Part shown: positions 1 through 55,418 of the stretch, piece by piece | Numbering within the stretch: the stretch's first letter is position 1 | How the letters are laid out: every line of letters begins with the position of its first letter | NCBI GenBank assembly: GCA_046758845.1 | Contig: JBHIBA010000003.1 | Span: 1-55,418, forward strand | DNA length: 55,418 nucleotides | Reading direction: 5' to 3' | Source: Nitrospinota bacterium | GTDB lineage: Bacteria; UBA8248; JACPRG01; G963555815 | The notes under the pieces: generated by a model | Database searches by the model: none | What the model was told of the DNA's origin: nothing | The model's input: the letters and a program-made list of their open reading frames with translations, nothing else | Position numbers and translations under genes: made by a program

Positions 1-282
1 TGACTCACGATCTGGGCCGTCGGGGGGTGTCGTTGAGTCGGAGCTCTCTCTCCAGGGGGGCTTACGTGGCCCTCTCTTCGCCCCGGAGAGCTCCAGCGTA
101 ACTGGGACTGGGGGCTGGACGTCGTTCACGCCGGGCAAGATGGGAAGGGAGAGACTGTGATCGCCTTATCGAGGGTCTTCCCATCTTCCGCGAGCGGAAG
201 CCGGCAGGAGGTCGTCATGCCGGCAAATCGAGGCGCCACCTGGGGGCTGCGCGGATAATTCATCGGGTGATTCACATTCCCG

Positions 283-1107
283 TCAGGAGCCCATGCCCTT
301 GAGGAATTCCGTGACCAGCTTGACCGATTCCTCCGGGGCCTCGACCATCGTCGTGTGGGACAGGCCGGGCATGAGGACGAGGCGGGCGTTTTTGATCCGC
401 TCCGCGATACCGCGCGAACCGATGCCGGAAGGGCCGGGATCCACGGGCGTCATGATGTCCCGATCACCGGTGTAGACGAGGGTCGGCGCGGTGATCTTGT
501 CCAGATCCTCGGAGAGGTCCATGTCGATCATCGCCTGGCAGGCGCTCTTGAAGATTTCCACTTCGTTGTTTTTTTTGAGAATTGACCGGATGAATTCCAC
601 GGTCTCTGGGCCTTCGGGTCCGTCGAGATGCCTGTACGAACAGGCCTGAACCGCGCAAATCGATGCCAAGGCCAGCGAACCCATCCCCTCTCTGTCGGCC
701 ATCGAAGCGTGGGAACGAAAGTTAATCTTCGAGGCATAATCCAGCTTGGCCATGGCGCAGTTCAGGACGAGGCCGAGGACGCGCTGCGGATACTTGGCCG
801 CCAGCTTGATGGCAATCATGCCGCCCATGGAGGTTCCGTTGATGTGGGCCTTGTCGATCTTCAGATGGTCCAGGAGCCCCACGGCATCGTCCGCCCAGAC
901 TTCCATGTCGTATTTTTGAAGCGGCCTGTCGGACAGACCGTAGCCCCGCATGTCGTACCAGATGACCTGAAAATCTTTGGCCCAGAGGGGTGCGACCGGG
1001 GCGAAGTTGTCGTGGCCGAAGCCGGAGCCGTGGATCGTCAGCATCGGCTCTCCTTGCCCAAAGACCTCGTACCAGATTTTCGCTCCATGAATCGTGGCTT
1101 CAGGCAT
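283..1107 (-). CDS. alpha/beta fold hydrolase (enol-lactonase/PcaD-like)
   Basis: Oxyanion region IHGSG, YDMRGYG, nucleophile elbow GTSMGG, C-terminal D...H. Start moved to ATG 1107 because GGAGGGAG lies just upstream. Confidence 0.9.
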   Translation of the reverse strand: MPEATIHGAKIWYEVFGQGEPMLTIHGSGFGHDNFAPVAPLWAKDFQVIWYDMRGYGLSDRPLQKYDMEVWADDAVGLLDHLKIDKAHINGTSMGGMIAIKLAAKYPQRVLGLVLNCAMAKLDYASKINFRSHASMADREGMGSLALASICAVQACSYRHLDGPEGPETVEFIRSILKKNNEVEIFKSACQAMIDMDLSEDLDKITAPTLVYTGDRDIMTPVDPGPSGIGSRGIAERIKNARLVLMPGLSHTTMVEAPEESVKLVTEFLKGMGS

Positions 1108-1191
1108 AAAGGCTCTCCCTCCGGTTTGAGAACATAGATCCCCATTCCTCACGAGCCGCGTGGGCAGACTGCGCGCCCGACTGAAACCTGT

Positions 1192-3468
1192 TTAGACCTT
1201 TTGACCTTGGATGGCCTCGATCACCCGTTCCGCCGTTACTGGAATTTCAGTGACCTGGGTGCCGATGGCATCGAATACGGCGTTGGCGATAGCCGGAGCC
1301 GTGGGAACGATTCCCGGCTCGCCGACACCCTTTGCGCCATAGGGCCCGGTCGGCTCACCCTCTTCGACGAGCAAGGGCAAGATCTCCGGAGTGTCCATCG
1401 AAGTCGGGATTTCGTACTGGGCGAAGTCCGAGGTCAGCGTCCTTCCCGTCTCGGCGTCGAACACCACCTCCTCCATCATTCCGTAGCCGATGCCCTGGGT
1501 CACACCGCCTTGGACCTGTCCCTCGACCACGACGGGGTTCAGGGCCCTTCCCACGTCGTGAGCGGCAATGAGGTTGAGGAGCTCGACCTCCCCCGTTTCC
1601 GGGTCCACCTCGACTTCGGCGAACTGGGCCCCGAAGGGCGGGGCGTTCGTCGGGGGCGTGTAGTCGCTGCGGCCGACGAGTTCGTGGGGGTTCTCGCCGT
1701 ACTGGGCGTCAAAGGCGACCTCCCCGACAGAGATGCGCTTGTCCGGGGTGGATTTCACAATCACATCGCCGTCCACGATATCGAGGTCATGGAGAGAGGC
1801 TTCCAGCATTTTGGAGGCGTGTTCCAGAACGAGACGACGCGCATCCGCAGCGGCCATCTTCGATGCCATTCCGGCCACGTAGGCCTGGCGCGTCGCATAG
1901 GCCCCGTTGTCATAGGGCGAGACATCGGTGTCCACAACGCGATTGGTCTCTACGTTGTCCAGCGAGACGCCGAAAGTCTCGGCCGCAACTTGGGCCATGG
2001 TGGTCTCTGTCCCCTGGCCGGTATCGGAGATGCCCATGCCGAGCTGTATGCCGCCGTCCTCGAGCACCCGGACAGTCGCCGAAGAAGCTTCCAGGGCGAA
2101 GGGGGCCGCCCCGCTGGCGATGGTGAAAATCGCCGCTCCGACGCCGTGCAGTTTGCCGTCTGCCTGTTGTTTCTTCCCGCGTTTTTCATCCCAGCCGATG
2201 GCCTGGGCGCCCGCGTCGATGCATTTGCGGAGCTCGCACGAGGCGATGGCCCACTTGGTGCCTGGGTTTATGTCACCGGACTGGGCGTGGTTCTTCCGGC
2301 GGAGATCCAGCGGGTCGATGCCCATCTCCTTGGCAACGGAGTCCATGTGCAGTTCGCACGCATACGTCCCTTGCGGGACGCCGTAGCCGCGGAAGGCCCC
2401 CGCAATCGCCAAGTTTGTGTACACCGTTCGGCCCTCGAAAAGGAAATGGGGCGAACGATAGAGGGGGATCCACATCGCCCCCATATAGGCCGTGACGATG
2501 GGGCCGTGGCTGCTGAACGCGCCGGTGTTTCCGACGGCGTGGAGGTGGCGCGCCGTGATGGCGCCGTCTTTCCTGAGGCCGGTCTTCGACCTGAGGACGT
2601 AGGGGTGCCGGATCCGGGAGGAGCAGAACGTTTCCTCCCGCGTGTATTCCAGCTTCACGGGCCGGCCCGCCGCCTTGGAGAGGAGGGCGCACAGCGGCTC
2701 CTCCTGCATGTCCTGCTTGCACCCGAACCCCCCGCCTACGATAGGCTTGAGCACGCGGATCTTGCGCACGGGAATCCCGAGCGCGTCGTGAATCAGGCGG
2801 CGAAGGGTAAAGGGAATTTGCGTCGAGGACCAGACGGTCAGCTTGCCATTCGCCTCATGGTGGCAGAGGGCTGCAACGGGTTCCAGCATGGAGTGGGACT
2901 GACCGGGCACCTTGCACTCGGTCTCAAAGACGCAGTCGGCCTCGGCAAATCCTTTCTCCACGTCCCCTTCTTCCATCCGGACATAGCCCGCCGTGTTCTT
3001 TCCGTGCTCGAGATTCTCGTGGATGTCGGGCGCTCCCTCCGCGATGCTTTCCATGGGATCAAAAACCGCCGGAAGGACCTCGTAATCCACCTGAATGAGG
3101 TCGAGGGCCTCCATGGCGATGTCGTTGGAATCGGCGGCGACGGCGGCGACCTTGTCACCGACATAGCGCACCTTGTGATCGAGGATGAACTGGTCGCTGG
3201 GAGTGGGGTCCGGGGGCGGATGACCCGCCGTCGTGAATTGGTTCCGGGGGACGTCACCCGGGGTGATGACAGCACGCACCCCCGGGAGCTTGCGGGCTTT
3301 GGATGCGTCCACGTTCAGGATGCGGGCGTGGGCGTGAGGGCTTCGCAAGATTTTCCCGTACAACATTCCCGGCAGGGTCATGTCCACGGTGTACAAACCC
3401 GTTCCCACCGCCTTATCGGCGGCATCCTTCAGCGGGAGGCTGTGACCGACGACTTTCAGCTCTTCCAT
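1192..3468 (-). CDS. xanthine dehydrogenase family molybdopterin-binding subunit
   Basis: RSPHAHA, VGGGFGCKQ, AFRGYG, GQG, HDVGRALNP, KGVGEP motifs. Likely start MEELKVVG at 3468. Confidence 0.93.
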   Translation of the reverse strand: MEELKVVGHSLPLKDAADKAVGTGLYTVDMTLPGMLYGKILRSPHAHARILNVDASKARKLPGVRAVITPGDVPRNQFTTAGHPPPDPTPSDQFILDHKVRYVGDKVAAVAADSNDIAMEALDLIQVDYEVLPAVFDPMESIAEGAPDIHENLEHGKNTAGYVRMEEGDVEKGFAEADCVFETECKVPGQSHSMLEPVAALCHHEANGKLTVWSSTQIPFTLRRLIHDALGIPVRKIRVLKPIVGGGFGCKQDMQEEPLCALLSKAAGRPVKLEYTREETFCSSRIRHPYVLRSKTGLRKDGAITARHLHAVGNTGAFSSHGPIVTAYMGAMWIPLYRSPHFLFEGRTVYTNLAIAGAFRGYGVPQGTYACELHMDSVAKEMGIDPLDLRRKNHAQSGDINPGTKWAIASCELRKCIDAGAQAIGWDEKRGKKQQADGKLHGVGAAIFTIASGAAPFALEASSATVRVLEDGGIQLGMGISDTGQGTETTMAQVAAETFGVSLDNVETNRVVDTDVSPYDNGAYATRQAYVAGMASKMAAADARRLVLEHASKMLEASLHDLDIVDGDVIVKSTPDKRISVGEVAFDAQYGENPHELVGRSDYTPPTNAPPFGAQFAEVEVDPETGEVELLNLIAAHDVGRALNPVVVEGQVQGGVTQGIGYGMMEEVVFDAETGRTLTSDFAQYEIPTSMDTPEILPLLVEEGEPTGPYGAKGVGEPGIVPTAPAIANAVFDAIGTQVTEIPVTAERVIEAIQGQKV

Positions 3469-3661
3469 ACCGCTAAACCTCCTGAAAGGCTTGCACGGAT
3501 TCAACGAAGAAGGCCGAAGGATAAAGCGGCGCCGCGAATCTCGCGCACCCCCCCACGCTGTTCGAAGATGAGTGCAGGTCTACAGCCGCTGATTCCTTCG
3601 AGGCGGGAGTCCGCCGCGGGAAGGGTCAAATTCTGCCGCCTGTGCACGGCTCCCCCCATAA

Positions 3662-3763
3662 CTAACCAGTCCACCCGAGTGAACCGGATTCGTCAAAACT
3701 TTCCTTCGTCCGCTCAGTGACCTCACCGTTAAGCGTGAATTTGACCGTGTGCTCCTTCTTCAA
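3662..3763 (-). pseudogene. truncated N-terminus of a (2Fe-2S) small subunit
   Basis: My translation from TTG 3763 (GGAG upstream): MKKEHTVKFTLNGEVTERTKESFDESGSLGWTG*. The first ~17 aa resemble CoxS/XdhC N-termini (compare TITVRINGK in 5232..5705). No cysteine motifs remain. Confidence 0.45.
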
Positions 3764-3880
3764 TCCACTCTCCAATCGTACTTACGCTTCCCGGCTTGGG
3801 CCTGGTTGAGCATCCCCTTTTTTAAATTGCAAATGAGACGATAACACGAAATGAGATCCGGGATCACGAATTGACCGCCT

Positions 3881-5230
3881 CTAACAGGCCCGCTCAAGCA
3901 GCTTTCCGGTGCCGGATTTACCCGTGATCTCGCCATCGCGCATACAGACCTGCCCGCGCACCAGGGTCATTTCGGCCCACCCCTTGACGGTCTTTCCTTC
4001 CCAAGGCGTGCAATCGGAGATGTGGTTCAGGTCAGCCGCGCGGATGGTGACCTGACGCTCGGGGTCAACGATGACCACGTCCGCGTCCGACCCCGGGGCG
4101 ATGACACCCTTCTTGGGAAAGAGGCCGAACGTACGTGCGGGCGCCGTGGAGACCAGATCGACGAGCTTTTCGGCGGAAATTCGCCCGGCGCCTACGCCAT
4201 AGCTCAGCATGACCGGAAGGAGGGTCTCAAGCCCCGCGGAACCGACGATGGCATCCCAGAAGTTGGGCTTGTGTTTGATGGCGTCCGGGGCGTGGTCGGA
4301 GCCCACGACGTTGATGATGCCGTCCTGGACCGCCTTCCAGAGCGCCTCAGCGTCTTCGCGCGTCCTGAGCGGCGGGTTGCATTTGCCGAGCACCCGATCG
4401 GTGTCCTCGGCCGCCAGCGTCAGGTAGTGGGGGCACGTCTCCGCGACGACGCGTACGCCCTTGCGGCGGGCCTCCACCAGGATCTCGGGACCTTCCTTGA
4501 TGGTGATGTGGACAATGTACAGGGTGACCCCGGTGATCCGGGCGAAATAGCAGATCCGCGCCATCGCCTCCTCTTCGGTGAAGTTGGGGCGGACGTCTCG
4601 CCATTGGAAATCCTCCCGGCCCGAAGCCATCAGCTCATCCTTGATGAGGAAGATCGGCTCAATGTTTTCACAATGGACAAGGGCGATGGCCCGTTGCCCC
4701 AGGGCGGCGATGGCCTGCATCCCCTTCCAGATGATCCCGTCATCGGTGGGCTGAAGGGGTGGGACCGCCTCGGACCCCCGGTAGGGCATGAAGAACTTGA
4801 AGGAGGGGTAGCCCATTTGGGCGACTTTTGGGATTTCCTCTACGTGTTTGAGCGAGAAAATTACGGGGTGGAGGGTTGCGTCCGCAAAGGCGATCTCCTC
4901 CCACTTCGCCTTGCGGCGCCTGGCCCCTTCGACGAGGCTTCCGGGTTCGATCATCATGTGGACGTTTGTCGTCACGCCGCCTGAGACCGCGTTCGATGTA
5001 CACCGGATGCCCTCCTCAAGAGGCCAATCGGGCCAGTCCCAGTGGCAGTGCGCGTCTACGACCCCCGGCAGAAGCCACTTTCCGCCCGCATCGATGACCT
5101 GGGGCGCGGAGGGCGGGTCCGCGTCGGCTCCCAGCGCGGCGATCCGCTCGCCGGAAGTTCCGACCCACCCCTCAAAGCGGCCGTGGGCGTTGATGACGAC
5201 GGCGTTCTTGATGACGGTATCGAGCTTCAT
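3881..5230 (-). CDS. cyclic amidohydrolase (dihydropyrimidinase/allantoinase/dihydroorotase family)
   Basis: PGVVDAHCH metal motif, SFKFFM (carboxylated Lys position), VHCEN, IVHIT, ETCPHYL, NPPLR, GSDHAP. Confidence 0.9.
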   Translation of the reverse strand: MKLDTVIKNAVVINAHGRFEGWVGTSGERIAALGADADPPSAPQVIDAGGKWLLPGVVDAHCHWDWPDWPLEEGIRCTSNAVSGGVTTNVHMMIEPGSLVEGARRRKAKWEEIAFADATLHPVIFSLKHVEEIPKVAQMGYPSFKFFMPYRGSEAVPPLQPTDDGIIWKGMQAIAALGQRAIALVHCENIEPIFLIKDELMASGREDFQWRDVRPNFTEEEAMARICYFARITGVTLYIVHITIKEGPEILVEARRKGVRVVAETCPHYLTLAAEDTDRVLGKCNPPLRTREDAEALWKAVQDGIINVVGSDHAPDAIKHKPNFWDAIVGSAGLETLLPVMLSYGVGAGRISAEKLVDLVSTAPARTFGLFPKKGVIAPGSDADVVIVDPERQVTIRAADLNHISDCTPWEGKTVKGWAEMTLVRGQVCMRDGEITGKSGTGKLLERAC

Positions 5231-5231
5231 C

Positions 5232-5705
5232 TCACCCTCCTGCTTTCACGACGGCCGAAACCGCGTCAATGATCCCCGTGTATCCCGTGCAGCGGCAAAG
5301 ATTTCCCGAAATCGCCCCGCGGATCTCTTCCCGAGTCGGCCGAGGGTTGTCTCTCAAGAATTCCGTCAACGTCATGAGAAATCCCGGCGTGCAGAACCCG
5401 CATTGCAGCCCGTGGTGCTCCTGAAAGGATCTTTGAAGGGGATTCATGGACTCCGGCGTTCCGAGGCTTTCGACCGTCTGGACCTCCTGGCGCTCCGCCT
5501 GAACGGCGAACATCAGGCAGGAGCGTACGCCCCGCCCGCCCACGAGGACCGTACACGCGCCGCAGACGCCGTGTTCGCAGCCCACATGCGTCCCCGTGAG
5601 ACTCGCGTCCTCCCGAATGAAGTCGCACAGCAGCTTCCGCGTGGGGACGGCCGCCGTGTAATCCTTTCCGTTGATCCGGACGGTGATCGTCCTTTGCCGG
5701 GTCAT
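5232..5705 (-). CDS. Mo-hydroxylase (2Fe-2S) subunit, CoxS/CutS family
   Basis: GCEHGVCGACTV...SC, QCGFCTPG, GNLCRCTGY. Confidence 0.95.
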   Translation of the reverse strand: MTRQRTITVRINGKDYTAAVPTRKLLCDFIREDASLTGTHVGCEHGVCGACTVLVGGRGVRSCLMFAVQAERQEVQTVESLGTPESMNPLQRSFQEHHGLQCGFCTPGFLMTLTEFLRDNPRPTREEIRGAISGNLCRCTGYTGIIDAVSAVVKAGG

Positions 5706-6580
5706 TTCACGTTCGCTCCCGCATTCCGGAACGCCTCGGTGAGGGCCGACCGCGTCAGTTCCTCAACCAGGTCGCGGCGGAAGTCCGCCGAGGCGTGGAT
5801 GTCATCGTCCGGCTCGGCCTGTTCCCGCGCCAGCCTGGACGCCTCGCCGACGAGATGCGCCGAGGGCTTTCGCCCCATCAGGCAATCACACGCTTGCCGG
5901 GCCTTGATCGCCGCCGGCCCGACGCCCATCAGGGCCACACCAGCGTGCGTGCAAACGCCGTCCGCCAACGTCACGAGCGCCGCCGATCCCGCAATGGCAA
6001 AGTCGCCGCTGCGGCGCGCGAATTCCCGGAGGGCAAAACCCGAGCCGGGCGGGTGGATCGGAATCCGGAATCCGGAGAGCAGGTCGGTCGGCTCAAGGAG
6101 CGTCGTGAGGTAGGTGACGAAGAAATCCTCAGCCGCCTCTTCGCGGACTTCGCCCGCCGGGTTTCGGATCAGAACTTTTGCGTCGAGGGCGATAAGGGCC
6201 GCGGGGACCTCGCCCGCCGGGTCGTTGTGGGCGGCTCCCCCTCCGATGGTGCTCCGGTTTCGGATCTGGGCGTGGCCGATGCAGGAAGAGGCCAGCGCCA
6301 GCAATCCACATTTTTCCCGGACCAGCGGGGACTCCTCAAGGTCCCGGTCGCGGGTCATGGCCCCGATCTCCAGCCATTCCTCCCGCTGCCGGATGTGGGT
6401 CAACTCCTCCACCCGGTTCAGGTCGATCAGCGCAGCCGGCCGGACGAGCCGAAAGTTCATAAGGGGGATCAGGCTCTGGCCGCCCGCCAGGAGTTTCCCT
6501 CCCTCCCCGTGCTCGCGCAGGAGGTCCATCGTTTCCTCAACGGTCCGGGGATCGAAGTAATCGAAGGCGACCGGTTTCAT
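5702..6580 (-). CDS. Mo-hydroxylase FAD-binding subunit, CoxM/CutM family
   Basis: LAGGQSL, QIRNRSTIGG, HNDPAGE, RRSGDFA, DDIHASADFR; 4-bp overlaps with both neighbours. Confidence 0.95.
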   Translation of the reverse strand: MKPVAFDYFDPRTVEETMDLLREHGEGGKLLAGGQSLIPLMNFRLVRPAALIDLNRVEELTHIRQREEWLEIGAMTRDRDLEESPLVREKCGLLALASSCIGHAQIRNRSTIGGGAAHNDPAGEVPAALIALDAKVLIRNPAGEVREEAAEDFFVTYLTTLLEPTDLLSGFRIPIHPPGSGFALREFARRSGDFAIAGSAALVTLADGVCTHAGVALMGVGPAAIKARQACDCLMGRKPSAHLVGEASRLAREQAEPDDDIHASADFRRDLVEELTRSALTEAFRNAGANVK

Positions 6581-8925
6581 GGACTCTCCCTCCGCCTTCG
6601 TTGGAGGAGTTTGTGGAGCGCCCTCGGGCTGAGGGGGATCGAGTCGATCTCCACACCGAACTCAGACAGCGCATCCTCCACAGCTTGGGCGATGACGGTG
6701 GGCACCGGGATCGTTCCCCCCTCGCCGCAGCCCTTGACCCCGAGCGGGTTATTCGGCGAGGGGGTGGTGACGTGGTGGATTTCGGCTTCGGGAACCTCCG
6801 CGGCCGTGGGAACGCAGTAGTCCATCAGGCTCGCGGTCAGCAGCGCTCCGCTGTGCTCATCGTGCACGAGTTTTTCGTAGAAAGCGCCGCCGATTCCCTG
6901 GGCCAATCCCCCCCGCACCTGGCCTTCCACGATCATGGGGTTGATCATCTTTCCGCAATCGTGGACGACGACGTATTTCAGCACGCGAATGTCGCACAGG
7001 GCAGGATTGACCTCGACGATCGCAGCGTGCGTCCCGCTGGAGAAGGAGGCTGTCCGGGGAACGTGGAACTCCGTCGCCTCGAGGCCGGGCACGAAGTGGG
7101 AGGGGAGATTTCCGCGCAGCGGATTCGCCAGACGGGCCATCTCCGAAAAGGTGAGGCTCCTGGAAGGCGCGCCTTTGACGAATACCTTCCCATCCTTGAA
7201 CTCGAGGTTTTCGGCGCCGACCTCCAGGGCCTCAGACGCCAGCTTCCCCATCGTCTCCCGGACCTTCAGGGCCGCGTTGTGGATCGCTGTGCCCGCGACG
7301 ACGGCCGTTCTGGAGGCGTAGTTGCCGACCCCCCAGTGGAACTTGTCGGTGTCGCCGGTCGCAACGCGGATGCGCTTCGGGTCGATGCCGAGAACCTCTG
7401 CGGCGATCTGGGCGAAGGTGGTTTCGGCCCCTTGGCCAGTGGCACCGCTCCCGGTCCCCACGAAGACGTCTCCGGTGGGTTCCACGTAGACCTTGGCGCC
7501 TTCGTACGGGCCTATGCCGGTCCCCTCTACGTAATTGGCGATTCCGATCCCGACGTAGCGTCCCTCTTTCCGGTAGGAGGCCTTGCCCGATTTGCGGAAC
7601 GACTCGTAGCCGATTTTCTCCGCGGCGGTGCGCTGACAGGCGGGGTAATTCCCGCTGTCGTAGATGACGTCCGACGTGTCCTGATAGATCATCTGAACGT
7701 CCCAGGGGAACTCGTCCGGCTGGATCAGGTTCTTGGCCCGCAATTCCAGCGGGTCCATGTCGAGGGCCCTTGTGGCCGCGTCGAAGAGCCGCTCCATGAC
7801 GAAGACGGCCTGGGGGCGTCCCGCGCCCCGGTAAGGGGTCACGGTGATCCGGTTCGTGTAGACCGCCCGCAGGCGGGACCGATAGTTACGAAGGCGGTAA
7901 GGCCCGGGCAGGGTCGTGGACGTCACGATGCCCACGATCAGCCCGTAGGGGACGTAAGCCCCCGCATCCAGGAGGAATTCGTCCTTGACGCCGAGGAGAG
8001 TCCCGTCCTTCGCGAAGGCGATCTCGGCGTCGTGAACCTGGACCCGCTCCTGTGTGCTCGCGAGGAAGTGTTCCCGCCGGTCTTCGATCCACCTGAGGGG
8101 GCAACCCAGGCGAATCGAGCAGTAAGGAATGAGGATCTCTTCGGGGTAGAAGATAATCGCCTTGGGGCCGAAGCCGCCGCCCACGTCCGGCGCGATCAGG
8201 CGGACGTCGTGTTCGGGCAAACCGAGAATTTGGGCCAGCCCGGCCCGGAGGGGGACCGGCGCCTGCGTGGAATCGTAAACGGTGAGCTTGCCGTCCCTCG
8301 CGTCCCACTGGGCCAGGACCCCTCGCCCCTCCATCGCAATGGACGCCCCGCGGTCAATCACGAAGCGCTTTCGGATGACCACATCGGCTTCGGCGAAGGC
8401 CTTATCGGGATCGCCGACGGTTTGGACGAAGTCGGCTGCAACGTTGGTTCCCGTCCCCTCGTGGACAAGGGGGCCGCCCGCTGCCGCCGCCTCGACGTCC
8501 GTCACCGGGGGCAGGGGTTCGTAGTCAACCCGGATGAGTTCGAGAGCATCCTCCGCGGTGTAGCGATCCGCGGCGACCACGACGGCGACCGGCTCTCCTT
8601 CGTAGCGGGTCTTGCCGGCGGCCAGCGGGGAAGGGGTCTTGGGGTCCTTCAAGGAAGGGTGGGGGACCAGAAGGGGGAGCGGGCCGGCCAGATCGCCGAG
8701 GTCGCCGGCCGCCAACACCAGTCGGACGCCGTCGAGAGATCGGGCGGCCTGCGTCTCGATAGAGCGAATTCGTGCGTGGACGTGTGGACTTCGCAGGATA
8801 GCCGCGTGTAGACAGCCGGGCGGCTGGTAGTCGTCCACGTACCGTCCAGTGCCCGTAAGAAGGCGGGAATCTTCAAACCGAGGCTGGCTTTCCCCGAAAT
8901 AGCCCCTCGTCGTTGGACCCGTCAT
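6577..8925 (-). CDS. Mo-hydroxylase large subunit, CoxL-like (form II type, not a form I CO dehydrogenase)
   Basis: VGGGFGPK, active-site loop PYRGAGR (form I CODH has AYXCSFR), GQG, HDCGKMINP, KGCGEGG. Confidence 0.93.
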   Translation of the reverse strand: MTGPTTRGYFGESQPRFEDSRLLTGTGRYVDDYQPPGCLHAAILRSPHVHARIRSIETQAARSLDGVRLVLAAGDLGDLAGPLPLLVPHPSLKDPKTPSPLAAGKTRYEGEPVAVVVAADRYTAEDALELIRVDYEPLPPVTDVEAAAAGGPLVHEGTGTNVAADFVQTVGDPDKAFAEADVVIRKRFVIDRGASIAMEGRGVLAQWDARDGKLTVYDSTQAPVPLRAGLAQILGLPEHDVRLIAPDVGGGFGPKAIIFYPEEILIPYCSIRLGCPLRWIEDRREHFLASTQERVQVHDAEIAFAKDGTLLGVKDEFLLDAGAYVPYGLIVGIVTSTTLPGPYRLRNYRSRLRAVYTNRITVTPYRGAGRPQAVFVMERLFDAATRALDMDPLELRAKNLIQPDEFPWDVQMIYQDTSDVIYDSGNYPACQRTAAEKIGYESFRKSGKASYRKEGRYVGIGIANYVEGTGIGPYEGAKVYVEPTGDVFVGTGSGATGQGAETTFAQIAAEVLGIDPKRIRVATGDTDKFHWGVGNYASRTAVVAGTAIHNAALKVRETMGKLASEALEVGAENLEFKDGKVFVKGAPSRSLTFSEMARLANPLRGNLPSHFVPGLEATEFHVPRTASFSSGTHAAIVEVNPALCDIRVLKYVVVHDCGKMINPMIVEGQVRGGLAQGIGGAFYEKLVHDEHSGALLTASLMDYCVPTAAEVPEAEIHHVTTPSPNNPLGVKGCGEGGTIPVPTVIAQAVEDALSEFGVEIDSIPLSPRALHKLLQRRRRESP

Positions 8926-9383
8926 TCATTGCACCTCTACGCCATCTCAGTGCAGCCCTTCCCGATTCCAGAATTCGGCGATGGCGACCGTCTCCTCGGC
9001 AGGGAGGACGCTGCTGACGGGAAATAGTGGCGGCATTCAGGTTGTGAGTTTCAGGCTCGGCGGTGAAGGAGGCAAATCAACAACATAATAAAGAATAATC
9101 TAAGATTTTGCTATGAATTTGGAGCTGAAAGGGGGATTTCTAAGGTTATGCCACTCGTGAAGCTGCGGAGACGAATCACAGATAGCTTATCGAAATCTAT
9201 TTGCTCATGAAAGAAAACGCGTATACGGTCTTGTTTCCCTGGAGCAATGACCACATCCCGCCAGAAACCTTTTCTCCATCTATGCTCCATGGCGGCGCCT
9301 CCTTTCCCCCAGGTACCCCCAGGGTCTGGTTGAACACCAGGAAGGGTACACCGCCTTTTCCCTTTTTACACACCTTTAAATGC

Positions 9384-9431
9384 TACCCCCCCCAGGTTTG
9401 GTTCAATTGCTCTTAGGGCGTCCAGAACCTC
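9384..9431. repeat. 48-bp diverged repeat, second copy at 23996..24043
   Basis: 42/48 identical by manual alignment (core aggtttggttcaaYtgcYcttagRgcRtccagaacctc). Confidence 0.85.
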
Positions 9432-9461
9432 GATGCGATTTTGACGTGGCCCCCCCAAACT

Positions 9462-9680
9462 TCACCGCCGCCCCCGCCGCCTTTCCTGCATCGCTTTCGC
9501 GCGGGCCGAGAGCGCGGCGGCCTCCTCCCTCTTTCCGAGCTTCACGTAGAGCCCCGCTAGGTTGTTCAGGGTCTTGACGATGTTCGGGTGGTCTGGCCCT
9601 AGGGCTTTCTCTCTGATGGCCAGGGAGCGTTGCACCAAGGGAATCGCCTCCGCATACTGGTTGTTCTGGCCTCCGGTCAA
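9462..9680 (-). pseudogene. TPR protein fragment (kinesin light chain-like TPR)
   Basis: YAEAIPLVQRSLAIREKALGPDHPNIVKTLNNLAGLY is a typical TPR_10/12 unit; only ~1.5 repeats remain and there is no convincing start. Confidence 0.75.
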
Positions 9681-9761
9681 AACCCTGCCTTCATACCGAT
9701 CGCAAGCTGCGCTCTCGTCTTACACTCCTAGCGGTGAAAGTAGGAAGGAAACTGGGAGAAA

Positions 9762-11483
9762 TCAATCGGTCGAAGGGTTTGCCCCAGACAGGTGCGTGGT
9801 TGACGGTGGGGTTTGGGAATCCGCGCGTGTCCGTAATGTCCCGGCTTCGGTGAGTTGGAGCAGTTCGTGCAAGACGGCGCCTACGTCTTCGTTCACCGTC
9901 ACGTCGGCGTAGCGGTCATGGGCGGTGGGGGTGGCGTTGACGATGGCGATGGGGATGCCGGCGTCTCGGGCCCAAAGCAGCAGATCGGAGGCGGGGGCGA
10001 CTTCGAGCGAGGTGCCCAGGACGAGCAGGAGATCGGAGCTGAGGAGCGCCTGGACGGCCGCCTCAAGACGCTTTGGCTCCACCTCCTCGCCGAACATCAG
10101 GCCCCCTCCTTTCAGGAGCCCCTGACACCGGTCGCAATGAAGCGCCGCCGCCCCGTTGGTCATTCGGGTGGAGAGCGCCTCTCGGGAGACCTTCTGGCCG
10201 CAGTCCACGCACTGCGCTTCATGAATCGTGCCGTGCAGCTCGATCACCGCCTCGGTCGCAAGCCCGGCCGCCTGATGGAGGCCGTCCACGTTCTGCGTCA
10301 CCACGGCGGACAGGCGGCCCTGCCGATACAGAGCCGCGAGGGCCCGGTGGGTGATGGTCGGGCAGGCGCCCCGGAGCAGTCGGAAGAATTTCTCCTCCTC
10401 ACGCCAGTAGGCCTCCCGGACTTCGGGCGAAGTCAGGAATTTTTCGAAATTGATCTGACCGGTATCGGCCCAAAAGCCGGGCTGACCCCGGAAGTCCGGC
10501 AGACCGGCCGCCGTGCTCACCCCAGCGCCGGTCAGCACACAGATGCGCCGGGCCTTGCGGACCCGGTCGTGAAGGCGGCGGCGGGCAAGCCACTCCGCTC
10601 GCACCTCCTCGGGCCGCCCCACTCTGTTGAAAGGAAGGGGCGAGGGGCGCCCGGGTATCAGCCTACGGAATGCCGACAGATGCAAGGCGCCCAGGAGGCC
10701 TACAGTGACCAGGTTGAAAGGCGCAACGAGGAGGGGAGCCTCCGAGGGGCCGAGCACCGCAGAGGCCCCCCACCACAAAACCCCGGCGGCCGCCGCCCCG
10801 GAGGCAGCCACCCCGGCCGCTGGGCCCGACCACGGGAGGAACACCGCCGCCAACGCCATCGCCGTGGGCACGCTGTTGAACAGGAGGCCCGCCTCGATCC
10901 CCCCGCTCAGGAGAGCGCTCAGGCCGAGGCCGACCCCCGCGCCCACGAGCGCCGCGAGCGTTAAGAGCCTGGAGTGAACGGCCAGGCCGGCGAGGATCAG
11001 ACCCAGGCCCACAAGCTGGGTGGCATCGCCGACAGGATGGGTCGACTCGGCGGGTCCCAAAAAGGGCCAGGCGAGCCAGATGAGGCAGAGCGCAGGCAAT
11101 GCCAGCGTTGGAATCTCACGGGGCGTCAGGATGCGGTGCAACAGGTAGGTCAGCGGCGCCGAAGCGGCGGCCGCGGCGGCTAACGCGATCCCCGTTCCCA
11201 CCCCCGGAGAGAACAACACCCCCCAGAAAAGCCCGCAAAGGACCCCTGCGTAGCCGTAGAGGCCGGCTCGCCATGCCCCGGATGGATACCCCAGCGCCCG
11301 GGCCACCAGCGTGGCCACCCCCCCGCTCACGGCACCCGCCAAACCTACGGCGGGGACGATGAGGGTGAAGCCGAGAAAGAGCAACAGACCGCCGAGGGGA
11401 GATTCACAGAAGAGAACCTGGCCGTAACCCGACGCCCACGCTCGCCCAACCTCGAGGGCTCGCCGCAGCGCCCGCACGATCAC
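9762..11483 (-). CDS. urea-transporter-like membrane domain fused to a SIR2/CobB sirtuin domain
   Basis: N-half is hydrophobic with UT signatures (GYGQVLF..SPLGGLL, GLYGYAG, FNS, PLLVAPF). C-half has GAGVSTAAGLPDFRG, TQNVDGLH, ELHG, CVDC...CDRC, FGE, GTSL. One uninterrupted ORF. Confidence 0.88.
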   Translation of the reverse strand: MIVRALRRALEVGRAWASGYGQVLFCESPLGGLLLFLGFTLIVPAVGLAGAVSGGVATLVARALGYPSGAWRAGLYGYAGVLCGLFWGVLFSPGVGTGIALAAAAAASAPLTYLLHRILTPREIPTLALPALCLIWLAWPFLGPAESTHPVGDATQLVGLGLILAGLAVHSRLLTLAALVGAGVGLGLSALLSGGIEAGLLFNSVPTAMALAAVFLPWSGPAAGVAASGAAAAGVLWWGASAVLGPSEAPLLVAPFNLVTVGLLGALHLSAFRRLIPGRPSPLPFNRVGRPEEVRAEWLARRRLHDRVRKARRICVLTGAGVSTAAGLPDFRGQPGFWADTGQINFEKFLTSPEVREAYWREEEKFFRLLRGACPTITHRALAALYRQGRLSAVVTQNVDGLHQAAGLATEAVIELHGTIHEAQCVDCGQKVSREALSTRMTNGAAALHCDRCQGLLKGGGLMFGEEVEPKRLEAAVQALLSSDLLLVLGTSLEVAPASDLLLWARDAGIPIAIVNATPTAHDRYADVTVNEDVGAVLHELLQLTEAGTLRTRADSQTPPSTTHLSGANPSTD

Positions 11484-12889
11484 CGCCCTTTCGCAACCGC
11501 CCGCCGAGTGGGCGCGGGAAGCCGGTCGCGGCCCACGAAGTCCTCCACCCCCTCACTCTCGCGGACGACTTCCGCCCCTCCCTCTGAGACCCAAACCGCG
11601 GGCGGTCGCGGCTGGATGAACTGGATGGACTGGGAGTTTGTGTAAGCGCCGCAGTTCTTCACCGCCAGATGGCTGCCGCGGTGCAGCGGCGGCAAAAGGA
11701 GCCCCGCCCCCACACAGTCCACCTGCATGCAAAGGGGGCCGAAGAGGGTGACCTCCTCCACAGAGAGCGGGCTGGGCTCGGTGGGCGCGATGTCCAGGGC
11801 GCTGTAGTACGCGGTGGGAAGCAGGTTGACGCCCGCGTCCAGGATCGCCGCCTTGGCTCCGCACGGAAGACGCTTCACGGCCGTCACACTCGTCAGCAGG
11901 AACACCGCGTGCTCGACCACCGCCCGTCCCGGCTCCAGGAGGAGGCGGGGGCGACTGCGGAGGCGGCGGAGAGCGGAAGTGAGGGGACGGACAATGGCCT
12001 GTGCAAAAGAGGGGAACACTTCCTCCACATCGACGCCGGGGCGCAAGGCCGCGTAGCGGTGACGGTTCGGAAAACCCCCGCCCAGGTCCAGCACCTGCCA
12101 GCGGACGCGGTGGCGCCGCTCCAGCCTGTCCATCAAAGGAAGCAGGAGCTTCAGCAGGTCCCGGAAGACCCCGGGGTCGGGAAGGTCCGTGCCGAGATGG
12201 ACGTGCAGCGCCCCCAGCCGAACGGAGCGGGAGGCGATCAGGCGCCGGCACGCCTCCTCCGCCAGCCCCGCCTCCAGGCTGAAGCCGAACTTGCCCCAAG
12301 GGGCGCTCGTCACCGCAGCGGTCACGCGGATGCCCACCGTGGGGACCTTCCCCTCCTCGCACGCAACTTCCTCCAGCAGGGAAAGCTCATCGAAGTTGTC
12401 CAAGTTAATCAGGGCCCCGTCGTGAACTGCGCGGCGCAGGTCCTCCTGGGACTTGCCGGGTCCGTTGAAGATAACCCGGCTCCCCGGCACGCCCAGGCGC
12501 CGGGCCATCTCGTACTCGAGGCCGGAGACCACCTCGGCCCACGCCCCCTCCTCATGAAGGAGGGCGCGGACGGCAGAAAGATAATTCGTCTTGTACGAGT
12601 ACGCCACGTCCGTTTTGGGGTAGAGCGCCCGGAAGGCCCGGCGGAAATCCCGAAACTCCTGCCGCAGGCGCGCCTCCGAGACCACGAAGAGGGGGGAGCC
12701 GAATTGATGAATCAGCGCCCCCACCTCGCACCCATCAATCTGTTCCACCACCGCAGTCGGTACCAGAGGGGCCCGGGTGTTGAGGCCGACGCGAGGATGC
12801 TTGCTCACCTGCCCAAAGGCTTGGCGGGTGAGGGCCATCGGTTCGTACGGCCGGCGGCCCCGACCGTTAGAGGAGAGGTTACGTGACAT
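11480..12889 (-). CDS. fold-type III PLP-dependent decarboxylase (diaminopimelate/ornithine decarboxylase family)
   Basis: YSYKTN (PLP Lys), FNGPGK, KFG, HVHLGT, LDLGGGF, EPGR, GPLCMQVD, GAY. Confidence 0.9.
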   Translation of the reverse strand: MSRNLSSNGRGRRPYEPMALTRQAFGQVSKHPRVGLNTRAPLVPTAVVEQIDGCEVGALIHQFGSPLFVVSEARLRQEFRDFRRAFRALYPKTDVAYSYKTNYLSAVRALLHEEGAWAEVVSGLEYEMARRLGVPGSRVIFNGPGKSQEDLRRAVHDGALINLDNFDELSLLEEVACEEGKVPTVGIRVTAAVTSAPWGKFGFSLEAGLAEEACRRLIASRSVRLGALHVHLGTDLPDPGVFRDLLKLLLPLMDRLERRHRVRWQVLDLGGGFPNRHRYAALRPGVDVEEVFPSFAQAIVRPLTSALRRLRSRPRLLLEPGRAVVEHAVFLLTSVTAVKRLPCGAKAAILDAGVNLLPTAYYSALDIAPTEPSPLSVEEVTLFGPLCMQVDCVGAGLLLPPLHRGSHLAVKNCGAYTNSQSIQFIQPRPPAVWVSEGGAEVVRESEGVEDFVGRDRLPAPTRRAVAKGR

Positions 12890-15017
12890 CGCCGTTCACC
12901 TTCCCGTTCACTGCGAGTTCTCCCATCCGCTCCACAGGCGCGGTGGCGTCCCACGCCATGCGGACGTAGAAGGTCCCCCGGCGGGGGGTGAGCGGGGAAA
13001 CCCGCTCGCCCCGCGCCAGCCGGACCGCCGCCCAGGGGAGGTTGGCCCCCGCCCCCGCCGACAGGTAAACCCAGCTGGGAAAGCGCGGGTTGACCTCGAT
13101 CAGGAACAGGCCGCGCCGCGGATGGCGAATCACCTCCAGCTCGAAAGGCCCCACCCATTTCAGCGCCTTGGTGAACCGCTCCGCCAGCGCGCGGAATTCC
13201 CGGCCCGCCACCACCGTGCCCCCCCAGGTGTTGCCGTTGGGGGTGCGGATGTCCTTGCGCTGCGCCACCGACCCGACGATCCGGTGGCGGCGGTCCGCGA
13301 CGGCGGCAATCCCGAACTCCTCTCCCTCGATGCGCTCCTGCGCGATGAGGGGAAAGCCCCATCTCTCGGCCAGGCGCCTCGCGATGACGCGCGCCTCCTC
13401 CTCGGTCCATACTGCCCGCGCATCGGCAGTGAGCCCTTTGAGGAAAAAGGGCGCGCCCAGTCTCTTTCCCGCCCGAGTCAGATCTTCGAACCCTCCGATG
13501 GTCTCCATCCGGGGAAGGGGGAACCCCTCGGCCGCTAGCTCTGGAAGACGCGGTTTCGTCGTGGCGCTCAGCGATCCTAGCGAGGGAATCAGGGTGGAAA
13601 CACCCGCGGCGGACAGGCGCGAAGCCAGCCGCGCTACGAGAGGCACCTCCACGTCCAGCGTGGGAATCAGGCAGTCCACGCCCGCCTCCCGGCACTGATC
13701 GATCAGGGCCTCCGGATAACCCCCCTCCTCCTGCGAGGGGAAGGGCAGAAGGCGCACCTCGTCCCAGATTCCGTCGACGTAGATGCCCGAGGAAAGGATT
13801 TCGTGGGTCAGGCCGATGAGCCGGGGCGGCGTCGAAACGGCCCGCAGGGCGCGGGCGACCGTGAGTCCCGGAGAGGGGTTGTCCGCCGCGTTCAGGCCGG
13901 TGATGGCCACCGTCCCCGGCTTCGGCGATCGGGGGGGGGGGCGCGAGCCGGTGCGAAGCGGTGGCGCGCCGTTTCCGGCCCGAGGGGGGCAGGGCCTCAC
14001 CTGTCCTTCCTTCAGGGTCTTCATGGGATTTTTGGCGAAGACCTGCTCCACGACCGCCCGCCCAAAAAACAGGCCGGGACTCGCCCGCAACTCCTCGACC
14101 CTCCCGCCCGTGGCGAGACGCACCAGCGCCGCGGGCAGGTTGGCCCCGGCTTCGGCCGCCAGCGCGATCCACGACGGGAAGCGGGGGTTGACCTCGATGC
14201 AGTAAGTGCTCCCGTCCGCCTGGCGGATGAACTCGATCTCTATCGCGCCCTCCCACCGCAGTGAACGAACGAGCCGTCGGGCTTTCTCGACGAGCTCCGG
14301 CTCCCCCACCGTCACCCCCGCCCAGGCAGTGCCCTTATTGGTCACCGAGAGCTTTTTCATCACAGCCACCCCCACCAACTCTCCGCGCCGGGCGACTGCC
14401 GCGACGTCGTATTCCTCGCCCGGGATCACCGGCTGGGAAAGAAGCGGGTACCCCCATTCAGCCGCCAGCTCCCCCGCCGCCACCCGAAAGTCCTCGGCCG
14501 AGTGGACCATAGCCGAATGTGCCAGAGCCGCCTTGAGCATCTGAGGATAGCGGAGCTTGATGGAGGCGCGATCCACGCTCTTGACCGACGGCAGCACCAG
14601 CGTCTCCGGGACCGCCGCACCCTCCCTGCGCCCCAGGGACGGAAGCCGCCGCTTCTCCCGGGCCCGAAGGGCGGAGGCCGTGGGCAGACACGTGGAGACG
14701 CCCAGTCGCCTCAGCTCCTTCTGGATGGCCACGTAGTGCGGCAGCTCGGCGTCGAGGGTGGGAATGACGACATGGAGGGGGTGCCGCCCCACGAAAGCGC
14801 GATACCAATCCAAAAGAGCCGGGCCCTCCCGACGGGGGATGAGCGCATGGGCGTCGATCAGATCGGTGGCGAAGGCCCCGGTCCCGAAGCGGTCGTCCGT
14901 GAGGGCGAGGACCCGCCACGAGGGCGACCCCCGCCGCAGGGCGCGGATGACGGCCAGCCCGGGATGAGGGTTGTCCGTGGCGTAAAAGCCGGTCACTCCG
15001 ATCCAGAGCTCACTCAT
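12879..15017 (-). CDS. tandem double ATP-grasp ligase
   Basis: Two homologous halves, each with TG...DNP.PGL, IPTLD.E, T.WxG and IEVNPRFPSW. Start placed at ATG 15017, overlapping the PqqD stop. Confidence 0.88.
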   Translation of the reverse strand: MSELWIGVTGFYATDNPHPGLAVIRALRRGSPSWRVLALTDDRFGTGAFATDLIDAHALIPRREGPALLDWYRAFVGRHPLHVVIPTLDAELPHYVAIQKELRRLGVSTCLPTASALRAREKRRLPSLGRREGAAVPETLVLPSVKSVDRASIKLRYPQMLKAALAHSAMVHSAEDFRVAAGELAAEWGYPLLSQPVIPGEEYDVAAVARRGELVGVAVMKKLSVTNKGTAWAGVTVGEPELVEKARRLVRSLRWEGAIEIEFIRQADGSTYCIEVNPRFPSWIALAAEAGANLPAALVRLATGGRVEELRASPGLFFGRAVVEQVFAKNPMKTLKEGQVRPCPPRAGNGAPPLRTGSRPPPRSPKPGTVAITGLNAADNPSPGLTVARALRAVSTPPRLIGLTHEILSSGIYVDGIWDEVRLLPFPSQEEGGYPEALIDQCREAGVDCLIPTLDVEVPLVARLASRLSAAGVSTLIPSLGSLSATTKPRLPELAAEGFPLPRMETIGGFEDLTRAGKRLGAPFFLKGLTADARAVWTEEEARVIARRLAERWGFPLIAQERIEGEEFGIAAVADRRHRIVGSVAQRKDIRTPNGNTWGGTVVAGREFRALAERFTKALKWVGPFELEVIRHPRRGLFLIEVNPRFPSWVYLSAGAGANLPWAAVRLARGERVSPLTPRRGTFYVRMAWDATAPVERMGELAVNGKVNGDVT

Positions 15018-15297
15018 CGACCTCTGCCAGACCTTCCTCGACCAGCTGTGCCGTGAAGCGGGCAAAATCCCGGCGGGCGGTCGGGGCGTCGACGTCAAAC
15101 GCTTTGACGACGGCCGCGATCACCTTCGGCAGCAACGCGCCCTCCTGGATACAGGACGCCGCGACGGCGCCGCTTGCGTTCAGCGAATAGACCTTCCCCG
15201 TCCGCTGGTCGAACAGAAAGCCGCGCTCCGCCCCGACGCGCACCTGGACGGAGGAGGCGAAGCGGATGTTTTTGGGGATTCGAGGGACGGAGCTCAC
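15010..15297 (-). CDS. PqqD family protein / RiPP recognition element (95 aa)
   Basis: C-terminal part of the listed ORF 15010..16113. GTG 15297 overlaps the TPR gene stop (GTGA). GFLFDQRTGKVYSLNASG and FDVDAPTARRDFARFTAQLVEEGL fit the PqqD pattern. Confidence 0.88.
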   Translation of the reverse strand: MSSVPRIPKNIRFASSVQVRVGAERGFLFDQRTGKVYSLNASGAVAASCIQEGALLPKVIAAVVKAFDVDAPTARRDFARFTAQLVEEGLAEVDE

Positions 15298-16664
15298 TGG
15301 ACCCGCTTTCCCAGCGCCTTGAGACCATTCAAGGCGTCCGCGTAACCGGACCTCGCCTTCAGGCTGCGCCGGAAGGCATGCTCGGCTGCCGCCCGGTCGC
15401 CGAGCTTGAGCAAAGTCCACCCGAGACCACTCCAGGGGTCCGCCCACTCTGGGTAGCGCTTGGTGACCCGCCGGAATCCCCGAAGTGCGGGACGGAATTT
15501 TCCAGTGAAATAGTAGCTCCACGCGAGGCTTGAAGCCGCGTCGCTCATGATCGTGTGAAGCCCAAAGGCCCCCGGGATCTCGATCTGCTCTCGAATGGGG
15601 GGAAGCGCAGCGTTTGAGGCCAGGGCACGCTTCAGGGGGGGAATCGACTCCCGATACCGCTTGAGGGAATACAGGCTGTACCCCAACCCCCGCAGGCCGT
15701 CCGGGTCGTTCGGGTGACGCGCCAAAAGCGCCCGGAATTCCGCCTCGGCCTTGGCGAAAGCCCGCTGGTGGAACAGGGCCCAGCCGAGGTCCCGCCAGAG
15801 GTCGATCCACTCGGGGCGCCCGGCGAGGAGTTTTCGGAATTCGGGTTTTGCGACAAAGGCCGCCGATTTCTGCATGGCGGCGCGGAAGCCCGCTTTCGCC
15901 TCGGCCGGCCGCCCCTGCTTCTCGGCGATCCATGCGAGCCCCAGGGGCGGAGCGGCCCATGCGGGCTCGCGTCGGGCGACCTCCTGGAAGGTCCGGGACG
16001 CCTGGGCATGTTCCCCTTTGTAGTAATGGGCCCATCCCAGGGTTGAGCGGGCGAGTGAGTCTCTCTCGTCCCGCCGGAGGGCGTCGCGGAGCCGGTCGAT
16101 GGCCTCTTGCCAATCGCCGCGGCCGTACGCAACAAACCCCAGGCCCCGCGTCGCGTCCAGGTTGCCCGGGGCGCTCGCCAGGGCGGCCTTGAAGTTCGCG
16201 GCAGCCCGGATGAGGTCGCCTTTCCCGAGGTAACTCCAGCCGAGGCCGCTGTGGGCGTTGTGGTATCCCGGCTTGATCCTGAGGGATTCGGCGAATGCGG
16301 CCAGGGCGCGGTCGTAATGGTTGCCTTTATAGGCGATCCACCCCAGCCCCTCGTGGGCGTAGAAAGCGTTGGGATCGTTCGGGTCTATGCGGAGGGCGCG
16401 CTCGAACTCCTCCTTGGCCCGGATCAGGTCTCCCTTCTTGTAAAGGCTCCACCCGAGAAGGTTCCGGATACGGCCCGTGTCTTTTCCCCGGCGGATGGCC
16501 TCCTCGAGGCGGGCAATGGCCGTATCGTACTGCTGGCTCTCGAAGGCTTCGACGGCGAGAGAAAAGTCGTTCTCCGCTGCAATTTGCGCCGCCAAGGCGC
16601 ACCCACCGACAGCGGTGCCTAACACGAAGAGAACGGTTTGAATGACCAGCGGCCTGAGCTTCAT
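15294..16664 (-). CDS. exported multi-TPR protein
   Basis: N-terminal hydrophobic signal (possible lipobox VGGC) followed by about ten TPR units with a recurring LGW motif. Confidence 0.9.
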   Translation of the reverse strand: MKLRPLVIQTVLFVLGTAVGGCALAAQIAAENDFSLAVEAFESQQYDTAIARLEEAIRRGKDTGRIRNLLGWSLYKKGDLIRAKEEFERALRIDPNDPNAFYAHEGLGWIAYKGNHYDRALAAFAESLRIKPGYHNAHSGLGWSYLGKGDLIRAAANFKAALASAPGNLDATRGLGFVAYGRGDWQEAIDRLRDALRRDERDSLARSTLGWAHYYKGEHAQASRTFQEVARREPAWAAPPLGLAWIAEKQGRPAEAKAGFRAAMQKSAAFVAKPEFRKLLAGRPEWIDLWRDLGWALFHQRAFAKAEAEFRALLARHPNDPDGLRGLGYSLYSLKRYRESIPPLKRALASNAALPPIREQIEIPGAFGLHTIMSDAASSLAWSYYFTGKFRPALRGFRRVTKRYPEWADPWSGLGWTLLKLGDRAAAEHAFRRSLKARSGYADALNGLKALGKRVQ

Positions 16665-16774
16665 GGCGATCCTAACTTATCCCAACGCCCGTCGGCCACG
16701 CCTGATGTGGGGGCGCTTGGGCACTGAGGGGTTGTCTGAGAACATCCCGCATCGGACAGCCGCTAGGAAAGGGG

Positions 16775-16808
16775 AAAAAGGATGCCCTCATGCACCCTGA
16801 GGACATCC
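16775..16808 (-). terminator. rho-independent terminator/attenuator after the first operon gene
   Basis: Minus strand reads GGATGTCCTCA-gggtgca-TGAGGGCATCC-TTTTT: an 11-bp stem with one G-U pair, then a U run. Confidence 0.7.
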
Positions 16809-16841
16809 CCCCCCCTTACGGCCATTCACTCCTAAGCCGAT

Positions 16842-17243
16842 CTATCCCCGGCACTCGGTTGTCGCCATTGCCACGGTAGACCCATCTGTAGCAGCCTTTA
16901 CCTCGGCGAGGACTCTCTCTCCGCCGGCCGCAAAGTCGTCAGCGATGCTTGAATCGGCGTCGTCAGGGTCGGCGGTGCTGTCGAAGTCCAAATCCACGTC
17001 AGGCCTCAGAGCCGTGGCCTCGACGTCCTTCCCCGGCTCAGTCGCCGCCATTGCTGGCGTATCCAGATTCGTGACCTTCGCTGTGTAGAGACCCGGAGCC
17101 AGATCCCGTCCGTCGATTTGGACTCTGACTCGATCGTCCCTGACCCGACACCTGGCGCGCGCGCTCGCCGCCTGCGCCTCCAAGGACATGGCCAGGAACA
17201 CCCCCAAACAACACAGTATAGTCAAGACCCTCGATCCCTTCAT
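16842..17243 (-). CDS. small secreted hypothetical protein (133 aa)
   Basis: Strong RBS (GAGGAGGAG), signal peptide ending AQA, two Cys in the mature part (RARCRV, TTECRG). Confidence 0.8.
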   Translation of the reverse strand: MKGSRVLTILCCLGVFLAMSLEAQAASARARCRVRDDRVRVQIDGRDLAPGLYTAKVTNLDTPAMAATEPGKDVEATALRPDVDLDFDSTADPDDADSSIADDFAAGGERVLAEVKAATDGSTVAMATTECRG

Positions 17244-17305
17244 CCTTTTTCTCCTCCTCAGCTCTGATGTGATTTGACACCGTAACTTCTGTCTTCCCCA
17301 CTGTG

Positions 17306-17321
17306 TGCAATGCCGGTGCCA
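17306..17321 (-). promoter_or_regulatory. sigma54 (-24/-12) promoter
   Basis: Minus strand TGGCAC-CGGCA-TTGCA, an exact consensus ~60 bp upstream of the 17243 start; an NtrC-type activator is encoded divergently. Confidence 0.88.
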
Positions 17322-17593
17322 CTGCGGAGGAGGGGATTAAAAACCTGCTAATCCTTTATAACATAAGGGAAAATACTCACCACACGCCCTTCTGGACAAA
17401 GGTATCCCGCCCGGACAAGGGCTTTTGCCCACGGCCAAGGGCTCGATATGGGGATTTGCCCACCAAGCTTAGTATAGGATAAGTATAGGATGAATTTCTT
17501 GCGGTGCATTGACACGATCGAGATCTAAATTTTTGAGACGATTCACAATTCCGTTTTTGTGAGCCGCCGTGGGAACAAGGTGGAGAAAGTCCG

Positions 17594-19042
17594 ATGGGGC
17601 GCATCACAATCGGCAGGGCTTCTTTGACCCGCAAGTTCGCTCTTCTGAGCCTGGTCACGATTGGATTCATCACCGCGGTACAGGTGAGCGTCCAGTGGCT
17701 TCTGTTCCGTGAGGACCTCCTGGACAGGGAGCGCACGAGCACGGCCAGTATCATCCGCGCGGGGGCCTATGCGATGCTGCAGCCGGAGGACTTCTCGCGT
17801 TGGCGGAGCAAAGAGGCTCAGGAGCGATTCGAGCGCTTCTTCCGCCGTGCCTTGCTAAACCCTGAAATTCTCCGGGTGAAAGTGTTCGATACCCAGACGC
17901 GGGTCGTCTGGTCGGACGAACCCCCGCTCCTTGGCGCTCGCTTCTCCAAGAATGCCAGCCTGACACAGGCCCTTCAGGGCCAGACGGTCGCACGCCTGCA
18001 TACGGTGAAGAGATCTGAGAAACTCTACGAACAGAACTTTCGCAAGACCATAGAACTGTATATTCCGCTCGCGTTTTCCAGCGGCCAGACCCCTGGTATG
18101 GCCACCGTCGCAGGCGTGGTTGAGGTCTACAAGAGTCCGGCCCGGGTTCTGGCCGCCATCTCGCGTGGCCGGGTGATGATCATTTCCACCTCGTTGGCCG
18201 GCGCCGTCCTCCTCTATGCAACCCTTTTCGGCGTCGTCCACCGCGCCTCACGCCAGCTCCAGGCCCAGCGGGATGATCTTGAACGTCAGACGACGGCTCT
18301 CATCGCCGCCAACCGAGATTTGCAGACCACCCAACAACGACTCAGGACGGCAGAGCGGCTGGCTACCCTTGGAGAAGTCAGTGCCATGGTGGCCCATGGA
18401 ATCCGCAATCCGCTCGCCAATATCCGCGCCTCGGCCCAGGTGGCTCTCGGTTCGCCGAACCAGGCCAGCTCCATCGAGAGGTCTCTCCTCACGATCACGG
18501 GGGAGGTGGACCGGCTGGACCATTGGCTTCGGGCTTTGCTCGACGTCGTTCGCCCTCTGGAGCCCCGGCTGGCCCTGGTGGAGCTAAACGCTGTGATTGA
18601 AGACCTTCTTTCCCTCCTGGCTGAACGCTGCGCCGAGCGCCGGGTCCGCTTGGAGCGATATCTACTCCCCGACCCTCCGGCGATCATGGCCGACGAAGTC
18701 CAGTTGCAGCAGGCGCTCCTCGGGGTCTTGGAAAACGCGCTCGATGCGATGCCTCAGGACGGCACACTGACGGTCCGGACCGAACGCGCGGAGGCTGAAG
18801 GGCGCGCTGCCGTCCGGGTGGCGATCCGGGATACGGGGGAAGGGATCCCGACCGGACGACTCAAGCAGATCTTCGAACCCTTCTATTCTACCAAGAGCAA
18901 GGGAACGGGCCTCGGCCTCGCCATCACCCGGAAGGTGGTTGAGGCCCATGAGGGGCACATCGAGATCGAGAGCGAACCCGATGTGGGGACCACGGTCAAG
19001 ATCACGCTCCCGGTGGGGGATCCGTTGCAGGAGGCGGCATGA
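17594..19042 (+). CDS. membrane sensor histidine kinase
   Basis: Two TM helices around a periplasmic domain; H-box AHGIRNPL, ENALDA, DTGEGI, FEPFYSTK, GTGLGL. Confidence 0.93.
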   Translation: MGRITIGRASLTRKFALLSLVTIGFITAVQVSVQWLLFREDLLDRERTSTASIIRAGAYAMLQPEDFSRWRSKEAQERFERFFRRALLNPEILRVKVFDTQTRVVWSDEPPLLGARFSKNASLTQALQGQTVARLHTVKRSEKLYEQNFRKTIELYIPLAFSSGQTPGMATVAGVVEVYKSPARVLAAISRGRVMIISTSLAGAVLLYATLFGVVHRASRQLQAQRDDLERQTTALIAANRDLQTTQQRLRTAERLATLGEVSAMVAHGIRNPLANIRASAQVALGSPNQASSIERSLLTITGEVDRLDHWLRALLDVVRPLEPRLALVELNAVIEDLLSLLAERCAERRVRLERYLLPDPPAIMADEVQLQQALLGVLENALDAMPQDGTLTVRTERAEAEGRAAVRVAIRDTGEGIPTGRLKQIFEPFYSTKSKGTGLGLAITRKVVEAHEGHIEIESEPDVGTTVKITLPVGDPLQEAA

Positions 19043-20439
19043 TCCCGTCGGTTTTGATCGTCGAAGACGAGAAGATCCTGGCCGAGGCCATGGGAGAGTA
19101 CCTGGCCAGGCACAGCTACGAACCGGCGGTCGTCAGGACGGGGGAGGAGGGATTCCAGCGGATGCAGGAGTTGGAGATGGACCTGGTTGTCCTGGACTAC
19201 AAGCTCCCCGGCATGGATGGACTGGAGACCCTCCGTCAGATCAAGCAGATTGCTCCCGGCGCGGAGGTTATCGTGGTCACCGCCCACGGGACCGTGAAAA
19301 CCGCTGTGGAGGCCATGCGGACCGGCGCCTTCGACTATCTCACGAAGCCCGTGGACTTAGAGGAATTGGCCGTCGTCCTGGACAAGGCGTGGAAACATGC
19401 CCGCCTGCGGCGCGAGCTCCGCTACTGGCAGGACGCTGGCCGCCGCAGTGACCCTCGGGCCCGCATTGTCGGAGACTCTGAAGCAACCCGCCAGCTCCGG
19501 ACGCAGGTCGAGCGTCTGGCAGCGCTGGAGCCCGCGCCGGCCCTTCTGATCACAGGAGAGACTGGAACGGGCAAGGGGCTCATCGCCCGCACGATCCACG
19601 ACCTGAGTCCGCGCGCCGCCCGCCCGTTCGTTGAGATGAACTGCGCCGCCATCCCGGCTCAGCTCCTGGAGTCGGAGATCTTCGGGTATGAGCGAGGCGC
19701 CTTCACCGATGCCCGCACACCCAAGGCCGGCCTCTTCGAATCGGCCGACGGGGCTACGCTCTTTCTCGACGAGATTGCTGCGATGCCCATCGAGCTTCAG
19801 GTCAAGCTCTTGAAAGTCATTGAGGAGAAGTCGGTGCGCCGGCTGGGCGGGCTTCGCCCAAAGGTCGTGGATGTCCGGATCATTGCTGCTACAAACACCG
19901 ACTTGGAAGAGGCCGTGGGGAGTGGGAAGTTCCGGGCCGACCTTTTTTACCGACTCAAGGTCCTAACCATCGCTCTATCACCGCTTCGCGAGCACCCGGA
20001 GGACATCTTGCCTTTGGCGCGCCACTACCTGGCAGAGGCCGAGCGTCAGTACCAGCGGCCGAAATGCCTGCACCCGGACGCCGAGGCCCGGCTCCTCAGT
20101 TACCCGTGGCCTGGCAACATTCGGGAGCTGATTAACCTCTTCGAACGGGTTGTCCTCCTCCTGGAGGGTGAAGAGATCAGGAGCGAGGACCTTGGGCTCG
20201 GAGGGGTGGCCCGCCGCAGTGGGTCGGTCGAAATAGACAGCGGCGGCGTGCGGGTTGACCTTTCCCGGGGCAACGTGAGTTTGGCCCAGCTCGAACGGAC
20301 ATTGATCGCCGAGGCCCTCAAGATAGCCGGCGGCAATCGGCGCCGCGCCGCAGAGCTTCTCGATATCTCCCCGGAGACGCTACGCTACCGGGTTGAGAAG
20401 TACGGCCTTATGCCCGGCGGAGGCAAGGACCCCCGCTAG
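19039..20439 (+). CDS. NtrC-family sigma54-dependent response regulator
   Basis: Receiver domain (VEDE, LDYKLP), GETGTGK, GAFTDA loop, FLDEI, WPGNIREL, C-terminal Fis-type HTH. Confidence 0.95.
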   Translation: MIPSVLIVEDEKILAEAMGEYLARHSYEPAVVRTGEEGFQRMQELEMDLVVLDYKLPGMDGLETLRQIKQIAPGAEVIVVTAHGTVKTAVEAMRTGAFDYLTKPVDLEELAVVLDKAWKHARLRRELRYWQDAGRRSDPRARIVGDSEATRQLRTQVERLAALEPAPALLITGETGTGKGLIARTIHDLSPRAARPFVEMNCAAIPAQLLESEIFGYERGAFTDARTPKAGLFESADGATLFLDEIAAMPIELQVKLLKVIEEKSVRRLGGLRPKVVDVRIIAATNTDLEEAVGSGKFRADLFYRLKVLTIALSPLREHPEDILPLARHYLAEAERQYQRPKCLHPDAEARLLSYPWPGNIRELINLFERVVLLLEGEEIRSEDLGLGGVARRSGSVEIDSGGVRVDLSRGNVSLAQLERTLIAEALKIAGGNRRRAAELLDISPETLRYRVEKYGLMPGGGKDPR

Positions 20440-20655
20440 GTATTGTTCATGACCTTGTATCATGAATTTCAGTCCATGTGATGACGTGCCCCCCAAAGCG
20501 ACTCCTCAGAAGACTCGGACCCGACTCGAATACTGGGCAGCCCAGACTTTTGCCCCTTGCTTAAAGAGAGTCTTCTGACGGGCCCGTTGCAAAAACTAGG
20601 GGGGTGCCCTACCCCGCAAAAGGGATTGCCCGCCCTGCAAAGCGCTCGCGCTTCT

Positions 20656-20841
20656 TCATAGGCCATCCATAGACCGGTCCAGGGGGTTCATACGGTAAAA
20701 CGTTGCGTCGCACTCGACGGTGTTGAAGTGCTGGGCGTAGAAAGCGGCGTAATCAGACTGCCGGGCGCTGCGTGGGTAGAAGGTCTTCTCCCACCCCTCC
20801 GGCGTAGAGCTTGAGGTCCCGGGGAACAAGCGTCCGCTCAC
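20656..20841 (-). pseudogene. DUF72 family N-terminal fragment
   Basis: GTSS...W...FYP...YAQHFNTVECDATFYR, then an abrupt end. Confidence 0.75.
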
Positions 20842-20875
20842 CCCTCACTCCGGATCTCGCGGGCGAAGGAAGTCG

Positions 20876-21149
20876 TCAGTCCACAACTGCCGTCGCTTCG
20901 ATCTCAACGTAGGTAGCGCGGGTCCGCGAGGCGGGTGACGCCGACCAGCGTCGAGGTGGGGCTCGCCCCGCCAAAGAGCTTAACCATCTCTGCGCCGGTT
21001 TCCTTGAGGAAGCGGTACACGTCACTCGGAGAGATGCGCTCTAAAGCCCACAGTTTCCCCTGCGATATGGCCGGTGCTGAGATGGCCGAAGTGGCAGCGC
21101 TCGCCGTCCCGCCAGCGGCCACGGCCTTCAAGAAGGATCTCCTTCCGCC
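20876..21149 (-). pseudogene. chimeric remnant: Tat leader of a solute-binding protein joined to a RidA-family C-terminus
   Basis: RRSFLKAVAAGG...SAPAISQG, then PTSTLVGVTRLADPRY and, after a frameshift, VEIEATAVVD*. Confidence 0.6.
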
Positions 21150-21840
21150 CCGGCTGTCAAGGACGTTTTAGAACCCCCGGACCCGATGCCGGGCCGCCAT
21201 GACCTGCCCTAATCAGCCTGCTGGAACGGACCAGCAACAGTCCGTCAAGTTGGGGGAAATGCCCAGCACTTGGGTAAATCTCCGGACGTGAATCGAGCAG
21301 TGTCAGACCGCGTTTGTGGCGTGGTTGCCCCGGCGCGGCAAAAAACTTCTCTCGATGCAAAACAGAGTCTTTCCGAGTATTTGCGGGGTCTAGCGTCAGG
21401 CTTGTTCCCATCGTCTCGACCAGAGGCCGACAAAGGCAACAGTTCGGAACAGGGGTTGGCACAAGGATTGCCTTCCAGAATATGGCAAACACTGGCTGCT
21501 CCCGGCAAGCACCCTCCTTGCCACGGGGTACACGTGAAAGGGGGGGGAACGTAGGATCGAAGAGCGTAGGGACAAGGAGGGAACTGTACCAGCTTTCGAT
21601 CACTTTTGTGATCCCGTAAGAGTTCACTTAGTTAGGACCACACATGGAATTTTCAGCAACATAGGTCACGCCGCCGTCGACAACAGGGACACTGTCTAGC
21701 TGTAACGCCTGGCAGCGCGGTGAAACGTACCCTAATGCTACCTACCCGCCGTCGCTCCGCTTATAGCCGCCGGACTGCGCCGCCGGAGCACACCGGTAAA
21801 CGTCCTCGCCTTCGAGGACCTGGGCAATGCTGGCCCTTAC

Positions 21841-22212
21841 TTGCGCGGCCTCACCGCCGGTCATCTGGCGGCTGATTCTCCCCTCGCGGAACATGGCTTC
21901 TCCGGCGCCCTGGTCAACCGGGTAGTGACCCACCGCTTGGGAGATGTGGGCGAGGAGGAGCTGCTGACTTTCGTCGGCGATCCGCCTGCCAGCTTTATAG
22001 TAGATGGTGCGAGTCTTCACCAGCCTCTGCCAGCAATAAAGGGGATGATCGTCGCGGGTGATTACGCCGCCTGGATCCGCCGCAAACTGTACACCTTCAG
22101 CGCTGGCCACGCGACCTGTGCTTACCTGGGTTATCTGAAAGTGTACCATTACAGCCACACCGCCATCCGCGACCCGGAAATCCAGACTGCCCTGTTGACC
22201 GCTATGACCGAA
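21841..22212 (+). pseudogene. mannitol-1-phosphate 5-dehydrogenase (MtlD-like) internal fragment
   Basis: ALVNRVV and WIRRKLYTFSAGHATCAYLGYLK...AIRDPEI; the Rossmann N-terminus is missing. Confidence 0.7.
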
Positions 22213-22626
22213 TTGCCGAGCATGGCGGCAAAAAGAACCATCGCTTCCGCCTTTGCCTGGTACCAGACGGCCAAGAGTGTGGCTGGTTCGCTGGGTAAGG
22301 CTGCTGCTGGCATTCTGCTGACGTTGACGGCTACAAACTTCTCAGTGATCTTTATCGTCGCTTTTCTTCTATCGGTGCCGCCCGCGTTTCTCGTCGCTGG
22401 ATGCGAGCGGACGGGAAGAAGTGAAGACAAAGAGGCGATCGACACGGGTCCAGTAGCCGCTGCCATGCCTCGTGGCCGAGAGGCTCAGGAACCCAGCGTC
22501 GAGGCGGGAGCACGGCCTAGGATACTCCCGTTCATTGGATTGGGTTTTCTGATCAGCAGTAGGGCGAAAATGGTGCATGGCCTGTTCCCTCTCTTGGCAA
22601 CGGAATATGCCAACTTGAGCGAGGCG
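22213..22626 (+). pseudogene. MFS transporter internal fragment
   Basis: Hydrophobic segments AFAWYQTAKSVAGSLGKAAAGILL and LFPLLATEYANLSEA fused in frame to the MtlD fragment. Confidence 0.5.
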
Positions 22627-22679
22627 CCAAAAGCCCGAGCCTGCTCGCCGGGCTTCTCTACGACGATCAGGGTGATCGC

Positions 22680-23483
22680 ATGTCACCAAGCCATGCAGTG
22701 AAAAGCGGCAGGCGCTACCGCTATTACGTCTCGCAGTCTCTGATCACCAAGAACAAGGCGGCCGCCCCCGGCGGCCTGCGCATCCCGGCCAGCGACATCG
22801 AACGAATCGTCGCCCGCAGGTTGCGGGCGCTTCTCTCGAATCGTGCTGAGGTGTTTGATGCCATCCAGCCGCATGTCCAGGCAGGGGCAGAGCAGAAGAG
22901 GCTTTTGGACCTGGCGGCATCGCTCTCAAAGAGCTGGCCCGATCTCCCACCGACAGAAGCACGTGGCCTGCTCCTGGCCCTCATTACCCGTATCGAGGTG
23001 AATCCAAATAATGTCGATGTTCATATCCTTCCCGCCCGCCTCATAGATGTCCTGCAAGGTAATTATGTGGATCTGCCCCCGGCATGCGAGAGTTCCCAGA
23101 AGGATGGACACCTCATTCTGTCCGTCCCGTCCCTCCTCAAGCGCAGGGGCATGGAGATGAAGATGATCATCGATGGGGCGCATCCGCTTGGAAGATCGAG
23201 AAGCCCCGATCCCAGTATGGTCAGGCTCATCGTCAAGGCGCATGCCATGAAGGAGAAACTCGTGAATGGGGGCGGCGCGAGCCTAAGGGAAGTGGCCAAA
23301 CGCGAGAGACTGGAGGGTTCCTATGTTACGCGCCTGCTCAGGTTGACGTTCCTCGCCCCTGACATCACGAAAGCTATTCTCGAAGGCCGCCAACCCCCCG
23401 ACCTGACGACGGCCCGGCTGATGCGCGATACCCGGTTTTCTATGGCTTGGAGGGAGCAGCCAGAGACGCTGGGGTTTGCATGA
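22680..23483 (+). pseudogene. C-terminal part of a large serine recombinase (catalytic domain missing)
   Basis: SPSHAVKSGRRYRYYVS...RIPASDIE and SYVTRLLRLTFLAPDITKAILEGRQP...W.EQ are typical of island recombinase C-termini. Confidence 0.72.
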
Positions 23484-23786
23484 TCCAGGCGCGACCAAAT
23501 CGCGAAACTGGGATGACCCCTTGTTGCCCTGGGGGATCATTGCGTTCTAGCCGGCCTATGAAGAGATCTGCCCGGTACCGATTGAACAGCGCCCTGATCA
23601 GGCTCCAAGTCGTACTGCAAAAAAGGCCACCTGAGATATGCGGGTACTGGGACCGCAGACACTCGGACCGCCAGGTCTCACCGGACCAGTCGGTCATCCG
23701 ACACCATCGCAAAGCCCCGGAAATCACGGGCATTTTCGGCCAGGGGACAAAAAGACGTAACAGCAATAAAAACAATGGGATATATA

Positions 23787-23834
23787 TGGTGGAGGATAGG
23801 GGACTCGAACCCCTGGCCTCGCGGGTGCGATCCA
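23787..23834 (-). repeat. att site: 48-bp copy of the 3' end of tRNA-Ala(CGC)
   Basis: 47/48 identical to 54132..54179 in the same orientation. Confidence 0.95.
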
Positions 23835-23957
23835 TTTTAGGACGTTTTTACCGGATTGAGAATATTTAAGGAAATCCGAGAATTTCCCTCCCCATTCAGT
23901 CCTTTCTCTATGTCACCCTGTGTAGCTTGCGTCATGGTGTGTAGGCTCCATTACGGT

Positions 23958-23979
23958 AAAGTGGTGACAAAGTGGTGAC
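23958..23979. repeat. tandem 11-bp direct repeat AAAGTGGTGAC, candidate integrase arm-type site
   Basis: Two exact copies; an inverted TGTCACC at 23911 and TGGTGACA at 54075 near the other end. Confidence 0.6.
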
Positions 23980-23992
23980 AATGACAGTAAGC

Positions 23993-24073
23993 CTATACCA
24001 CCCCTAGGTTTGGTTCAACTGCCCTTAGAGCATCCAGAACCTCCACAGCCTTAGTCTTGCCGTCTGCTACCAA
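23993..24073 (-). pseudogene. possible C-terminal remnant of a tyrosine integrase
   Basis: Reads LVADGKTKAVEVLDALRAVEPNLGVV* and points toward the att copy. The identity is inferred only from position and the AVEVLD-type tail. Confidence 0.35.
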
Positions 24074-24311
24074 GCGTTGACGGACAGCCTCGTAGCCGAG
24101 GGTCAAAGGGGGCGACCTCCTGGCCCTCGTTTCCATCCGGGGGGCATCGTGGACACGTTTCGAACTTTTTGCCTAGTGCCTACCCCCGGCCTGAACCCGT
24201 TCACCTACTGTGCGAGGCTGATCTAGATCATTGATTTTTCGGAGCGATTGTAGCCTAAGTTCAAAGTGGTATTTTTTAACACATTGCCCGGAAAGGCCAA
24301 GGAGGAAACCT

Positions 24312-25844
24312 ATGCGCTTCCCGGTTTTTTTCAGAGTCTTCCCGCGACTTCGATTTGTTATCATCAGCGCCGTTATCCTTTGCGGGATGGGCATTTTCCT
24401 GGCCTTTTTCGTCGTCCGCTTCCTTGAAAAAGTCATGCTCTCCGAAATGGAGGCGGTCGTCGTTGACCACTACCGCTATCTGACGACCATGGTGATGCAG
24501 GGGGAAGACCTTGTTAAACTGAGATTCGGCGATGCGTATAAGCGGTTCGACCGGCGGATCAGGGAGCATGTTTTCTCTAAAGATGTAATCGTTATAAAGA
24601 TTTACGATAGGGAGGGACGGCTTCTCTACCACTCGAACAATCCGTATCTGGAGGGAAGAACGTTCGGGCCAAATCCTAATTTGAAGCGAGCCTTAGCCGG
24701 CGAGACGGTGATTACAATGAGCTCACTGCGGAGCCCGGAACACGTTCAAGAGAGGGCTGCGGGGTTCTCGAAGCTTCAGGAGATCTACCTCCCGATCCGA
24801 GCGAAGCAGGGCAGACAGGTGATCGGAAGCTACGAAATCTACCTGAGACCGAGGCCTTATGTCTACCGAATCCGGACCATGAAGGCCACGGTCTGGACGA
24901 TTTTCGCCTTGGGGCTGTTGCTTTTGAATGGCAACCTCTTCTGGATCATTCGCGACTGCGCTAACACCATGCGCCGGCAGCGAACGGCCTTGGAAGAGCG
25001 AGCGCAAAAACTTCTGAAATCAAACGAAGACCTTCGGAAGGCCCAAGCTCAGCTCATCCGCTCAGAGCGGCTCGCCTCAGCGGGTCAGATGGCTGCCGGC
25101 ATTGCACACGAGATCGGCAACCCTTTGACCTCCGTGCTGGGGCTTGTGGACCTCCTGCTAACACGTTCCGACAATGAACGCCGGCAGGAGGAGGTGCTAG
25201 AGCGGATCGCCTCGGAGATTGCCAGGGTCAAGCAAATCATCGGAAACTTGCTCGATTTTTCACGGCCGGCGGCCATATCCGTTGGATCCGTGGACGTGAA
25301 TCGAGCTATTGAGGACACGCTTCCCCTTGTCCGCGCCCAGCGGAGGTTCCGTAACGTGACCGTCCGTATGGACCTCGAGCCCACTCTCCCATTGGTTCAG
25401 GCCGACACAAAACAGCTCCAGCAGGTACTCGTCAATCTATTGAACAACGCAGCCGAAGCGGCGGGAGAAGAGGGAGAGGTTATTATCCGGAGCGAAGCTA
25501 TGCCGCGAGGGGAGGCTCCTTTGTCTGCAGCCGCTCAGGACTCCTTCGTCCGATTCTCCGTTACAGACACTGGGGGCGGGGTGGAAGCAGAGGACCCGGA
25601 ACGGATCTTCGATCCTTTCTTCACCACAAAGGGAACCGGAGAGGGTGTGGGGCTGGGCCTAGCGGTAAGCAGAGGTCTCATCGAGAAGTTCGGAGGGTCG
25701 CTGGAATTGGAAAACCACCCCGGCAAGGGCGCCACCTTTCACGTGTGGCTGCCGGTGAAGGAAGGGGACTTGCCAGGCGACGTCCGTCCCACTTGGCTGG
25801 ACAGCGTGAAGGGCAAGCAAGCGGCATCCCTGCAGGGACCCTAG
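24312..25844 (+). CDS. membrane sensor histidine kinase
   Basis: GGAGG RBS before ATG 24312; two TM helices, AHEIGNPL, NLLNNA, DTGGG, FDPFFTTK, GVGLGL. Confidence 0.93.
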   Translation: MRFPVFFRVFPRLRFVIISAVILCGMGIFLAFFVVRFLEKVMLSEMEAVVVDHYRYLTTMVMQGEDLVKLRFGDAYKRFDRRIREHVFSKDVIVIKIYDREGRLLYHSNNPYLEGRTFGPNPNLKRALAGETVITMSSLRSPEHVQERAAGFSKLQEIYLPIRAKQGRQVIGSYEIYLRPRPYVYRIRTMKATVWTIFALGLLLLNGNLFWIIRDCANTMRRQRTALEERAQKLLKSNEDLRKAQAQLIRSERLASAGQMAAGIAHEIGNPLTSVLGLVDLLLTRSDNERRQEEVLERIASEIARVKQIIGNLLDFSRPAAISVGSVDVNRAIEDTLPLVRAQRRFRNVTVRMDLEPTLPLVQADTKQLQQVLVNLLNNAAEAAGEEGEVIIRSEAMPRGEAPLSAAAQDSFVRFSVTDTGGGVEAEDPERIFDPFFTTKGTGEGVGLGLAVSRGLIEKFGGSLELENHPGKGATFHVWLPVKEGDLPGDVRPTWLDSVKGKQAASLQGP

Positions 25845-25860
25845 AAGAGGTCCTCGCGGG

Positions 25861-27351
25861 GTGTGGGAGCGTATTGGTACGGACTTTGCACCACTGGGAG
25901 GTGCGAATCTTTTGGCAACGGTGAAGGTCAGGGGTACAGGAAGTGCCAAGCGGGCCGCAGAAGTGACGCGCACGTTGAATTGCTCCAAGACTCTCGTCAT
26001 CGATGACGAAGAAAACACGCGGTACTTCCTGAGTCACCAGCTGAACGCCGAGGGCTACTCGGTCAAATGCGCTGCGAATGGGCAAGAGGGCCTTGACCGT
26101 TTGGCCGAGGAGAACTTTGACATTATTCTTTGCGATGTCCGGATGCCGTCCCTCAGCGGGTTCGACGTGCTCAAAGAGGCAAAGTTCCGAAACCCCGATT
26201 CCACGGTCATCCTTATGACGGCGTTCGGCAGCATTCGATCGGCCGTCGACGCCATTCAGAGCGGAGCATTCGATTATATTACCAAGCCTTTCAGGATTGA
26301 CGAACTCCTGAGAACCCTCCGGCGGGCGGAGGAGCACGCTGCACTTAGGCGAGAAATCCGTCTTCTGCGCGACACGCTCGGTGAAAAGTACAGCTTCCAC
26401 AACATCATCGGCAAAACCAAGGCCATGAAAGAAATCTTCACCTTGGTGAAGAAGGTTGCCGAGACCAACCTTCCTGTCCTCATTCTAGGAGAAACGGGTA
26501 CCGGAAAAGAACTCCTGGCAAAGGCGATGCATTTTCAGAGTCCACGGTGCAATCATCGCTTCGTGGCAATCAACTGCGGTGCCCTCCCTGAGGGACTGCA
26601 GGAGAGCGAGCTGTTCGGACACGTCAAGGGGGCGTTCACTGACGCGAGGACTGACAAGCCGGGGCTCTTTGAGCTGGCCCACCGCGGGACATTGTTTTTG
26701 GATGAAATCGGGGAACTCGCTCCAAATCTCCAAGTCAAGCTCCTCCGCGTGCTTGAAGACGGTGAGGTCCGCCGGGTAGGGGGAACCGAGGTTACTAATG
26801 TCGATGTCCGCGTGCTCGCCGCGAGCAACCTCGATCTGGAAGAAGAAATGGAGGGAGGGCACTTTCGCCAGGATCTCTTTTTCCGGCTGAACGTTGTCCC
26901 CATCCGGATCCCACCCCTTCGGGAGCGACGTGAAGACATCCCCTTGCTGGCCAATCACTTTCTTCGAGAGTTTTCAGCAGAAACCGGTCGGCCATCCAAG
27001 GTGTTGACGCCCAAAGCTCTCAAGGCGCTCCTTTCCTACGACTGGCCCGGCAACGTTCGTGAACTCAAGAACGTCCTCGAACGAGCTTCCCTCTCTGCCG
27101 ACTCAGATACCATTGAAAAGGATCACTTGGCAGCAATCCTGGGAAGCCACACCAGGGAGATCAAGGTGACCATCCCTGGCTCCTCTCTCCCGATGTCGCA
27201 GGTGGTCCGAGGTCTCGTTCGCGATGTTGAGAGGGAGCTAATACTGCGGGCCTTGACCGAGGAGGGAGGCAACCGAACCCGGGCCGCCGGCCGGCTCGGT
27301 ATCAGTCACCGCTCCCTTCTGTACAAGGTCAAAGAGTATGGCCTGGTTTGA
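25861..27351 (+). CDS. NtrC-family sigma54-dependent response regulator (true start probably ~100 bp downstream)
   Basis: [43 protein letters not shown]. Confidence 0.94.
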
Positions 27352-27460
27352 GGAATATGGCTTGGTCTTTGATGGGGAATTCCTTCTGGTTCCTCTGATC
27401 CTCACACGGTTGATGCTCTCCTGATTTAACTCTTTGAATCCTGGCGCAATCTGCCGCCTC

Positions 27461-28056
27461 CGAATTCTTGTGCTTTTCCGCATTTGGCACCGGATTTGCC
27501 CTTTTCCTCAGTGAAGGGGTAAACCCATCGGGTCGTAGAGCGCTCAGGTTTGTCTCCTCTCTTCCGGGGAGTGCCCGTAGGAGCCGAATCCTTGAGAAGA
27601 AAAGCCAATAATATCAACGAGGTTCGTGAATCCCCCCCGGCGCGCGTATTTGGGACGCAATCCATTGCAACGGGCGAGTTGGCGGTGCCCCCAGACGCCG
27701 GTATGCAGGCCTTTGCGTACCTCGCTTCCCGACACAAAAAGAGCGGAATCTCCTCAGACAACCCGTTGTGCCCAGGAGCCGATGCAAATTCGTCATGCAA
27801 GTCCTTTCATAGCATGGCGCTGGCCATGAATTGCGGTCGGGGCTGGGCTTCACTCAGGAGTCCGGGTGGCCGGACCGCACTTTGCCGTTGTGTTTCCGGC
27901 GGCCAATGGTCCGCTGGCTGGAAGTCTAGAGGGAAGATCGGGCTGGTGCTCTTCGCCTTTTTCTGTGGGGCGTTGTCGGCGTTCGGCCTGCCCGCTGCCC
28001 ATGGGCGGCAGCCCTCACCGGGTGCAGCCCTCTACGCAAAAGAGTGCGCCATTTGC
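27461..28056 (+). repeat. diverged duplication of promoter, leader and cytochrome 5' end (copy 1; copy 2 at 42396..42898)
   Basis: Shared collinear blocks catttggcaccggatttgc, cgtagag, aaaagccaataa, caacgggcgag, ggtatgcRggcctttgcRtac, catgcaag..tttcatagc, ctctacgcaaa. Confidence 0.88.
27485..27499 (+). promoter_or_regulatory. sigma54 (-24/-12) promoter
   Basis: TGGCAC-CGGAT-TTGC just downstream of the NtrC-type gene. Confidence 0.85.
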
Positions 28057-29769
28057 CATGGAATCGAGGGAAAGGGAGACGGTCTGGCCGCTCAACACCT
28101 CGACCCCCGGCCGCGGGACTTCACCTCAGGCCTGTTCAAGTTTCGGACAACAGCCACGGGGGAGCTTCCTGCCGATGAGGACCTCTTTCGGACCATCTCC
28201 GAGGGCATTCCGGGGACTTCCATGCCAGCATTCGGTGTGGGGGCCCATCGACTAACCGAGGGGCAGATCCGATCGCTCGTCTCCCGGGTCAAAGAGTTCT
28301 CCCCAGATTTCCAGGATGAGGATCTGAGGCCCGAGAAGATGCCCATGCCCGGCAAGCCACCTCCACGGACGCCGACCCTGCTCCGGACGGGCCGAGAACT
28401 CTACCAGCAGGCGGCCAAGGGAGGCTGCGTGGTCTGTCATGGCGCATCAGGGCGCGGGGACGGGAAAGAAGCCGGAACGCACAAGGACGACTGGGGCGAT
28501 CCTATCCTCCCGGCAAACATCACTCGTGCCTGGCGGTTCAAGCGCGGGGCTTCGGTCCGAGACATCTTCTGGACGTTGTCCACGGGCTTGAATGGGACCC
28601 CTATGCCCGGCTACACAGACTCCCTCTCGGAGACGCAACGTTGGGCCTTGGCCTATTACACACACTCATTACTGGACCAGACGGTGTCCGAGAAGGGGCC
28701 GGTTGGTTCCTGGTTCTTGAAGGGAAAAGTTCCTACAGAGCCTGACGACCCCAGGTGGCAAATGGCCCGGCCCATTGAGATCCCTCTCTTCGGCCAGGTC
28801 ATTGTTAAGCCCCGGTGGCCCAAACCGGCCATTGATTCCGTTCGCGTCCGCTCCCTCCACAATGGGCGGACCATCGCATTCCTGTTGGAGTGGGATGACC
28901 GGACCCGGAGCGGCAGCAAGAAGGGCTCAGAGGCGCTCCCCGACCGGGTGGCGATCCTGTTCCCCGTCCGAGCCCTCCACCGCGAGTGGCCACATTTCCT
29001 CTGGGGTCAGAGAGGTCGGGAGGAGAACATCTGGCAGTGGAGCGCGGGTTCCTCGCAGGTTCTCGAACTCAACGCCTCCGGACCTCAACGCCTTCGCCGC
29101 CAGTCCAGTTCCGGTCAAGAAGTCCAAGGACGCGCCTCTTACATGGACGGACGATGGCGCGTCGTCCTCCGGCGCCATCTGATCACGAACGACCGCGAAC
29201 ACGACGCCCAGGTTCCCCAGGGTCGATCCATTCCCTTCGCCCTCATGGCCTGGGACGGGAGCCGGGGCGAGGAGGGATTGCGGGGGGCTATCTCCTCCTG
29301 GCATCTCTTGCAAGTGGACAGCTCAAAGGGCCCGCATCTCAAAGAAGAGAAGAACTCGGTCGCCGCCACACGGGTTGTCCATCCATTCCTTCCATCGAAA
29401 TACGTGGGTCTGGAAAATCCCTTTCGGCGTGATCGTTCCGCCCGATCCCGTTACTTGAAGGAGGGGGAGGCCATTTACGCGGCAAACTGCATTTTCTGTC
29501 ATGGAGACGGCTTGGACGGAAGGGGACACTTCGCCCGTGCCCTGACCCTCCCTCCGGCCGACCTGACCTCCCCCGAGTCCCTGGCTTCCTTGCACGAATC
29601 CTACGCATTCTGGCGAGTGCGCGAAGGGTGGGCGGCTCTGCCGCCTGAGTCGAAACCCTGGCTCTCCGCCATGCCCCGCTGGAAGGAAATCTTGACGGAA
29701 GAGGAAACCTGGAAGGTTCTCCTCTACCTCTACGACCGGATTGGCGTAAGGCCGCACCCCTGGTATTGA
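27814..29769 (+). CDS. triheme cytochrome c with an EB_dh (DMSO reductase type II gamma-like) domain; start uncertain
   Basis: CAICH, CVVCH, CIFCH; PRPRDFT..FKFRTT, GTPMP; central LEWDD...AWDG beta-domain; hydrophobic signal near the N-terminus. Confidence 0.88.
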   Translation: MALAMNCGRGWASLRSPGGRTALCRCVSGGQWSAGWKSRGKIGLVLFAFFCGALSAFGLPAAHGRQPSPGAALYAKECAICHGIEGKGDGLAAQHLDPRPRDFTSGLFKFRTTATGELPADEDLFRTISEGIPGTSMPAFGVGAHRLTEGQIRSLVSRVKEFSPDFQDEDLRPEKMPMPGKPPPRTPTLLRTGRELYQQAAKGGCVVCHGASGRGDGKEAGTHKDDWGDPILPANITRAWRFKRGASVRDIFWTLSTGLNGTPMPGYTDSLSETQRWALAYYTHSLLDQTVSEKGPVGSWFLKGKVPTEPDDPRWQMARPIEIPLFGQVIVKPRWPKPAIDSVRVRSLHNGRTIAFLLEWDDRTRSGSKKGSEALPDRVAILFPVRALHREWPHFLWGQRGREENIWQWSAGSSQVLELNASGPQRLRRQSSSGQEVQGRASYMDGRWRVVLRRHLITNDREHDAQVPQGRSIPFALMAWDGSRGEEGLRGAISSWHLLQVDSSKGPHLKEEKNSVAATRVVHPFLPSKYVGLENPFRRDRSARSRYLKEGEAIYAANCIFCHGDGLDGRGHFARALTLPPADLTSPESLASLHESYAFWRVREGWAALPPESKPWLSAMPRWKEILTEEETWKVLLYLYDRIGVRPHPWY

Positions 29770-29839
29770 GCGCGGCTGCTGCGGCCCATCCTGGTTCCGA
29801 CTCAAGGCAAAGCCCGCAATTGCAGACCAGAGGCTTCTT

Positions 29840-31951
29840 GTGGGGGGAATAGTTCAGCGGGACGTGGGAATTCTGGAACAAATTCAGGCGGCGCAGGGGA
29901 GTGAATTCGTCGTGCGGGAGCCGGTTTGCTCGGCTGGCCGGGGGACATGGATCCGCCCCTGCCTTTGGGTCAAGGGCCGCCTTTTCCTCCTAATCGTCCT
30001 CTCACCCCTCTTTTTTGCCATCCCGGCTCTGGCCCAGACGGCGGCCGCCAGACCCGTTGACTACCGGTCTTTCTTTGGCCTGGACTCCCGGACGGCAATC
30101 TGGATGATTGCCGAGATCCACCTCATGTTCGGGGCCTTCGTCCTGGGCGTTCCCATCTTCGCCCTCATCGTCGAGATCATCGGTGCCAAAACCAAGGACC
30201 ATCGCTACGACAACCTGGCCCGCGAGTTCGTCAAGCTGCTGGTGGCGGCCTTCTCCACGACGGCCTCTCTGGGGGGGCTCCTGGTCTTCGCCCTTTTCGG
30301 CCTCTATCCCAAGTTTATGGGCTTCATGACCGGTATCTTCGGGCCCACCATGTACGTTTATGGGTTTCTCTTCTTCGTCGAGGCCTTCAGCCTTTACCTC
30401 TACTACTACTCCTGGGACCGACTGGCGGATCGCAAGGCCCTCCACATCGGCCTGGGTGTGCTGCTGAACCTCTCGGGCATCCTCATCATGATGATCGCCA
30501 ACTCGTGGGCGACCTACATGATGAGCCCAACGGGCATTGACGAGAAGACCGGTCAGTTCATTGGCACGCTCTGGCAGGCGGTCGATAACCCCTTGTGGAA
30601 CCCCGTCAACATCCACCGCTTCATCGCCAACGTGGCGTTCGGGGGTTTCATCGCGGGGGCATACGCGGCCATCAAGTTCTTGGGGGCCAGGTCCGCGGAT
30701 GAGCAGGCCCACTACGACTGGATGGGGTACATCGGCAACTTCGTCGGGATCGCGGCCCTGATCCCTCTGCCCTTTGCCGGCTACTATCTGGGGCGGGAGG
30801 TCTATAGCGCCAGTCCCGTCATGGGGAACAACATGATGGGAGGGGCCTTTTCCTGGACCTTCATCATCCAGGCGCTGCTCATCGGCATGCTGTTCATCGG
30901 CGCCAATTTCTATCTCTGGAACGGCATGGAGCGGATCCCCGGGGCCGAGCGCTACACGCCCTACATCAAGTGGCTGAACCTCGCCCTCATCCTTTCCTTC
31001 GTCGTATGGCTCACCCCTCACAATCTCCCCCTCTCCTCGCAGGAGCAGATCCTGATGGGGGGCCAGTACCACCCCGTGCTGAAGTACCTGGGTCTGATGC
31101 CGGCTAAGAACGCGGTGGTGAACTTCATTATCCTCTCAACCTTATTCTCCTTCCTCCTGTACCGGCGGGGGAACAAGGGCAAGACCCTCCCCATCAGCGC
31201 ACAGGGGAGGACCACGAGGATCGTCCTCGCCGCGGCTTCGGTCGTCTGCATCCTCATCCTTTATTGGTACGCCGACTTCCTCTTTCGCCTGGAGGCGAAA
31301 GAGATGGACCTGCCGGCCGAGCGGGCCTCCATTTTCCGCTTCACGGCCTGGCTGCTGGTCATCGAGATGGTCGGCGTTCTCATCGCGGCCGGCTTGACCT
31401 TCTGGGACCGGGGAGTCCCGGCCCAGTTTTTCTACCTCCTCCTGACGGCCGTCCTCGTCACGGGCGTCCTGGGCGTCTATGGGTTCGTCGTCCTCGAGAA
31501 GGCGAACCCCTTCCTTCGGAACATCGCCGTCGTTCAGGTCCTGATGGTCCTGACGGCCCTCATCCTCGGCACGACCATCGACGTCTGCGTCTTCCGCAAT
31601 GCCGAGGAGATCGGGCAGATTGCGTGGGGGAAGGTCCCCGCACGGGCCCAGTACACGCTCGTGCTCCTGTGCGTCTCCATCGTCATGCTCATGGGGCTCA
31701 TGGGCTTCATCCGCTCGGGCCTGCGGGAGGACTGGCACATCTATGGTGCGATGCGGGATACCTCGGCCGGCGCCTTCACCCCGACAATGGCCTACATGTC
31801 CTGGGTGGTCGGGGCCATCACGATCGTCTTCCTCGGCCTTGTGGCCTTCGTGTTCTGGCTGGCGAGCCTGGGCGAAGCGAAGCCGGGAACCGGGCATCGG
31901 GAGATGAGTCCGGCGGGCGTCCCGGCGGGGGCAGGGGGGGAGGTGCAATGA
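29840..31951 (+). CDS. cytochrome bd-like oxidase subunit (CydA-like); start uncertain
   Basis: Many TM helices; EIHLMFGAFVLG, VEAFSLYLYYYSWD, ANSWATYMMSP and NIHRFIAN match the CydA N-half His/Glu positions. No obvious Q-loop. Confidence 0.85.
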   Translation: MGGIVQRDVGILEQIQAAQGSEFVVREPVCSAGRGTWIRPCLWVKGRLFLLIVLSPLFFAIPALAQTAAARPVDYRSFFGLDSRTAIWMIAEIHLMFGAFVLGVPIFALIVEIIGAKTKDHRYDNLAREFVKLLVAAFSTTASLGGLLVFALFGLYPKFMGFMTGIFGPTMYVYGFLFFVEAFSLYLYYYSWDRLADRKALHIGLGVLLNLSGILIMMIANSWATYMMSPTGIDEKTGQFIGTLWQAVDNPLWNPVNIHRFIANVAFGGFIAGAYAAIKFLGARSADEQAHYDWMGYIGNFVGIAALIPLPFAGYYLGREVYSASPVMGNNMMGGAFSWTFIIQALLIGMLFIGANFYLWNGMERIPGAERYTPYIKWLNLALILSFVVWLTPHNLPLSSQEQILMGGQYHPVLKYLGLMPAKNAVVNFIILSTLFSFLLYRRGNKGKTLPISAQGRTTRIVLAAASVVCILILYWYADFLFRLEAKEMDLPAERASIFRFTAWLLVIEMVGVLIAAGLTFWDRGVPAQFFYLLLTAVLVTGVLGVYGFVVLEKANPFLRNIAVVQVLMVLTALILGTTIDVCVFRNAEEIGQIAWGKVPARAQYTLVLLCVSIVMLMGLMGFIRSGLREDWHIYGAMRDTSAGAFTPTMAYMSWVVGAITIVFLGLVAFVFWLASLGEAKPGTGHREMSPAGVPAGAGGEVQ

Positions 31952-32805
31952 GACGGGACCGCCGAAGAGGGCCGATCCTGGGGGTGTTCTGGTGGTCTCT
32001 CGTGGTATTCGCGGGTACGTGGATCTTCCTGGAACACGCCTTTCCCCATCTGGCCCAGTGGATCGCCGACTCCGCCAATCCCCTTCCCATCCCCAGCGCC
32101 GCCATGGCCATGTACCTGGGCCTGACCCTTGTGGGGATAGGGGTCTATGCCTTCTCCACCGACCGCCTCATGCACCAGTTCCTGCGCCCCCCGATGCTCT
32201 TGCTCAAGGGCGAAGGCGGCTCCGCGGTCCGGTTCCTCCGATGGGCCGTCCTGGTCCTCTTCCCCCTCCTCTTTGCCTACGGTGTGTACGCCGGTATGGT
32301 TCCTTCGGCCCAAGCGCCCATCGAATCCCGCATCCAGCACCCCACGATCCCAGGCCGGTTCGAGCGGCTCCACAACCCCTTCCGCAACCCCACCGAGGGG
32401 GAGGTGAAGGCTTTTATCCAAAGAGCCCGTCTGGGGGATGTAGACCTGGAGGCGGCCCGGCGGCGGCTGGTCCAGGAGTATACCCGGGAAGGCCTCATCC
32501 TTTACCAGAAGAACTGCCGCCCCTGCCATGGGACCAAGGCCGATGGAACCGGCCCCATGGCGGAGGGCTTTCGCCTCCGGCCCGCCGACTTCACCGACTC
32601 AGGGACCATCGCCACTCTCGTGGAGGCCTACCTCTTCTGGCGCATTCAGGAAGGAGGTATCGGCCTCCCCAACGAAGCAAGCCCATGGGACTCGGCCATG
32701 CCCCGGTGGAAGGACGATCTGACGGACGATGAGATCTGGAAGATCATCCTGGCCGAGTATGACATCGCCGGGGTGGAGCCGCGCATCCCGGAGAAGACGG
32801 AGTAG
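31948..32805 (+). CDS. membrane-bound monoheme cytochrome c
   Basis: ATGA overlap with the preceding gene; three TM helices, CRPCH, SAMPRWK. Confidence 0.88.
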   Translation: MRRDRRRGPILGVFWWSLVVFAGTWIFLEHAFPHLAQWIADSANPLPIPSAAMAMYLGLTLVGIGVYAFSTDRLMHQFLRPPMLLLKGEGGSAVRFLRWAVLVLFPLLFAYGVYAGMVPSAQAPIESRIQHPTIPGRFERLHNPFRNPTEGEVKAFIQRARLGDVDLEAARRRLVQEYTREGLILYQKNCRPCHGTKADGTGPMAEGFRLRPADFTDSGTIATLVEAYLFWRIQEGGIGLPNEASPWDSAMPRWKDDLTDDEIWKIILAEYDIAGVEPRIPEKTE

Positions 32806-32811
32806 GCCGCC

Positions 32812-34539
32812 ATGGGAACCTGGATGCGGATGACCATCGGGGCAGCGGCTCTGGGAGCCCTGGGCCTCCTGGCCCCGCCGACCCAGGCTCAGCGAGGCGT
32901 GCGCCGAGACGAGGGCGTGTTTCCCTCCGGCTACGCCGACGCCGACCTGAAGAAGTCCAAGCCCAAGGTGACCCCCGAGCGGGCCGCCGAGGGGAAGAAG
33001 ATCTACACAAGTTGGTGCTCTTTCTGCCACGGCGAGGAGGGCGACGGGAAGGGGCCGGTGGCCTCCTACCTGGACCCCCGTCCCCGGGACTTCACGTCCA
33101 ACCTGTTTAAGTTCCGCACCACGACCACGGGCGAGCTGCCTACCGACGAGGATCTCTATCGAACTGTCTCCTTAGGGGTGCCGGGGACGGCCATGCCCGC
33201 TTGGGGAGAAGGGAACTTCCGCCTAAGCGCGCAGGATCGCTGGAAGGTGGTCTTCTATATCAAGACCCTGGCCGAGGACTTCGGAGACCCCGACCTCAGT
33301 CCTTACAACGCCCTCATCGACCTGCCGGCCCCTCCCCCCAAGAGGGCTGAGCTCATTGCCCGCGGGCGGGAACTCTACCAGGACAAGACCAAAGGGGGCT
33401 GCGTCAAGTGCCACGGACCCGAAGGGAGGGGAGATGGCCCCGAGGCCGGCGCCCAACAGGATGACTGGGGTTTCCGCATCCTCGCCCAGGACCTGACCAG
33501 GTCCTGGCGATACAAGAACTGGGGCTCGAGCCCCGAGCAGATCTTTCGGACCCTCTCCACGGGCATCAACGGCACGCCGATGCCCGGGTACGCCGATTCC
33601 CTTTCCGAGGAGGAGCGCTGGGCCTTGGCCTATTATGTGGACTCCCTGGTGATCCGACCCCTGACAGGGGATGTGGTCCTGCCGGTGCCACGCGCAGAGG
33701 GCGAACTTCCCACCGACCCCAAGGACCCAAGGTGGGCCAAGGCTCCGGCCCTGTACGTCCGCATGAGCGGACAGGTGGTGGTCTCTCCCCGCTGGCAGAA
33801 TCCCTCGGTGGACATGGTCCACGTCCAGGCTTTCTACAACGAGAAGGGGATCGCCCTGCGCCTGACCTGGGACGACCGGTTCAAGGATGTCACCCATGAG
33901 AAACCGGAGGGGGTCTCGGGCTGGGAATCCAAGGACTCCTATGTGAAGGTGGAGACCGTCCGGAAACTGAAGAACCTCCGGGACGCCATCGCCCTGGAGT
34001 TTCCCACGGACCTCACCGAAGGTCCCCAAAAACCGTACTTCATGCTGGGGCAGTCGGGCCGGCCGGTCAACTTGTGGGAATGGCGGGCGGACTGGAACGA
34101 GAAACCCGAAACGCACGGCGGGCGGACGGTCATCGAGGCGATCGCGCGCTCTTTCAAGAAGCCTCCTAAGCCTCTACCCAAGGCCTCCCAGAACACCAAC
34201 GGGCGGGGGGCCTGGGAGAGAGGACAATGGACGGTTGTCCTGACGCGCTCCCTCACCACCCAGGACACCCGCCGGCAGATCCAGTTCCGGACCGGCCCTT
34301 TCATCCCCTTCGCCGTCCACGCCTGGGACGGAAGCAATGGCGAGTTCGGCCTCCTGCGCTCCATCTCCTCATGGCACTACCTCAAGCTGCAGAGGAAGAC
34401 CCCGGCAAGCGTGTACGCCTACGGCCTCTTGGGAGGCCTCCTGGCCGTCCTCTTTGAGGGATGGGTGGTCCGGCGGGTGAAGCGGGTCCCCATTCCGGGC
34501 GCTGACGAGGCGAACCGGGAAGAGAGACAAGAGGCATGA
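32812..34539 (+). CDS. diheme cytochrome c with EB_dh domain and C-terminal membrane anchor
   Basis: Signal peptide, CSFCH, CVKCH, LTWDD, KPYFMLG, AWDGSNGE, C-terminal TM helix. Confidence 0.9.
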   Translation: MGTWMRMTIGAAALGALGLLAPPTQAQRGVRRDEGVFPSGYADADLKKSKPKVTPERAAEGKKIYTSWCSFCHGEEGDGKGPVASYLDPRPRDFTSNLFKFRTTTTGELPTDEDLYRTVSLGVPGTAMPAWGEGNFRLSAQDRWKVVFYIKTLAEDFGDPDLSPYNALIDLPAPPPKRAELIARGRELYQDKTKGGCVKCHGPEGRGDGPEAGAQQDDWGFRILAQDLTRSWRYKNWGSSPEQIFRTLSTGINGTPMPGYADSLSEEERWALAYYVDSLVIRPLTGDVVLPVPRAEGELPTDPKDPRWAKAPALYVRMSGQVVVSPRWQNPSVDMVHVQAFYNEKGIALRLTWDDRFKDVTHEKPEGVSGWESKDSYVKVETVRKLKNLRDAIALEFPTDLTEGPQKPYFMLGQSGRPVNLWEWRADWNEKPETHGGRTVIEAIARSFKKPPKPLPKASQNTNGRGAWERGQWTVVLTRSLTTQDTRRQIQFRTGPFIPFAVHAWDGSNGEFGLLRSISSWHYLKLQRKTPASVYAYGLLGGLLAVLFEGWVVRRVKRVPIPGADEANREERQEA

Positions 34540-35459
34540 AGACCTGGCGAAACGTCATTCTTTTCACCCTCGTCCTGATCGGGTTCTTCATCTATGTGAG
34601 CACCCTCTTGACGCAGATCTCGGGCTCGACCGGCGCCAAGGCCGTGAGTGGGGAGATCACCCCCGAGGCCGGCGAGGCCCTCTTCTGGGGAAAGGGGAAG
34701 TGCTACACCTGCCACAGCATCGGGGCTCGCGGCAGCGCCGTTCGCGGCCCCAACCTGGGGGTGGCCGAGAAGTTCCCCGAGCCTGTAGCGGTCCGGGCTG
34801 CTAAGCGCAGGGCGGGGACCTCCGCCACCGGCTACATCGTCGAGTCCATTTACGACCCGAACGCCTTCGTCGTTCCGGGCTTCTCAAAGGGCCTGATGAA
34901 GCCCATCAACAGGCCCCCCATCGCCCTCTCCGACGAGGAGATCACAGCGGTCATCACCTACCTCCTTAGCCAGGGGGGCCAGGAGGTGGACGCCAACCTG
35001 GTGGGACAGATCAATAAGGACCAGCAGCCCTTCCGTGTGGCCGCCGCCCAGGAGTTGCCGGAGGCCGGGCCGACGCTCAAGATCCCCGAGGGGGACCCCG
35101 AGACGGGCTACGAGGTTTTCCAGCGGTTGGAGTGCTACGAGTGCCACAAGATCGAGAATTTCGAGTTTCCCGTTTCCGAGGAAACGGCCGGGGTGGGCCC
35201 GGATCTGACGGGGATCGGGGAGATACAGACCCGGGTATACCTGTTCGAGTCCATCCTGAGTCCCAATGCCGTCGTCGTTCAGGGGCCCGGATACACCGGG
35301 AATGATGGGAACTCGAAGATGCCCCAGTTCCACGACGTCATGACAGTGAGCCAACTGCAGGACCTCGTAGCTTTCCTCTCCGGCCTAAGGGCTGATTCCG
35401 CTTCCGCGCAGTTCGAAGAGGAAGAAGACGAGGAAGACGACGAAGACGAAAAGGAGTGA
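34536..35459 (+). CDS. membrane-anchored diheme cytochrome c
   Basis: N-terminal TM, CYTCH, CYECH, GPNL/GPDL, YIVESI/YLFESI, acidic tail. Confidence 0.9.
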   Translation: MKTWRNVILFTLVLIGFFIYVSTLLTQISGSTGAKAVSGEITPEAGEALFWGKGKCYTCHSIGARGSAVRGPNLGVAEKFPEPVAVRAAKRRAGTSATGYIVESIYDPNAFVVPGFSKGLMKPINRPPIALSDEEITAVITYLLSQGGQEVDANLVGQINKDQQPFRVAAAQELPEAGPTLKIPEGDPETGYEVFQRLECYECHKIENFEFPVSEETAGVGPDLTGIGEIQTRVYLFESILSPNAVVVQGPGYTGNDGNSKMPQFHDVMTVSQLQDLVAFLSGLRADSASAQFEEEEDEEDDEDEKE

Positions 35460-35504
35460 GCGGAAAGCTCCTTCCCCAACCCATTCGAGGAGGTGGAAAG
35501 GGAC

Positions 35505-36311
35505 ATGAAGAGGATATTTCCGATCCTGTTGGTTTTTAGCCTGGCCTTTGGGCCGGCTCATGCAGCCGCGGCAAAGAGAGTCAAGTACAAGGCCGTCGAG
35601 ATCAAGAATGGCGGCACCATCACCGGCACCGTTAAGTGGGAGGGAGCCCTCCCCCAGCTCAAGCCTTTTCCGATCACCAGGGATCCCGAGTTCTGCGATC
35701 TGGACAAGACGGGAGTCAAGAAATCGCCCCGACTGGTGTTGGATCCCCAGATGGGGGTCGCCAACAGCGTGGTCTATCTGGAGGACATCGAGAAGGGGAA
35801 GAAACTCCAGCGCTTCAGCAAGGCGAAACCCCTGACATGGGACCAGAAGGGCTGCGAGTATTCACCCCACGTGCTTGTGGTGCCGGTGAAGTCCTATCTG
35901 GGCATGCGCAGCAGCGACGCCATCCTGCACAACATCCACATGTTCGGGGCCGCATCCTACAACCTCCCCTTCCCCGAGAAGAGAACGGTCATCACCAAGC
36001 GCATGCGAAAGAAGGGGGTCATCACCCTGCGATGCGACGCGGGCCACGGGTGGATGAGCGGGATCATCTTCGTGGTGGGTCATCCCTACTACGCCGTAAC
36101 GGACGCCCGGGGGAATTTCACCTTGAGAGATGTCCCGCCGGGCAAGTACACCCTCCGGGCCTGGCATGAGGGATGGAACGTGGTCAAGACCATCAAGAAG
36201 GATGGAAAGCCCGCCTTCTACGAGTTCGACGAGCCGAGAGTCCTTTCCCGGGATGTCACCGTTCCGGCTGGAGGAGGGGTGAGCGTGAGGTTCACCTTGA
36301 GGGGGAAATAG
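35505..36311 (+). CDS. exported cupredoxin-like / carboxypeptidase-regulatory-like domain protein
   Basis: Signal peptide; DQKGCEYSPHV, LHNIH, CDAGHGWM, DVPPGKYTLRAWHE. Confidence 0.8.
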   Translation: MKRIFPILLVFSLAFGPAHAAAAKRVKYKAVEIKNGGTITGTVKWEGALPQLKPFPITRDPEFCDLDKTGVKKSPRLVLDPQMGVANSVVYLEDIEKGKKLQRFSKAKPLTWDQKGCEYSPHVLVVPVKSYLGMRSSDAILHNIHMFGAASYNLPFPEKRTVITKRMRKKGVITLRCDAGHGWMSGIIFVVGHPYYAVTDARGNFTLRDVPPGKYTLRAWHEGWNVVKTIKKDGKPAFYEFDEPRVLSRDVTVPAGGGVSVRFTLRGK

Positions 36312-36382
36312 CCGGGAGGAGACACGGGATCCTCCCGCAGCCCAGCGCGCGACCGTTGGATCGCAACGAGCCGGGGAGAGTC

Positions 36383-37807
36383 ATGTACGAGACCATTTAC
36401 GTCCCTGTCGATAATTCAGAAAATTCAAACCGGGCCGTTGATCTGGCGATTGCCCTTGCCCGGTGGTTCCGGGCGCGGCTGGTGGGGAGCCACGTTTATG
36501 CCGCCAAGCTCCACGCCCACCGCTTCAAGCAGATGGAGTTTACCCTCCCGGGCGAATACCGAAAGGAGAAGGAGTTGAGGCGCCAGCGGACCATCCACGA
36601 CTCTCTCATCTCCATGGGACTACGTCTCATCTCCAACTCCTACCTTGACGCAATCCAGGACACGTGCCAGGCGGCGGGGGTCCCCTTCGAAAGAAAGATC
36701 TTAGAGGGAAGGCATTACCGGGTTCTCCTCGACGACATCCAAAACAGCCGCTATGACCTGGTTGTGATGGGCGCCCTCGGGATGGGTGCTGGGAAGGGCC
36801 GCCAATTGGGAAGCGTCTGCGAGCGGGTCGTCCGGAAGACCACCGCCGATGTGCTCGTGGTTAAAGAGCTAGGCTCCGGCCAGACGGATACCCGGCGGTC
36901 CATCCTCGTCGGGATCGACGGGAGCCCCCAATCCTTCGGGGCTCTCAAGGCTGCCTTGGCCCTAAGCCGCGCGTTCGGCCGGCCTGTGGAGGCGGTGGGG
37001 GTGTATGACCCTTACCTCCACTCCGCGATGTTCAAGAGTATTGCGGGTGTACTTTCCGAGAAGGGCTCCAAGGTTTTCCGCTTCGAGGACCAGGAGCGAC
37101 TCCATGAGGAGATCACCGATGCGGGAATAGGCAAAATTTATCAGTCCCACCTCCAGGTTGCCAAACATCTAGCCGAGGAGGAAGAAATCCCCCTTACCAC
37201 CACGCTCTTGGACGGTAAAGCCTTCGAGGGGATTCTCAAACATGCCCGCCAAACCAGGCCCTGGCTCCTCATCCTGGGGCGGATCGGCATCCACGGAGAT
37301 GAGCGGGTCGATGACCTGGGGAGCGCCGCCGAAAATCTCCTCCGGCTCACCCCGTGCAACCTCTTCCTGACAGGGCAGAAGGTCCATCCGCCGATGGATG
37401 TGAAAGCCGAGGAAACCGTCGCCTGGAGCCAAGAGGCCCTCGAGCGAATGAGCCGGGTCCCCAGTATGGTTCAGGGAATGGCCAGGACCGCCGTCCTGCG
37501 ATACGCCATAGAACAGGGCCATTCCGTCGTTACCTCGGACCTCATCGACGCCGCGATGGGCAGTTTCATGCCTTCAGGCACCGTCGCTTCCGCAGAGAAC
37601 GAAACTGAAGGGGAAAAGCCCTCTGATGGTGTGGATACCGAGTGGTCCGGCGAGGCCCAAAAGGCCTTGGGCGACATCCCTGACGCTTACCTTAGACGCC
37701 GCTCGCGGGCCCGGATTGAGAAAACCGCGCGGATGAAACGCCTGGAGAACATCACCCTGAGTTTCGTCGAGCCCATCATCGAAGACACGATGAACGGGAG
37801 CAAGTGA
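36383..37807 (+). CDS. tandem universal stress protein with two C-terminal PCP_red-like domains
   Basis: IYVPVDNS, DLVVMGALG, GSVCERVV; second USP ILVGIDGS...GSAAE; WSQEA...VP and WSGEA...IP helical units. Confidence 0.87.
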   Translation: MYETIYVPVDNSENSNRAVDLAIALARWFRARLVGSHVYAAKLHAHRFKQMEFTLPGEYRKEKELRRQRTIHDSLISMGLRLISNSYLDAIQDTCQAAGVPFERKILEGRHYRVLLDDIQNSRYDLVVMGALGMGAGKGRQLGSVCERVVRKTTADVLVVKELGSGQTDTRRSILVGIDGSPQSFGALKAALALSRAFGRPVEAVGVYDPYLHSAMFKSIAGVLSEKGSKVFRFEDQERLHEEITDAGIGKIYQSHLQVAKHLAEEEEIPLTTTLLDGKAFEGILKHARQTRPWLLILGRIGIHGDERVDDLGSAAENLLRLTPCNLFLTGQKVHPPMDVKAEETVAWSQEALERMSRVPSMVQGMARTAVLRYAIEQGHSVVTSDLIDAAMGSFMPSGTVASAENETEGEKPSDGVDTEWSGEAQKALGDIPDAYLRRRSRARIEKTARMKRLENITLSFVEPIIEDTMNGSK

Positions 37808-37953
37808 CCCGAGTGACCATCTCAGCCGGAAAGGGGATTTCTTCTGCTCGCCCCGACCCACGCGGGGGTGGATGATGCGGCCTCGGGCTATTCAGATGAC
37901 GGGACCGGTGGGATGGAGATAGGGGATCTTAATGGCGAAGGAGGTGCATCACC

Positions 37954-38853
37954 GTGAAGCGGTATAAGGACATCGTGGGGGATGCAGGCTCAAACATCAT
38001 TGGGCAAGTATCCGAGCAACAGGCGCGACTCGCGCAGCGTCTGGCCTCGGTGGAACACGTGGTTGCCGTTGTGAGCGGAAAGGGGGGGGTCGGAAAGAGC
38101 GTCTTAACTGTCAACCTGGCGACCGCTTTGGCGGAAGGTGGGCTCACGGTGGGGATCGTGGACGCCGACATCAACGGCCCGGCCATCGCCAAGATGACCG
38201 GGCTCCGGGGAAGGCGCCTCGGTCTTGGGGAAGAAGGGATTGAACCCCCTATCGGTCCGGCCGGCCTCCGGGTGATGTCCATGGACCTGCTTCTGCCCGC
38301 TGAGGCCGCGCCTGTCATCTGGGAGACATCGGTTCAGTCGAATGCCTATGTCTGGCGGGAAACCATGGAAATGGGGGCGCTGCGGGAGTTCCTCGCCGAC
38401 ACCCGATGGGGACGTCTGGACTTCCTGTTCGCCGACCTTCCCCCGGGAGCCGACCGAGTGCCCAACATCGTGGAGCTTCTGCCGCAGTTGAGCGGCCTCC
38501 TTTTCGTCACCGTGCCCTCGGAAGTTTCGCAGTTGGCGGTCAAAAGGTCTCTCAGCAGGGCCCAAGGTCTGGGCGCCTCGATCCTGGGGGTGGTGGAGAA
38601 CATGGCTGGATACTTCTGCCGGGAATGCGGGAAGGTTGGCCCTCTCTTCGAGGGCGGGGAGGCCGTCCGCGCCATGGCCGAGGAGGCGGGGGTCCCTTAT
38701 CTGGGGGCCGTCCCCTTCGACCCAGAGGTGGCGCGCTCGGCGGACGCCGGCGCCCCCCATGTCCTTGCCCGAGGGAAAGGTCCCGCCGCCGAAGCGATGA
38801 GGAAAATCGCTGAGACGATTCGGGTCTCGGTGATGTCCAACCCGTCCCATTGA
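37954..38853 (+). CDS. mrp: Mrp/NBP35 (ApbC) family Fe-S carrier ATPase
   Basis: SGKGGVGKS, DADINGP, DLPPG, GVVENM, CREC. Confidence 0.9.
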   Translation: MKRYKDIVGDAGSNIIGQVSEQQARLAQRLASVEHVVAVVSGKGGVGKSVLTVNLATALAEGGLTVGIVDADINGPAIAKMTGLRGRRLGLGEEGIEPPIGPAGLRVMSMDLLLPAEAAPVIWETSVQSNAYVWRETMEMGALREFLADTRWGRLDFLFADLPPGADRVPNIVELLPQLSGLLFVTVPSEVSQLAVKRSLSRAQGLGASILGVVENMAGYFCRECGKVGPLFEGGEAVRAMAEEAGVPYLGAVPFDPEVARSADAGAPHVLARGKGPAAEAMRKIAETIRVSVMSNPSH

Positions 38854-38870
38854 CCGGGGGAGATATTCTC

Positions 38871-39353
38871 ATGAAGTTTCTGTGCGTCCTTTGTAACGAG
38901 CCCATGCGGCTGGATGGGGTCGATGGACCTCATGAAGGCTCCGTCACTGTTTTCTTTCGGTGCCCAGAGTGCGCCCACCAGATCGCCCTTTTGACCAACC
39001 CTTGGGAGACCCAGCTGGTCAAGAGCCTGGGGGTTCAGGTTGGAGGCCGGAAGGATCCGGCCGCTCCCCTGGAACAGGTTCGAACCCATCTGGCCGATCA
39101 GGGGGGAGCGGGCGATGCCCCCGCGTGCCCCTTTTCGGCCCTCGTGGCTGAGGCGGAGGCGAGGCAGGAGAGGGGCCCTTCAACTTCGACCTCGGGTCTC
39201 TGGACGCCCGAGGCCGAGGCGCGGCTTCAGCGGGCGCCCGCTTTCGTTCGCCCGATGGCGCGCCAGGCCATCGAAACCTTCGCCAAAGAGCGGGGTTACG
39301 AGAGGATCACCGAGGCCGTTGTTGAGGAGGCCAGGTCTCAGGTCGGGATGTGA
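38871..39353 (+). CDS. zinc-ribbon / PCP_red domain protein
   Basis: CVLC...CPEC, CPF, WTPEAEARLQRAPAFVRPMARQAIE...ITEAVVEEAR. Confidence 0.85.
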   Translation: MKFLCVLCNEPMRLDGVDGPHEGSVTVFFRCPECAHQIALLTNPWETQLVKSLGVQVGGRKDPAAPLEQVRTHLADQGGAGDAPACPFSALVAEAEARQERGPSTSTSGLWTPEAEARLQRAPAFVRPMARQAIETFAKERGYERITEAVVEEARSQVGM

Positions 39354-39431
39354 CGGTTAGCAGCGTTTCTCCCCTCTTCGTCCGATTTGCTCTGGGCGGC
39401 GGTCTCATTTCCTCCTGACGGGAGGCGTGGC

Positions 39432-40283
39432 GTGAGTGAGCCTTCTCACCAGTCTGCCGGGCATTCGCCTGAGAATGGCGAAGTCGTGTGGACGCAGGAA
39501 GCCCTAGAGCGTGTAAAGAAGGCTCCGGAGTTTGTGCGCGCAGGGATCCGCAAGCTGATGCAAAAGCGGGCTAGGGAGCTGGGTCAGCCCATCATCACGT
39601 CGGAGTTCCTCACACAGATCCGAAACGAGTCCATGCTCCGGGTGGCCAAGAGCATGAAGAAGTTCGGGTTTGAGGAGCTTCGGATGGAGGCCTTCGATGT
39701 GGCCAAGTCGAAGATGTCCCGGAACCTTCGCAGGGGAGAGGTCATCGAGGAGATCAGGGGATTTCTGGCTGAGCGGACCTCCAAAAACGAGGAGATTCTG
39801 GAAAAGTTTAAGGCATATTTTCAAATCCTCCCCGACCGGGGCATCCCCTGGACCCCTGAGGCGAACGAGCGGCTGGACAAGTTGCCTCCTTCCGTGGCCT
39901 CCGTGGTGGCCCAGGCCGCCGAGGAAGGGGCTCGAAGGCGAAAGGAAAAAGTGGTCTCACCACAGCTCCTGGAGGCTGTGTTGAAGGATGTCCTCTCGCC
40001 GGAGGCTACGAAGACCGGGGAAGGCGAAGGCTCTTCCTTCTGGTCGGGACAGGAGCGCTTCCCCGCGCACCCTAAGGAAAGCGATCTCCCTCTGAGCCTT
40101 GAATGGGCCGAAGAGGCCCTCCAACGACTCCATCGGATACCCCTTCAATTTGCCCGGAATTTGGTCATTCAAAAAGTAGAGGGCTATGCCCAAAATCGGC
40201 GAATTCAAAAGATTACGCTGACCCTTTACCTTGAAGCCTCGGGTTCCTTCGGGGGGCCCTTCGGGAAGCGGCCACACCCTTGA
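39432..40283 (+). CDS. protein with three PCP_red-like repeats
   Basis: GGAGG RBS before GTG 39432; units WTQEALERV..AP, WTPEANERL..LP and WAEEALQRL..IP. Confidence 0.82.
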   Translation: MSEPSHQSAGHSPENGEVVWTQEALERVKKAPEFVRAGIRKLMQKRARELGQPIITSEFLTQIRNESMLRVAKSMKKFGFEELRMEAFDVAKSKMSRNLRRGEVIEEIRGFLAERTSKNEEILEKFKAYFQILPDRGIPWTPEANERLDKLPPSVASVVAQAAEEGARRRKEKVVSPQLLEAVLKDVLSPEATKTGEGEGSSFWSGQERFPAHPKESDLPLSLEWAEEALQRLHRIPLQFARNLVIQKVEGYAQNRRIQKITLTLYLEASGSFGGPFGKRPHP

Positions 40284-40400
40284 ATTCGGTGGGGATTGGT
40301 ATCACAGGAAAGTCTTGGGGGCACAAATCGATTTCGTTCATGACCATAGGACCCAACGTACGCGGAGCCGTGACCAATCTTGCTTGGGGAGAAGAGACAA

Positions 40401-40784
40401 ATGAAAAGGGGGCGGGCTTGGCCCCATCAGCGGCTGGCCATGCTCTTTGCGCTGGGGGTGGTGGTCATCTACATGTGGGCCTTCCGCGTCTTGAACCTCG
40501 AGAGTATCGATACGATTATCCCCTCTTCGGATCGAGGTCAGACAGTCTATGCCGAGGCCTGCGCCCGTTGCCACGGGGCCGGGGGAGAGGGGATTGGAAG
40601 GGTCCCTCCCTTCAGGGGCAAGGTCCTCGCCCCTGAGGTCGTCGCGGTGATCGTTCGGGTCGGGCGAGGATATATGCCTCGTTTTCCAGATATTCGGGGT
40701 CGTGCGCTGGACAATCTCTCCAAGTACGTCAACTGTCTGGCGAGGGACCACCTTCCGCGCTGCGCCGCTTCGTCCAGCCGTTGA
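40401..40784 (+). CDS. small membrane-anchored monoheme cytochrome c
   Basis: TM helix, CARCH, GRGYMP. Confidence 0.8.
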   Translation: MKRGRAWPHQRLAMLFALGVVVIYMWAFRVLNLESIDTIIPSSDRGQTVYAEACARCHGAGGEGIGRVPPFRGKVLAPEVVAVIVRVGRGYMPRFPDIRGRALDNLSKYVNCLARDHLPRCAASSSR

Positions 40785-42142
40785 CTCGCTCGCCCGTCGG
40801 AGAGGACGCCTTGGATCGCGTGTTTGCCATCTCCTGGAACCTGACCCGGCGGTGCAACCAGCACTGCGCCCACTGTTATATGAGCGCTTTCCCGCGAGCG
40901 GACCTTTCCGGGGAGCTCACCACCATCAAGTGCCTCCGGGTCATCGATGAGATCGCCGAAGTGAACCCCCACGTCTTCCTCATTCTGACGGGTGGCGAAC
41001 CGCTCCTGCGGAAGGATCTGTTCGACATTGCCGGCAGGGCCTCAGGCAAAGGCTTTACCGTGGTCCTCGGGAGCAACGGGACCCTCCTGAACCGCCGGAC
41101 GGCAGACCGGATGAAGGAGAGCGGGATCATGGGGGCCAGCATCAGTCTCGACTCGGTGGACCGCCGGAAGCACGATGCCTTCAGGGCACTCCCCGGCTCC
41201 TGGGACCGGGCCATCCGGGCCACCCGTGTCCTGAAGGAGGCGGGGCTCGACTTCTCCCTCCACTTCTCCGTCATGCCCTGGAACACGGGGGAAATCCCCG
41301 CCGTCGTCGATCTGGCGCGTGACCTGGGCGCCAGGGTCTTGAACGTGTTCTTCGTGGTACGGACAGGCCGGGGCCTGGGGGTCCCAGACATCGACGCCCG
41401 GGAGTGTGAGCGAGTGCTGAGGTTCCTGGCCCGGCTGAATCACGATGCCGAGCCGGGGAGGGCAGACCCCCTCGGCGAGGGGGACCCTTGGAGCCTCAGC
41501 GCGGGAAAAGTCAATGACCCCCTGGTTCGTGTGCGGTGCGCCCCCCATTTCCGGAGGGTGATCTACGAAATCGACCCCTGCTCTCCCAACCTGATGAATT
41601 ACGCCCACGGCGGATGCCCCGCTGGACGGCACTACTGCCGCATCGGCCCCGCGGGGGACGTGACCCCATGTCCCTATATCCCCCTCTCGGCCGGACGCCT
41701 GCGGGAGCGGAGCTTCGGGGAGATCTGGCGGGAGGCCGCCCTCTTTCAGGACTTTCGGAGCGCCGCCCTCGGTGGGCGTTGCGGGACCTGCGAGTTCCGC
41801 GAGATCTGTGGCGGGTGCCGGTGCAGGGCCTATGCGGCCACGGGCGACTACTTGGCCGAGGACCTGGCCTGCAGCTACCAGCCCGGCCGGTATGGGGGCT
41901 GTCTCATCACTTTGCCTGAAGAGCAGACTTTTGGGTTGGAGGTCGCATTTGAACTTTCCTGGGAGGGGGCGTCCAAGGCCAGGCTGATGAAGGTCCCCTC
42001 CTTCGCCAGGGGGATGGTCGTCAAGGCGGTTGAGGCCTTCGCGAGAGCGAAAGGTTCAAACCAGGTGACGCCGGAACTCCTCCAGGAGGCCCACGCGTCC
42101 TTTCTCAAAAAAGGTGGCATTCCCCCCTTTGTGACCTCCTGA
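40781..42142 (+). CDS. radical SAM/SPASM protein (AhbD/NirJ-like) with a C-terminal PCP_red domain
   Basis: CNQHCAHC, TGGEPL, CPAG...VTPC, CGTC...CGGCRCRA...C; WEGASKARLMKVPSFARGMV. Confidence 0.88.
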   Translation: MTRSPVGEDALDRVFAISWNLTRRCNQHCAHCYMSAFPRADLSGELTTIKCLRVIDEIAEVNPHVFLILTGGEPLLRKDLFDIAGRASGKGFTVVLGSNGTLLNRRTADRMKESGIMGASISLDSVDRRKHDAFRALPGSWDRAIRATRVLKEAGLDFSLHFSVMPWNTGEIPAVVDLARDLGARVLNVFFVVRTGRGLGVPDIDARECERVLRFLARLNHDAEPGRADPLGEGDPWSLSAGKVNDPLVRVRCAPHFRRVIYEIDPCSPNLMNYAHGGCPAGRHYCRIGPAGDVTPCPYIPLSAGRLRERSFGEIWREAALFQDFRSAALGGRCGTCEFREICGGCRCRAYAATGDYLAEDLACSYQPGRYGGCLITLPEEQTFGLEVAFELSWEGASKARLMKVPSFARGMVVKAVEAFARAKGSNQVTPELLQEAHASFLKKGGIPPFVTS

Positions 42143-42395
42143 CTTGTCCGCCTCAGTGACAAGACACAGACGGCCGATGGTGTAATCTTCCTTCCAGAAG
42201 TGGAAAGCTAAGTGGTCCAATAGGGGCATCGCCTGCGGGGGATAGCAGAGCGCCTTGATGCCCTTTTTCAATTATCGGTAATTCCGCAGTCCTCCTGACA
42301 CTAGCTGGCAAGACCTTGGCTTAAGCTTTCATCTTTCAATCGCTTTGAATGGCCCTCTAGCCTAGCTCTCCGGGTCCTTTTCTTGTTTCCATTCG

Positions 42396-42898
42396 CGAAT
42401 GATTGTGCTTTTTTTCACATTTGGCACCGGATTTGCGTCCTCTCTTAATGGGGAGGGTAAATCCATTGGGAACGTAGAGGTTTCAAGCTTATCTCCTGCT
42501 TCCGGGGGGAGAGGTTCAGGGCCGAGTCTGTGAGCGGAAAAGCCAATAACAACAAGGGGTTTCTGGGATCCCGTCAGGCCAGGGCCTTTAGGACACACCC
42601 CACGTCAACGGGCGAGGCGGCAACGCCTGAAGAGTCAGGTATGCGGGCCTTTGCATACTTTGCTCTCTCCCTCAAAGGGAGGGGAATTCATGCAGGGGGC
42701 CGGTTACTCCGAGGAATGGACAGCGATTTGCCATGCAAGGCTTTTCATAGCGGAACTCCTGTCACGAACCCCGGTCAAAGCTGGGTCCCGCTCGCGGTTC
42801 CGATCGCCCGCCCAGCCCCTGGCCGCAACTTGCCCCTTGCCGACAAACGACGGCCATCGCCAGGCGCAGTCCTCTACGCAAAGGAATGCGCAATTTGC
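42396..42898 (+). repeat. copy 2 of the promoter/leader duplication, ending in a cytochrome c remnant
   Basis: Collinear with 27461..28056 and ends with PSPGAVLYAKECAIC (copy 1 PSPGAALYAKECAICH). Confidence 0.85.
42422..42436 (+). promoter_or_regulatory. sigma54 (-24/-12) promoter
   Basis: TGGCAC-CGGAT-TTGC, identical to 27485..27499. Confidence 0.85.
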
Positions 42899-42924
42899 GC
42901 CAGAATCGAAGAAAATATCGCGCA

Positions 42925-44007
42925 ATGAGAAGGGGTTGGGCCATCATGGCGCTGCTCGGGTTCCTGGCGTTCGTGGGATCGAATTTGAACTCTGAGACAG
43001 AGGGGCCAAGGCCCTTTCCTCTCCGCTCGTCGTACGAAGAAGTCGGCTCGTTCCAGGTGAACCGGGCGCCTGTTGTCGACGGGAGAATGGAACCCCTGTG
43101 GGGGAAGGCACAGCCCCTTCGGGTGTGGACCTTCCCGATCCAGAAATTCGGGAATCGGAGGTTGATCCCCGTGGAACTCCGGTCGGTGCACACCGACACC
43201 GAGATCTTCTTCCTGATCCGATGGCGGGACGATACCCAAAGCCTCCATTTCAAGCCCTGGGTTTATGACGGCGAAGATTGGAAGGAGGAGAAAGACTTGG
43301 CCGACGACGCCTTGGCCTTCAACTGGAACATCTCCAGCCCCCTCTTCCCTATCATCGGCTGCAGGGCCCAGTGCCACCTTTCCTCATATCCCGAACGCAC
43401 CGGTCTGGCCCCCCATGACATGTGGACGAACCGGTCCGGTGCGAAGCTCGACCATTGGGAGTGGAGGGCGACCGAGACGGGCACGCTCGGCTGGATCAAA
43501 GACGGCCGCATCGATCATGTGGGCTTCGAGGCCTTCGTTGAGAAGAACCCGGGGCAGAAACCGCGGGGGCGGTACCTCGACGGGGGAAAGTACAACCCCG
43601 ATATTTTTCAATTCAACCTGGATCCGGCCACAGAGGACAGCCCGCAGTTTGTGCCGAACCCTGCAAAGGGCGGGGATCTTCACGCCCCGGCGATCCGGAT
43701 CACGGGACCGGATGCCGCGGTGCCATTGGACGAGGTTGACGAGGATATCTTCAGGCCTGGTGACAGGGTGGCGGGCATTCTCCTACCCGCTCAGGTCTCC
43801 AAAAAGCTGAGGGGAGACCTTGATGGGAAGGCCGTCTACGCCGACGGGCACTGGACGCTGGAGCTCAGGCGCAAGTTGATCACGCGGGACCCGGACGACA
43901 TCCAGTTCGATCTCCGAAAGGACGGCCCGTACCTCTTCGGCGTCGCCGTGTTCGACCATTCGGTCTATCACAACTTCTCTGACGTCGTCCGCCTGAGGTT
44001 CCGATGA
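42925..44007 (+). CDS. exported EB_dh-domain protein with a CX3CH motif
   Basis: Signal/TM, APVVDG...W, IRWRD, GCRAQCH, DHWEWRA, GHWTLELRRKL, FGVAVFD. Confidence 0.8.
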   Translation: MRRGWAIMALLGFLAFVGSNLNSETEGPRPFPLRSSYEEVGSFQVNRAPVVDGRMEPLWGKAQPLRVWTFPIQKFGNRRLIPVELRSVHTDTEIFFLIRWRDDTQSLHFKPWVYDGEDWKEEKDLADDALAFNWNISSPLFPIIGCRAQCHLSSYPERTGLAPHDMWTNRSGAKLDHWEWRATETGTLGWIKDGRIDHVGFEAFVEKNPGQKPRGRYLDGGKYNPDIFQFNLDPATEDSPQFVPNPAKGGDLHAPAIRITGPDAAVPLDEVDEDIFRPGDRVAGILLPAQVSKKLRGDLDGKAVYADGHWTLELRRKLITRDPDDIQFDLRKDGPYLFGVAVFDHSVYHNFSDVVRLRFR

Positions 44008-44447
44008 GACGGCATGGCCCTTCCTTACAACTCACCGTCATGACGATGGCCCTCATTTTTCTTTCGGGTCTCGCTGCATTTCCGGGGTTCTCCGCCATGG
44101 CTGTGGAAGAAAATGAACGCGCCCGTTATCTTTTCGGGCTCCATTGCGTGGTTTGCCACGGGGAAACGGGGGATGGGGATGGCCCCACGGCGTTGTCTCT
44201 CGACCCTCGGCCCCGTGACTTCAGTGATGAACGGATCATGAGGGAACGAACGGACCGTCAACTCTTTCGGGTGATCCGGGAAGGGGGGCCGGCCGAGGGA
44301 AAATCCGTCTGGATGCCTCCCTGGAGAGAAATCCTGAGCGACGACGACATTCGAGGGCTGGTTCGGTTCGTCCGCTCCTTCCTGCGCCTGAAGGGGTCAA
44401 GGGACTCCCCGTTACCCCGGAAAGAAGAGTCCGGGAGCAGTAAGTGA
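44004..44447 (+). CDS. monoheme cytochrome c
   Basis: Signal peptide, CVVCHG, PRPRDFS, WMPPW. Confidence 0.9.
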   Translation: MRRHGPSLQLTVMTMALIFLSGLAAFPGFSAMAVEENERARYLFGLHCVVCHGETGDGDGPTALSLDPRPRDFSDERIMRERTDRQLFRVIREGGPAEGKSVWMPPWREILSDDDIRGLVRFVRSFLRLKGSRDSPLPRKEESGSSK

Positions 44448-44502
44448 GGTTTGGCGGCAAATGGAAACGGGATCGACAGGTTCCCAGAGGAAGGTGAGGA
44501 CA

Positions 44503-45135
44503 ATGAAAACAGAATTCGCATTTGCTCCCTCCGGGTGGAGGATGTCCCTTTGGATCTCAGCAATCCTGCTCTTCCTCATGCTTCCGGCCCGGGCCCTGGG
44601 ATACGGGTATGGGGCGGTCCAGGTCGATCCGTTGATCAAATCGTACAAGGGTCTCAAGGAGACCCTGGCGAAAGGCTCGATGGACTGGGGCAAGGTGGAC
44701 GTCGAGATCAAAGGCAAAGAGGTCTGGAAGCTGGTCAAGCTCGTGGACGCCGACTACAACCAGAAGCTCTCAGCCTCCTTCGAGAGATCCCTGACCGCGA
44801 AGGACACAGCCAAGTTGACTGATACCTATGAAAGAACCCTCTACTACCTCGTTCGGCACAAGCTGGACCACGTGGAGGCGAACATCAAGAATTTCCGCGC
44901 GGCCAAGGCGATTATCAAAGGCGGCCGGGAGTATTACAAGGCCATCTCGCGCCGGGTGAAGCGAAAGGACCGAAAGGCTGACAAGACGATCCGCAAGGCG
45001 TTTCGGGCGGCGCTCAAGAGTCTAGGGTCCCCGGGCGCCTTCAGCGTCGGGAAGAAGGCGGCCGATGTCAATAAATTCTGTGCCCAGAAGAAACGAATCG
45101 AGGAGGCACTGGCTAGGGTCTTCGAAGGGGGATGA
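44503..45135 (+). CDS. secreted basic helical hypothetical protein
   Basis: Signal peptide; mature N-terminus YGYG, C-terminal LGSPGAFSVG; Lys/Arg rich. Start uncertain (44461, 44503 or 44542). Confidence 0.75.
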   Translation: MKTEFAFAPSGWRMSLWISAILLFLMLPARALGYGYGAVQVDPLIKSYKGLKETLAKGSMDWGKVDVEIKGKEVWKLVKLVDADYNQKLSASFERSLTAKDTAKLTDTYERTLYYLVRHKLDHVEANIKNFRAAKAIIKGGREYYKAISRRVKRKDRKADKTIRKAFRAALKSLGSPGAFSVGKKAADVNKFCAQKKRIEEALARVFEGG

Positions 45136-45254
45136 GGGAGAAGGGAGCGATTCCCCAGAGTTAAGAAGGTGGGGGCTGACCAACGCCCTAGGAAAGCAGA
45201 AGGTCAGCCCCCGGCCACCACACGGCAGCGCCGCGCGGGGCGGGAAAATAGTTA

Positions 45255-45288
45255 TCCCTCCCGGTGGGCGTTGTCAAACCGGGAGGGA
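45255..45288 (+). promoter_or_regulatory. hairpin overlapping the porin Shine-Dalgarno sequence
   Basis: Perfect 11-bp stem TCCCTCCCGGT/ACCGGGAGGGA; its 3' arm runs into GGAGG upstream of GTG 45294/45297. Confidence 0.6.
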
Positions 45289-45296
45289 GGAACGTG

Positions 45297-46382
45297 GTGA
45301 AGAAATGGCTGGGTGTTATGGGGGTCGTTGCGTTGGTCGCCTGGATGAGTCCCGGGGCGCTTGCACAAGTGGAAACACAACCGCTCCCTGAGGATCTTCC
45401 CGGGATCGACGAGATGATCTTCCACGGGTACATCGACTTTGAGTTCAAGGACGACGACTTCGCCGGCAAGGACCAGCAAGTTTTCGACAACCACCACTTC
45501 AACCTCTTCTTCGGGTCCCAGATCGCCTCGAACCTGCGGGCCCTTGGGGAGATCGAGATCGAGCACACGGGCGAGGAGTTCAAGGTGGAGTTTGCCGAGA
45601 TCGAGTGGAAACCCTTGGGCACCGACTGGCTGGAGCTTGTCGCCGGGGCGATCATCGTTCCCTTCGGCCTCGAGCTCCGCTACCACGCCTCGCCCAACAA
45701 CCTCCTCATCAGCCGTCCCTTGGCGGCCCGGTCCATCATTCCCGGGACCTGGACCGACCCGGGTGTCGTGGCGAGGGGGACGATCGCCACCGGGAACAAT
45801 TCAAGCTTCTTCTACCACGTCTATGCGAACAATGGCCTCAGCGACAAGGACAAGGACGGGGTCTTCGAGCAGAAGGATACAAAAACCGCTCGTGACGTCA
45901 ACGACGACAAGGCCCTGGGGTTCCAGATCGGCTTTTTGCCTTTCCCCGGACTTGAAGTCGGCGCTTCCTTTCAGACCGGGAAGTGGGACCTCAGCGAGGA
46001 CTTCCGCTACGTCATGTACGGTGGGCACGTGGATTTCAAGTACAAACCTTTCACCCTCCTTGCCGAAGGGGTAGTCTTGGACGTAGAAGGGAGCGCCGCG
46101 GGAGGCGGGGACGCAACCCTCCCCGGCTTCTACGTCCTCCTGGCGTATGACCCGATCCCCAAGTGGCAGGTCGTTGCCCGATTCGACTGGGTGGACAACG
46201 AGGACGGCGTCGTCTCGACCAAGCAGAGCATCACCCCGGGGGCGGACGAGCGCCAGGTCTCCATCGGCCTGTCCTACAAGCCTCAGCCCTGGCTGAAGCT
46301 CAAAGTCGAGTACTTCAACCGCGAACTGGAGCTCGAGGACGACCAAAACGCTTTCGGCTTCCAGGTCGTGGCCAACTGGTAG
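45297..46382 (+). CDS. outer-membrane porin (OprO/OprP-like beta-barrel)
   Basis: Signal peptide, alternating beta-strand pattern, EIEIEH, VEFAEIEW, terminal aromatic residue (FQVVANW). Confidence 0.82.
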   Translation: MKKWLGVMGVVALVAWMSPGALAQVETQPLPEDLPGIDEMIFHGYIDFEFKDDDFAGKDQQVFDNHHFNLFFGSQIASNLRALGEIEIEHTGEEFKVEFAEIEWKPLGTDWLELVAGAIIVPFGLELRYHASPNNLLISRPLAARSIIPGTWTDPGVVARGTIATGNNSSFFYHVYANNGLSDKDKDGVFEQKDTKTARDVNDDKALGFQIGFLPFPGLEVGASFQTGKWDLSEDFRYVMYGGHVDFKYKPFTLLAEGVVLDVEGSAAGGGDATLPGFYVLLAYDPIPKWQVVARFDWVDNEDGVVSTKQSITPGADERQVSIGLSYKPQPWLKLKVEYFNRELELEDDQNAFGFQVVANW

Positions 46383-46451
46383 GCCGAGTCGAGAACTACA
46401 GGGCCGATCGGCGCGGCGAGTCACCCGGCCCAGAGAACCTTGGAGGAGATC

Positions 46452-48446
46452 ATGAGCAGGCCGGCTCCCAACCGAAGACAAACGAAGGGCCGGCAGGCGG
46501 GAGGGCTCCACCCACCGGGAGCCCTCCTGACAATTTCTTTCCTCGCTGGCCTCCTACTCCTGTCCGTCGCGGCGGCGAACAGCCTCCGGGCTGCGGACCT
46601 CTCCGACGTGGAGCGCCTGGCCCGCGATTTTGCCACGGTCCTGGAGGAGAGGTTGCGTCCCCCAAGGGCGACGGTCCTTCGCGTCTCCGGCGACCGCCTC
46701 ACCGCCATCCAGGCCCGCCAGTGGATGCTATCCGCGGGGACAAGGTTCCATCTGGTCCGCAAGGAGCAAGAAGTGCTCCACCCGATCACTGGAGAGAGCC
46801 TTGGGTTTGTTGAGGTCCCCGTAGGGGAGGTCGAGGCGATCACGGGCGGAGACCGGGTATTCATGGGGCGGGTCCTCCGACTGGAAAAGGGAATCACTCC
46901 GAAGGCGGGCGACCTCCTGACCCCCTCTTCTCGGCAGGTCCTCGTCACCATCCTGCCCCTAGGGGGCGACCCCTCCACTGGTGTGAGCTATCTCCGGGAC
47001 CGGCTGGCCACTCGTCTTGCCGATGGCGGAAAGATCCAGGTCGTTGACGAGGCGCCCGTGAAGACGGTCCTCGCAAAGGCTGGGAGCCCTGGTGACGCCT
47101 CTGCGCTGTCCCCAAAGGTCCTCCGTGCATTGGCCGAAGAGCTCTCGATAAAGGTCGTGCTGGTCCGCTCGGTGGAAGCGGACAGGGGCGGCCGGCGGCT
47201 GCGGGTCCGCGCTGTCGCTACCCGAACCGGCGTCCTCGTGGCAACAAAGGAAATCTCCCTGGGCGCTGAGCGGCCGGTGCGGAGAGGACCCACTCCCGAA
47301 CCGCGCACCGGGCTCCGACCTCTTGCGCCGAAGGGGCAGGTCACGGAACCTGCGGCGCAGCCAAAACCCCCGGAGGCGGTCGGAGGTCTCAGGGCCCTGA
47401 AACGTCCGCGCGAGTTCAGCGGCGGAGGAAAGGTCGTCCAGCTGGACTTCGCGTTGACCAGTCTGGACGTGGCGGACACGGATGGTGACGGAAGAAGCGA
47501 GGTGGTGCTTGTCAGTGAGGATCGAGTCTGGCGACTCGACCTCAGTCCGAAGAGTCCTGTTCCCCAATCGATTTACCGGCGCTTCATGGGCGCCAACTTC
47601 ATCCACGTCCGGGCCTCCGACATCAACCGCAATGGCAAGGCGGAGATCTTTGTAACGAATCACCCCGACCGGGTTGTCAACTCCTTCGTCCTGGAAACTG
47701 ATGGGGCAGGCTACCGAAATCTCTCCACGAAACTCCCGAGCCGGTCAGCCCACTACGAGATTGCGGGAGATTGGGACGGGGACGGTCGGAACGACCTCTT
47801 CTGGCAAAGGGCCGGGCTGGACGACCTCTTTCTGGGATCGGTCCACAGGGCTGTGTGGAAGACCGGACGTTATACCGAAGCGCCCTTCCCAACACTCCCC
47901 CAGAGTCTATCGCTCTACGGCTTCGTCGTTGGGGACCTGACCGGGGACGCTCAACGAGACTTCGCCTACCTGGACCGCTTCGGCAAAGTTGTCGCATTCT
48001 CTCCATCGGAGAAGGTTCTCGCCCGGAGCGAGGAGACGTACGGAGGCTCTGCCACCCCCATCTACCCCAACCACATCGGGGACCCGATTGAGTACGGCTT
48101 TAAGAAGACCCGTCTCGTCCTCCGTGACCTGGACGGCGACGGACGGCCCGAGATCTTAACCGTGAAGAACGTCCTGAGGCGGGGGAAAGTCGGCTTCGTC
48201 AAGGTGAAGTCGCTGGTGAGTTACGACAACGGGCGCATCGCCGCCCTCAAGTGGACGAAGGGCGGACTGGAGGAGCGGTGGGCCACTCCCTTGCTGGGGG
48301 GATATGTGGTGGACTTCGCCGTTGGCGACGTGGACGGAGAGGGCCGCACCGATCTGGTGGTCGGAGTCCTCGAGCCTCCCGAAGGATCGCTGTTTCGTGG
48401 TTACCGATCGAAACGCAGCCGGCTGCACGTCTTTCCGCTCCAGTGA
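46452..48446 (+). CDS. exported FG-GAP/VCBS repeat protein
   Basis: Signal peptide; DTDGDGRSE, DINRNGKAE, DWDGDGRND, DLTGD, DLDGDGRPE, DVDGEGRTD Ca-binding repeats. Confidence 0.85.
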   Translation: MSRPAPNRRQTKGRQAGGLHPPGALLTISFLAGLLLLSVAAANSLRAADLSDVERLARDFATVLEERLRPPRATVLRVSGDRLTAIQARQWMLSAGTRFHLVRKEQEVLHPITGESLGFVEVPVGEVEAITGGDRVFMGRVLRLEKGITPKAGDLLTPSSRQVLVTILPLGGDPSTGVSYLRDRLATRLADGGKIQVVDEAPVKTVLAKAGSPGDASALSPKVLRALAEELSIKVVLVRSVEADRGGRRLRVRAVATRTGVLVATKEISLGAERPVRRGPTPEPRTGLRPLAPKGQVTEPAAQPKPPEAVGGLRALKRPREFSGGGKVVQLDFALTSLDVADTDGDGRSEVVLVSEDRVWRLDLSPKSPVPQSIYRRFMGANFIHVRASDINRNGKAEIFVTNHPDRVVNSFVLETDGAGYRNLSTKLPSRSAHYEIAGDWDGDGRNDLFWQRAGLDDLFLGSVHRAVWKTGRYTEAPFPTLPQSLSLYGFVVGDLTGDAQRDFAYLDRFGKVVAFSPSEKVLARSEETYGGSATPIYPNHIGDPIEYGFKKTRLVLRDLDGDGRPEILTVKNVLRRGKVGFVKVKSLVSYDNGRIAALKWTKGGLEERWATPLLGGYVVDFAVGDVDGEGRTDLVVGVLEPPEGSLFRGYRSKRSRLHVFPLQ

Positions 48447-48507
48447 GCAAAGCCCCGATAGGGCGCAATCGCGTCGAAGCCGGATCGGGAAGGGGGAAAC
48501 CCGCGCC

Positions 48508-49932
48508 ATGAGGAAGCGCGTCGTCATCCTGGGCGGTGGTCCATGCGGCCTCAGCGCGGCCTGGAGGCTAACTACGGGGGCCGAAGACATCGACGTTGTC
48601 GTGGTAGAGCGAGAGGAGGAAGTGGGCGGCCTCTGCCGGACCTTGGCCCACGGAGATTTCCGCTTTGACCTCGGGGGACATCGTTTCATCTCCTCCGACC
48701 CGGTGCTCATCGAACGCATTCGCCGGCTGATGGGGGAGGAGCTTCTCCTTCGCGAACGAAAGAGCGTCATCCGACTGGAGGGCCGCGACTTCGCCTATCC
48801 CCTCTCTGCGTCCGATCTGCTCAAGCGCCTCCCCCCGGGTTTGACACTCCGGGCTTTTGCCGATTTTCTGAGAACCGGTTCCTGGAGGCGGAACGGCGGT
48901 CCTCCCGACGTCTCCTTTGAAGACTGGGTCGTCCGTCGGTTCGGGCGCACTCTGTTCGATCTCTTTTTCGGACCCTACTCGGAAAAACTCTGGGGGAGGC
49001 CGCCTTCGCGTCTCTCAGCGGATTGGGCGGCTCAACGGATCTCCCTCTTGAATCTGGGAGAAGTGGCCCTTCGGCTCCTCGGTCTCGGCCAGGGGACGCC
49101 CAGGACCTACTCGAAGCGCTACTACTACCCGAGGGAAGGGATCGGCCAGATCTTCCGGTTCATTGCTGCCGAGGTGGAGGCCGGGGGCGGACTCATCCTC
49201 CGGGGGACCAGGGCCATGTCGGTCCGGTCCGAAGGAGGCCGGGTGGTATCCGTTGAGATCGACAGAAGTGATGGACGCTTTTTCCTTTATTGCGATTACC
49301 TGATTTCCACCCTCCCCCTCCCGGAACTGATCCGGCTATTTAGAGATAAAGAAGCGCACGGCGTCCGGGAAAGCGCCACTCGCCTCCAGTTCCGGAGCAT
49401 GCGCTTCCTCAACCTGCTTATCGACCGGCCGCAGATCAGCCCGAACACCTGGATTTACGTTCCAGAATCCCGTTACCTCATGACGCGCATCCAGGAGCCC
49501 AAACGTAGGAGCCCCCACAGCGCACCGCCCGGCAAGACTTCCCTGATGCTGGAGATCCCTTGCGCCCAAGGGGACGGTCTCTGGACGGCTTCCGACGACG
49601 CGCTTGCTGATCGATGCCTCCGGGATCTGGACGCCTTGGGCATCCGTATTCGAAACGATGTGCTGGGTTGCTTTTCCACCCGGGCGGTCCACGCCTACCC
49701 CATTTATTCCCTGGACTATCGGATCCACCGCGGTCGCTTGCTCCAGTTCCTGGGACGGTTCGAGAATCTTCTGTCCTGTGGCCGACAGGGGACATTCCGC
49801 TATCTCTTCATGGACGCGGCCATGAAGATGGGGTTTTCCGCCGCGCGCTGCGTCTTGGGAGAGGCTGACTGTGAAGAGCTCGATGGCATCGCCGCCGAGG
49901 CCAGGCTTATCGAAGCCGGGGCGACGACTTGA
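48508..49932 (+). CDS. FAD-dependent oxidoreductase (protoporphyrinogen oxidase / UDP-galactopyranose mutase-like)
   Basis: ILGGGPCG, VGGLCRT, FDLGGHRF, YSEKLWG, YYYPREG, AYPIY, GRQGTFRY..MD. Confidence 0.85.
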   Translation: MRKRVVILGGGPCGLSAAWRLTTGAEDIDVVVVEREEEVGGLCRTLAHGDFRFDLGGHRFISSDPVLIERIRRLMGEELLLRERKSVIRLEGRDFAYPLSASDLLKRLPPGLTLRAFADFLRTGSWRRNGGPPDVSFEDWVVRRFGRTLFDLFFGPYSEKLWGRPPSRLSADWAAQRISLLNLGEVALRLLGLGQGTPRTYSKRYYYPREGIGQIFRFIAAEVEAGGGLILRGTRAMSVRSEGGRVVSVEIDRSDGRFFLYCDYLISTLPLPELIRLFRDKEAHGVRESATRLQFRSMRFLNLLIDRPQISPNTWIYVPESRYLMTRIQEPKRRSPHSAPPGKTSLMLEIPCAQGDGLWTASDDALADRCLRDLDALGIRIRNDVLGCFSTRAVHAYPIYSLDYRIHRGRLLQFLGRFENLLSCGRQGTFRYLFMDAAMKMGFSAARCVLGEADCEELDGIAAEARLIEAGATT

Positions 49933-51481
49933 CCCGCCTTTCGCAAAAGGGACGTGGACCTTTGCCATTGCCATCACGGCACTGGGGGTCACCCTTCGGA
50001 TGGCCTTTGCCGTGGACTACCTGGAGGGATGGGACTCGGTCGATTTCGCCTTGGCCTTGGACCATTACTCTCTCTCGGAGCAACAACCTCATTTCCCCGG
50101 CTATCCCGTCTATATCTGGATTGCCCGAACCCTCAGACCCCTTTTCACCGGTGAGGCCTCCGCTCTGGCGGCCACCAGCGCCCTCTTTGGGGGGCTCGCG
50201 CTTCTGCCTTTCTTCGGGCTCGCCAGGACGCTTTTCGGTCCCTCTGAGGCTATCGCGGCCACACTGTTTTTTCTTTTCACTCCCCTTCAATTCCTGGCCG
50301 GCACGAAAGCGCTGTCCGATGCCACGGGCCTTTTCTTCTTACTGACCTTCCTTTGGCTGGCCCTTTGTGCGCAAAGGGAAGCGGAAAGACCGGGGGGATG
50401 GGTGTTTGCGGGCCTTGCCGGGTCCGCCCTGGCTTTGACCCTGGGCGTACGACTTTCCTACACCCCTTTCGTGCTTACGGGTGCTTTCCTGCTCGTTCCC
50501 TGGTTGAGGGCATCCCGAAGTTCTTCCGAACGCCTTTGCCGGGTCGTTGTTCCTCTCGCGGCCTTTACGCTTTCCGCTGCGTCCTGGCTATGGTGGCAGA
50601 TGGCGCAGGAGGGGGTGCGCGGCTTCTGGACCGAGGCCCTTCGCTTCACCGAAGGACACTTCGGAGAATGGGGAGGAACGGTCGTGACAAACCCGGACAT
50701 CGGGGGCCGTCTGGCGGAGCTATTCCGGGGGCTCTTTGTCCACGGATTGGGGTTTTGGGAGCCGGGAAGCGAAAGCTGGCGGTGGTTAGCGACGCTCACC
50801 GTGGGTGGGGTCGTCCTAGCGGGATTTCTATCTATCCATACGGCCTCGCGAAGTAAGGTCTTTTTCCTGGCGTCCTGGCTGATTCCCTATGGAGTTTGGG
50901 TCCTTCTAGCCCAGAATCCAGGTAAGCCGAGACACCTCCTCCCTCTCGTTCCCCTCTTCCTGATGTGCGGGTCGGTAGGGGCGAGACGGCTGGCCGCCGC
51001 CGTCTGCAATCTTTTCCCCGGCCTCGAAGGATACACGAAGCCAATAGGGATGATCTTCGTTGGTCTGGCAACCCTCGGACCTGCTTTGACTTCCATCCAG
51101 CTTGCCCGGGTTCACAAAGCTGAGCCCGCACCGGCCTTACAGATGGTTCAATACATAAGGGAACGGTTCGGCCCCGGAGAGGTAATGGTTTTCCTCGGCG
51201 AGGAGAAAAGGCTGTTCGACTACTATGCTCCCGCATTCTTCGTCGAGCGGCTCCGGAGCGCAGCCGACGCGGAGGCGGCCCTTGCCGTTCATCAACCGCT
51301 CCCTCAAGCGGTCTTTTTCACTTCCGGTATCCACGGACTAGACGGGACTGCTTCCAGTACCCCGAAGAACCTCCAACTGGTCCGAGTATTTTCCAGGAAC
51401 CCGTATGTCCATCCGGCCTACAGCCGTGTCGCTCTTTACCGCCTCCATCCTCAGTTAGAGGAAGGGCACTCCAAACCATGA
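49883..51481 (+). CDS. GT-C fold integral membrane glycosyltransferase (PMT-like); start uncertain
   Basis: WDSVDF...QPHFPGYP first loop, LSD, GVR, RHLLP, more than ten TM helices. Confidence 0.75.
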   Translation: MASPPRPGLSKPGRRLDPPFAKGTWTFAIAITALGVTLRMAFAVDYLEGWDSVDFALALDHYSLSEQQPHFPGYPVYIWIARTLRPLFTGEASALAATSALFGGLALLPFFGLARTLFGPSEAIAATLFFLFTPLQFLAGTKALSDATGLFFLLTFLWLALCAQREAERPGGWVFAGLAGSALALTLGVRLSYTPFVLTGAFLLVPWLRASRSSSERLCRVVVPLAAFTLSAASWLWWQMAQEGVRGFWTEALRFTEGHFGEWGGTVVTNPDIGGRLAELFRGLFVHGLGFWEPGSESWRWLATLTVGGVVLAGFLSIHTASRSKVFFLASWLIPYGVWVLLAQNPGKPRHLLPLVPLFLMCGSVGARRLAAAVCNLFPGLEGYTKPIGMIFVGLATLGPALTSIQLARVHKAEPAPALQMVQYIRERFGPGEVMVFLGEEKRLFDYYAPAFFVERLRSAADAEAALAVHQPLPQAVFFTSGIHGLDGTASSTPKNLQLVRVFSRNPYVHPAYSRVALYRLHPQLEEGHSKP

Positions 51482-53004
51482 ACGCTTCGCACAATCGGTT
51501 CGAGACGGTCTCGCTCCTCGTTGTCGTGTTCACGGTCGGCGGTGCGGTGATGGTTCTGGAGATCCTAGGGTCCCGCATCCTGGGACCCTATTTCGGCGCC
51601 GGCCTATACGTGTGGTCCGGCATCATTTCGGTCACGCTACTTTCCTTGGCCCTTGGCTACTGGCTCGGCGGTCTCTTGGCTGACCGCTGGAACCAACTCT
51701 CAACGCTGACCGGTCTCACTTTCGCGGCTGCTCTTCTGATCTTGCTCATCCCCACAGCCCGGCCGCTCGTGTTGACCCATGCGGGTCGATTGGGATTCCG
51801 GCCGGGGGTGTTAGTCAGCGCGTTCCTCCTTTTCTTTCCGCCCCTGACTCTCCTGGGGATGGTGACCCCGGCGGCGGTCAAACTGCACACTCGGAACCTG
51901 GCAAACCTCGGCTTGACGGCCGGCCGCCTATACGCGGTTTCCACACTGGGGAGTTTGCTCGGAACCCTGTTGACCGGCTTTGTCCTCCTCCCCGCCTTCG
52001 GGACCGCCCGAGTCTTGCATTTCACGGCGGGCCTCCTCGTCCTTCTCGCCTTGATCACAGGGGCCCGGAACAAGTGTTCTCAATCCCTCGTGCCACTCGT
52101 CGGCTTGGCCGTTCTTCTCTTCCCGATCCTGGGCCGGCAGACACCCGCGGGACAAATGATCGATCCCTGGAGGGTTCTTCACCGGTCGGAGAGCCTTTAC
52201 GGGAACTTGGTGGTGGCGGAATCGGGGACCACGAGGCACCTGCTAGTAGATGGGACGGTCCAAAGCGCCATTGAACTTAAATCAAGAGAGCTTGTATTCG
52301 CGAGCCATCGGCTGATCCTGGAAATCCTGGGGAGGGTCGCCCCCGCCCGGGGGCAGACACGGTCCCGACTCTTGGTTGTAGGACTTGCTGGGGGAGTTCT
52401 CCCCACGAAGCTCTCCGATTCCCGGTGGGACATCCAGATTGTGGAGATCGATGGGCGAATGCCAGAGGTGGCCCGAGATTTTTTTGGGTGGAACCCCCGG
52501 AGATTTCGCTTTACGGAAGATGACGGGCGCCACTTCCTTCAGACCCATACCGAAAGATTTGATGCTATCGTGCTGGACGCTTTCGTCGGTGAGGTGATCC
52601 CCGCACACCTCCTGACTCGCGAAAGCTTCGAACTGGCCCGAGCCAGACTCCGGCCGCATGGTCTTTTGCTTCTCAACACCATTGCCTTTCAGAGGGGGAA
52701 GAGTACGGTCATCCCCGCCTCGATCGCCCGCACCCTCTCTACGGCGTTTTCGCATGTCGTCCTCTGCCCTCTGCGGAAAGAGGGGAATTTCGGGAATATC
52801 GTCTTCGTAGCGGCGGGGCAGGAAAGGGTGCCAAGACCGTTCGCACCGGCCGGGGCCTGCGCCCCTCCCTCCGAAGTGTTGGAAGAGCCTGGGATCGTCC
52901 TTACCGATGATCGGAATCCTCTGGAAACATGGTGGGTCAAGAATTCTGCCTTGGCCCGGAGGGCGTTGTGGGAGGTCGTCGACCGTCGTGTCCTCTTCGA
53001 GTGA
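51478..53004 (+). CDS. fused MFS-like / spermidine synthase protein
   Basis: MVLEILGSRILGPYFG, GRLYAVSTLGS, VVGLAGG, VEID, DGR, IVLDAF, HLLTRE, LTDDRNP. Confidence 0.9.
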   Translation: MNASHNRFETVSLLVVVFTVGGAVMVLEILGSRILGPYFGAGLYVWSGIISVTLLSLALGYWLGGLLADRWNQLSTLTGLTFAAALLILLIPTARPLVLTHAGRLGFRPGVLVSAFLLFFPPLTLLGMVTPAAVKLHTRNLANLGLTAGRLYAVSTLGSLLGTLLTGFVLLPAFGTARVLHFTAGLLVLLALITGARNKCSQSLVPLVGLAVLLFPILGRQTPAGQMIDPWRVLHRSESLYGNLVVAESGTTRHLLVDGTVQSAIELKSRELVFASHRLILEILGRVAPARGQTRSRLLVVGLAGGVLPTKLSDSRWDIQIVEIDGRMPEVARDFFGWNPRRFRFTEDDGRHFLQTHTERFDAIVLDAFVGEVIPAHLLTRESFELARARLRPHGLLLLNTIAFQRGKSTVIPASIARTLSTAFSHVVLCPLRKEGNFGNIVFVAAGQERVPRPFAPAGACAPPSEVLEEPGIVLTDDRNPLETWWVKNSALARRALWEVVDRRVLFE

Positions 53005-53053
53005 GCGAAAGGTGAGTGCCACCTGCATTGTACTCACTTCTTCGTCCATAACC

Positions 53054-53959
53054 TGTACTGGTTCAAGAGATATGAGACACAGGGGCCGTGGTTTTTGGTT
53101 TCACCAAGGCCTGGGCAGGGGTCAGGTAGTCCAGGGCCTGATGGGGTCGAACGTGGTTGTAGATGTGCTCCCACTTGCGAAGGTGGGCGTTGAGGGAGGC
53201 CACCGTCCATGGGAGCTTGTGCACCTCGTAGAACTCCTCGGTATGGGTCCTTTGGGCGCGCGAGAAGATCTCCATGACGTCCCAGCGACACACCACGTCG
53301 CGGGCCGTGAACTGCTTCAGCGTCACCCCCGCAAGAGGGCTCAGGTCCAGGGTGTCCACCTGGACGAGGTCCCCGGGGCGGCGGGGCTGATAGTCTTTGG
53401 GCTTGCGCGTGGCATAGGGCCGGCTGAGGCGACGCCTTTTGGCGCTCACACCGTTCACTTTGGGTTCCACCAACCGCCCCCGGCTTTTGAGGTGGCTCAG
53501 GAACCGGCCCACCGTGGAGACCGAGGGCGCGATCCCCTCGCGGCCAAGCAACACGACCAGCTTGACCTTGCCCCATCGAGCATACTGTTCTCGAAGGCGC
53601 AACACCGCCTGGACCAACTCCGGCGACCAGGTGGGCCTTCGCACCCGGCGGGGTCGCCGCGAGCGCGTCTGAAGCGTCGTCAGGTCCTTGGGGTCAAACC
53701 GAGCCCGCCACCGGTACAGCGTCGCTCGGCTCACCTGAAAGGTTCGGCAAACCAGCTTCACGTCCTCGCTCTCCCGCCAAAGACTCAGCGCCCGAAGCCG
53801 GTCCCGCGCCTCGCCGGAGAGTTCCAACGCCCCGCAGCCTCCTGCGTGCAGGAGGCTGCGGGGCAACCCAAATACCCGCATCCGGGGACCTCCTCTCTAT
53901 TGGCCCCTGGTAGTCTACCCCCTCCTCAGGGTTGTCTCACATCTATCTGAACCTATTCA
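53054..53959 (-). mobile_element. IS481-like insertion sequence, internally deleted
   Basis: Imperfect terminal IRs TGTACTGGTTCAAGAGATATGAGACA (53054..53079) and TGAATAGGTTCAGATAGATGTGAGACA (reverse complement of 53933..53959). No TSD seen. Confidence 0.8.
53063..53881 (-). pseudogene. integrase-core (rve) transposase with an in-frame deletion of most of the DDE core
   Basis: HTH (VSRATLYRW), PGDLVQVDT, then FSRA joined directly to QRTHTEEFY; YNHVRPHQALDYLTP. The DNG and NGxVER segments are absent. Confidence 0.8.
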
Positions 53960-54113
53960 GTAATGGCTGGAGGCAAGGACTCGATGGTTTCGGGCACAGG
54001 AGGCCGCTAGCCCAGTGAGCTATGGGGTCTGAGCTGATTGTACTCCTACTCTGGCTCTCATGTAGATGGCGGTTTGGTGACAGTCTCTTCTTTCCGCCCC
54101 TTTATCTTCCTTC

Positions 54114-54126
54114 TAACTCATTGATT
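54114..54126 (-). promoter_or_regulatory. IHF binding consensus next to the att core
   Basis: Minus strand AATCAA-TGAG-TTA matches WATCAANNNNTTR exactly. Confidence 0.6.
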
Positions 54127-54131
54127 TTAGA

Positions 54132-54207
54132 TGGTGGAGGATAGGGGACTCGAACCCCTGGCCTCGTGGGTGCGATCCACGCGCTCTCCCAGCTGAGCTA
54201 ATCCCCC
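54132..54207 (-). tRNA. tRNA-Ala(CGC)
   Basis: 76 nt; acceptor stem GGGGGAT/ATCCTCC with G3:U70, D-arm AGCTCAGCTGGGAGAGC, anticodon stem CGTGG/CCACG with loop ATCGCAC, GTTCGAGTC, encoded CCA. Confidence 0.97.
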
Positions 54208-54358
54208 ACCGGACGATTCGGTATTTAGAGCCATCCCCCGATGGCTGTCAAGGAGAAGGCGGCGGGTTTTCCTTGACCCTCATCCGCCAGTAGGCCAGCA
54301 GGTCGGCAAGGGACTGCTCCAGCGGGATTTGTGGTCTCCATGCGGTCGCCCGCTTTAG

Positions 54359-54503
54359 TGTCCTGTGTGGTTAATTCGTTTAATAAGAAATATAGCGCGG
54401 AGGCTTTAGCCTCCGCTGTTTTTCTTTGCTCAGCAACGGTTCGTCCTAAGCAAACCTCCGAGAGTCCCTGACGTCTTCTTCAGCGAAATTGTCAAACAGG
54501 ACA
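54359..54503. mobile_element. 145-bp MITE-like element with TTAG target-site duplication
   Basis: TIRs TGTCCTGTGTGGTTAATTCG and TGTCCTGTTTGACAATTTCG (15/20 match); TTAG at 54355..54358 and 54504..54507; excision restores the host reading frame. Confidence 0.9.
54397..54427 (+). terminator. terminator-like hairpin inside the MITE
   Basis: GCGGAGGCT-TT-AGCCTCCGC followed by TGTTTTTCTTT. Confidence 0.6.
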
Positions 54504-55269
54504 TTAGTTTGGAGTTGTCCCCGTCCGAGAGGGGGGCATCGACGGGTCTCATCCGCTCCGGGTCTGGAACCTTCCGAAAATCACAGGGGCTGAGGGCGAT
54601 CAGCCGGTCCAGGACCTGCTCAATCGTGAGAACCGCATCTCCGCAGACGTTGTAGGCCTCGCCGGATTCCCCCCGCTCCATGAGCAGGGCGTACGCCCGG
54701 ACGATGTCCCGAACGGGAGTATCCCGTGGCCATCATTTTGCGGGGGGCGCTTCCCTTGCCTGCGCTCGGGACATGCTTTGAAAGGCGCCCCCCTTTTCTT
54801 TCTGGGAGGGCTTCTTGGGCACTTGCGTGCCGGCCGAACTGCGGTTGGAGGCGCGTAGGCTCAAGCCGGGCGTCTTTGGCGCGCACCTTCCGAGAGGTGA
54901 TTCACCAGGCACGCCAGTGCGGAAACCTGACGCGGTGCGTCCGCCCCCCCAGACCCCCGTAGAACTTTTGACGGCCCGGCATGCGGGTCGATGACCCTCA
55001 TGGCCGGGCCTGTTTAGGTTGTGTGTGGAGTTGGCTGGGCCGGTGGTCTGTCGCCTATTGGTGCCTTGCTTGTTTAGCCGAATGCGCGCCTTCTTGCAGA
55101 AGGCTCCCGCATTCGGCCAATGGGCCAGGTTTTTTGCGAAAGAAGGTGGCCCAGGATGGGCCTCCCTCTTTCGCGAATAGAAAGTTTTCCGGGGGGTTTT
55201 AGGGGGGCCGGCTTTCAAAAAGGCCCCCCTAAACAGATCCTGAGGTTTTCTATCGGACCTCTCAAGACC

Positions 55270-55418
55270 TCACCACCACTTCCGCTCGCAGCGGCTCAGG
55301 ACTTCGCGGCCGGTCTCCGTCACCTGAACGGTGTCCTCCAGCGTGGCGCAGCCATAGCGCTCGTCCAGCAGAATGCTCTCGTAGTTGATCGTTTCGTTGA
55401 GGCGGAGGACGTAATCCT
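55270..55418 (-). CDS. M24 family (Xaa-Pro) peptidase, 3' end (partial)
   Basis: My translation: DYVLRLNETINYESILLDERYGCATLEDTVQVTETGREVLSRCERKWW*. The E...G...EDTV.VTE.G.E.LS pattern is typical of M24 peptidases. Confidence 0.8.
   Translation of the reverse strand, partial: DYVLRLNETINYESILLDERYGCATLEDTVQVTETGREVLSRCERKWW

What the first reader, a model, noticed from the sequence alone, without database searches (positions are those of the whole stretch)
9762..17321. Candidate novel system: sigma54 operon of RRE, double ATP-grasp, PLP decarboxylase and channel-sirtuin fusion
Seen: six co-oriented genes behind a perfect sigma54 promoter; the last five all overlap their neighbours, so they are translationally coupled. 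A divergent HK/NtrC pair sits alongside. Known: PqqD/RRE domains present peptides to modifying enzymes, ATP-grasp enzymes form amide bonds, fold-III decarboxylases make amines, and sirtuins remove acyl groups using NAD+. Inference: a signal-induced write/erase system in which an amine is made, ligated to a peptide, protein or metabolite, and removed or edited at a membrane channel. From memory, unverified: similar UT/decarboxylase/ATP-grasp/PqqD clusters occur with an M23 peptidase fused to the UT domain; I know of no characterised product. No precursor peptide is visible.
Basis: partly seen in the sequence, partly recalled or inferred. Interest (0 to 1): 0.88.

Follow-up and report, generated by a model that had tools for sequence, protein, structure and literature searches.

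The report
Conserved PqqD–ATP-grasp–decarboxylase–channel-sirtuin gene cassette
This is a real, signal-controlled operon belonging to a widespread but unstudied gene cassette in which an adaptor protein, amide-forming ligases, a lysine-pathway-like decarboxylase with a peptide-like tail and a membrane protein fused to an amide-cleaving enzyme always travel together, so it probably makes or edits an unknown amide-linked compound.

Summary
The minus strand carries g1 (secreted, 133 aa), a TPR lipoprotein, PqqD, a double ATP-grasp, a LysA-like decarboxylase and a UT–SIR2 fusion. They lie behind an exact sigma54 promoter, next to a divergent HK/NtrC pair. The last five genes are tightly packed.

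Corrections: a hairpin plus U-run follows g1. Close relatives lack g1 and place the promoter about 95 nt before the TPR gene.

The cassette PqqD–ATP-grasp–decarboxylase–UT recurs in the 80 loci fetched from other species:
- PqqD in 77 of 78 loci
- decarboxylase in 75 of 77
- UT in 64 of 66

There are two forms. One has a single ligase and UT–M23. The other, as here, has two ligases and UT–SIR2. The genome has a separate true lysA.

New: all 71 cassette decarboxylases carry an N-terminal tail with a YxxP-like motif and an invariant lysine. The tail resembles the leader motif that PqqD-type domains bind. No separate precursor was found.

Best reading: a PqqD-organised ligate–decarboxylate–ligate pathway whose amide product is cleaved at the membrane by SIR2. 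The chemistry and the product are inferred, not shown. I found no publication on the cassette. Interest is high.

The parts
17419..17462 (-). Two enhancer-like repeats TGGGCAAWWNCCC (17419-17431 and 17450-17462), about 100-140 nt upstream of the sigma54 promoter. Candidate binding sites for the NtrC-type activator.
   Evidence: These are the only 2 matches in the window (0.06 expected; 0 of 100 shuffles reach 2). The same motif occurs twice in the equivalent HK-TPR spacer of relatives L095 and L096 and in no other locus except the window's own copy. The pattern was derived from these sequences, so this is suggestive only.
17306..17321 (-). Sigma54 -24/-12 promoter, TGGCACCGGCATTGCA
   Evidence: Exact consensus match. 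Relatives L095, L096, L097 and L101 have an equivalent site about 95 nt upstream of their TPR gene. Seven single-ligase loci have one just upstream of PqqD.
16842..17243 (-). g1: small secreted Ig-like beta-sandwich protein (133 aa) with two conserved Cys. Lineage-specific first gene, not part of the conserved cassette.
   Evidence: No Pfam or NCBIfam family. 10 homologous clusters at 45-65% identity. None in 50 other genomes of the phylum. Absent from the close relatives of the cassette. AF2 model pLDDT 90, no PDB match at E<=0.001.
16775..16809 (-). Terminator-like hairpin (12-bp stem) plus U5 in the g1-g2 spacer
   Evidence: RNA fold -37.5 kcal/mol for the 86-nt stretch, z -2.13. Not listed by the consensus terminator scan.
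15294..16664 (-). g2: secreted TPR-repeat protein with a lipoprotein-like N-terminus
   Evidence: Many TPR families in Pfam. 60-68% identical orthologues in the same position in relatives. TPR genes cluster with 56 of 81 loci. Repeats make BLAST clustering of TPR proteins permissive.
15010..15297 (-). g3: PqqD/RRE-type adaptor (95 aa)
   Evidence: PF05402, 42 bits, cut-off 23.4. Best NCBIfam hits are lasso-peptide PqqD chaperones, below their cut-offs. A PqqD gene lies directly upstream of the ligase in 77 of 78 loci.
12879..15017 (-). g4: double ATP-grasp amide ligase (712 aa; N module about aa 1-335, C module about aa 368-712)
   Evidence: PF15632 in two stretches. Both modules keep the family's invariant residues. 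The N-module model (pLDDT 85) is closest to 2pn1 and then to the L-amino-acid ligases 3vot and 4wd3. The two modules are separate adjacent genes in L010 and L012.
11480..12889 (-). g5: LysA-like alanine-racemase-fold PLP decarboxylase (469 aa)
   Evidence: PF02784 plus PF00278. Scores 215.9 bits on TIGR01048 lysA, below the 297.9 cut-off. Best solved relative is N-citrylornithine decarboxylase 7kh2 (E 9.8e-48), then DAP decarboxylases, D-Orn/Lys decarboxylase and BtrK.
12800..12856 (-). N-terminal tail of g5: R12-R13-P14-Y15-E16-P17-M18-A19-L20 ... G26 ... K30. Leader-like motif with an invariant lysine.
   Evidence: Present in 71 of 71 cassette decarboxylases and absent from the genome's true LysA. 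The strict motif occurs once per locus in 52 loci, always at this place, and once in the whole 5.1-Mb genome.
9762..11483 (-). g6: UT-family membrane domain (aa 1-290, nt 10614-11483) fused to a SIR2 deacylase domain (aa 291-573, nt 9762-10613)
   Evidence: Pfam UT plus SIR2. Urea-transporter equivalog 70.6 bits against a 274.6 cut-off. The SIR2 part aligns to Sir2Tm 1yc5 and keeps the GAGxS, PDFRG, QNxDxLH, catalytic His and 4-Cys zinc motifs. 73 of 94 listed homologues carry both domains.
17594..20439 (+). Divergent two-component pair: sensor kinase (17594-19042) and NtrC-type sigma54 activator (19039-20439)
   Evidence: Pfam HisKA/HATPase_c and Response_reg/Sigma54_activat/HTH_8. Orthologues at 57-76% identity lie in the same divergent position in L095, L096, L097 and L099.

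Best explanation
The locus is the 'two-ligase / sirtuin' form of a widespread, uncharacterised cassette that a two-component system switches on through a sigma54 promoter.

CORE PARTS
- A PqqD-type adaptor.
- ATP-grasp amide ligase(s).
- A LysA-like PLP decarboxylase with an N-terminal leader-like tail.
- A UT-family membrane protein whose cytoplasmic C-terminal domain cleaves amides. It is SIR2 here and an M23 metallopeptidase in most other lineages.
- A secreted TPR protein.

PROPOSED MECHANISM
1. PqqD docks on the YxxP-like tail of the decarboxylase and on the ligase, assembling one complex (inferred).
2. An ATP-grasp module ligates an amino acid through its side chain to an acceptor, leaving the alpha-amino-acid end free (inferred from the enzyme families).
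3. The decarboxylase removes the alpha-carboxylate of this conjugated residue, exposing a new primary amine. FslC, SbnH and BtrK do the same (inferred by homology).
4. The second ATP-grasp module acylates that amine. In single-ligase cassettes the same enzyme would act twice, as BtrJ and FslA do (inferred).
5. The membrane-anchored SIR2 domain (M23 elsewhere) cleaves an amide of the product next to the UT domain. The UT domain passes a small neutral product or simply anchors the enzyme (inferred).

SHOWN HERE
- The gene content, coupling and promoter.
- The conservation and the two architectures.
- Intact catalytic motifs.
- The tail motif.
- The separate lysA.

The substrate, the product and every chemical step remain unproven.
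For: CONSERVATION
- At least 587 relatives of the ligase exist among one-genome-per-species contigs. The best 80 loci were examined.
- PqqD lies upstream in 77 of 78 loci with enough flank.
- The decarboxylase lies downstream in 75 of 77, and UT in 64 of 66.
- Of 60 downstream proteins, 58 have UT, 54 have M23 and 4 have SIR2.

TWO ARCHITECTURES
- A doubled ligase and SIR2 always go together: 8 of 8 loci where both could be seen, plus L091 and L092 in the window's phylum and 8 metagenome relatives.
- The parts are fused here but are separate adjacent genes in L010 and L012.
- In a quick tree, the single ligases form one clade (98*) and the N and C modules are old, separate paralogues.

ENZYME RELATIVES
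- The decarboxylase is closest to enzymes that act on conjugated amino acids: 7kh2, with BtrK in the list.
- PMC7857480 places FigC, SbnH, AcsE, MccE, BtrK, the DAP decarboxylases and D-ornithine decarboxylase in one clade (passages read).
- The ligase fold is nearest to L-amino-acid ligases.
- The SIR2 catalytic motifs are intact.

PLACEMENT OF SIR2 AND M23
- SIR2 and M23 occupy the same position after the last UT helix. A K/R-rich stretch follows and there is no further hydrophobic segment, so both are probably cytoplasmic (inference).

THE TAIL
- The tail is in 71 of 71 cassette decarboxylases and is not in the true LysA.
- It occurs once per locus and once per genome.
- YxxP is the characterised recognition sequence of lasso-type RREs, and PqqD-type RREs bind W/Y/L-x-x-P/L/I (PMC12710340, passages read).

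PqqD-LIGASE COMPLEX
- Predicted complex: weak support, score 0.48, best control 0.01.
- Calibration: 58 of 80 solved complexes and 2 of 110 mismatched pairs reached the mark. At 0.60 or under, only 7 of those 80 solved complexes did, and both mismatches did.
- The runs agree in at least 97% of contacts and the partner's pLDDT is at least 77. My own alignments were used.

REGULATION
- HK/NtrC orthologues and a sigma54 site are conserved in relatives.
- A sigma54 consensus lies directly before PqqD in L014, L016, L038, L045, L047, L054 and L074.
Against: - No step of the chemistry is shown, and no substrate or product is known.
- In the window's own clade the motif reads Y-E-P-M. Proline is at +2 and Met at +3, so it fits the looser W/Y/L-x-x-P/L/I form only if Met stands in for Leu or Ile.
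- A four-residue motif is weak evidence on its own, and the tail could be a structural or regulatory element of the enzyme.
- The PqqD-ligase prediction is only a weak pass.
- A sirtuin would transfer the acyl group to ADP-ribose rather than free it, which fits 'release of a product' less well than a hydrolase does (established sirtuin chemistry, recalled).
- Urea-transporter pores are narrow (recalled), and the UT domain here is far below the urea-transporter cut-off, so transport of any product is a guess.
- The secreted TPR protein, and the outer-membrane-like protein of Bacteroidota loci, have no role in the model.
- The hairpin after g1 may limit transcription from the only sigma54 promoter into the cassette.
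- The loci were fetched by similarity to the ligase and come from related lineages, so the counts describe association and are not independent trials.
Confidence: 0.45

Rival explanations
1. Reversible protein modification. The ligases write an aminoacyl or amine mark on a target protein, and the membrane-bound sirtuin erases it to tune that protein's activity. The target could be the decarboxylase's own tail lysine or an envelope-related protein. There is no exported product.
For: - Sirtuins are N-epsilon-acyl-lysine deacylases, and this one keeps its catalytic motifs.
- There is an invariant lysine in the tail.
- GNAT acetyltransferase genes lie in L006, L007, L009, L028 and L091, and one protein is a UT-SIR2-GNAT fusion.
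- The genome has two further stand-alone sirtuins, so this one is an extra, dedicated copy.
Against: - In most lineages the eraser position is filled by an M23 peptidase with a further C-terminal domain. That looks more like processing than like reversible regulation.
- Regulation does not explain a dedicated decarboxylase.
- No target is identified.
Confidence: 0.17
2. A classical RiPP cluster. A separate ribosomal precursor peptide, encoded elsewhere or too short or variable to see, is bound by PqqD, modified by the ligases and the decarboxylase, and processed by M23 or SIR2.
For: - All characterised PqqD/RRE domains bind peptides (PMC12710340, passages read).
- PqqD is nearly universal in the cassette.
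- A few short database proteins (33-60 aa) start with the tail motif and then diverge.
Against: - No conserved small ORF lies near the cassette in 81 loci apart from extra PqqD genes.
- The leader-like motif occurs only on the decarboxylase in every locus and only once in this genome.
- Most short database hits continue into decarboxylase sequence, so they are gene fragments.
- The cassette occurs in a Pelagibacteraceae single-cell genome (L007), an unusual host for a peptide antibiotic (my judgement).
Confidence: 0.12
3. Cell-envelope or peptidoglycan-precursor editing. The ligase and the DAP-decarboxylase-like enzyme act on a DAP- or Lys-containing muropeptide precursor. M23 or SIR2 cleaves the amide on its omega-amino group, and the TPR lipoprotein acts on the periplasmic side.
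For: - The M23 domains of the common form are nearest to peptidoglycan endopeptidases (MepM, ShyA, Pgp3), all far below their cut-offs.
- The decarboxylase is LysA-like.
- Secreted TPR proteins are conserved, and Bacteroidota loci add an outer-membrane-like protein.
- N-acyl-DAP minus its carboxylate is N-epsilon-acyl-lysine, the sirtuin substrate type (chemical reasoning).
Against: - The M23 and SIR2 domains are predicted to be cytoplasmic (SIR2 needs NAD+).
- No Mur, Pbp or other cell-wall genes are linked.
- PqqD and the tail are unexplained.
Confidence: 0.1
4. Ordinary housekeeping genes that merely lie together: lysine biosynthesis, a urea transporter and a protein deacetylase.
For: Each protein on its own receives a generic database name such as 'urea transporter', 'NAD-dependent deacetylase' or 'carbamoyl-phosphate synthase large subunit'.
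Against: - A true lysA lies elsewhere in the genome.
- The lysA, urea-transporter and CobB family cut-offs are all missed.
- Gene order is kept across phyla, with gene fusions and translational coupling.
Confidence: 0.02

Closest known systems
Butirosin side-chain pathway BtrI/BtrJ/BtrK/BtrG (carrier-tethered ligate-decarboxylate-ligate, then removal of a group)
   Same: It combines an ATP-grasp ligase with a DAP-decarboxylase-family PLP enzyme that acts on a tethered glutamate. BtrK appears among the solved relatives of g5 (2j66 and 7ru7), and its reaction is described in PMC7857480 (passage read). It shares the logic of ligation before and after decarboxylation and a final cleavage step. The BtrJ and BtrG roles are recalled, not read here.
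   Different: Butirosin uses a phosphopantetheinyl carrier protein and a thioester. It has no PqqD, no tail on the decarboxylase, no membrane UT protein, no sirtuin or M23, and it sits inside an aminoglycoside cluster.
Citryl-amino-acid decarboxylases of siderophore pathways (FslC/FigC with FslA; SbnH; AcsE)
   Same: This is the closest solved relative of g5 (7kh2, E 9.8e-48). These enzymes decarboxylate an amino acid only after an ATP-dependent ligase has conjugated it, and a second ligation follows (PMC7857480, abstract and passages read).
   Different: Their ligases are NIS synthetases, not ATP-grasp enzymes. The FslC model scores 176 bits against a cut-off of 500. The window has no siderophore uptake genes, and those enzymes have no PqqD, UT, SIR2 or tail.
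Lasso-peptide B1 (PqqD-like RRE) binding the YxxP leader motif
   Same: g3's best NCBIfam hits are lasso PqqD chaperones. The decarboxylase tail has a basic residue followed by Y/W-x-x-P, like the YxxP and KPxWxxP recognition sequences (PMC12710340, passages read). Both systems also combine an RRE, an ATP-dependent amide former and a peptidase.
   Different: The lasso PqqD cut-offs are not met (45 bits against 70). There is no lasso cyclase and no B2 protease. The motif sits on a 469-aa enzyme, not on a free precursor, and in this window it reads YEPM.
Amino-group carrier protein systems (LysW/LysX/LysK) and scaffold-peptide pathways (pearlins; fosfazinomycin FzmZ with the ATP-grasp FzmF)
   Same: A small molecule is built while amide-linked to a protein or peptide, an ATP-grasp forms the link, and a hydrolase releases the product. 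The LysW system is recalled. The fosfazinomycin preprint PMC13622209 was read in passages.
   Different: The carriers there are separate small proteins or peptides that use a C-terminal carboxylate. Here the candidate tether is a lysine on the enzyme's own tail, and this is untested.
UT-M23 domain architecture reported in a survey of urea transporters (PMC12998343)
   Same: It is the same fusion that dominates the common form of the cassette. The paper notes M23 peptidase domains C-terminal to UT in bacteria (passages read).
   Different: The paper reports domain architecture only. Its main text has no occurrence of Sir2, sirtuin or ATP-grasp. Its supplementary tables could not be opened and may list UT-SIR2 proteins.
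MccE of microcin C (DAP-decarboxylase-like domain plus RimL-type GNAT)
   Same: PMC7857480 places MccE in the same decarboxylase clade (passage read). It pairs a decarboxylase of this clade with an acetyltransferase. In this cassette family, GNAT (Acetyltransf_3) genes accompany several loci.
   Different: MccE's substrate and its GNAT-based self-immunity are recalled, not read here. This window has no GNAT gene next to the cassette.

Membership tests
RiPP recognition element / PqqD (PF05402) | Profile match above the curated cut-off | tested here: met
   42 bits against a cut-off of 23.4, E 1.2e-10, residues 27-90.
RiPP recognition element / PqqD (PF05402) | Binds a leader peptide of a separately encoded precursor | tested here: inconclusive
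   No conserved small ORF was found. A leader-like motif occurs only on the decarboxylase. Binding was not tested.
Lasso-peptide biosynthesis (B1/B2/C) | PqqD chaperone above the family cut-off, plus a lasso cyclase and a B2 protease in the cluster | tested here: not met
   NF033530 scores 45.2 bits against 70, and NF033536 scores 25.9 against 80. No Asn-synthetase-like or transglutaminase-like gene lies in the operon.
ATP-grasp amide ligases | ATP-grasp fold and conserved nucleotide- and Mg-binding residues, in both modules | tested here: met
   PF15632 and PF02655 match in two stretches. The invariant K, E, N and R columns are shared by both modules and by the single-module relatives. The AF2 model matches ATP-grasp structures at Foldseek E as low as 2.1e-19.
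Graspetide (microviridin-type) ligases | RimK-like ATP-grasp next to a precursor peptide with a Thr/Ser/Lys and Asp/Glu core | tested here: not met
   RimK family scores 17.4 bits against a cut-off of 143.4. No precursor was found.
Diaminopimelate decarboxylase LysA (TIGR01048) | Score above the equivalog cut-off, and being the genome's lysA | tested here: not met
   215.9 bits against 297.9. The genome has another gene at 510.6 bits.
Alanine-racemase-fold PLP decarboxylases | Both domains, the PLP lysine, and the GGGF, EPGR and catalytic Cys motifs | tested here: met
   PF02784 (105 bits) and PF00278 (40 bits) match. The motifs SYKTN, LGGGF, EPGR and GPLC can be read in the translation. Assigning roles to these motifs rests on PMC7857480 (passages read) and on recall.
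Sirtuins (NAD-dependent deacylases) | SIR2 profile, catalytic His, NAD-binding motifs, four-Cys zinc site | tested here: met
   PF02146 scores 141 bits. The alignment to Sir2Tm 1yc5 shows all these motifs. The His aligns with the residue that is Tyr in the variant chain 2h4h. Activity and substrate were not tested.
CobB-type protein deacetylase equivalogs | Score above the equivalog cut-offs | tested here: not met
   The best hit, NF001753, scores 208.7 bits against 243. NF040867 scores 200.8 against 320.
Urea transporter (Yut/UT) | Full-length match above the equivalog cut-off, implying urea transport | tested here: not met
   The Pfam UT domain is present (113 bits, in two stretches), but TIGR03441 scores 70.6 bits against 274.6. 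Transport cannot be tested here.
Sigma54-dependent operon with a bacterial enhancer-binding protein | A -24/-12 element with GG and GC at the right spacing, plus an adjacent activator with a Sigma54_activat domain | tested here: met
   Exact consensus. NtrC-type activator with Sigma54_activat at E 6.2e-65. The arrangement is conserved in relatives. Transcription was not tested.
Known anti-phage defence systems with SIR2 | Match to a PADLOC model | tested here: not met
   Only two chance-level hits, at E 4e-4 and 1e-3.

The most novel reading that the evidence does not exclude
The decarboxylase is its own carrier protein. PqqD grips the YxxP-like tail and presents its invariant lysine (K30 here). 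An ATP-grasp module attaches an amino acid to that lysine through a side-chain carboxylate. The decarboxylase body then decarboxylates the tethered residue in cis or across the dimer, and the second ligase module extends it. The membrane-anchored SIR2 is a dedicated N-epsilon-acyl-lysine deacylase (in other lineages an M23 isopeptidase takes this place). It strips the finished acyl group off the lysine at the mouth of the UT protein and regenerates the carrier. This would be a new kind of biosynthesis: a lysine-tethered, RRE-guided assembly line in which a sirtuin acts as the release enzyme.
Probability: 0.2. Interest if true: 0.92.

Novelty: categorically new. Interest (0 to 1): 0.8.

Why it matters
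If the reading is right, a cassette present in hundreds of species across many phyla encodes an unrecognised way of making or editing an amide-linked compound. The phyla seen include Myxococcota, Bacteroidota, Cloacimonadota, Ignavibacteriota and Pseudomonadota including a Pelagibacteraceae genome, as well as the window's own phylum.

It would matter in four ways:
- It would give PqqD/RRE domains a role outside free-peptide recognition, namely docking on an enzyme's own tail.
- It would give a sirtuin and a cytoplasmic M23 peptidase interchangeable biosynthetic roles.
- It would assign a function to the UT-M23 and UT-SIR2 fusion proteins, which are currently named 'urea transporter' or 'deacetylase'.
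- It offers a directly testable hypothesis: a mass adduct on one named lysine.

Culturable hosts of the common form appear among the loci (Chryseobacterium, Mucilaginibacter, Hymenobacter and Sorangium records), so experiments are feasible.

Tried and rejected
g1 AS SUBSTRATE OR CONSERVED MEMBER: rejected.
- It has only 10 homologous clusters and none in 50 other genomes of the phylum.
- It is absent from 8 close relatives of the cassette.
- It has no profile similarity to the small secreted proteins that head some single-ligase loci (hhalign probability 0.2) or to the 193-aa secreted ORF of L099 (probability 0.1).
- Its fold is a generic Ig-like sandwich.

PqqD AS A C-TERMINAL CARRIER LIKE LysW: rejected. 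The C-termini are not conserved.

CONSERVED PRECURSOR ORF: none found among 874 small ORFs.

HORIZONTAL-TRANSFER SIGNAL FROM COMPOSITION: not supported. GC3 of the cassette genes (0.80-0.84) is close to that of the neighbours (0.77-0.82).

SECOND CASSETTE IN THE GENOME: none. The ligase, PqqD and UT are single-copy.

DEFENCE SYSTEM: nothing in PADLOC.

MY HOME-MADE 'M23' HMM: it was built from alignment columns that included SIR2-bearing rows and gave false M23 hits in SIR2 loci. I discard those counts and use Pfam instead.

L029 AND L061: these have a ligase and PqqD but no decarboxylase or UT downstream. Pfam on their neighbours gave nothing useful.

TAIL-PROFILE SEARCH OF 1.84 BILLION REPRESENTATIVES:
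- 166 hits at E<=0.001, 55 at E<=1e-10.
- Of 30 fetched, most continue into decarboxylase sequence and are gene fragments.
- A few of 33-60 aa diverge after the motif and remain unexplained.

EXPRESSION: no RNA holder was listed for the stretch, and read laying was not used.

OTHER TOOLS
- The careful tree search did not finish, so the quick IQ-TREE tree is reported.

LITERATURE
- Searches for the cassette used these term sets: 'urea transporter'/'ATP-grasp'/'PqqD'/'M23'; 'PqqD'/'ATP-grasp'/'decarboxylase'/'urea transporter'; 'urea transporter'/'peptidase M23'; 'urea transporter'/'Sir2'/'fusion'/'bacteria'; 'RiPP recognition element'/'ATP-grasp'/'diaminopimelate decarboxylase'.
- They found only the UT-M23 architecture note in PMC12998343.

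Full report
WHAT IS THERE

The minus strand of 9762-17321 carries six co-oriented genes:
- g1 (16842-17243): 133 aa, signal peptide, no family.
- g2 (15294-16664): TPR protein with a lipoprotein-like N-terminus.
- g3 (15010-15297): PqqD, PF05402, E 1.2e-10.
- g4 (12879-15017): 712 aa, two ATP-grasp modules.
- g5 (11480-12889): alanine-racemase-fold PLP decarboxylase.
- g6 (9762-11483): a UT membrane domain fused to SIR2.

An exact sigma54 -24/-12 element, TGGCACCGGCATTGCA, lies at 17306-17321, 62 nt before g1. A sensor kinase and an NtrC-type activator are divergent from it.

The last five genes overlap by 4, 8, 11 and 4 nt. With the database's 571-aa start for g6, the last junction is a 2-nt gap instead.

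Two corrections follow:
- g4 starts at ATG 15017, not at the upstream TTG.
- The 177-nt g1-g2 spacer holds a strong hairpin followed by U5. The simple terminator scan did not list it.

IS IT A UNIT?

A pattern scan of one genome per species found at least 587 relatives of the ligase. The best 80 loci were fetched. In those loci:
- A PqqD gene lies directly upstream in 77 of 78 with enough flank.
- The decarboxylase lies directly downstream in 75 of 77.
- A UT protein follows in 64 of 66.
- Pfam on 60 of the downstream proteins gives UT in 58, M23 in 54 and SIR2 in 4.

The window represents a second form. It has two ligase modules, UT-SIR2, and a large TPR gene upstream.
- The doubled ligase and SIR2 go together in 8 of 8 loci where both could be seen.
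- They also go together in two genomes of the window's own phylum and in 8 metagenome relatives at 59-74% identity.
- In L010 and L012 the two ligase modules, and also UT and SIR2, are separate adjacent genes. The fusions therefore record functional partnerships.
- 73 of 94 listed homologues of g6 carry both domains.
- One homologue is UT-SIR2-GNAT.
- A quick tree puts all single ligases in one clade (98*) and keeps the N and C modules as separate old paralogues.

The genes co-occur widely, and the genome has a true lysA elsewhere (510.6 bits, against 215.7 for g5).

REGULATION

- In L095, L096, L097 and L099, orthologues of the kinase (and of the activator where the contig reaches) sit in the same divergent position.
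- A sigma54 consensus lies about 95 nt before the TPR gene in L095, L096, L097 and L101.
- None of these relatives has g1. L093 and L099 instead have an unrelated 193-aa secreted ORF there.
- Two TGGGCAAWWNCCC repeats upstream of the promoter are the only ones in the window. They recur in the same spacer of L095 and L096.
- Seven single-ligase loci have a sigma54 consensus immediately before PqqD.

So control by a two-component system through sigma54 belongs to the cassette. g1 is a lineage-specific insert with its own hairpin. Whether transcription reads through the hairpin is unknown, and no RNA data were available.

WHAT THE PARTS SAY

The decarboxylase:
- It misses the lysA cut-off.
- Its closest solved relative is N-citrylornithine decarboxylase (7kh2). 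DAP decarboxylases, D-Orn/Lys decarboxylase and BtrK follow.
- The paper on that structure places FigC, SbnH, AcsE, MccE, BtrK, the DAP decarboxylases and D-ornithine decarboxylase in one clade (PMC7857480, abstract and passages). FigC, SbnH, AcsE and BtrK work on amino acids already joined to something else.

The ligase:
- Both modules keep the family's invariant residues.
- The N-module model (pLDDT 85) is nearest to an uncharacterised structure and then to L-amino-acid ligases.

SIR2, M23 and UT:
- The SIR2 domain aligns to Sir2Tm with its catalytic and zinc motifs intact.
- SIR2 and M23 sit at the same place, right after the last UT helix. A K/R-rich stretch follows and there is no further membrane segment. 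Since SIR2 needs NAD+, both are probably cytoplasmic. This is inference.
- The UT domain is far below the urea-transporter cut-off.

No component of either form passes any curated NCBIfam cut-off, and PADLOC finds nothing.

A NEW CLUE

- No conserved small ORF accompanies the cassette.
- However, every cassette decarboxylase I could read (71 of 71) carries an N-terminal extension that the genome's true LysA lacks.
- The extension has a basic residue, then Y or W, then P (or M) three places on. A hydrophobic residue lies at +5, usually G at +11, and an invariant K at +15 or +16.
- In the window it reads R12-R13-P14-Y15-E16-P17-M18-A19-L20 ... G26 ... K30.
- A strict version of the motif occurs exactly once per locus in 52 loci, always at this spot. 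It occurs once in the six-frame translation of the whole 5.1-Mb genome.
- YxxP is the characterised recognition sequence of lasso-type RREs. PqqD-type RREs are reported to bind W/Y/L-x-x-P/L/I, and one extended site reads KPxWxxP (PMC12710340, passages).
- g3's best family hits are lasso PqqD chaperones, below their cut-offs.

I therefore infer that PqqD docks on the tail of the decarboxylase. I could not test this, because the single complex job had already gone to PqqD plus the ligase. That job gave only weak support:
- Score 0.48, best control 0.01.
- 58 of 80 solved complexes and 2 of 110 mismatched pairs reached the mark. At 0.60 or under, only 7 of those 80 solved complexes did, and both mismatches did.
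- The runs agree in at least 97% of contacts and the partner's pLDDT is at least 77.

MOST LIKELY MECHANISM (confidence 0.45)

PqqD organises a ligate-decarboxylate-ligate pathway on an amino-acid-derived substrate. The logic matches BtrJ/BtrK and FslA/FslC. The amide product is then cleaved by the membrane-anchored SIR2 (M23 elsewhere), next to a UT protein that passes a small product or simply anchors the enzyme.

Shown here: the anatomy, the conservation, the two architectures, the intact motifs, the tail and the separate lysA. Inferred: every chemical step, the direction of flow and the role of UT. The secreted TPR protein is unexplained.

RIVALS
- A classical RiPP pathway with an unseen precursor (0.12).
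- Editing of a cell-wall precursor (0.10).
- Mere adjacency of housekeeping genes (0.02; refuted).

BOLDEST READING NOT EXCLUDED (0.2)

The invariant tail lysine is a covalent carrier, and the sirtuin is the release enzyme. Chemically, sirtuins remove acyl groups from lysine epsilon-amines. M23 DD-endopeptidases cut amides on the equivalent amine of DAP or lysine (recalled). That could explain why the two domains are interchangeable.

COMPARISON AND NOVELTY

Every domain family here is known. The logic resembles butirosin, citryl-siderophore and carrier-protein pathways. But I found no description of the cassette, its two forms or the tail in five literature searches. Only the UT-M23 architecture is mentioned, without context, in PMC12998343. 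I rate the system as categorically new as a system, built from known parts. The caveat is that its kind of chemistry is inferred.

Noticed in passing
window 9462-9719 (-): The C-terminal 85 codons of a TPR_10/TPR_12-type protein have no upstream part and lie just downstream of g6. This looks like a gene remnant (Pfam E 2.8e-15; frame). It might mark an old insertion boundary of the cassette.
   Followed up: partly
window 24231-27351 (+) and sites at 21457, 25875, 27485, 42422: A second sensor kinase / NtrC-type activator pair and four one-mismatch sigma54-like sites. The window holds several sigma54 regulons.
   Followed up: no
window 1192-8925 (-): Two sets of xanthine-dehydrogenase/CO-dehydrogenase-type molybdopterin genes lie downstream of the cassette: large subunits, an FAD subunit, a 2Fe-2S subunit, and an amidohydrolase. 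They are not conserved with the cassette in other loci.
   Followed up: partly
P0140 (database protein, 702 aa): A triple fusion: UT (7-288), SIR2 (318-496) and GNAT acetyltransferase (583-669). Separate Acetyltransf_3 genes lie in the two-ligase loci L006, L007, L009, L028 and L091 and in several Bacteroidota single-ligase loci. This window has none next to the cassette.
   Followed up: partly
L028 15181-16092; L008 15179-19002: An NAD synthase gene lies directly after UT-SIR2 in L028. In L008 a YHYH protein, a second SIR2 and an O-methyltransferase follow UT-SIR2.
   Followed up: no
L011 9-410, L060 9281-9721, L071 9281-9742, L084 3888-4367; L099 4317-4898: Unrelated small secreted proteins (133-193 aa) are encoded as the first gene before PqqD or TPR in several loci, in the same position as g1 here. 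No sequence similarity among the three kinds was detected.
   Followed up: partly
L030 10241-11404 and 12 other Bacteroidota loci (cluster 7): A 387-467 aa protein with a signal peptide and a beta-rich C-terminal part follows UT-M23. It may be an outer-membrane protein. It has no Pfam or NCBIfam family.
   Followed up: no
UT-M23 proteins of single-ligase loci, residues about 480-715 (e.g. L013 12426-14573): A conserved domain of about 230 aa with no Pfam family follows the M23 domain. It is absent from the SIR2 form.
   Followed up: no
P0261, P0265, P0284, P0307, P0317 (database proteins of 33-60 aa): These short predicted proteins begin with the decarboxylase tail motif and then diverge. They could be assembly or frameshift artefacts, or free-standing peptides.
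   Followed up: no
G000 contig C437:535-1740 (L003): A third LysA-like paralogue in the same genome (207 bits, below the lysA cut-off). It is not next to a ligase.
   Followed up: no
Bacteroidota loci, about 1-2.5 kb upstream of PqqD (clusters 6 and 10, e.g. L030 2652-4568, L076 7832-9618): A membrane ORF of about 350-400 aa and an ORF of about 235-254 aa precede the cassette. The second clusters by BLAST with the receiver part of NtrC. This may be a different two-component system in that phylum. It was not tested with Pfam.
   Followed up: no

Follow-up and report, generated by a model that had tools for sequence, protein, structure and literature searches.

A sirtuin fused to a remodelled urea-transporter-fold domain ends a conserved operon and may form the membrane terminal of an amide-forming pathway

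The urea transporters (UTs) DvUT and the SLC14 proteins UT-B and UT-A share a ten-helix fold built as an inverted two-fold repeat, with a pair of re-entrant pore helices (Pa and Pb). The threonines of their two LPxxTxPF motifs belong to the Sm selectivity site, and mammalian UTs in which the second of them is changed to Val lose all flux of urea, water, and NH3 (PMC12171576). In the same structural superfamily, gas and small-solute channels that carry a cytoplasmic C-terminal enzyme have been solved in sensor form, as the “Sensor Amt Protein” (6eu6) and as the ON and OFF states of the “Receptor Sd-Amt1” (8qj3/8qj4), and these provide a precedent for a pore that acts as a ligand sensor. Sirtuins usually regulate proteins and are not pathway enzymes. 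Defence systems often contain a SIR2 domain joined to some other module. Among carrier- or scaffold-bound small-molecule pathways, those of butirosin (BtrI/BtrJ/BtrK) and rhizoferrin (FslA/FslC) each pair an ATP-dependent amide ligase with a fold-III PLP decarboxylase that works on an amide-linked amino acid. Pearlin/TglA is a scaffold-peptide pathway (PMC9016710). A 2026 survey of UT architectures reports UT::M23-peptidase proteins, and its main text mentions neither SIR2 nor sirtuin nor deacetylase (PMC12998343). Our literature search found no paper describing a UT::Sir2 fusion or its pathway.

The window analysed here, a 55,418-nucleotide stretch of Nitrospinota DNA, encodes such a fusion on the minus strand (positions 9762-11483). 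The gene has a GTG start and specifies 573 residues; an alternative GTG two codons downstream gives the 571-residue form that gene callers chose in the protein collection (P0001). An earlier note, made from the letters alone, had read the single ORF as a UT-like channel joined to a sirtuin, which the translation and Pfam both confirm: UT (PF03253) matches with an E-value of 1.5e-32 and scores 113.4 bits where the cut-off is 25, whereas for SIR2 (PF02146) the values are 5.1e-41 and 141 bits, with a cut-off of 24, scores so far above their cut-offs that chance matches are out of the question. In the genome-level PF03253 search, two UT stretches score 85.1 and 38.6 bits. Both domains occur in one protein in 76 of the 120 database protein clusters listed, under automatic names such as “urea transporter” or “NAD-dependent deacetylase”. 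Thus, the note’s remark that no such fusion had been described holds for the literature we searched but not for sequence databases, where the architecture is common.

The source assembly is fragmented (598 contigs), which lends some weight to the idea of an assembly chimera, or of a frameshifted pseudo-fusion of two genes. However, a 1822-nt contig from a public run, possibly of the source sample itself, bridges the junction near nucleotide 10600 with zero differences (X1, 9700-10971), and the architecture recurs as a single ORF on 39 further loci from other assemblies as well as in the 76 clusters. The juxtamembrane linker (residues 274-299, 10587-10664) is Arg-rich, carries a conserved PGRPxPLP...PE motif in which P277, G278, P280, and P284 are invariant or nearly so, and is confidently modelled by AF2 (whole chain: pLDDT 88.5, pTM 0.81). 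Across seven sequence pairs the UT half has a dN/dS of 0.19-0.41 and the Sir2 half one of 0.09-0.24, with both halves below 0.25 in six pairs and the UT half reaching 0.41 in the closest one; by this measure both halves evolve under purifying selection. An artefact is therefore next to negligible as an explanation, and the outcomes that the note had named as fatal, namely a chimeric junction, an N-terminal half outside the UT family, and a singleton under relaxed selection, are each contradicted by these data.

In a quick tree of the Sir2 domain the fusion clades sit between two clades of stand-alone sirtuins, a placement compatible with one origin of the fusion and with several. A genome-contig search with the window protein alone as query returned no relative, and the one with the full-length alignment A1, which used only sirtuin-motif patterns, returned only stand-alone sirtuins. 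Locus L227, considered as a partial fusion, was rejected, since it encodes an AI-2E transporter followed by a stand-alone sirtuin. A search with the UT half among proteins of 165-525 residues had no match at E <= 1e-5 in 8000 candidates that shared words with it; with that list filled largely by hydrophobic words, the result is uninformative on unfused forms. In the window’s own phylum a UT-half search found only G000; it missed a divergent A3-type fusion in genus g5 that was recovered with an ATP-grasp query.

The fusion is the last gene of an operon that reads, in order of transcription, TPR protein, PqqD-like protein, double ATP-grasp ligase, PLP decarboxylase, and UT::Sir2, all on the minus strand. 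Directly upstream of the fusion lies the 469-residue fold-III PLP decarboxylase (11480-12889), assigned to the Orn/DAP/Arg type by Pfam and NCBIfam; its nearest solved relative is the N-citrylornithine decarboxylase FslC (7kh2, E 9.8e-48), and BtrK was also matched. The ligase gene before it (12879-15098) encodes two ATP-grasp halves and is listed with a TTG start at 15098, but translation probably begins instead at the ATG at position 15017, since relatives align from residue 13-28 on and the TTG start overlaps the PqqD-like ORF. The latter, a 95-residue putative peptide chaperone (RRE; 15010-15297), was hidden in the mechanical ORF list. It scores 42 bits with PF05402 against a cut-off of 23.4 (orthologues at loci L122 and L207, 34 and 39.8 bits), and NCBIfam lasso PqqD models match it below cut-off. 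Because the decarboxylase and fusion genes share a GTGA start/stop and the PqqD-like start overlaps the TPR stop, the operon is, on its overlaps, translationally coupled. Complex prediction for the fusion (residues 1-548) with the decarboxylase (40-469) gave a score of 0.00 in two runs, a value that stands beside no folded controls.

The 456-residue TPR protein (15294-16664) matches Pfam TPR families and has an N-terminal signal peptide with a lipobox-like VGGC, as read by eye; the N-termini of its relatives also read as signal peptides. The UT domain would thus be the sole integral-membrane part of a module that is otherwise cytoplasmic and periplasmic, and no outer-membrane barrel gene was seen in the window operon. 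First in the transcription unit is a small secreted ORF of 133 residues (16842-17243) that is specific to the window; with no homologue in 26 related loci and no Pfam family, it was rejected as a candidate precursor. Its ATG lies 63 nt downstream of a sigma-54 promoter, TGGCAC-N5-TTGCA (17306-17321, minus strand), with perfect -24/-12 elements, the sole zero-mismatch site among the 19 in the window. Of nine near-clade loci, seven have a similar site ahead of their TPR gene. A two-component pair is encoded divergently on the plus strand (17594-20439), the membrane histidine kinase at 17594-19042 and the sigma-54-dependent response regulator at 19039-20439; seven near-clade loci preserve this synteny, and at locus L115 weaker homologues occur downstream.

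This context is conserved across the family. At every one of the 39 loci read, which represent four fusion clades, the gene just upstream of the fusion is the decarboxylase (16 near-clade, 12 A3, two of them from the window’s own class, 1 GNAT, and 10 Planctomycetota), and the ATP-grasp and TPR genes are present wherever the sequence allows. A PqqD-like ORF occupies the same gap in the window, in nine near-clade loci, in 11/11 A3 loci, and in 8/9 g3 loci; the near-clade scan took in the loci that include that stretch, with L109 left out. The window operon thus has the full set of five: PqqD-like protein, ATP-grasp ligase, fold-III decarboxylase, UT domain with a C-terminal amide-cutting enzyme (here Sir2), and TPR protein. 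Neither a conserved small ORF flanking the module nor a substrate or scaffold peptide gene was found in the flanks of the window and 15 related loci, where only alternative-frame ORFs of near-identical loci recurred; such a peptide may have its gene at a distance from the module. No urease or other urea-metabolism gene is conserved near the related loci. The earlier note had left out the operon context, whose invariance is the strongest clue to the fusion.

The sirtuin domain (residues 300-548, 9840-10586) is a canonical one, with a Rossmann fold and a zinc ribbon. The translation contains GAGVSTAAGLPDFRG at residues 319-333, TQNVDGLH at 396-403, the catalytic H417-G418, and the zinc pairs C425xxC428 and C450xxC453 (His417 to C453, 10125-10235). 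All 30 near-clade sequences retain GAGxS, QNVD, the His, and the four Cys, and the equivalent residues do not vary in the A3 and A4 alignments either, in agreement with the note’s description of the motifs as intact. By phmmer the domain matches Sir2Tm (1yc5) end to end, over Sir2Tm residues 7-234, with an E-value of 1.5e-36, and the AF2 model superimposes on Sir2Af2 (1yc2) with a TMt of 0.87 and an rmsd of 2.7 Å over 254 columns. Sir2Tm, Sir2Af2, and CobB share 31-33% identity with it over the full domain and all NAD, catalytic, and zinc motifs, at target-normalised TM-scores of 0.81-0.89. Unlike these proteins, the fusion sirtuin would be membrane-tethered, is encoded in a biosynthetic operon, and falls below every NCBIfam equivalog cut-off (NF001753, 208.7 against 243; NF040867, CobB, 200.8 against 320); moreover, the near clade has KGG in place of the RPN of Sir2Tm before the FGE substrate strand. 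By its motifs, the sirtuin half is predicted to be catalytically intact. At two Sulfuritalea loci the fusion is followed by a gene for NAD synthase, which hints that NAD is indeed turned over. The source genome encodes two further stand-alone sirtuins. In one relative (P0280) the GAG, QNVD, and His motifs are lost and the fusion is kept, indicating that catalysis is not essential in every relative.

Given how often SIR2 domains are joined to other modules in defence systems, the protein might instead be an NADase anchored in the membrane, which would drain the cell of NAD when phage infects, and one marginal PADLOC match (16 bits, E 0.00098) points that way. Yet the domain is a zinc-ribbon sirtuin with every deacylase motif, matched by Sir2Tm along its whole length, none of the five operon proteins has a meaningful PADLOC family score, and the setting is biosynthetic and conserved, as opposed to a variable defence island. 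We consider a defence function extremely unlikely.

In contrast to the sirtuin half, whose motifs are intact, the UT half is altered where urea is selected. Residues 1-273 (10665-11483) form, in an AF2 model with pLDDT mostly above 90, one pore helix and ten TM helices with the inverted two-fold repeat. The model aligns with DvUT (3k3f/3k3g) at a VIA Z of 28.6 and an rmsd of 3.3 Å over 272 of 300 residues, and Foldseek gives a TMq of 0.73-0.75 to DvUT, UT-B, and UT-A, so that the structural check proposed in the note returned both expected folds, UT and sirtuin. Across DvUT and UT-B/UT-A, sequence homology (Pfam, 113 bits) is accompanied by Z values of 27.5-28.6 with 266-272 residues aligned at 20-24% identity. 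The first pore-helix motif, G19-Y-G-Q-V-L-F25 (11409-11429), is retained, including the Gln and Phe of these transporters (Q22 and F25, invariant in the near clade). The second pore helix, which the note could not make out, is indeed missing: Pfam UT model positions 5-139 correspond to residues 17-151 and 181-289 to residues 161-265, leaving 140-180 unmatched; hhalign against a canonical 305-residue UT places a query gap exactly at the template’s second pore helix; and the model has an 11-residue loop at that position (residues 142-152, 11028-11060).

The motif changes listed in the note are likewise all present in the translation, as G74-L-Y-G-Y-A79, P125-T-L-A-L-P130, and P250-L-L-V-A-P-F256. 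Neither LPxxTxPF motif has its Thr. The DvUT alignment puts A128 (codon 11100-11102) at the first filter site, where 61 of 62 near-clade proteins have Ala; V253 (codon 10725-10727) occupies the second, where Val is found in 58 of 62; position 79 lacks the Asn of the first GLYGFN motif in all 62, and the connector is 15-23 residues long. In the near and A3 clades together, the second filter site holds a hydrophobic Val or Leu and one pore helix is absent, a combination that suggests the pore of these clades may be closed altogether. The second Thr is still present in 5/5 GNAT and 11/15 Planctomycetota proteins, whose connector also has the length to accommodate a pore helix. Since the pore-facing residues Q22, F25, N203, P250, and F256 are invariant while the urea-specific features are gone, a pore of altered specificity or a ligand site fits better than a plain anchor. 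The note’s reading as a repurposed channel or membrane anchor gains support from the fixation of these changes across the near clade under purifying selection and from the flux loss caused by Thr-to-Val. To its further conjecture, that the protein may couple solute passage to NAD-dependent deacylation, the data are neutral. The UT half is remodelled, and “urea transporter” is very probably the wrong label for it.

One could still suppose two ordinary parts, a working urea or ammonia channel and a general CobB-type deacetylase, that have become neighbours by chance, as the database names and the good standing of both families would suggest. Both filter threonines and a pore helix are missing, however; no urea-metabolism gene is conserved nearby; the same decarboxylase precedes the fusion in all 39 loci across phyla, with overlapping genes; and the CobB cut-off is missed in a genome that holds two stand-alone sirtuins besides. 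This explanation is very unlikely, although somewhat less so than a defence role. The 300-residue cytoplasmic enzyme and the lack of a urea-metabolism context further set the fusion apart from DvUT and UT-B/UT-A.

Sister fusions carry an M23 peptidase on the same UT subfamily and the same PSPLP linker (P0279 and P0281). By hhalign, P0281 is matched with a probability of 97.4 over columns 13-284, with the PSPLP stretch aligned. These proteins resemble the present fusion in the kind of UT domain, the linker motif, and the presence of a C-terminal amide-cleaving enzyme, and differ in that this enzyme is a metallopeptidase as opposed to an NAD-dependent sirtuin. From the common UT domain and linker, it looks as if the catalytic module was swapped and the job kept. 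In the phylum of genome G464 no UT::M23 operon was found: a decarboxylase profile gave one locus of an unrelated polysaccharide type in 251 genomes, PF03253 gave four canonical UTs in 151, the A2 profile gave six stand-alone UTs in 301, and P0279 as query had no match in 301.

The loss of the filter threonines (to Ala, and to Val or Leu) and of the second pore helix in the near and A3 clades would also suit a regulator, in which a non-conducting UT-derived domain has as its ligand either a small solute or the TPR protein of the periplasm, and signals to the sirtuin, which in turn deacylates operon enzymes or other cytoplasmic proteins. With a ligand signal sent to a deacylating sirtuin, the fusion would be a membrane sensor with enzymatic output. 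Regulation is the usual role of sirtuins, the whole-chain pTM of 0.81 suggests a fixed arrangement of the domains, and the degenerate sirtuin of P0280 also fits a scaffold or sensor. The natural Val mimics a change that blocks flux in mammalian UTs, and the sensor Amt channels, which share the fold and appear in the fold lists at Z ~12, show how such a device might work; they are distant (12-13% identity) and have signalling enzymes, not a sirtuin, as outputs, so that the comparison is one of mechanism and not of membership. By contrast, the GNAT and Planctomycetota proteins, in the same operon, keep the second Thr and a connector of pore-helix length, which makes conduction look ancestral; an M23 peptidase in the place of Sir2 makes little sense as the output of a signalling device; NAD synthase adjoins the fusion in two loci; and most clades have no acetyltransferase partner. 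We regard such a signalling role as doubtful, though worth carrying forward.

The reading we favour, tentatively and at slightly less than an even chance, is that the fusion forms the inner-membrane terminal of a peptide-guided, amide-forming, and decarboxylating pathway, in which the sirtuin serves as an amide cutter beside a non-urea pore. The operon, driven from a sigma-54 promoter, would begin with the secreted TPR lipoprotein and end with UT::Sir2, whose UT-fold domain with its remodelled pore would bear the catalytically intact sirtuin on its cytoplasmic C-terminus. The PqqD-like chaperone would hand a putative peptide to the ATP-grasp ligase, which would join an amino acid to it via an amide or isopeptide bond, and the PLP decarboxylase would then trim the attached amino acid. 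At the mouth of the UT-derived pore the membrane-tethered sirtuin would cleave an N-acyl-lysine-type amide, and the pore would pass or bind a small uncharged product, toward the periplasm with its TPR protein. We infer the topology of the fusion, the substrates, conduction through the pore, and the part of the sirtuin as a releasing or deprotecting amidase.

This scheme is supported by the decarboxylase, whose nearest solved relatives, FslC and BtrK, act on amide-linked or carrier-bound amino acids. As in the butirosin, rhizoferrin, and pearlin/TglA systems, there is a peptide-binding adaptor here, and the product would be set free at the end by cleavage of an amide. The locus differs from them in that no carrier protein or scaffold peptide was found in the window and 15 related loci, and in that release would fall to a sirtuin, with the last step in a membrane pore and a periplasmic TPR partner. 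Several points speak against the scheme: the flanks of the same 16 loci yielded no substrate peptide gene, the near and A3 pores may be closed, sirtuins are normally regulators of proteins, the P0280 fusion has been kept despite its lost motifs, the quick Sir2 tree leaves a single origin unsupported, and no UT::M23 sister operon turned up in 301 genomes of one phylum.

A more specific version casts the sirtuin as a biosynthetic tool. The PqqD-like chaperone would hold a ribosomal scaffold peptide, the double ATP-grasp ligase and the decarboxylase would build a compound on one of its lysines, the sirtuin would release the small amine or amide by NAD-dependent cleavage of its acyl-lysine bond right where the UT-derived pore opens to the cytoplasm, and the pore would export it to a periplasmic TPR receptor, making UT::Sir2 and UT::M23 interchangeable “cut-and-export” terminals of a single widespread class of envelope-spanning pathways that is new to the literature. 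We rate this version as possible, with the balance of probability clearly against it.

For the databases, the analysis means that “urea transporter” is very probably a wrong functional label for UT::Sir2 proteins. Should the favoured reading be true, the cassette of five genes, which occurs in Methylomirabilota-type contigs, Proteobacteria, and Planctomycetota as well as in the window’s own phylum, would be a defined target. Natural UT variants would be seen to bear exactly the substitution that closes mammalian UTs. The urea-transporter fold would have found a second use, at the membrane end of a biosynthetic module, and sirtuins would gain a non-regulatory role, in a membrane-docked, amide-cleaving metabolic step.

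The UT::Sir2 gene (9762..11483, minus strand) is a single uninterrupted reading frame of 573 codons, in which the N-half matches the urea-transporter (UT) family (PF03253, E 1.5e-32, 113 bits) and the C-half a sirtuin (PF02146, E 5.1e-41, 141 bits) in Pfam searches. Translation bore out every motif that an earlier note had read in it: GLYGYA (residues 74-79), PTLALP (125-130) and PLLVAPF (250-256) in the UT half and, in the C-half, the sirtuin GAGVS loop, QNVD, His417-Gly and two CxxC pairs. The start codon and the stop codon of the preceding gene share bases (GTGA); gene callers of public collections place a GTG start two codons later, giving 571 aa.

The same note had named an assembly chimera, or a singleton under relaxed selection, as findings that would speak against the fusion. 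A contig from a public run is identical over 9700-10971, spanning the domain junction near 10600; this run may be the source sample, and independent support comes from 39 other loci. A search of a 5.8-billion-protein collection returned 248 clusters at E <= 0.001, and 76 of the best 120, which were those listed, carry both Pfam domains. Excluding the protein itself, 61 of these 76 show 47-66% full-length identity to UT::Sir2, and a representative protein library holds more fusion clusters at 31-40%. For seven gene pairs from the near clade, to which this protein belongs (80-96% amino-acid identity, Nei-Gojobori), dN/dS was 0.19-0.41 in the UT half and 0.09-0.24 in the sirtuin half, showing no decay. 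As judged by these comparisons, UT::Sir2 is neither artefact, singleton nor decaying. No NCBIfam model scored above cut-off for the fusion, decarboxylase, ATP-grasp, TPR protein or PqqD-like ORF, and the fusion and its operon partners lie outside every curated family. No description of the fusion was found in the literature searched, subscription journals and supplements lying outside that search.

The AlphaFold2 model of the whole chain (30-row alignment; pLDDT 88.5, pTM 0.81) shows one re-entrant pore helix, which lies within helix 2-24 and carries GYGQVLF, followed by ten TM helices, divided five and five by an 11-residue loop (142-152). Modelled alone, the N-half aligned with DvUT, UT-B and UT-A over 266-272 residues (Z 27.5-28.6, 20-24% identity), the next-best fold tier being Amt/Rh channels at Z of about 12. 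The modelled C-half superimposed on Sir2Af2 and Sir2Tm with target-normalised TM-scores of 0.81-0.89, and the sirtuin-domain alignment covered Sir2Tm residues 7 to 234. Because the N-terminus and linker residues 274-299 are Arg-rich, and canonical UTs have both termini in the cytoplasm, the sirtuin domain should lie on the cytoplasmic side of the membrane, where NAD is found.

The UT half has been consistently remodelled. UT::Sir2 matches PF03253 model positions 5-139 and 181-289, and nothing in it corresponds to positions 140-180, where the model has its second pore helix; the absence of this helix, suspected earlier, was confirmed by hhalign against a canonical 305-aa UT (L312), in which the query gap lies exactly opposite the template's second pore helix. 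In the alignment to DvUT, the two filter threonines correspond to A128 and V253, and in the first LPxxTxPF motif A131 takes the place of Phe. According to PMC12171576, Thr-to-Val substitution at the second site of UT-B and UT-A2 abolishes urea, water and NH3 transport. Filter residues and connector lengths were compared over 100 fusion proteins from four clades. The near clade (n = 62) has Ala at position 128 in 61 proteins, Val at 253 in 58, Asn79 in none and a connector of 15-23 aa. The A3 clade, of proteobacterial type (n = 18), has Ser (9) or Ala (8) at 128, Leu at 253 in 13, Asn79 in 17 and a 25-26-aa connector. All five GNAT-clade proteins keep Thr at 253 and Asn79, with Gly (3) or Ser (2) at 128 and connectors of 40-43 aa; in g3, from Planctomycetota (n = 15), position 128 is Ser in 10 and Thr in 3, position 253 is Thr in 11, Asn79 is present in all and connectors are mostly 41-51 aa. 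As remodelling is thus graded between clades, the fusion ancestor seems to have had a fairly canonical pore, which in two clades later became more hydrophobic and lost one helix. The earlier note had proposed a repurposed channel or membrane anchor; a mere anchor is argued against by the invariance of Q22, F25, N203, P250 and F256 in the near clade.

The hydrophobic filter of two clades favors the main rival reading, that UT::Sir2 is a sensor-regulator ('transceptor'); structural precedents for such a role exist in the Amt-fold sensors 6eu6 and 8qj3/8qj4. The degenerate sirtuin of the relative P0280 points the same way: this 553-aa protein, which is of proteobacterial type, has other residues in place of the GAG loop, QNVD and catalytic His but keeps the fusion and zinc cysteines, and has the look of a catalytically inactive sirtuin retained on a channel. 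Retention of the filter in the other two clades, and the presence of an M23 peptidase in place of the sirtuin in sister proteins, weigh against a transceptor, which in our estimation is somewhat unlikely. The UT-half profile retrieved two such UT::M23 proteins (P0279, P0281). By hhalign, P0281 aligned to profile columns 13-284, including the juxtamembrane motif PSPLP, which is present in the UT::Sir2 profile and P0281 but absent from canonical UTs. M23 peptidases are among the domains reported C-terminal to bacterial UT domains in PMC12998343, whose main text does not mention sirtuins. Taken together, these sequences suggest that one UT subfamily bears, at its cytoplasmic end, either of two unrelated amide-cleaving enzymes. 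There are also UT-Sir2-GNAT triple fusions of 700-773 aa (P0064, P0065, P0123, P0124, P0133; locus L208:1690-3888), in which a single membrane protein carries an acyl-lysine eraser together with an acetyltransferase.

The main result is the operon context. UT::Sir2 is the last gene of a same-strand series whose neighbors overlap or abut. Upstream on the minus strand lies a perfect sigma-54 promoter (17306-17321); of the 19 sites in the window, a total not above chance, it alone has no mismatch. Between it and the TPR gene is a window-specific 133-aa ORF (16842-17243, minus strand) with a clear signal peptide, no Pfam family and no homologue in 26 related loci, which would be either a lineage-specific operon addition or a fast-evolving secreted partner. 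Then follow, all on the minus strand, the TPR protein, which bears a signal peptide and a lipobox-like motif; a 95-aa PqqD-family chaperone (15010-15297); a double ATP-grasp ligase; and, directly upstream of UT::Sir2, a fold-III PLP decarboxylase. The PqqD-like ORF was missing from the mechanical ORF list, being masked by a longer overlapping frame (15010..16113) and by the TTG at 15098, listed as the ATP-grasp start; the true start of the ATP-grasp gene is probably the ATG at 15017. Genes for a histidine kinase and a sigma-54 response regulator run in the opposite direction, divergent from the operon.

This arrangement is conserved. In all 39 loci collected from four clades, the gene directly before the fusion is a decarboxylase orthologue: 16 near-clade loci (one Methylomirabilota MAG, 15 metagenome contigs), 12 A3 loci (ten in MAGs of alpha-, beta- and gammaproteobacteria and two in a low-GC genus that belongs to the window's own class), one GNAT-clade locus, L208, with its triple fusion, and ten g3 loci, the best ten of 11 fusion-bearing genomes among 401 sampled Planctomycetota genomes. 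ATP-grasp and TPR genes were found wherever the locus sequence reaches far enough, in Planctomycetota with the ATP-grasp as two separate genes and TPR genes interleaved. The PqqD-like ORF, which lies in a gap of 200-300 nt preceding the ATP-grasp gene, occurs in the window, nine near-clade loci (leaving out L109 and loci lacking that stretch), 11 of 11 A3 loci and eight of nine Planctomycetota loci with sequence there. Signal peptides were recognised by eye on those TPR proteins whose starts are clear, namely in the window, L104, L107, L122, L125, L127, L303, L306 and L307; the module would thus span cytoplasm to periplasm, combining cytoplasmic enzymes, periplasmic TPR proteins and the UT domain as its single integral-membrane part. 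Two neighboring observations may be added. In L311 (G532:C115:1-3866), from another phylum, a related decarboxylase and then a PylC-like ATP-grasp, with a sugar transferase and a sulfotransferase-like ORF as their neighbors, occur in a polysaccharide-type setting without a UT domain. The region 3' of the Comamonadaceae fusion, L127:10403-12363, encodes a YHYH-family protein and another Sir2 that stands alone. A defence-system reading found no meaningful PADLOC match.

The contig is native to its genome: the Mo-hydroxylase gene that flanks the operon shares 81-82% identity with its orthologues in four same-family genomes. The UT half and the ATP-grasp were each found in 0 of 6 same-family genomes, and the operon proteins are 64-76% identical to counterparts on two metagenome contigs (L106, L107); the cassette is therefore an accessory island in this genome, probably acquired by transfer. 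Downstream of UT::Sir2, 8925-9762 has a GC content of 51-59%, versus 65-73% in the operon, and has as its sole features a 72-aa fragment of a TPR-like ORF (9462-9680, minus strand) and, on the plus strand, a terminator-like hairpin (9340-9360); it may be the edge of the acquired island. At least 21 paralogues in this genome match the Mo-hydroxylase large-subunit gene (6577-8925), and matches are equally numerous in four related genomes; the xanthine/CO-dehydrogenase family is thus very greatly expanded. The genome also encodes two ordinary stand-alone sirtuins.

ATP-grasp enzymes form amide bonds, and sirtuins cleave N-acyl-lysine amides in an NAD-dependent manner. The decarboxylase's nearest solved relatives, the N-citrylornithine decarboxylase FslC (E 9.8e-48) and BtrK, act on amide-linked or carrier-bound amino acids, and the presence of a PqqD-type adaptor suggests a peptide substrate. 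In two Sulfuritalea MAGs an NAD synthase gene (PF02540; L122:9590-10474, L126:9566-10486) directly follows UT::Sir2 on the same strand with overlapping ends, which fits stoichiometric NAD use. From sequence, predicted structure and gene order, we tentatively propose, at somewhat short of an even chance, a most economical scheme whose logic resembles that of the butirosin side-chain pathway and of scaffold-peptide pathways such as that to 3-thiaglutamate (PMC9016710): ligation by the ATP-grasp ligase would be followed by decarboxylation by the PLP enzyme, the second ATP-grasp half would then perform another ligation, and the sirtuin would cleave the amide at the membrane, whereupon the product would exit via the UT-derived pore or be sensed by it.

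Follow-up and report, generated by a model that had tools for sequence, protein, structure and literature searches.

A 55,418-nt stretch of DNA (the window) was analysed. Between two copies of the 3' end of a tRNA-Ala(CGC) gene it carries about 22 open reading frames (ORFs), all of them on the plus strand and separated by short gaps (Table 1). The sequence-only reading of this DNA had described co-oriented genes bracketed by a direct repeat of the tRNA 3' end with 47/48 identity, and both the repeat and the plus-strand ORFs were found again. Its tally of 10 CxxCH haem c motifs plus one Cx3CH motif (CRAQCH) between the repeats was likewise obtained on a re-count of the island ORFs, one of the ten being located in a gene re-called as 31948-32805 and another (CARCH at 40560) in an ORF of uncertain reality.

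Table 1. Features of the window, in order of position
Feature	Positions	Strand	Remarks
Large serine recombinase, C-terminal part (about residues 295-574)	22626-23483	+	outside island A; putative remnant of element B
Spacer from recombinase stop to partial tRNA end, 303 nt	23484-23786
Distal partial tRNA copy	23783-23834	-	read as displaced original 3' end
Island A, 30.3 kb between the repeat copies	23835-54131		no orthologous DNA in 6/6 family genomes
Sensor histidine kinase	24312-25844	+	HisKA + HATPase_c
Sigma-54-dependent response regulator	25861-27351	+	receiver + AAA+ + Fis HTH
Sigma-54 -24/-12 promoter-like site, upstream of operon 1	27485-27499	+	TGGCACCGGATTTGC
Three-haem-c protein with EB_dh domain	27550-29769	+	haem b, DMSO-reductase type II gamma-like
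CydA-like bd-like oxidase subunit	29840-31951	+	703-aa ORF
Membrane-anchored monohaem cytochrome c	31948-32805	+	CRPCH; start overlaps CydA stop
Dihaem cytochrome c fused to EB_dh	32812-34539	+	signal peptide
Membrane-anchored dihaem cytochrome c	34536-35459	+
Secreted CarboxypepD_reg-like beta-sandwich protein	35493-36311	+	conserved module member
Usp x2 + PCP_red x2 protein	36173-37807	+
Mrp/ApbC-like Fe-S cluster carrier ATPase	37954-38853	+
Two PCP_red-domain proteins	38850-39353 and 39387-40283	+
Radical SAM/SPASM protein, NirJ2/AhbD-like	40781-42142	+	C-terminal PCP_red domain
Second sigma-54 promoter-like site, upstream of operon 2	42422-42436	+	identical to the first
Duplicated 5' piece of the first operon's gene	42530-42928	+	CAICA replacing CAICH (decayed haem site)
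EB_dh protein with CRAQCH	42886-44007	+
Monohaem cytochrome c	44004-44447	+
BBP2 porin, FG-GAP protein, PRK07208-type flavoprotein, PMT_2 glycosyltransferase	within 45264-53004	+	operon 2 cargo
Fused MFS/spermidine-synthase-like protein	within 45264-53004	+	operon 2 cargo
IS481-family element remnant	53054-53960 (ORF 53063-53881)	-	inside island, beside tRNA
Proximal repeat copy	54128-54179	-	tRNA positions 29-76 + 4 nt past 3' end
Intact tRNA-Ala(CGC)	54132-54207	-	proposed integration target; ARAGORN; Rfam RF00005, 62 bits

Regulators, operons and the bd-like oxidase

The cargo of the island falls into three parts, a two-component sensor with a sigma-54 activator, operon 1 and operon 2. A dedicated regulator pair had been announced from the sequence, and genes for a histidine kinase and a sigma-54 response regulator are indeed present; the kinase is 30% identical over its full length to another kinase encoded at 17594-19042. 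Both sigma-54 promoter-like sites display a perfect TGGCAC-N5-TTGC, and the upstream region of about 400 nt around the operon 1 site is duplicated at 42.3 kb, so that a regulatory link between the pair and the two operons may be proposed.

Operon 1, behind the first of these sites, would encode a cytochrome-c-dependent bd-like oxidase of the OR-N type, electron-entry proteins carrying haem c and haem b (EB_dh), and haem and Fe-S maturation functions. The earlier mention of a bd-like oxidase with maturation genes thus holds, as the CydA-like, NirJ/AhbD-like radical SAM and Mrp/ApbC-like genes were all found. Four cytochrome c and EB_dh genes flank the CydA-like gene, and the order CydA, TM-cytochrome c, cytochrome c-EB_dh, cytochrome c, CarboxypepD_reg-like is kept in four other loci (L038, L040, L041 and contig C380 of the same genome). 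The cytochrome c gene at 31948-32805 shares 61% identity with the gene next after CydA in L038, and the Usp/PCP_red protein 63% identical to the product of the syntenic L038 gene. In L037, L038 and L039, CydA is immediately preceded by radical SAM and PCP_red genes, the former with 60-61% identity to the island radical SAM gene.

Operon 2, behind the identical site, encodes an EB_dh protein and a cytochrome c as a second such pair, together with a porin and enzymes related to the envelope. None of its cargo genes (45264-53004) was found beside the module in five other loci, and the island may therefore hold more than one acquisition.

Only the N-terminal part of the CydA-like ORF resembles known oxidases. 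It matches positions 2-243 of the 418 of the Pfam profile PF01654 (E 2.4e-26) and aligns, over its residues 86-274 only, to residues 13-201 of Geobacillus CydA (5doq_A), with a His, a Glu and a His (two His ligands and the channel Glu) in register; beyond residue 327 it aligns neither to the profile nor to solved CydA chains. The 703-aa ORF contains no CxxCH and at least 12 hydrophobic segments in a crude Kyte-Doolittle scan, OR-N1 and OR-N2 having 14 transmembrane helices and the OR-N family being further characterised by the lack of a quinol-binding Q-loop. Its near-full-length matches, at 58% identity, carry the labels Scalinduaceae and Brocadiales.

These features fit the OR-N family of the cytochrome bd superfamily described by Murali, Gennis and Hemp (bioRxiv 10.1101/2021.01.16.426971), an assignment made from sequence at the OR-N level, with N1 and N2 undivided. 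As in OR-N, only the N-terminal helices match CydA, the C-terminal half being unalignable with solved quinol oxidases; the subunit has many extra helices, lacks a CxxCH of its own, which separates OR-N from OR-C, and shares its operon with c-type cytochromes and haem-b proteins of the EB_dh type. In contrast to the OR-N systems compared, the gene here has no second CydA-like (CydA') gene as a neighbour, molybdoenzyme alpha/beta genes are absent from the island, and the module appears to be placed between tRNA att scars and under a sigma-54 two-component system. "bd-like oxidases" are reported from Nitrospira, Nitrospina, anammox bacteria and Ca. Manganitrophus (PMC9040806, PMC10839748, PMC12342949), and the family is presented as biochemically uncharacterised and never assayed in two of the sources cited (bioRxiv 10.1101/2021.01.16.426971, PMC10839748).

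The bd-like subunit probably reduces O2. Electrons would pass from periplasmic donors through the EB_dh/cytochrome c proteins to this membrane subunit, one likely donor being a molybdoenzyme encoded on contig C28 of the same genome (G000). In G040 the module follows genes for molybdopterin alpha, FeS beta, NarJ-like delta and cytochrome c-EB_dh gamma subunits, whose homologues on C28 show 63, 73, 36 and 38% identity, respectively.

The tRNA-Ala(CGC) gene and its surroundings in the family

The tRNA-Ala(CGC) is the sole tRNA called by ARAGORN and by Rfam in the window and is 97-99% identical to the orthologous tRNA of G001 and G004. A repeat search of the window gave the pair 23783-23834 and 54128-54179, in the same orientation and with 50/52 identity; the tRNA part of the distal copy (23787-23834, 47/48) runs from the anticodon stem to the CCA. 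The longest exact stretch common to both copies is 36 nt. A 25-nt core of the repeat occurs exactly twice in the window, for 0.00 occurrences expected from 100 shuffles, and blastn found no third copy of the tRNA-Ala 3' end elsewhere in the 5.13-Mb assembly. A direct 3' fragment that starts in the anticodon stem is a geometry that supports site-specific integration into the tRNA gene.

The locus was compared with six other genomes of the family, which belong to three other genera and include none of the same genus. The tRNA-Ala(CGC) gene is found in 7/7 family genomes, that of the window included; each of the six others has one match of this type (87-99% identity), their weaker matches being other isoacceptors. 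The 5' flank of the tRNA is syntenic, as homologues of C136, C554 and C25 follow in all six, and the homologue of the adjacent dehydratase gene (54505-54720) is the best hit in four of them. The 3' flank varies among the three other genera and also between two species of one genus. P4-type tRNA islands are a classical kind of tRNA-associated island, and in G002 a 401-aa P4-type integrase (Arm-DNA-bind_3, Phage_int_M and Phage_integrase domains) begins 77 bp past the orthologous tRNA; for island A, tblastn detected no trace of this integrase type.

Positions 296-8903 of the window have nucleotide matches of 68-79% in G002, G003, G005 and G006, and from 8925 to 53050 the family genomes give short domain-level matches only. 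The DNA of island A was found in none of the six, which also lack the left flank of the window beside their tRNA-Ala. The lineage-specific stretch would therefore cover about 45 kb (8925-54131), more than the repeat-bounded island, and the picture of a lone island is amended accordingly. Neither the 600 nt beside the intact tRNA nor the 600 nt beside the partial copy resembles the tRNA-downstream DNA of the relatives. The search for an empty site in relatives that had been suggested thus gave the absence of the island DNA; an empty tRNA-Ala site could not be reconstructed, because the 3' flanks are rearranged and the comparison includes no same-genus genome.

The CydA-like protein was found in 3/41 genomes: G000, none of the six other members of its own family (0/6), and one member of each of two further families (1/33 and 1/1). 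In a quick CydA tree, the island copy is sister to the copies of two class-level relatives (SH-aLRT 91), a topology compatible both with transfer within the class and with inheritance accompanied by many losses. The GC content of the island is 0.611 versus 0.617 for the genome, and the tetranucleotide distance of most of its 5-kb windows lies between the 57th and 87th percentiles, the only outliers being 22.5-27.5 kb (98th percentile) and 30-35 kb (96th); by both measures, a composition unlike that of the host was not found over most of the island. The proposal of a horizontally acquired island is supported in part by the repeat geometry, the variable 3' flank, the G002 integrase and the absence from 6/6 family genomes. 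On the other side, its composition is host-like and the CydA tree also fits old vertical descent with many losses.

Globally, the two tRNA-Ala(CGC) 3' ends are best read as integration scars and the 30.3-kb island A as an integrated element without its own recombinase, a reading to which we assign a probability of about 0.65. Island A would have integrated site-specifically at the tRNA-Ala(CGC) gene and left both copies of its 3' end.

Recombinase and transposase remnants

The integrase of island A is wholly missing. The PF00589 profile has no match on the contig, its nine matches in the genome lying on other contigs, and the serine recombinase homologue, which has no other counterpart in the genome, lies only outside the repeats. 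The statement that the island has no intact integrase is thus upheld, and so is the view that it is now immobilised, to which the internally deleted IS481 copy is added. The ORF of this copy scores 129.7 bits with the NCBIfam IS481 model (cut-off 224) and contains HTH_32 and rve_3 only, instead of a full-length match with a DDE (rve) core; the remnant is short of about 181-187 nt present in three G002 copies. Loss of the island's own integrase may have come about through the IS481 insertion. Neither this remnant nor the truncated large serine recombinase gene figured in the sequence-only reading.

Positions 22626-23477 encode a product 55% identical to residues 295-574 of a 574-aa protein of G027, which carries the Resolvase and Recombinase domains; neither was found in the window ORFs (recombinase ORF 22680-23483). 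At the 13 loci of this recombinase family that were examined, the distance from the stop codon to a convergent tRNA 3' end is 199-323 nt. The tRNA is intact at nine of them (Ser x6, Ala x1, Gln x2), a partial tRNA-Ala-like end is found at two (the window and G027, where the copies end at similar points), and no tRNA was called at the remaining two. The 303-nt spacer of the window shares a 31/40 motif with G016, a score reached in 0/200 shuffles. The remnant beside the partial tRNA thus occupies the position that its family takes beside the tRNA 3' ends of relatives. Its place directly beyond the distal repeat suggests that the partial copy is the former true tRNA end and that this hot spot grows by addition, the remnant belonging to an element B whose far end is marked by no third tRNA copy in the window. 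With the IS481 remnant inside the island and the serine recombinase remnant outside, the locus appears to be a tRNA hot spot in which two or more decayed elements are stacked.

The same order of recombinase, spacer of about 300 nt and tRNA 3' end, normal beside the intact tRNAs of nine loci, could be expected had no integration of island A occurred. The partial tRNA would then be what is left, after truncation at its 5' side, of an older or additional tRNA-Ala copy that served as target of the serine recombinase element, and the 30 kb ordinary chromosome that relatives lost or moved, as their host-like composition and the heavily rearranged gene order around the tRNA in the family would allow. 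We regard this as very unlikely, since a single match of the tRNA-Ala(CGC) type was obtained in each of the six family genomes (87-99%), the repeat begins at tRNA position 29, where crossovers usually take place, and lies in direct orientation with 47/48 identity, neither island DNA nor the CydA-like gene turned up in the family, and the partial copy beside the G027 recombinase has a similar end point.

In run X1, the public contigs (k=31) break within the repeat, whose exact part is only 36 nt long, so that the linkage of left flank, repeat and island is given by the assembled contig only; these k=31 contigs show neither an excision joint nor an empty-site joint. Had the assembly been mis-joined at the repeat, the recombinase remnant would abut the intact tRNA, which would restore the canonical order of the relatives, and the 30.3 kb would be a separate circle with the partial tRNA as its attP. 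This is most improbable: the assembled contig passes through both copies, 36 nt of exact identity fall below the longer k-mers and the reads that common metagenome assemblers work with, the contig depth in run X1 is equal on either side of the repeat (9.4-10.7), and such a separate element would be without its own recombinase.

The integration reading has a further rival in a composite region, in which the repeats bracket successive hot-spot acquisitions whose intermediate att copies were lost, the respiratory operon not necessarily having been brought by the element that made the surviving repeat. The lack of orthologous DNA in the family over the whole of 8925-54131, beyond the repeat-bounded part, the uneven composition (98th percentile at 22.5-27.5 kb), the operon 2 cargo unlinked to the module in five other loci and the traffic of mobile DNA indicated by the two remnants all point this way, and accretion of this kind is predicted by the tycheposon model (bioRxiv 10.1101/2020.12.28.424599). 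However, the tRNA end exists in two copies only, the operons share a duplicated promoter/5' region and a single island-encoded activator, and all 22 genes are co-oriented with short gaps, which makes a composite origin rather unlikely.

Relation to known islands and significance

Neither the type of island nor the type of oxidase is new. For tycheposons, Hackl et al. (bioRxiv 10.1101/2020.12.28.424599) describe elements stacked one upon another, with partial tRNAs between them and with integrases in decay; 27/937 of these tycheposons use a large serine recombinase (bioRxiv 10.1101/2020.12.28.424599). As in these and other tRNA islands, the intact tRNA is proximal, partial tRNA 3' copies divide neighbouring elements, recombinase genes are decayed, the cargo is niche-related and the flank beside the tRNA is variable. 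In contrast, a single repeat pair survives here and island A has neither recombinase nor replication module; its cargo consists of 30 kb of respiratory and regulatory genes, and the host is an uncultured bacterium of hydrothermal-vent metagenome runs instead of Prochlorococcus. The locus also resembles large serine recombinase islands at tRNA/tmRNA genes, in which the recombinase gene occupies the end of the element, facing the tRNA 3' end in convergent orientation at a short, fixed distance, and in which different clade members use different tRNAs (Ser, Ala, Gln). Unlike them, the window keeps the C-terminal part only, beside a partial instead of a live tRNA.

The bd-like (OR-N) oxidases are widespread, being found in bacteria that oxidise nitrite or manganese, in anammox bacteria and in many uncultured phyla. 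A single literature search gave no paper that, judging by its listing, dealt with bd-like modules in genomic islands. By tying such a module, with its regulators and cofactor genes, to what appear to be tRNA integration scars, the locus suggests a concrete route for their patchy spread. It also delimits a compact, self-regulated set of 18 kb (24.3-42.1 kb) that would lend itself to heterologous expression and a first biochemical assay. The serine recombinase family found at a fixed distance from the ends of tRNA-Ser, -Ala and -Gln offers a lead on hot-spot use outside the well-studied groups. More speculatively, and with a probability that we consider low, island A and the serine recombinase remnant may form one tycheposon-like system, in which tRNA-specific recombinases build additive islands in the class and recombinase-less cargo is moved as a passenger via the outer att copies; if true, this could explain the presence of the module at 58-71% identity in MAGs labelled as about a dozen phyla or candidate phyla.

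The tRNA-Ala repeat and the genes it encloses

The assembly under study (G000) comprises 5.13 Mb in 598 contigs, with a GC content of 0.617; the window corresponds to contig C3 in full. Both ARAGORN and Rfam call a single tRNA gene in it, tRNA-Ala(CGC), which is the sole match of the Rfam search. A repeat search of the window retrieved 23783-23834 and 54128-54179, identical at 50 of 52 positions. The tRNA portion of the repeat, 23787-23834, is oriented like the gene and matches tRNA positions 29-76, from the anticodon stem (5' strand) through CCA, at 47 of 48 positions. The near-identical direct repeat of the tRNA 3' end reported by the sequence-only reading is thus confirmed. Two copies of its 25-nt core are present in the window (0.00 expected from 100 shuffles) and none elsewhere in the assembly; no third tRNA copy was found in the window when as many as 3 mismatches per 25 nt were allowed. 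The only mismatch of the 48 positions sits in the non-functional partial copy, where an anticodon-stem T-A pair becomes T-G. Across the repeated part, the live tRNA matches that of G001, a genome of the same family.

Four public sequencing runs, all from one study, contain parts of 23000-25000, in every case as k=31 contigs. In one of them (X1), contigs end and begin within the repeat, and depth is equal on both sides. Contig breaks inside a repeat are inevitable for a de Bruijn graph. Despite the equal depth, linkage across the repeat cannot be confirmed by these contigs. The proposed search for excised-circle junctions disclosed neither a circle joint nor an empty-site joint among public k=31 contigs, which does not count as evidence of absence. 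The joints listed in public runs were rejected as cross-matches among sigma-54 AAA domains. A metagenome search for a second island boundary with the histidine kinase of the island as query gave generic kinase-core matches alone (30-43% identity, 80 loci kept), so that no second copy of the boundary was found.

The DNA between the repeat copies, island A, carries about 22 ORFs, every one on the + strand (Table), which bears out the earlier estimate of about 20 co-oriented genes. The count of 10 CxxCH motifs plus one CX3CH (CRAQCH) on this strand was also reproduced. One CxxCH falls in a re-called gene (31948-32805); relatives conserve a frame other than that of ORF 31992-32732. Small ORFs at the far end of the island (24173-24436 and 23993-24136) have no Pfam match. 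The composition of the island is host-like.

Table. Genes of island A and the tRNA gene that bounds it
Feature	Coordinates	Strand	Remark
Histidine kinase	24312-25844	+	
Sigma-54-dependent response regulator	25861-27351	+	
Operon 1: three-haem-c/EB_dh protein		+	
Operon 1: CydA-like protein		+	703 aa
Operon 1: membrane-anchored monohaem cytochrome c	31948-32805	+	re-called gene
Operon 1: dihaem-c/EB_dh protein		+	
Operon 1: dihaem cytochrome c		+	
Operon 1: secreted CarboxypepD_reg-like protein		+	
Operon 1: Usp/PCP_red protein		+	
Operon 1: Mrp/ApbC-like Fe-S carrier		+	
Operon 1: PCP_red proteins		+	two genes
Operon 1: NirJ2/AhbD-like radical SAM/SPASM protein		+	
Operon 2: decayed duplicate of the 5' end of the first gene of operon 1		+	CAICA vs CAICH in the first copy
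Operon 2: EB_dh protein		+	
Operon 2: monohaem cytochrome c		+	
Operon 2: unknown protein		+	
Operon 2: BBP2 porin		+	
Operon 2: FG-GAP protein		+	
Operon 2: PRK07208-type flavoprotein		+	
Operon 2: PMT_2 glycosyltransferase		+	
Operon 2: fused MFS/spermidine-synthase-like protein		+	
tRNA-Ala(CGC)	54132-54207	-	sole tRNA called in the window

Two identical, perfect sigma-54 -24/-12 sites, TGGCACCGGATTTGC, are found at 27485 and 42422, each within one copy of a stretch of some 400 nt that is present in duplicate (69% identity). As sigma-54-like sites with up to one mismatch number 6 in the window, vs 2.87 expected, the case stands on site identity and placement and not on the count. This arrangement would fit regulation of the two operons by the activator that the island itself encodes. 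A second pair of histidine kinase and sigma-54 regulator, with the same architecture and 30% and 43% identity to the island pair, is encoded in the left flank (17594-20439), with two further perfect sigma-54 promoter-like sites nearby, at 17307-17321 (-) and 21457-21471 (+).

The bd-like oxidase and its module

The match of the CydA-like protein to the Pfam CydA profile is limited to profile positions 2-243 of 418. In comparison with solved structures, residues 86-274 alone align with Geobacillus CydA (5doq_A), and place His, Glu and His at the haem-ligand and proton-channel glutamate positions; the C-terminal half gave no alignment to solved structures. CxxCH motifs are lacking in the protein, and its hydrophobic segments number at least 12. 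Murali et al. (bioRxiv 10.1101/2021.01.16.426971) describe an OR-N family devoid of the quinol site, whose operons include other electron donors. The partial CydA match, the lack of CxxCH and the hydrophobic segments are consistent with this description, and the protein can be regarded as a candidate member of this family. Publications dealing with Nitrospinota, Nitrospirales and Ca. Manganitrophaceae regard such enzymes as putative, unassayed cytochrome-c-oxidising terminal oxidases (PMC9040806, PMC10839748, PMC12342949).

This bd-like family has many members: of 8000 candidate proteins that were scored, at least 6919 match the CydA-like query with E <= 1e-20. The best 120 matches display 58-71% identity and, where the source names them, are labelled Rokubacteria, Nitrospinota, Acidobacteria, Binatia, Anaerolineae, Chloroflexi, TA06, Bacteroidota, Methylomirabilales/NC10, Nitrospirota, Deltaproteobacteria, Myxococcota, Scalinduaceae or Brocadiales. 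Among 41 genomes, the protein is found in three, including G000. In a quick CydA tree, the island copy is sister to those of two further relatives, G025 and G040 (SH-aLRT 91), then to an Acidobacteria-labelled sequence; a paralogue from contig C380 of G000 lies on a very long branch, and Nitrospirota- or Nitrospirae-labelled sequences form a separate clade. The tree that had been advised as a check therefore brings out a patchy distribution, and can give neither date nor direction of transfer.

Close relatives searched by exact peptide patterns in a species-representative genome collection are encoded at 5 loci only. The order CydA, TM-cytochrome c, cytochrome c-EB_dh, cytochrome c, CarboxypepD_reg-like, counted with small permutations allowed, recurs at L038, L040, L041 and C380, and radical SAM and PCP_red genes lie immediately upstream of CydA at L037, L038 and L039. 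An additional, divergent module copy is carried by the 4-kb contig C380 (L020), with CydA (49-53% identical), cytochrome c, TM-cytochrome c and cytochrome c-EB_dh; its gene order resembles that of Anaerolineales- and Acidobacteria-labelled loci. The cargo of operon 2 was not found beside the module at the other loci compared.

At one locus, in G040 (L018:10923-19979), genes of a type II DMSO-reductase-family enzyme lie directly upstream of the module: molybdopterin oxidoreductase alpha, FeS beta, NarJ-like chaperone and cytochrome c-EB_dh gamma. The same four genes are present on contig C28 of G000 (5189-11195), with 63, 73, 36 and 38% identity. The gene neighbourhood in G040 supports a putative path in which electrons would pass from a periplasmic molybdoenzyme to the EB_dh/cytochrome c proteins and then to the bd-like subunit. 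In G025, a tRNA-Ala(GGC) gene (L019:1811-1886) lies about 2.3 kb upstream of the maturation genes of the module. It was rejected as an integration site, and its proximity is taken as a coincidence because the interval contains no integrase; a cytochrome c/CusF-repeat protein is encoded there.

The tRNA-Ala site and its mobile-element remnants

The tRNA-Ala(CGC) gene is present in all seven family genomes, and its 5' side is conserved and its 3' side differs among them. On the 5' side, its neighbour in G002 is a 329-aa GDP-mannose-dehydratase-family gene, of which the window retains just the last 72-83 codons; the homologue of window 54505-54720 is the best match adjoining the tRNA in 4 of the 6 other genomes, and homologues of contigs C136, C554 and C25 come next in all six. 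A dispersed repeat of about 500 nt (54733-55250), with up to 183 overlapping blastn matches of >=75% identity elsewhere in the genome, took the place of most of this gene. Its matches are very often at contig ends, and it is probably the cause of the split into 598 contigs; it has neither a Rfam match nor internal repeats. On the 3' side are found homologues of C273 and C462 in the first genus, of C52 and C33 in the second and, in the third, of C50 and C41 in G002 and about 12 kb without any G000 homologue in G005.

In G002, a 401-aa P4-type tyrosine integrase gene (L028:184-1389) starts 77 bp after the orthologous tRNA, so that integrative elements use tRNA-Ala(CGC) in this family; next to the integrase gene come a gene of unknown function and a fragment of a DDE transposase. 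No trace of this integrase was detected in the window or in the G000 genome, nor a second tRNA 3' copy in G002, G003, G005 and G006 at up to 3 mismatches in 32 nt. Nucleotide matches of 68-79% to window 296-8903, which holds a xanthine-dehydrogenase-family operon with its neighbours, occur in the same four genomes and never adjoin the tRNA; 8925-53050 gives short domain-level matches only in the family. The DNA by the tRNA or by the partial copy has no similarity to the tRNA-downstream DNA of relatives. An empty tRNA-Ala site, the check put forward for acquisition, is not reconstructible from family genomes; the absence of the CydA-like gene from the 6 other family genomes and the variable 3' flank speak in favour of acquisition.

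The strongest compositional outlier of the contig is outside the island, at 10-15 kb (GC 0.69, 100th percentile): 9762-15098 (GC 0.69) has the most deviant tetranucleotide usage of all 5-kb genome windows, carries genes for a urea-transporter/SIR2 fusion, for an Orn/DAP decarboxylase and for a double ATP-grasp protein, has no DNA match in the family and looks like a separate foreign segment. A 48-nt direct repeat, 9384-9431 and 23996-24043 (42/48), has no copy outside contig C3. One copy lies where the conserved backbone ends, the second 160 nt into island A, and both end small minus-strand ORFs (…EVLDALRA(V/I)EPNLG…); the sequences flanking the two copies could not be aligned. An exact 55-nt overlap (window 1-55, C33:24667-24721) joins C33 to the start of the contig; in G002 and G006, C33 homologues flank the xanthine-dehydrogenase-family operon, and in G003 and G006 they are found near tRNA-Ala.

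The claim that the island has no intact integrase is upheld, with a transposase remnant inside and a recombinase tail outside. The former, of the IS481 family (53054-53960), adjoins the tRNA; its ORF keeps HTH_32 and rve_3, scores 129.7 bits vs a NCBIfam cut-off of 224, and lacks about 181-187 nt present in three G002 copies. The latter, ORF 22680-23483, is convergent with the partial tRNA copy. The tblastn match extends over 22626-23477 and pairs it, at 55% identity, with residues 295-574 of a G027 protein of 574 aa that has Resolvase and Recombinase domains, which identifies the ORF as the remaining tail of a gene for a large serine recombinase. The catalytic half is missing, and the upstream ORF contains a mannitol-dehydrogenase-like fragment. 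No recombinase was found inside island A.

The survey of recombinase-tRNA pairs covered 13 loci, i.e. the window and 12 places (14 rows) of 26 matches outside G000, the 12 rows left out being mostly short fragments. The recombinase faces an intact convergent tRNA gene at nine loci, with about 199-323 nt from stop to tRNA: tRNA-Ser in G004 (L127, L128, L129), G016 (L131), G012 (L125) and G032 (L126), tRNA-Ala(GGC) in G015 (L135), and tRNA-Gln in G008 (L134) and G038 (L136). In the window and in G027 (L130) it faces a partial tRNA-Ala-like 3' end, at 303 and 289 nt, and at two loci of G014 no tRNA is called. The recombinases are about 574 aa long; the three G004 copies are near-identical, each at a different tRNA-Ser gene, and a DUF2924 gene lies upstream in G027. 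The spacers of the window and G016 share a 31/40 block at the same offset (0/200 shuffles equalled the score); other pairwise spacer comparisons with the window are not significant, and the DNA flanking the partial tRNA is no more similar to that of G027 than shuffles. In G004 and G016, the 5-7 kb that lie past the recombinase genes contain no tRNA repeat.

A proposed history of stacked integration

The recombinase tail and its spacer would be the end of a second element, B, formerly next to an entire tRNA-Ala gene, whose old 3' end would therefore be the partial copy 23787-23834. Island A now lies between the partial copy and the live tRNA, as expected if it had integrated there. Its integrase would have stood where the IS481 remnant is found, and been lost through that insertion. 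The reverse order, with island A first and element B later at the distal copy, gives the same map. Such stacking recalls tycheposons, for which stacked elements are described with partial tRNAs between them, fragmented integrases and the newest element next to the tRNA, and a large serine recombinase in 27 of 937 (bioRxiv 10.1101/2020.12.28.424599).

The initial view of a horizontally acquired, immobilised island is largely right, with the amendment that the island is decayed and non-autonomous and belongs to a tRNA-Ala hot spot of stacked elements. Its cargo is a known type of predicted respiratory module, and both this kind of island and this kind of oxidase are known.
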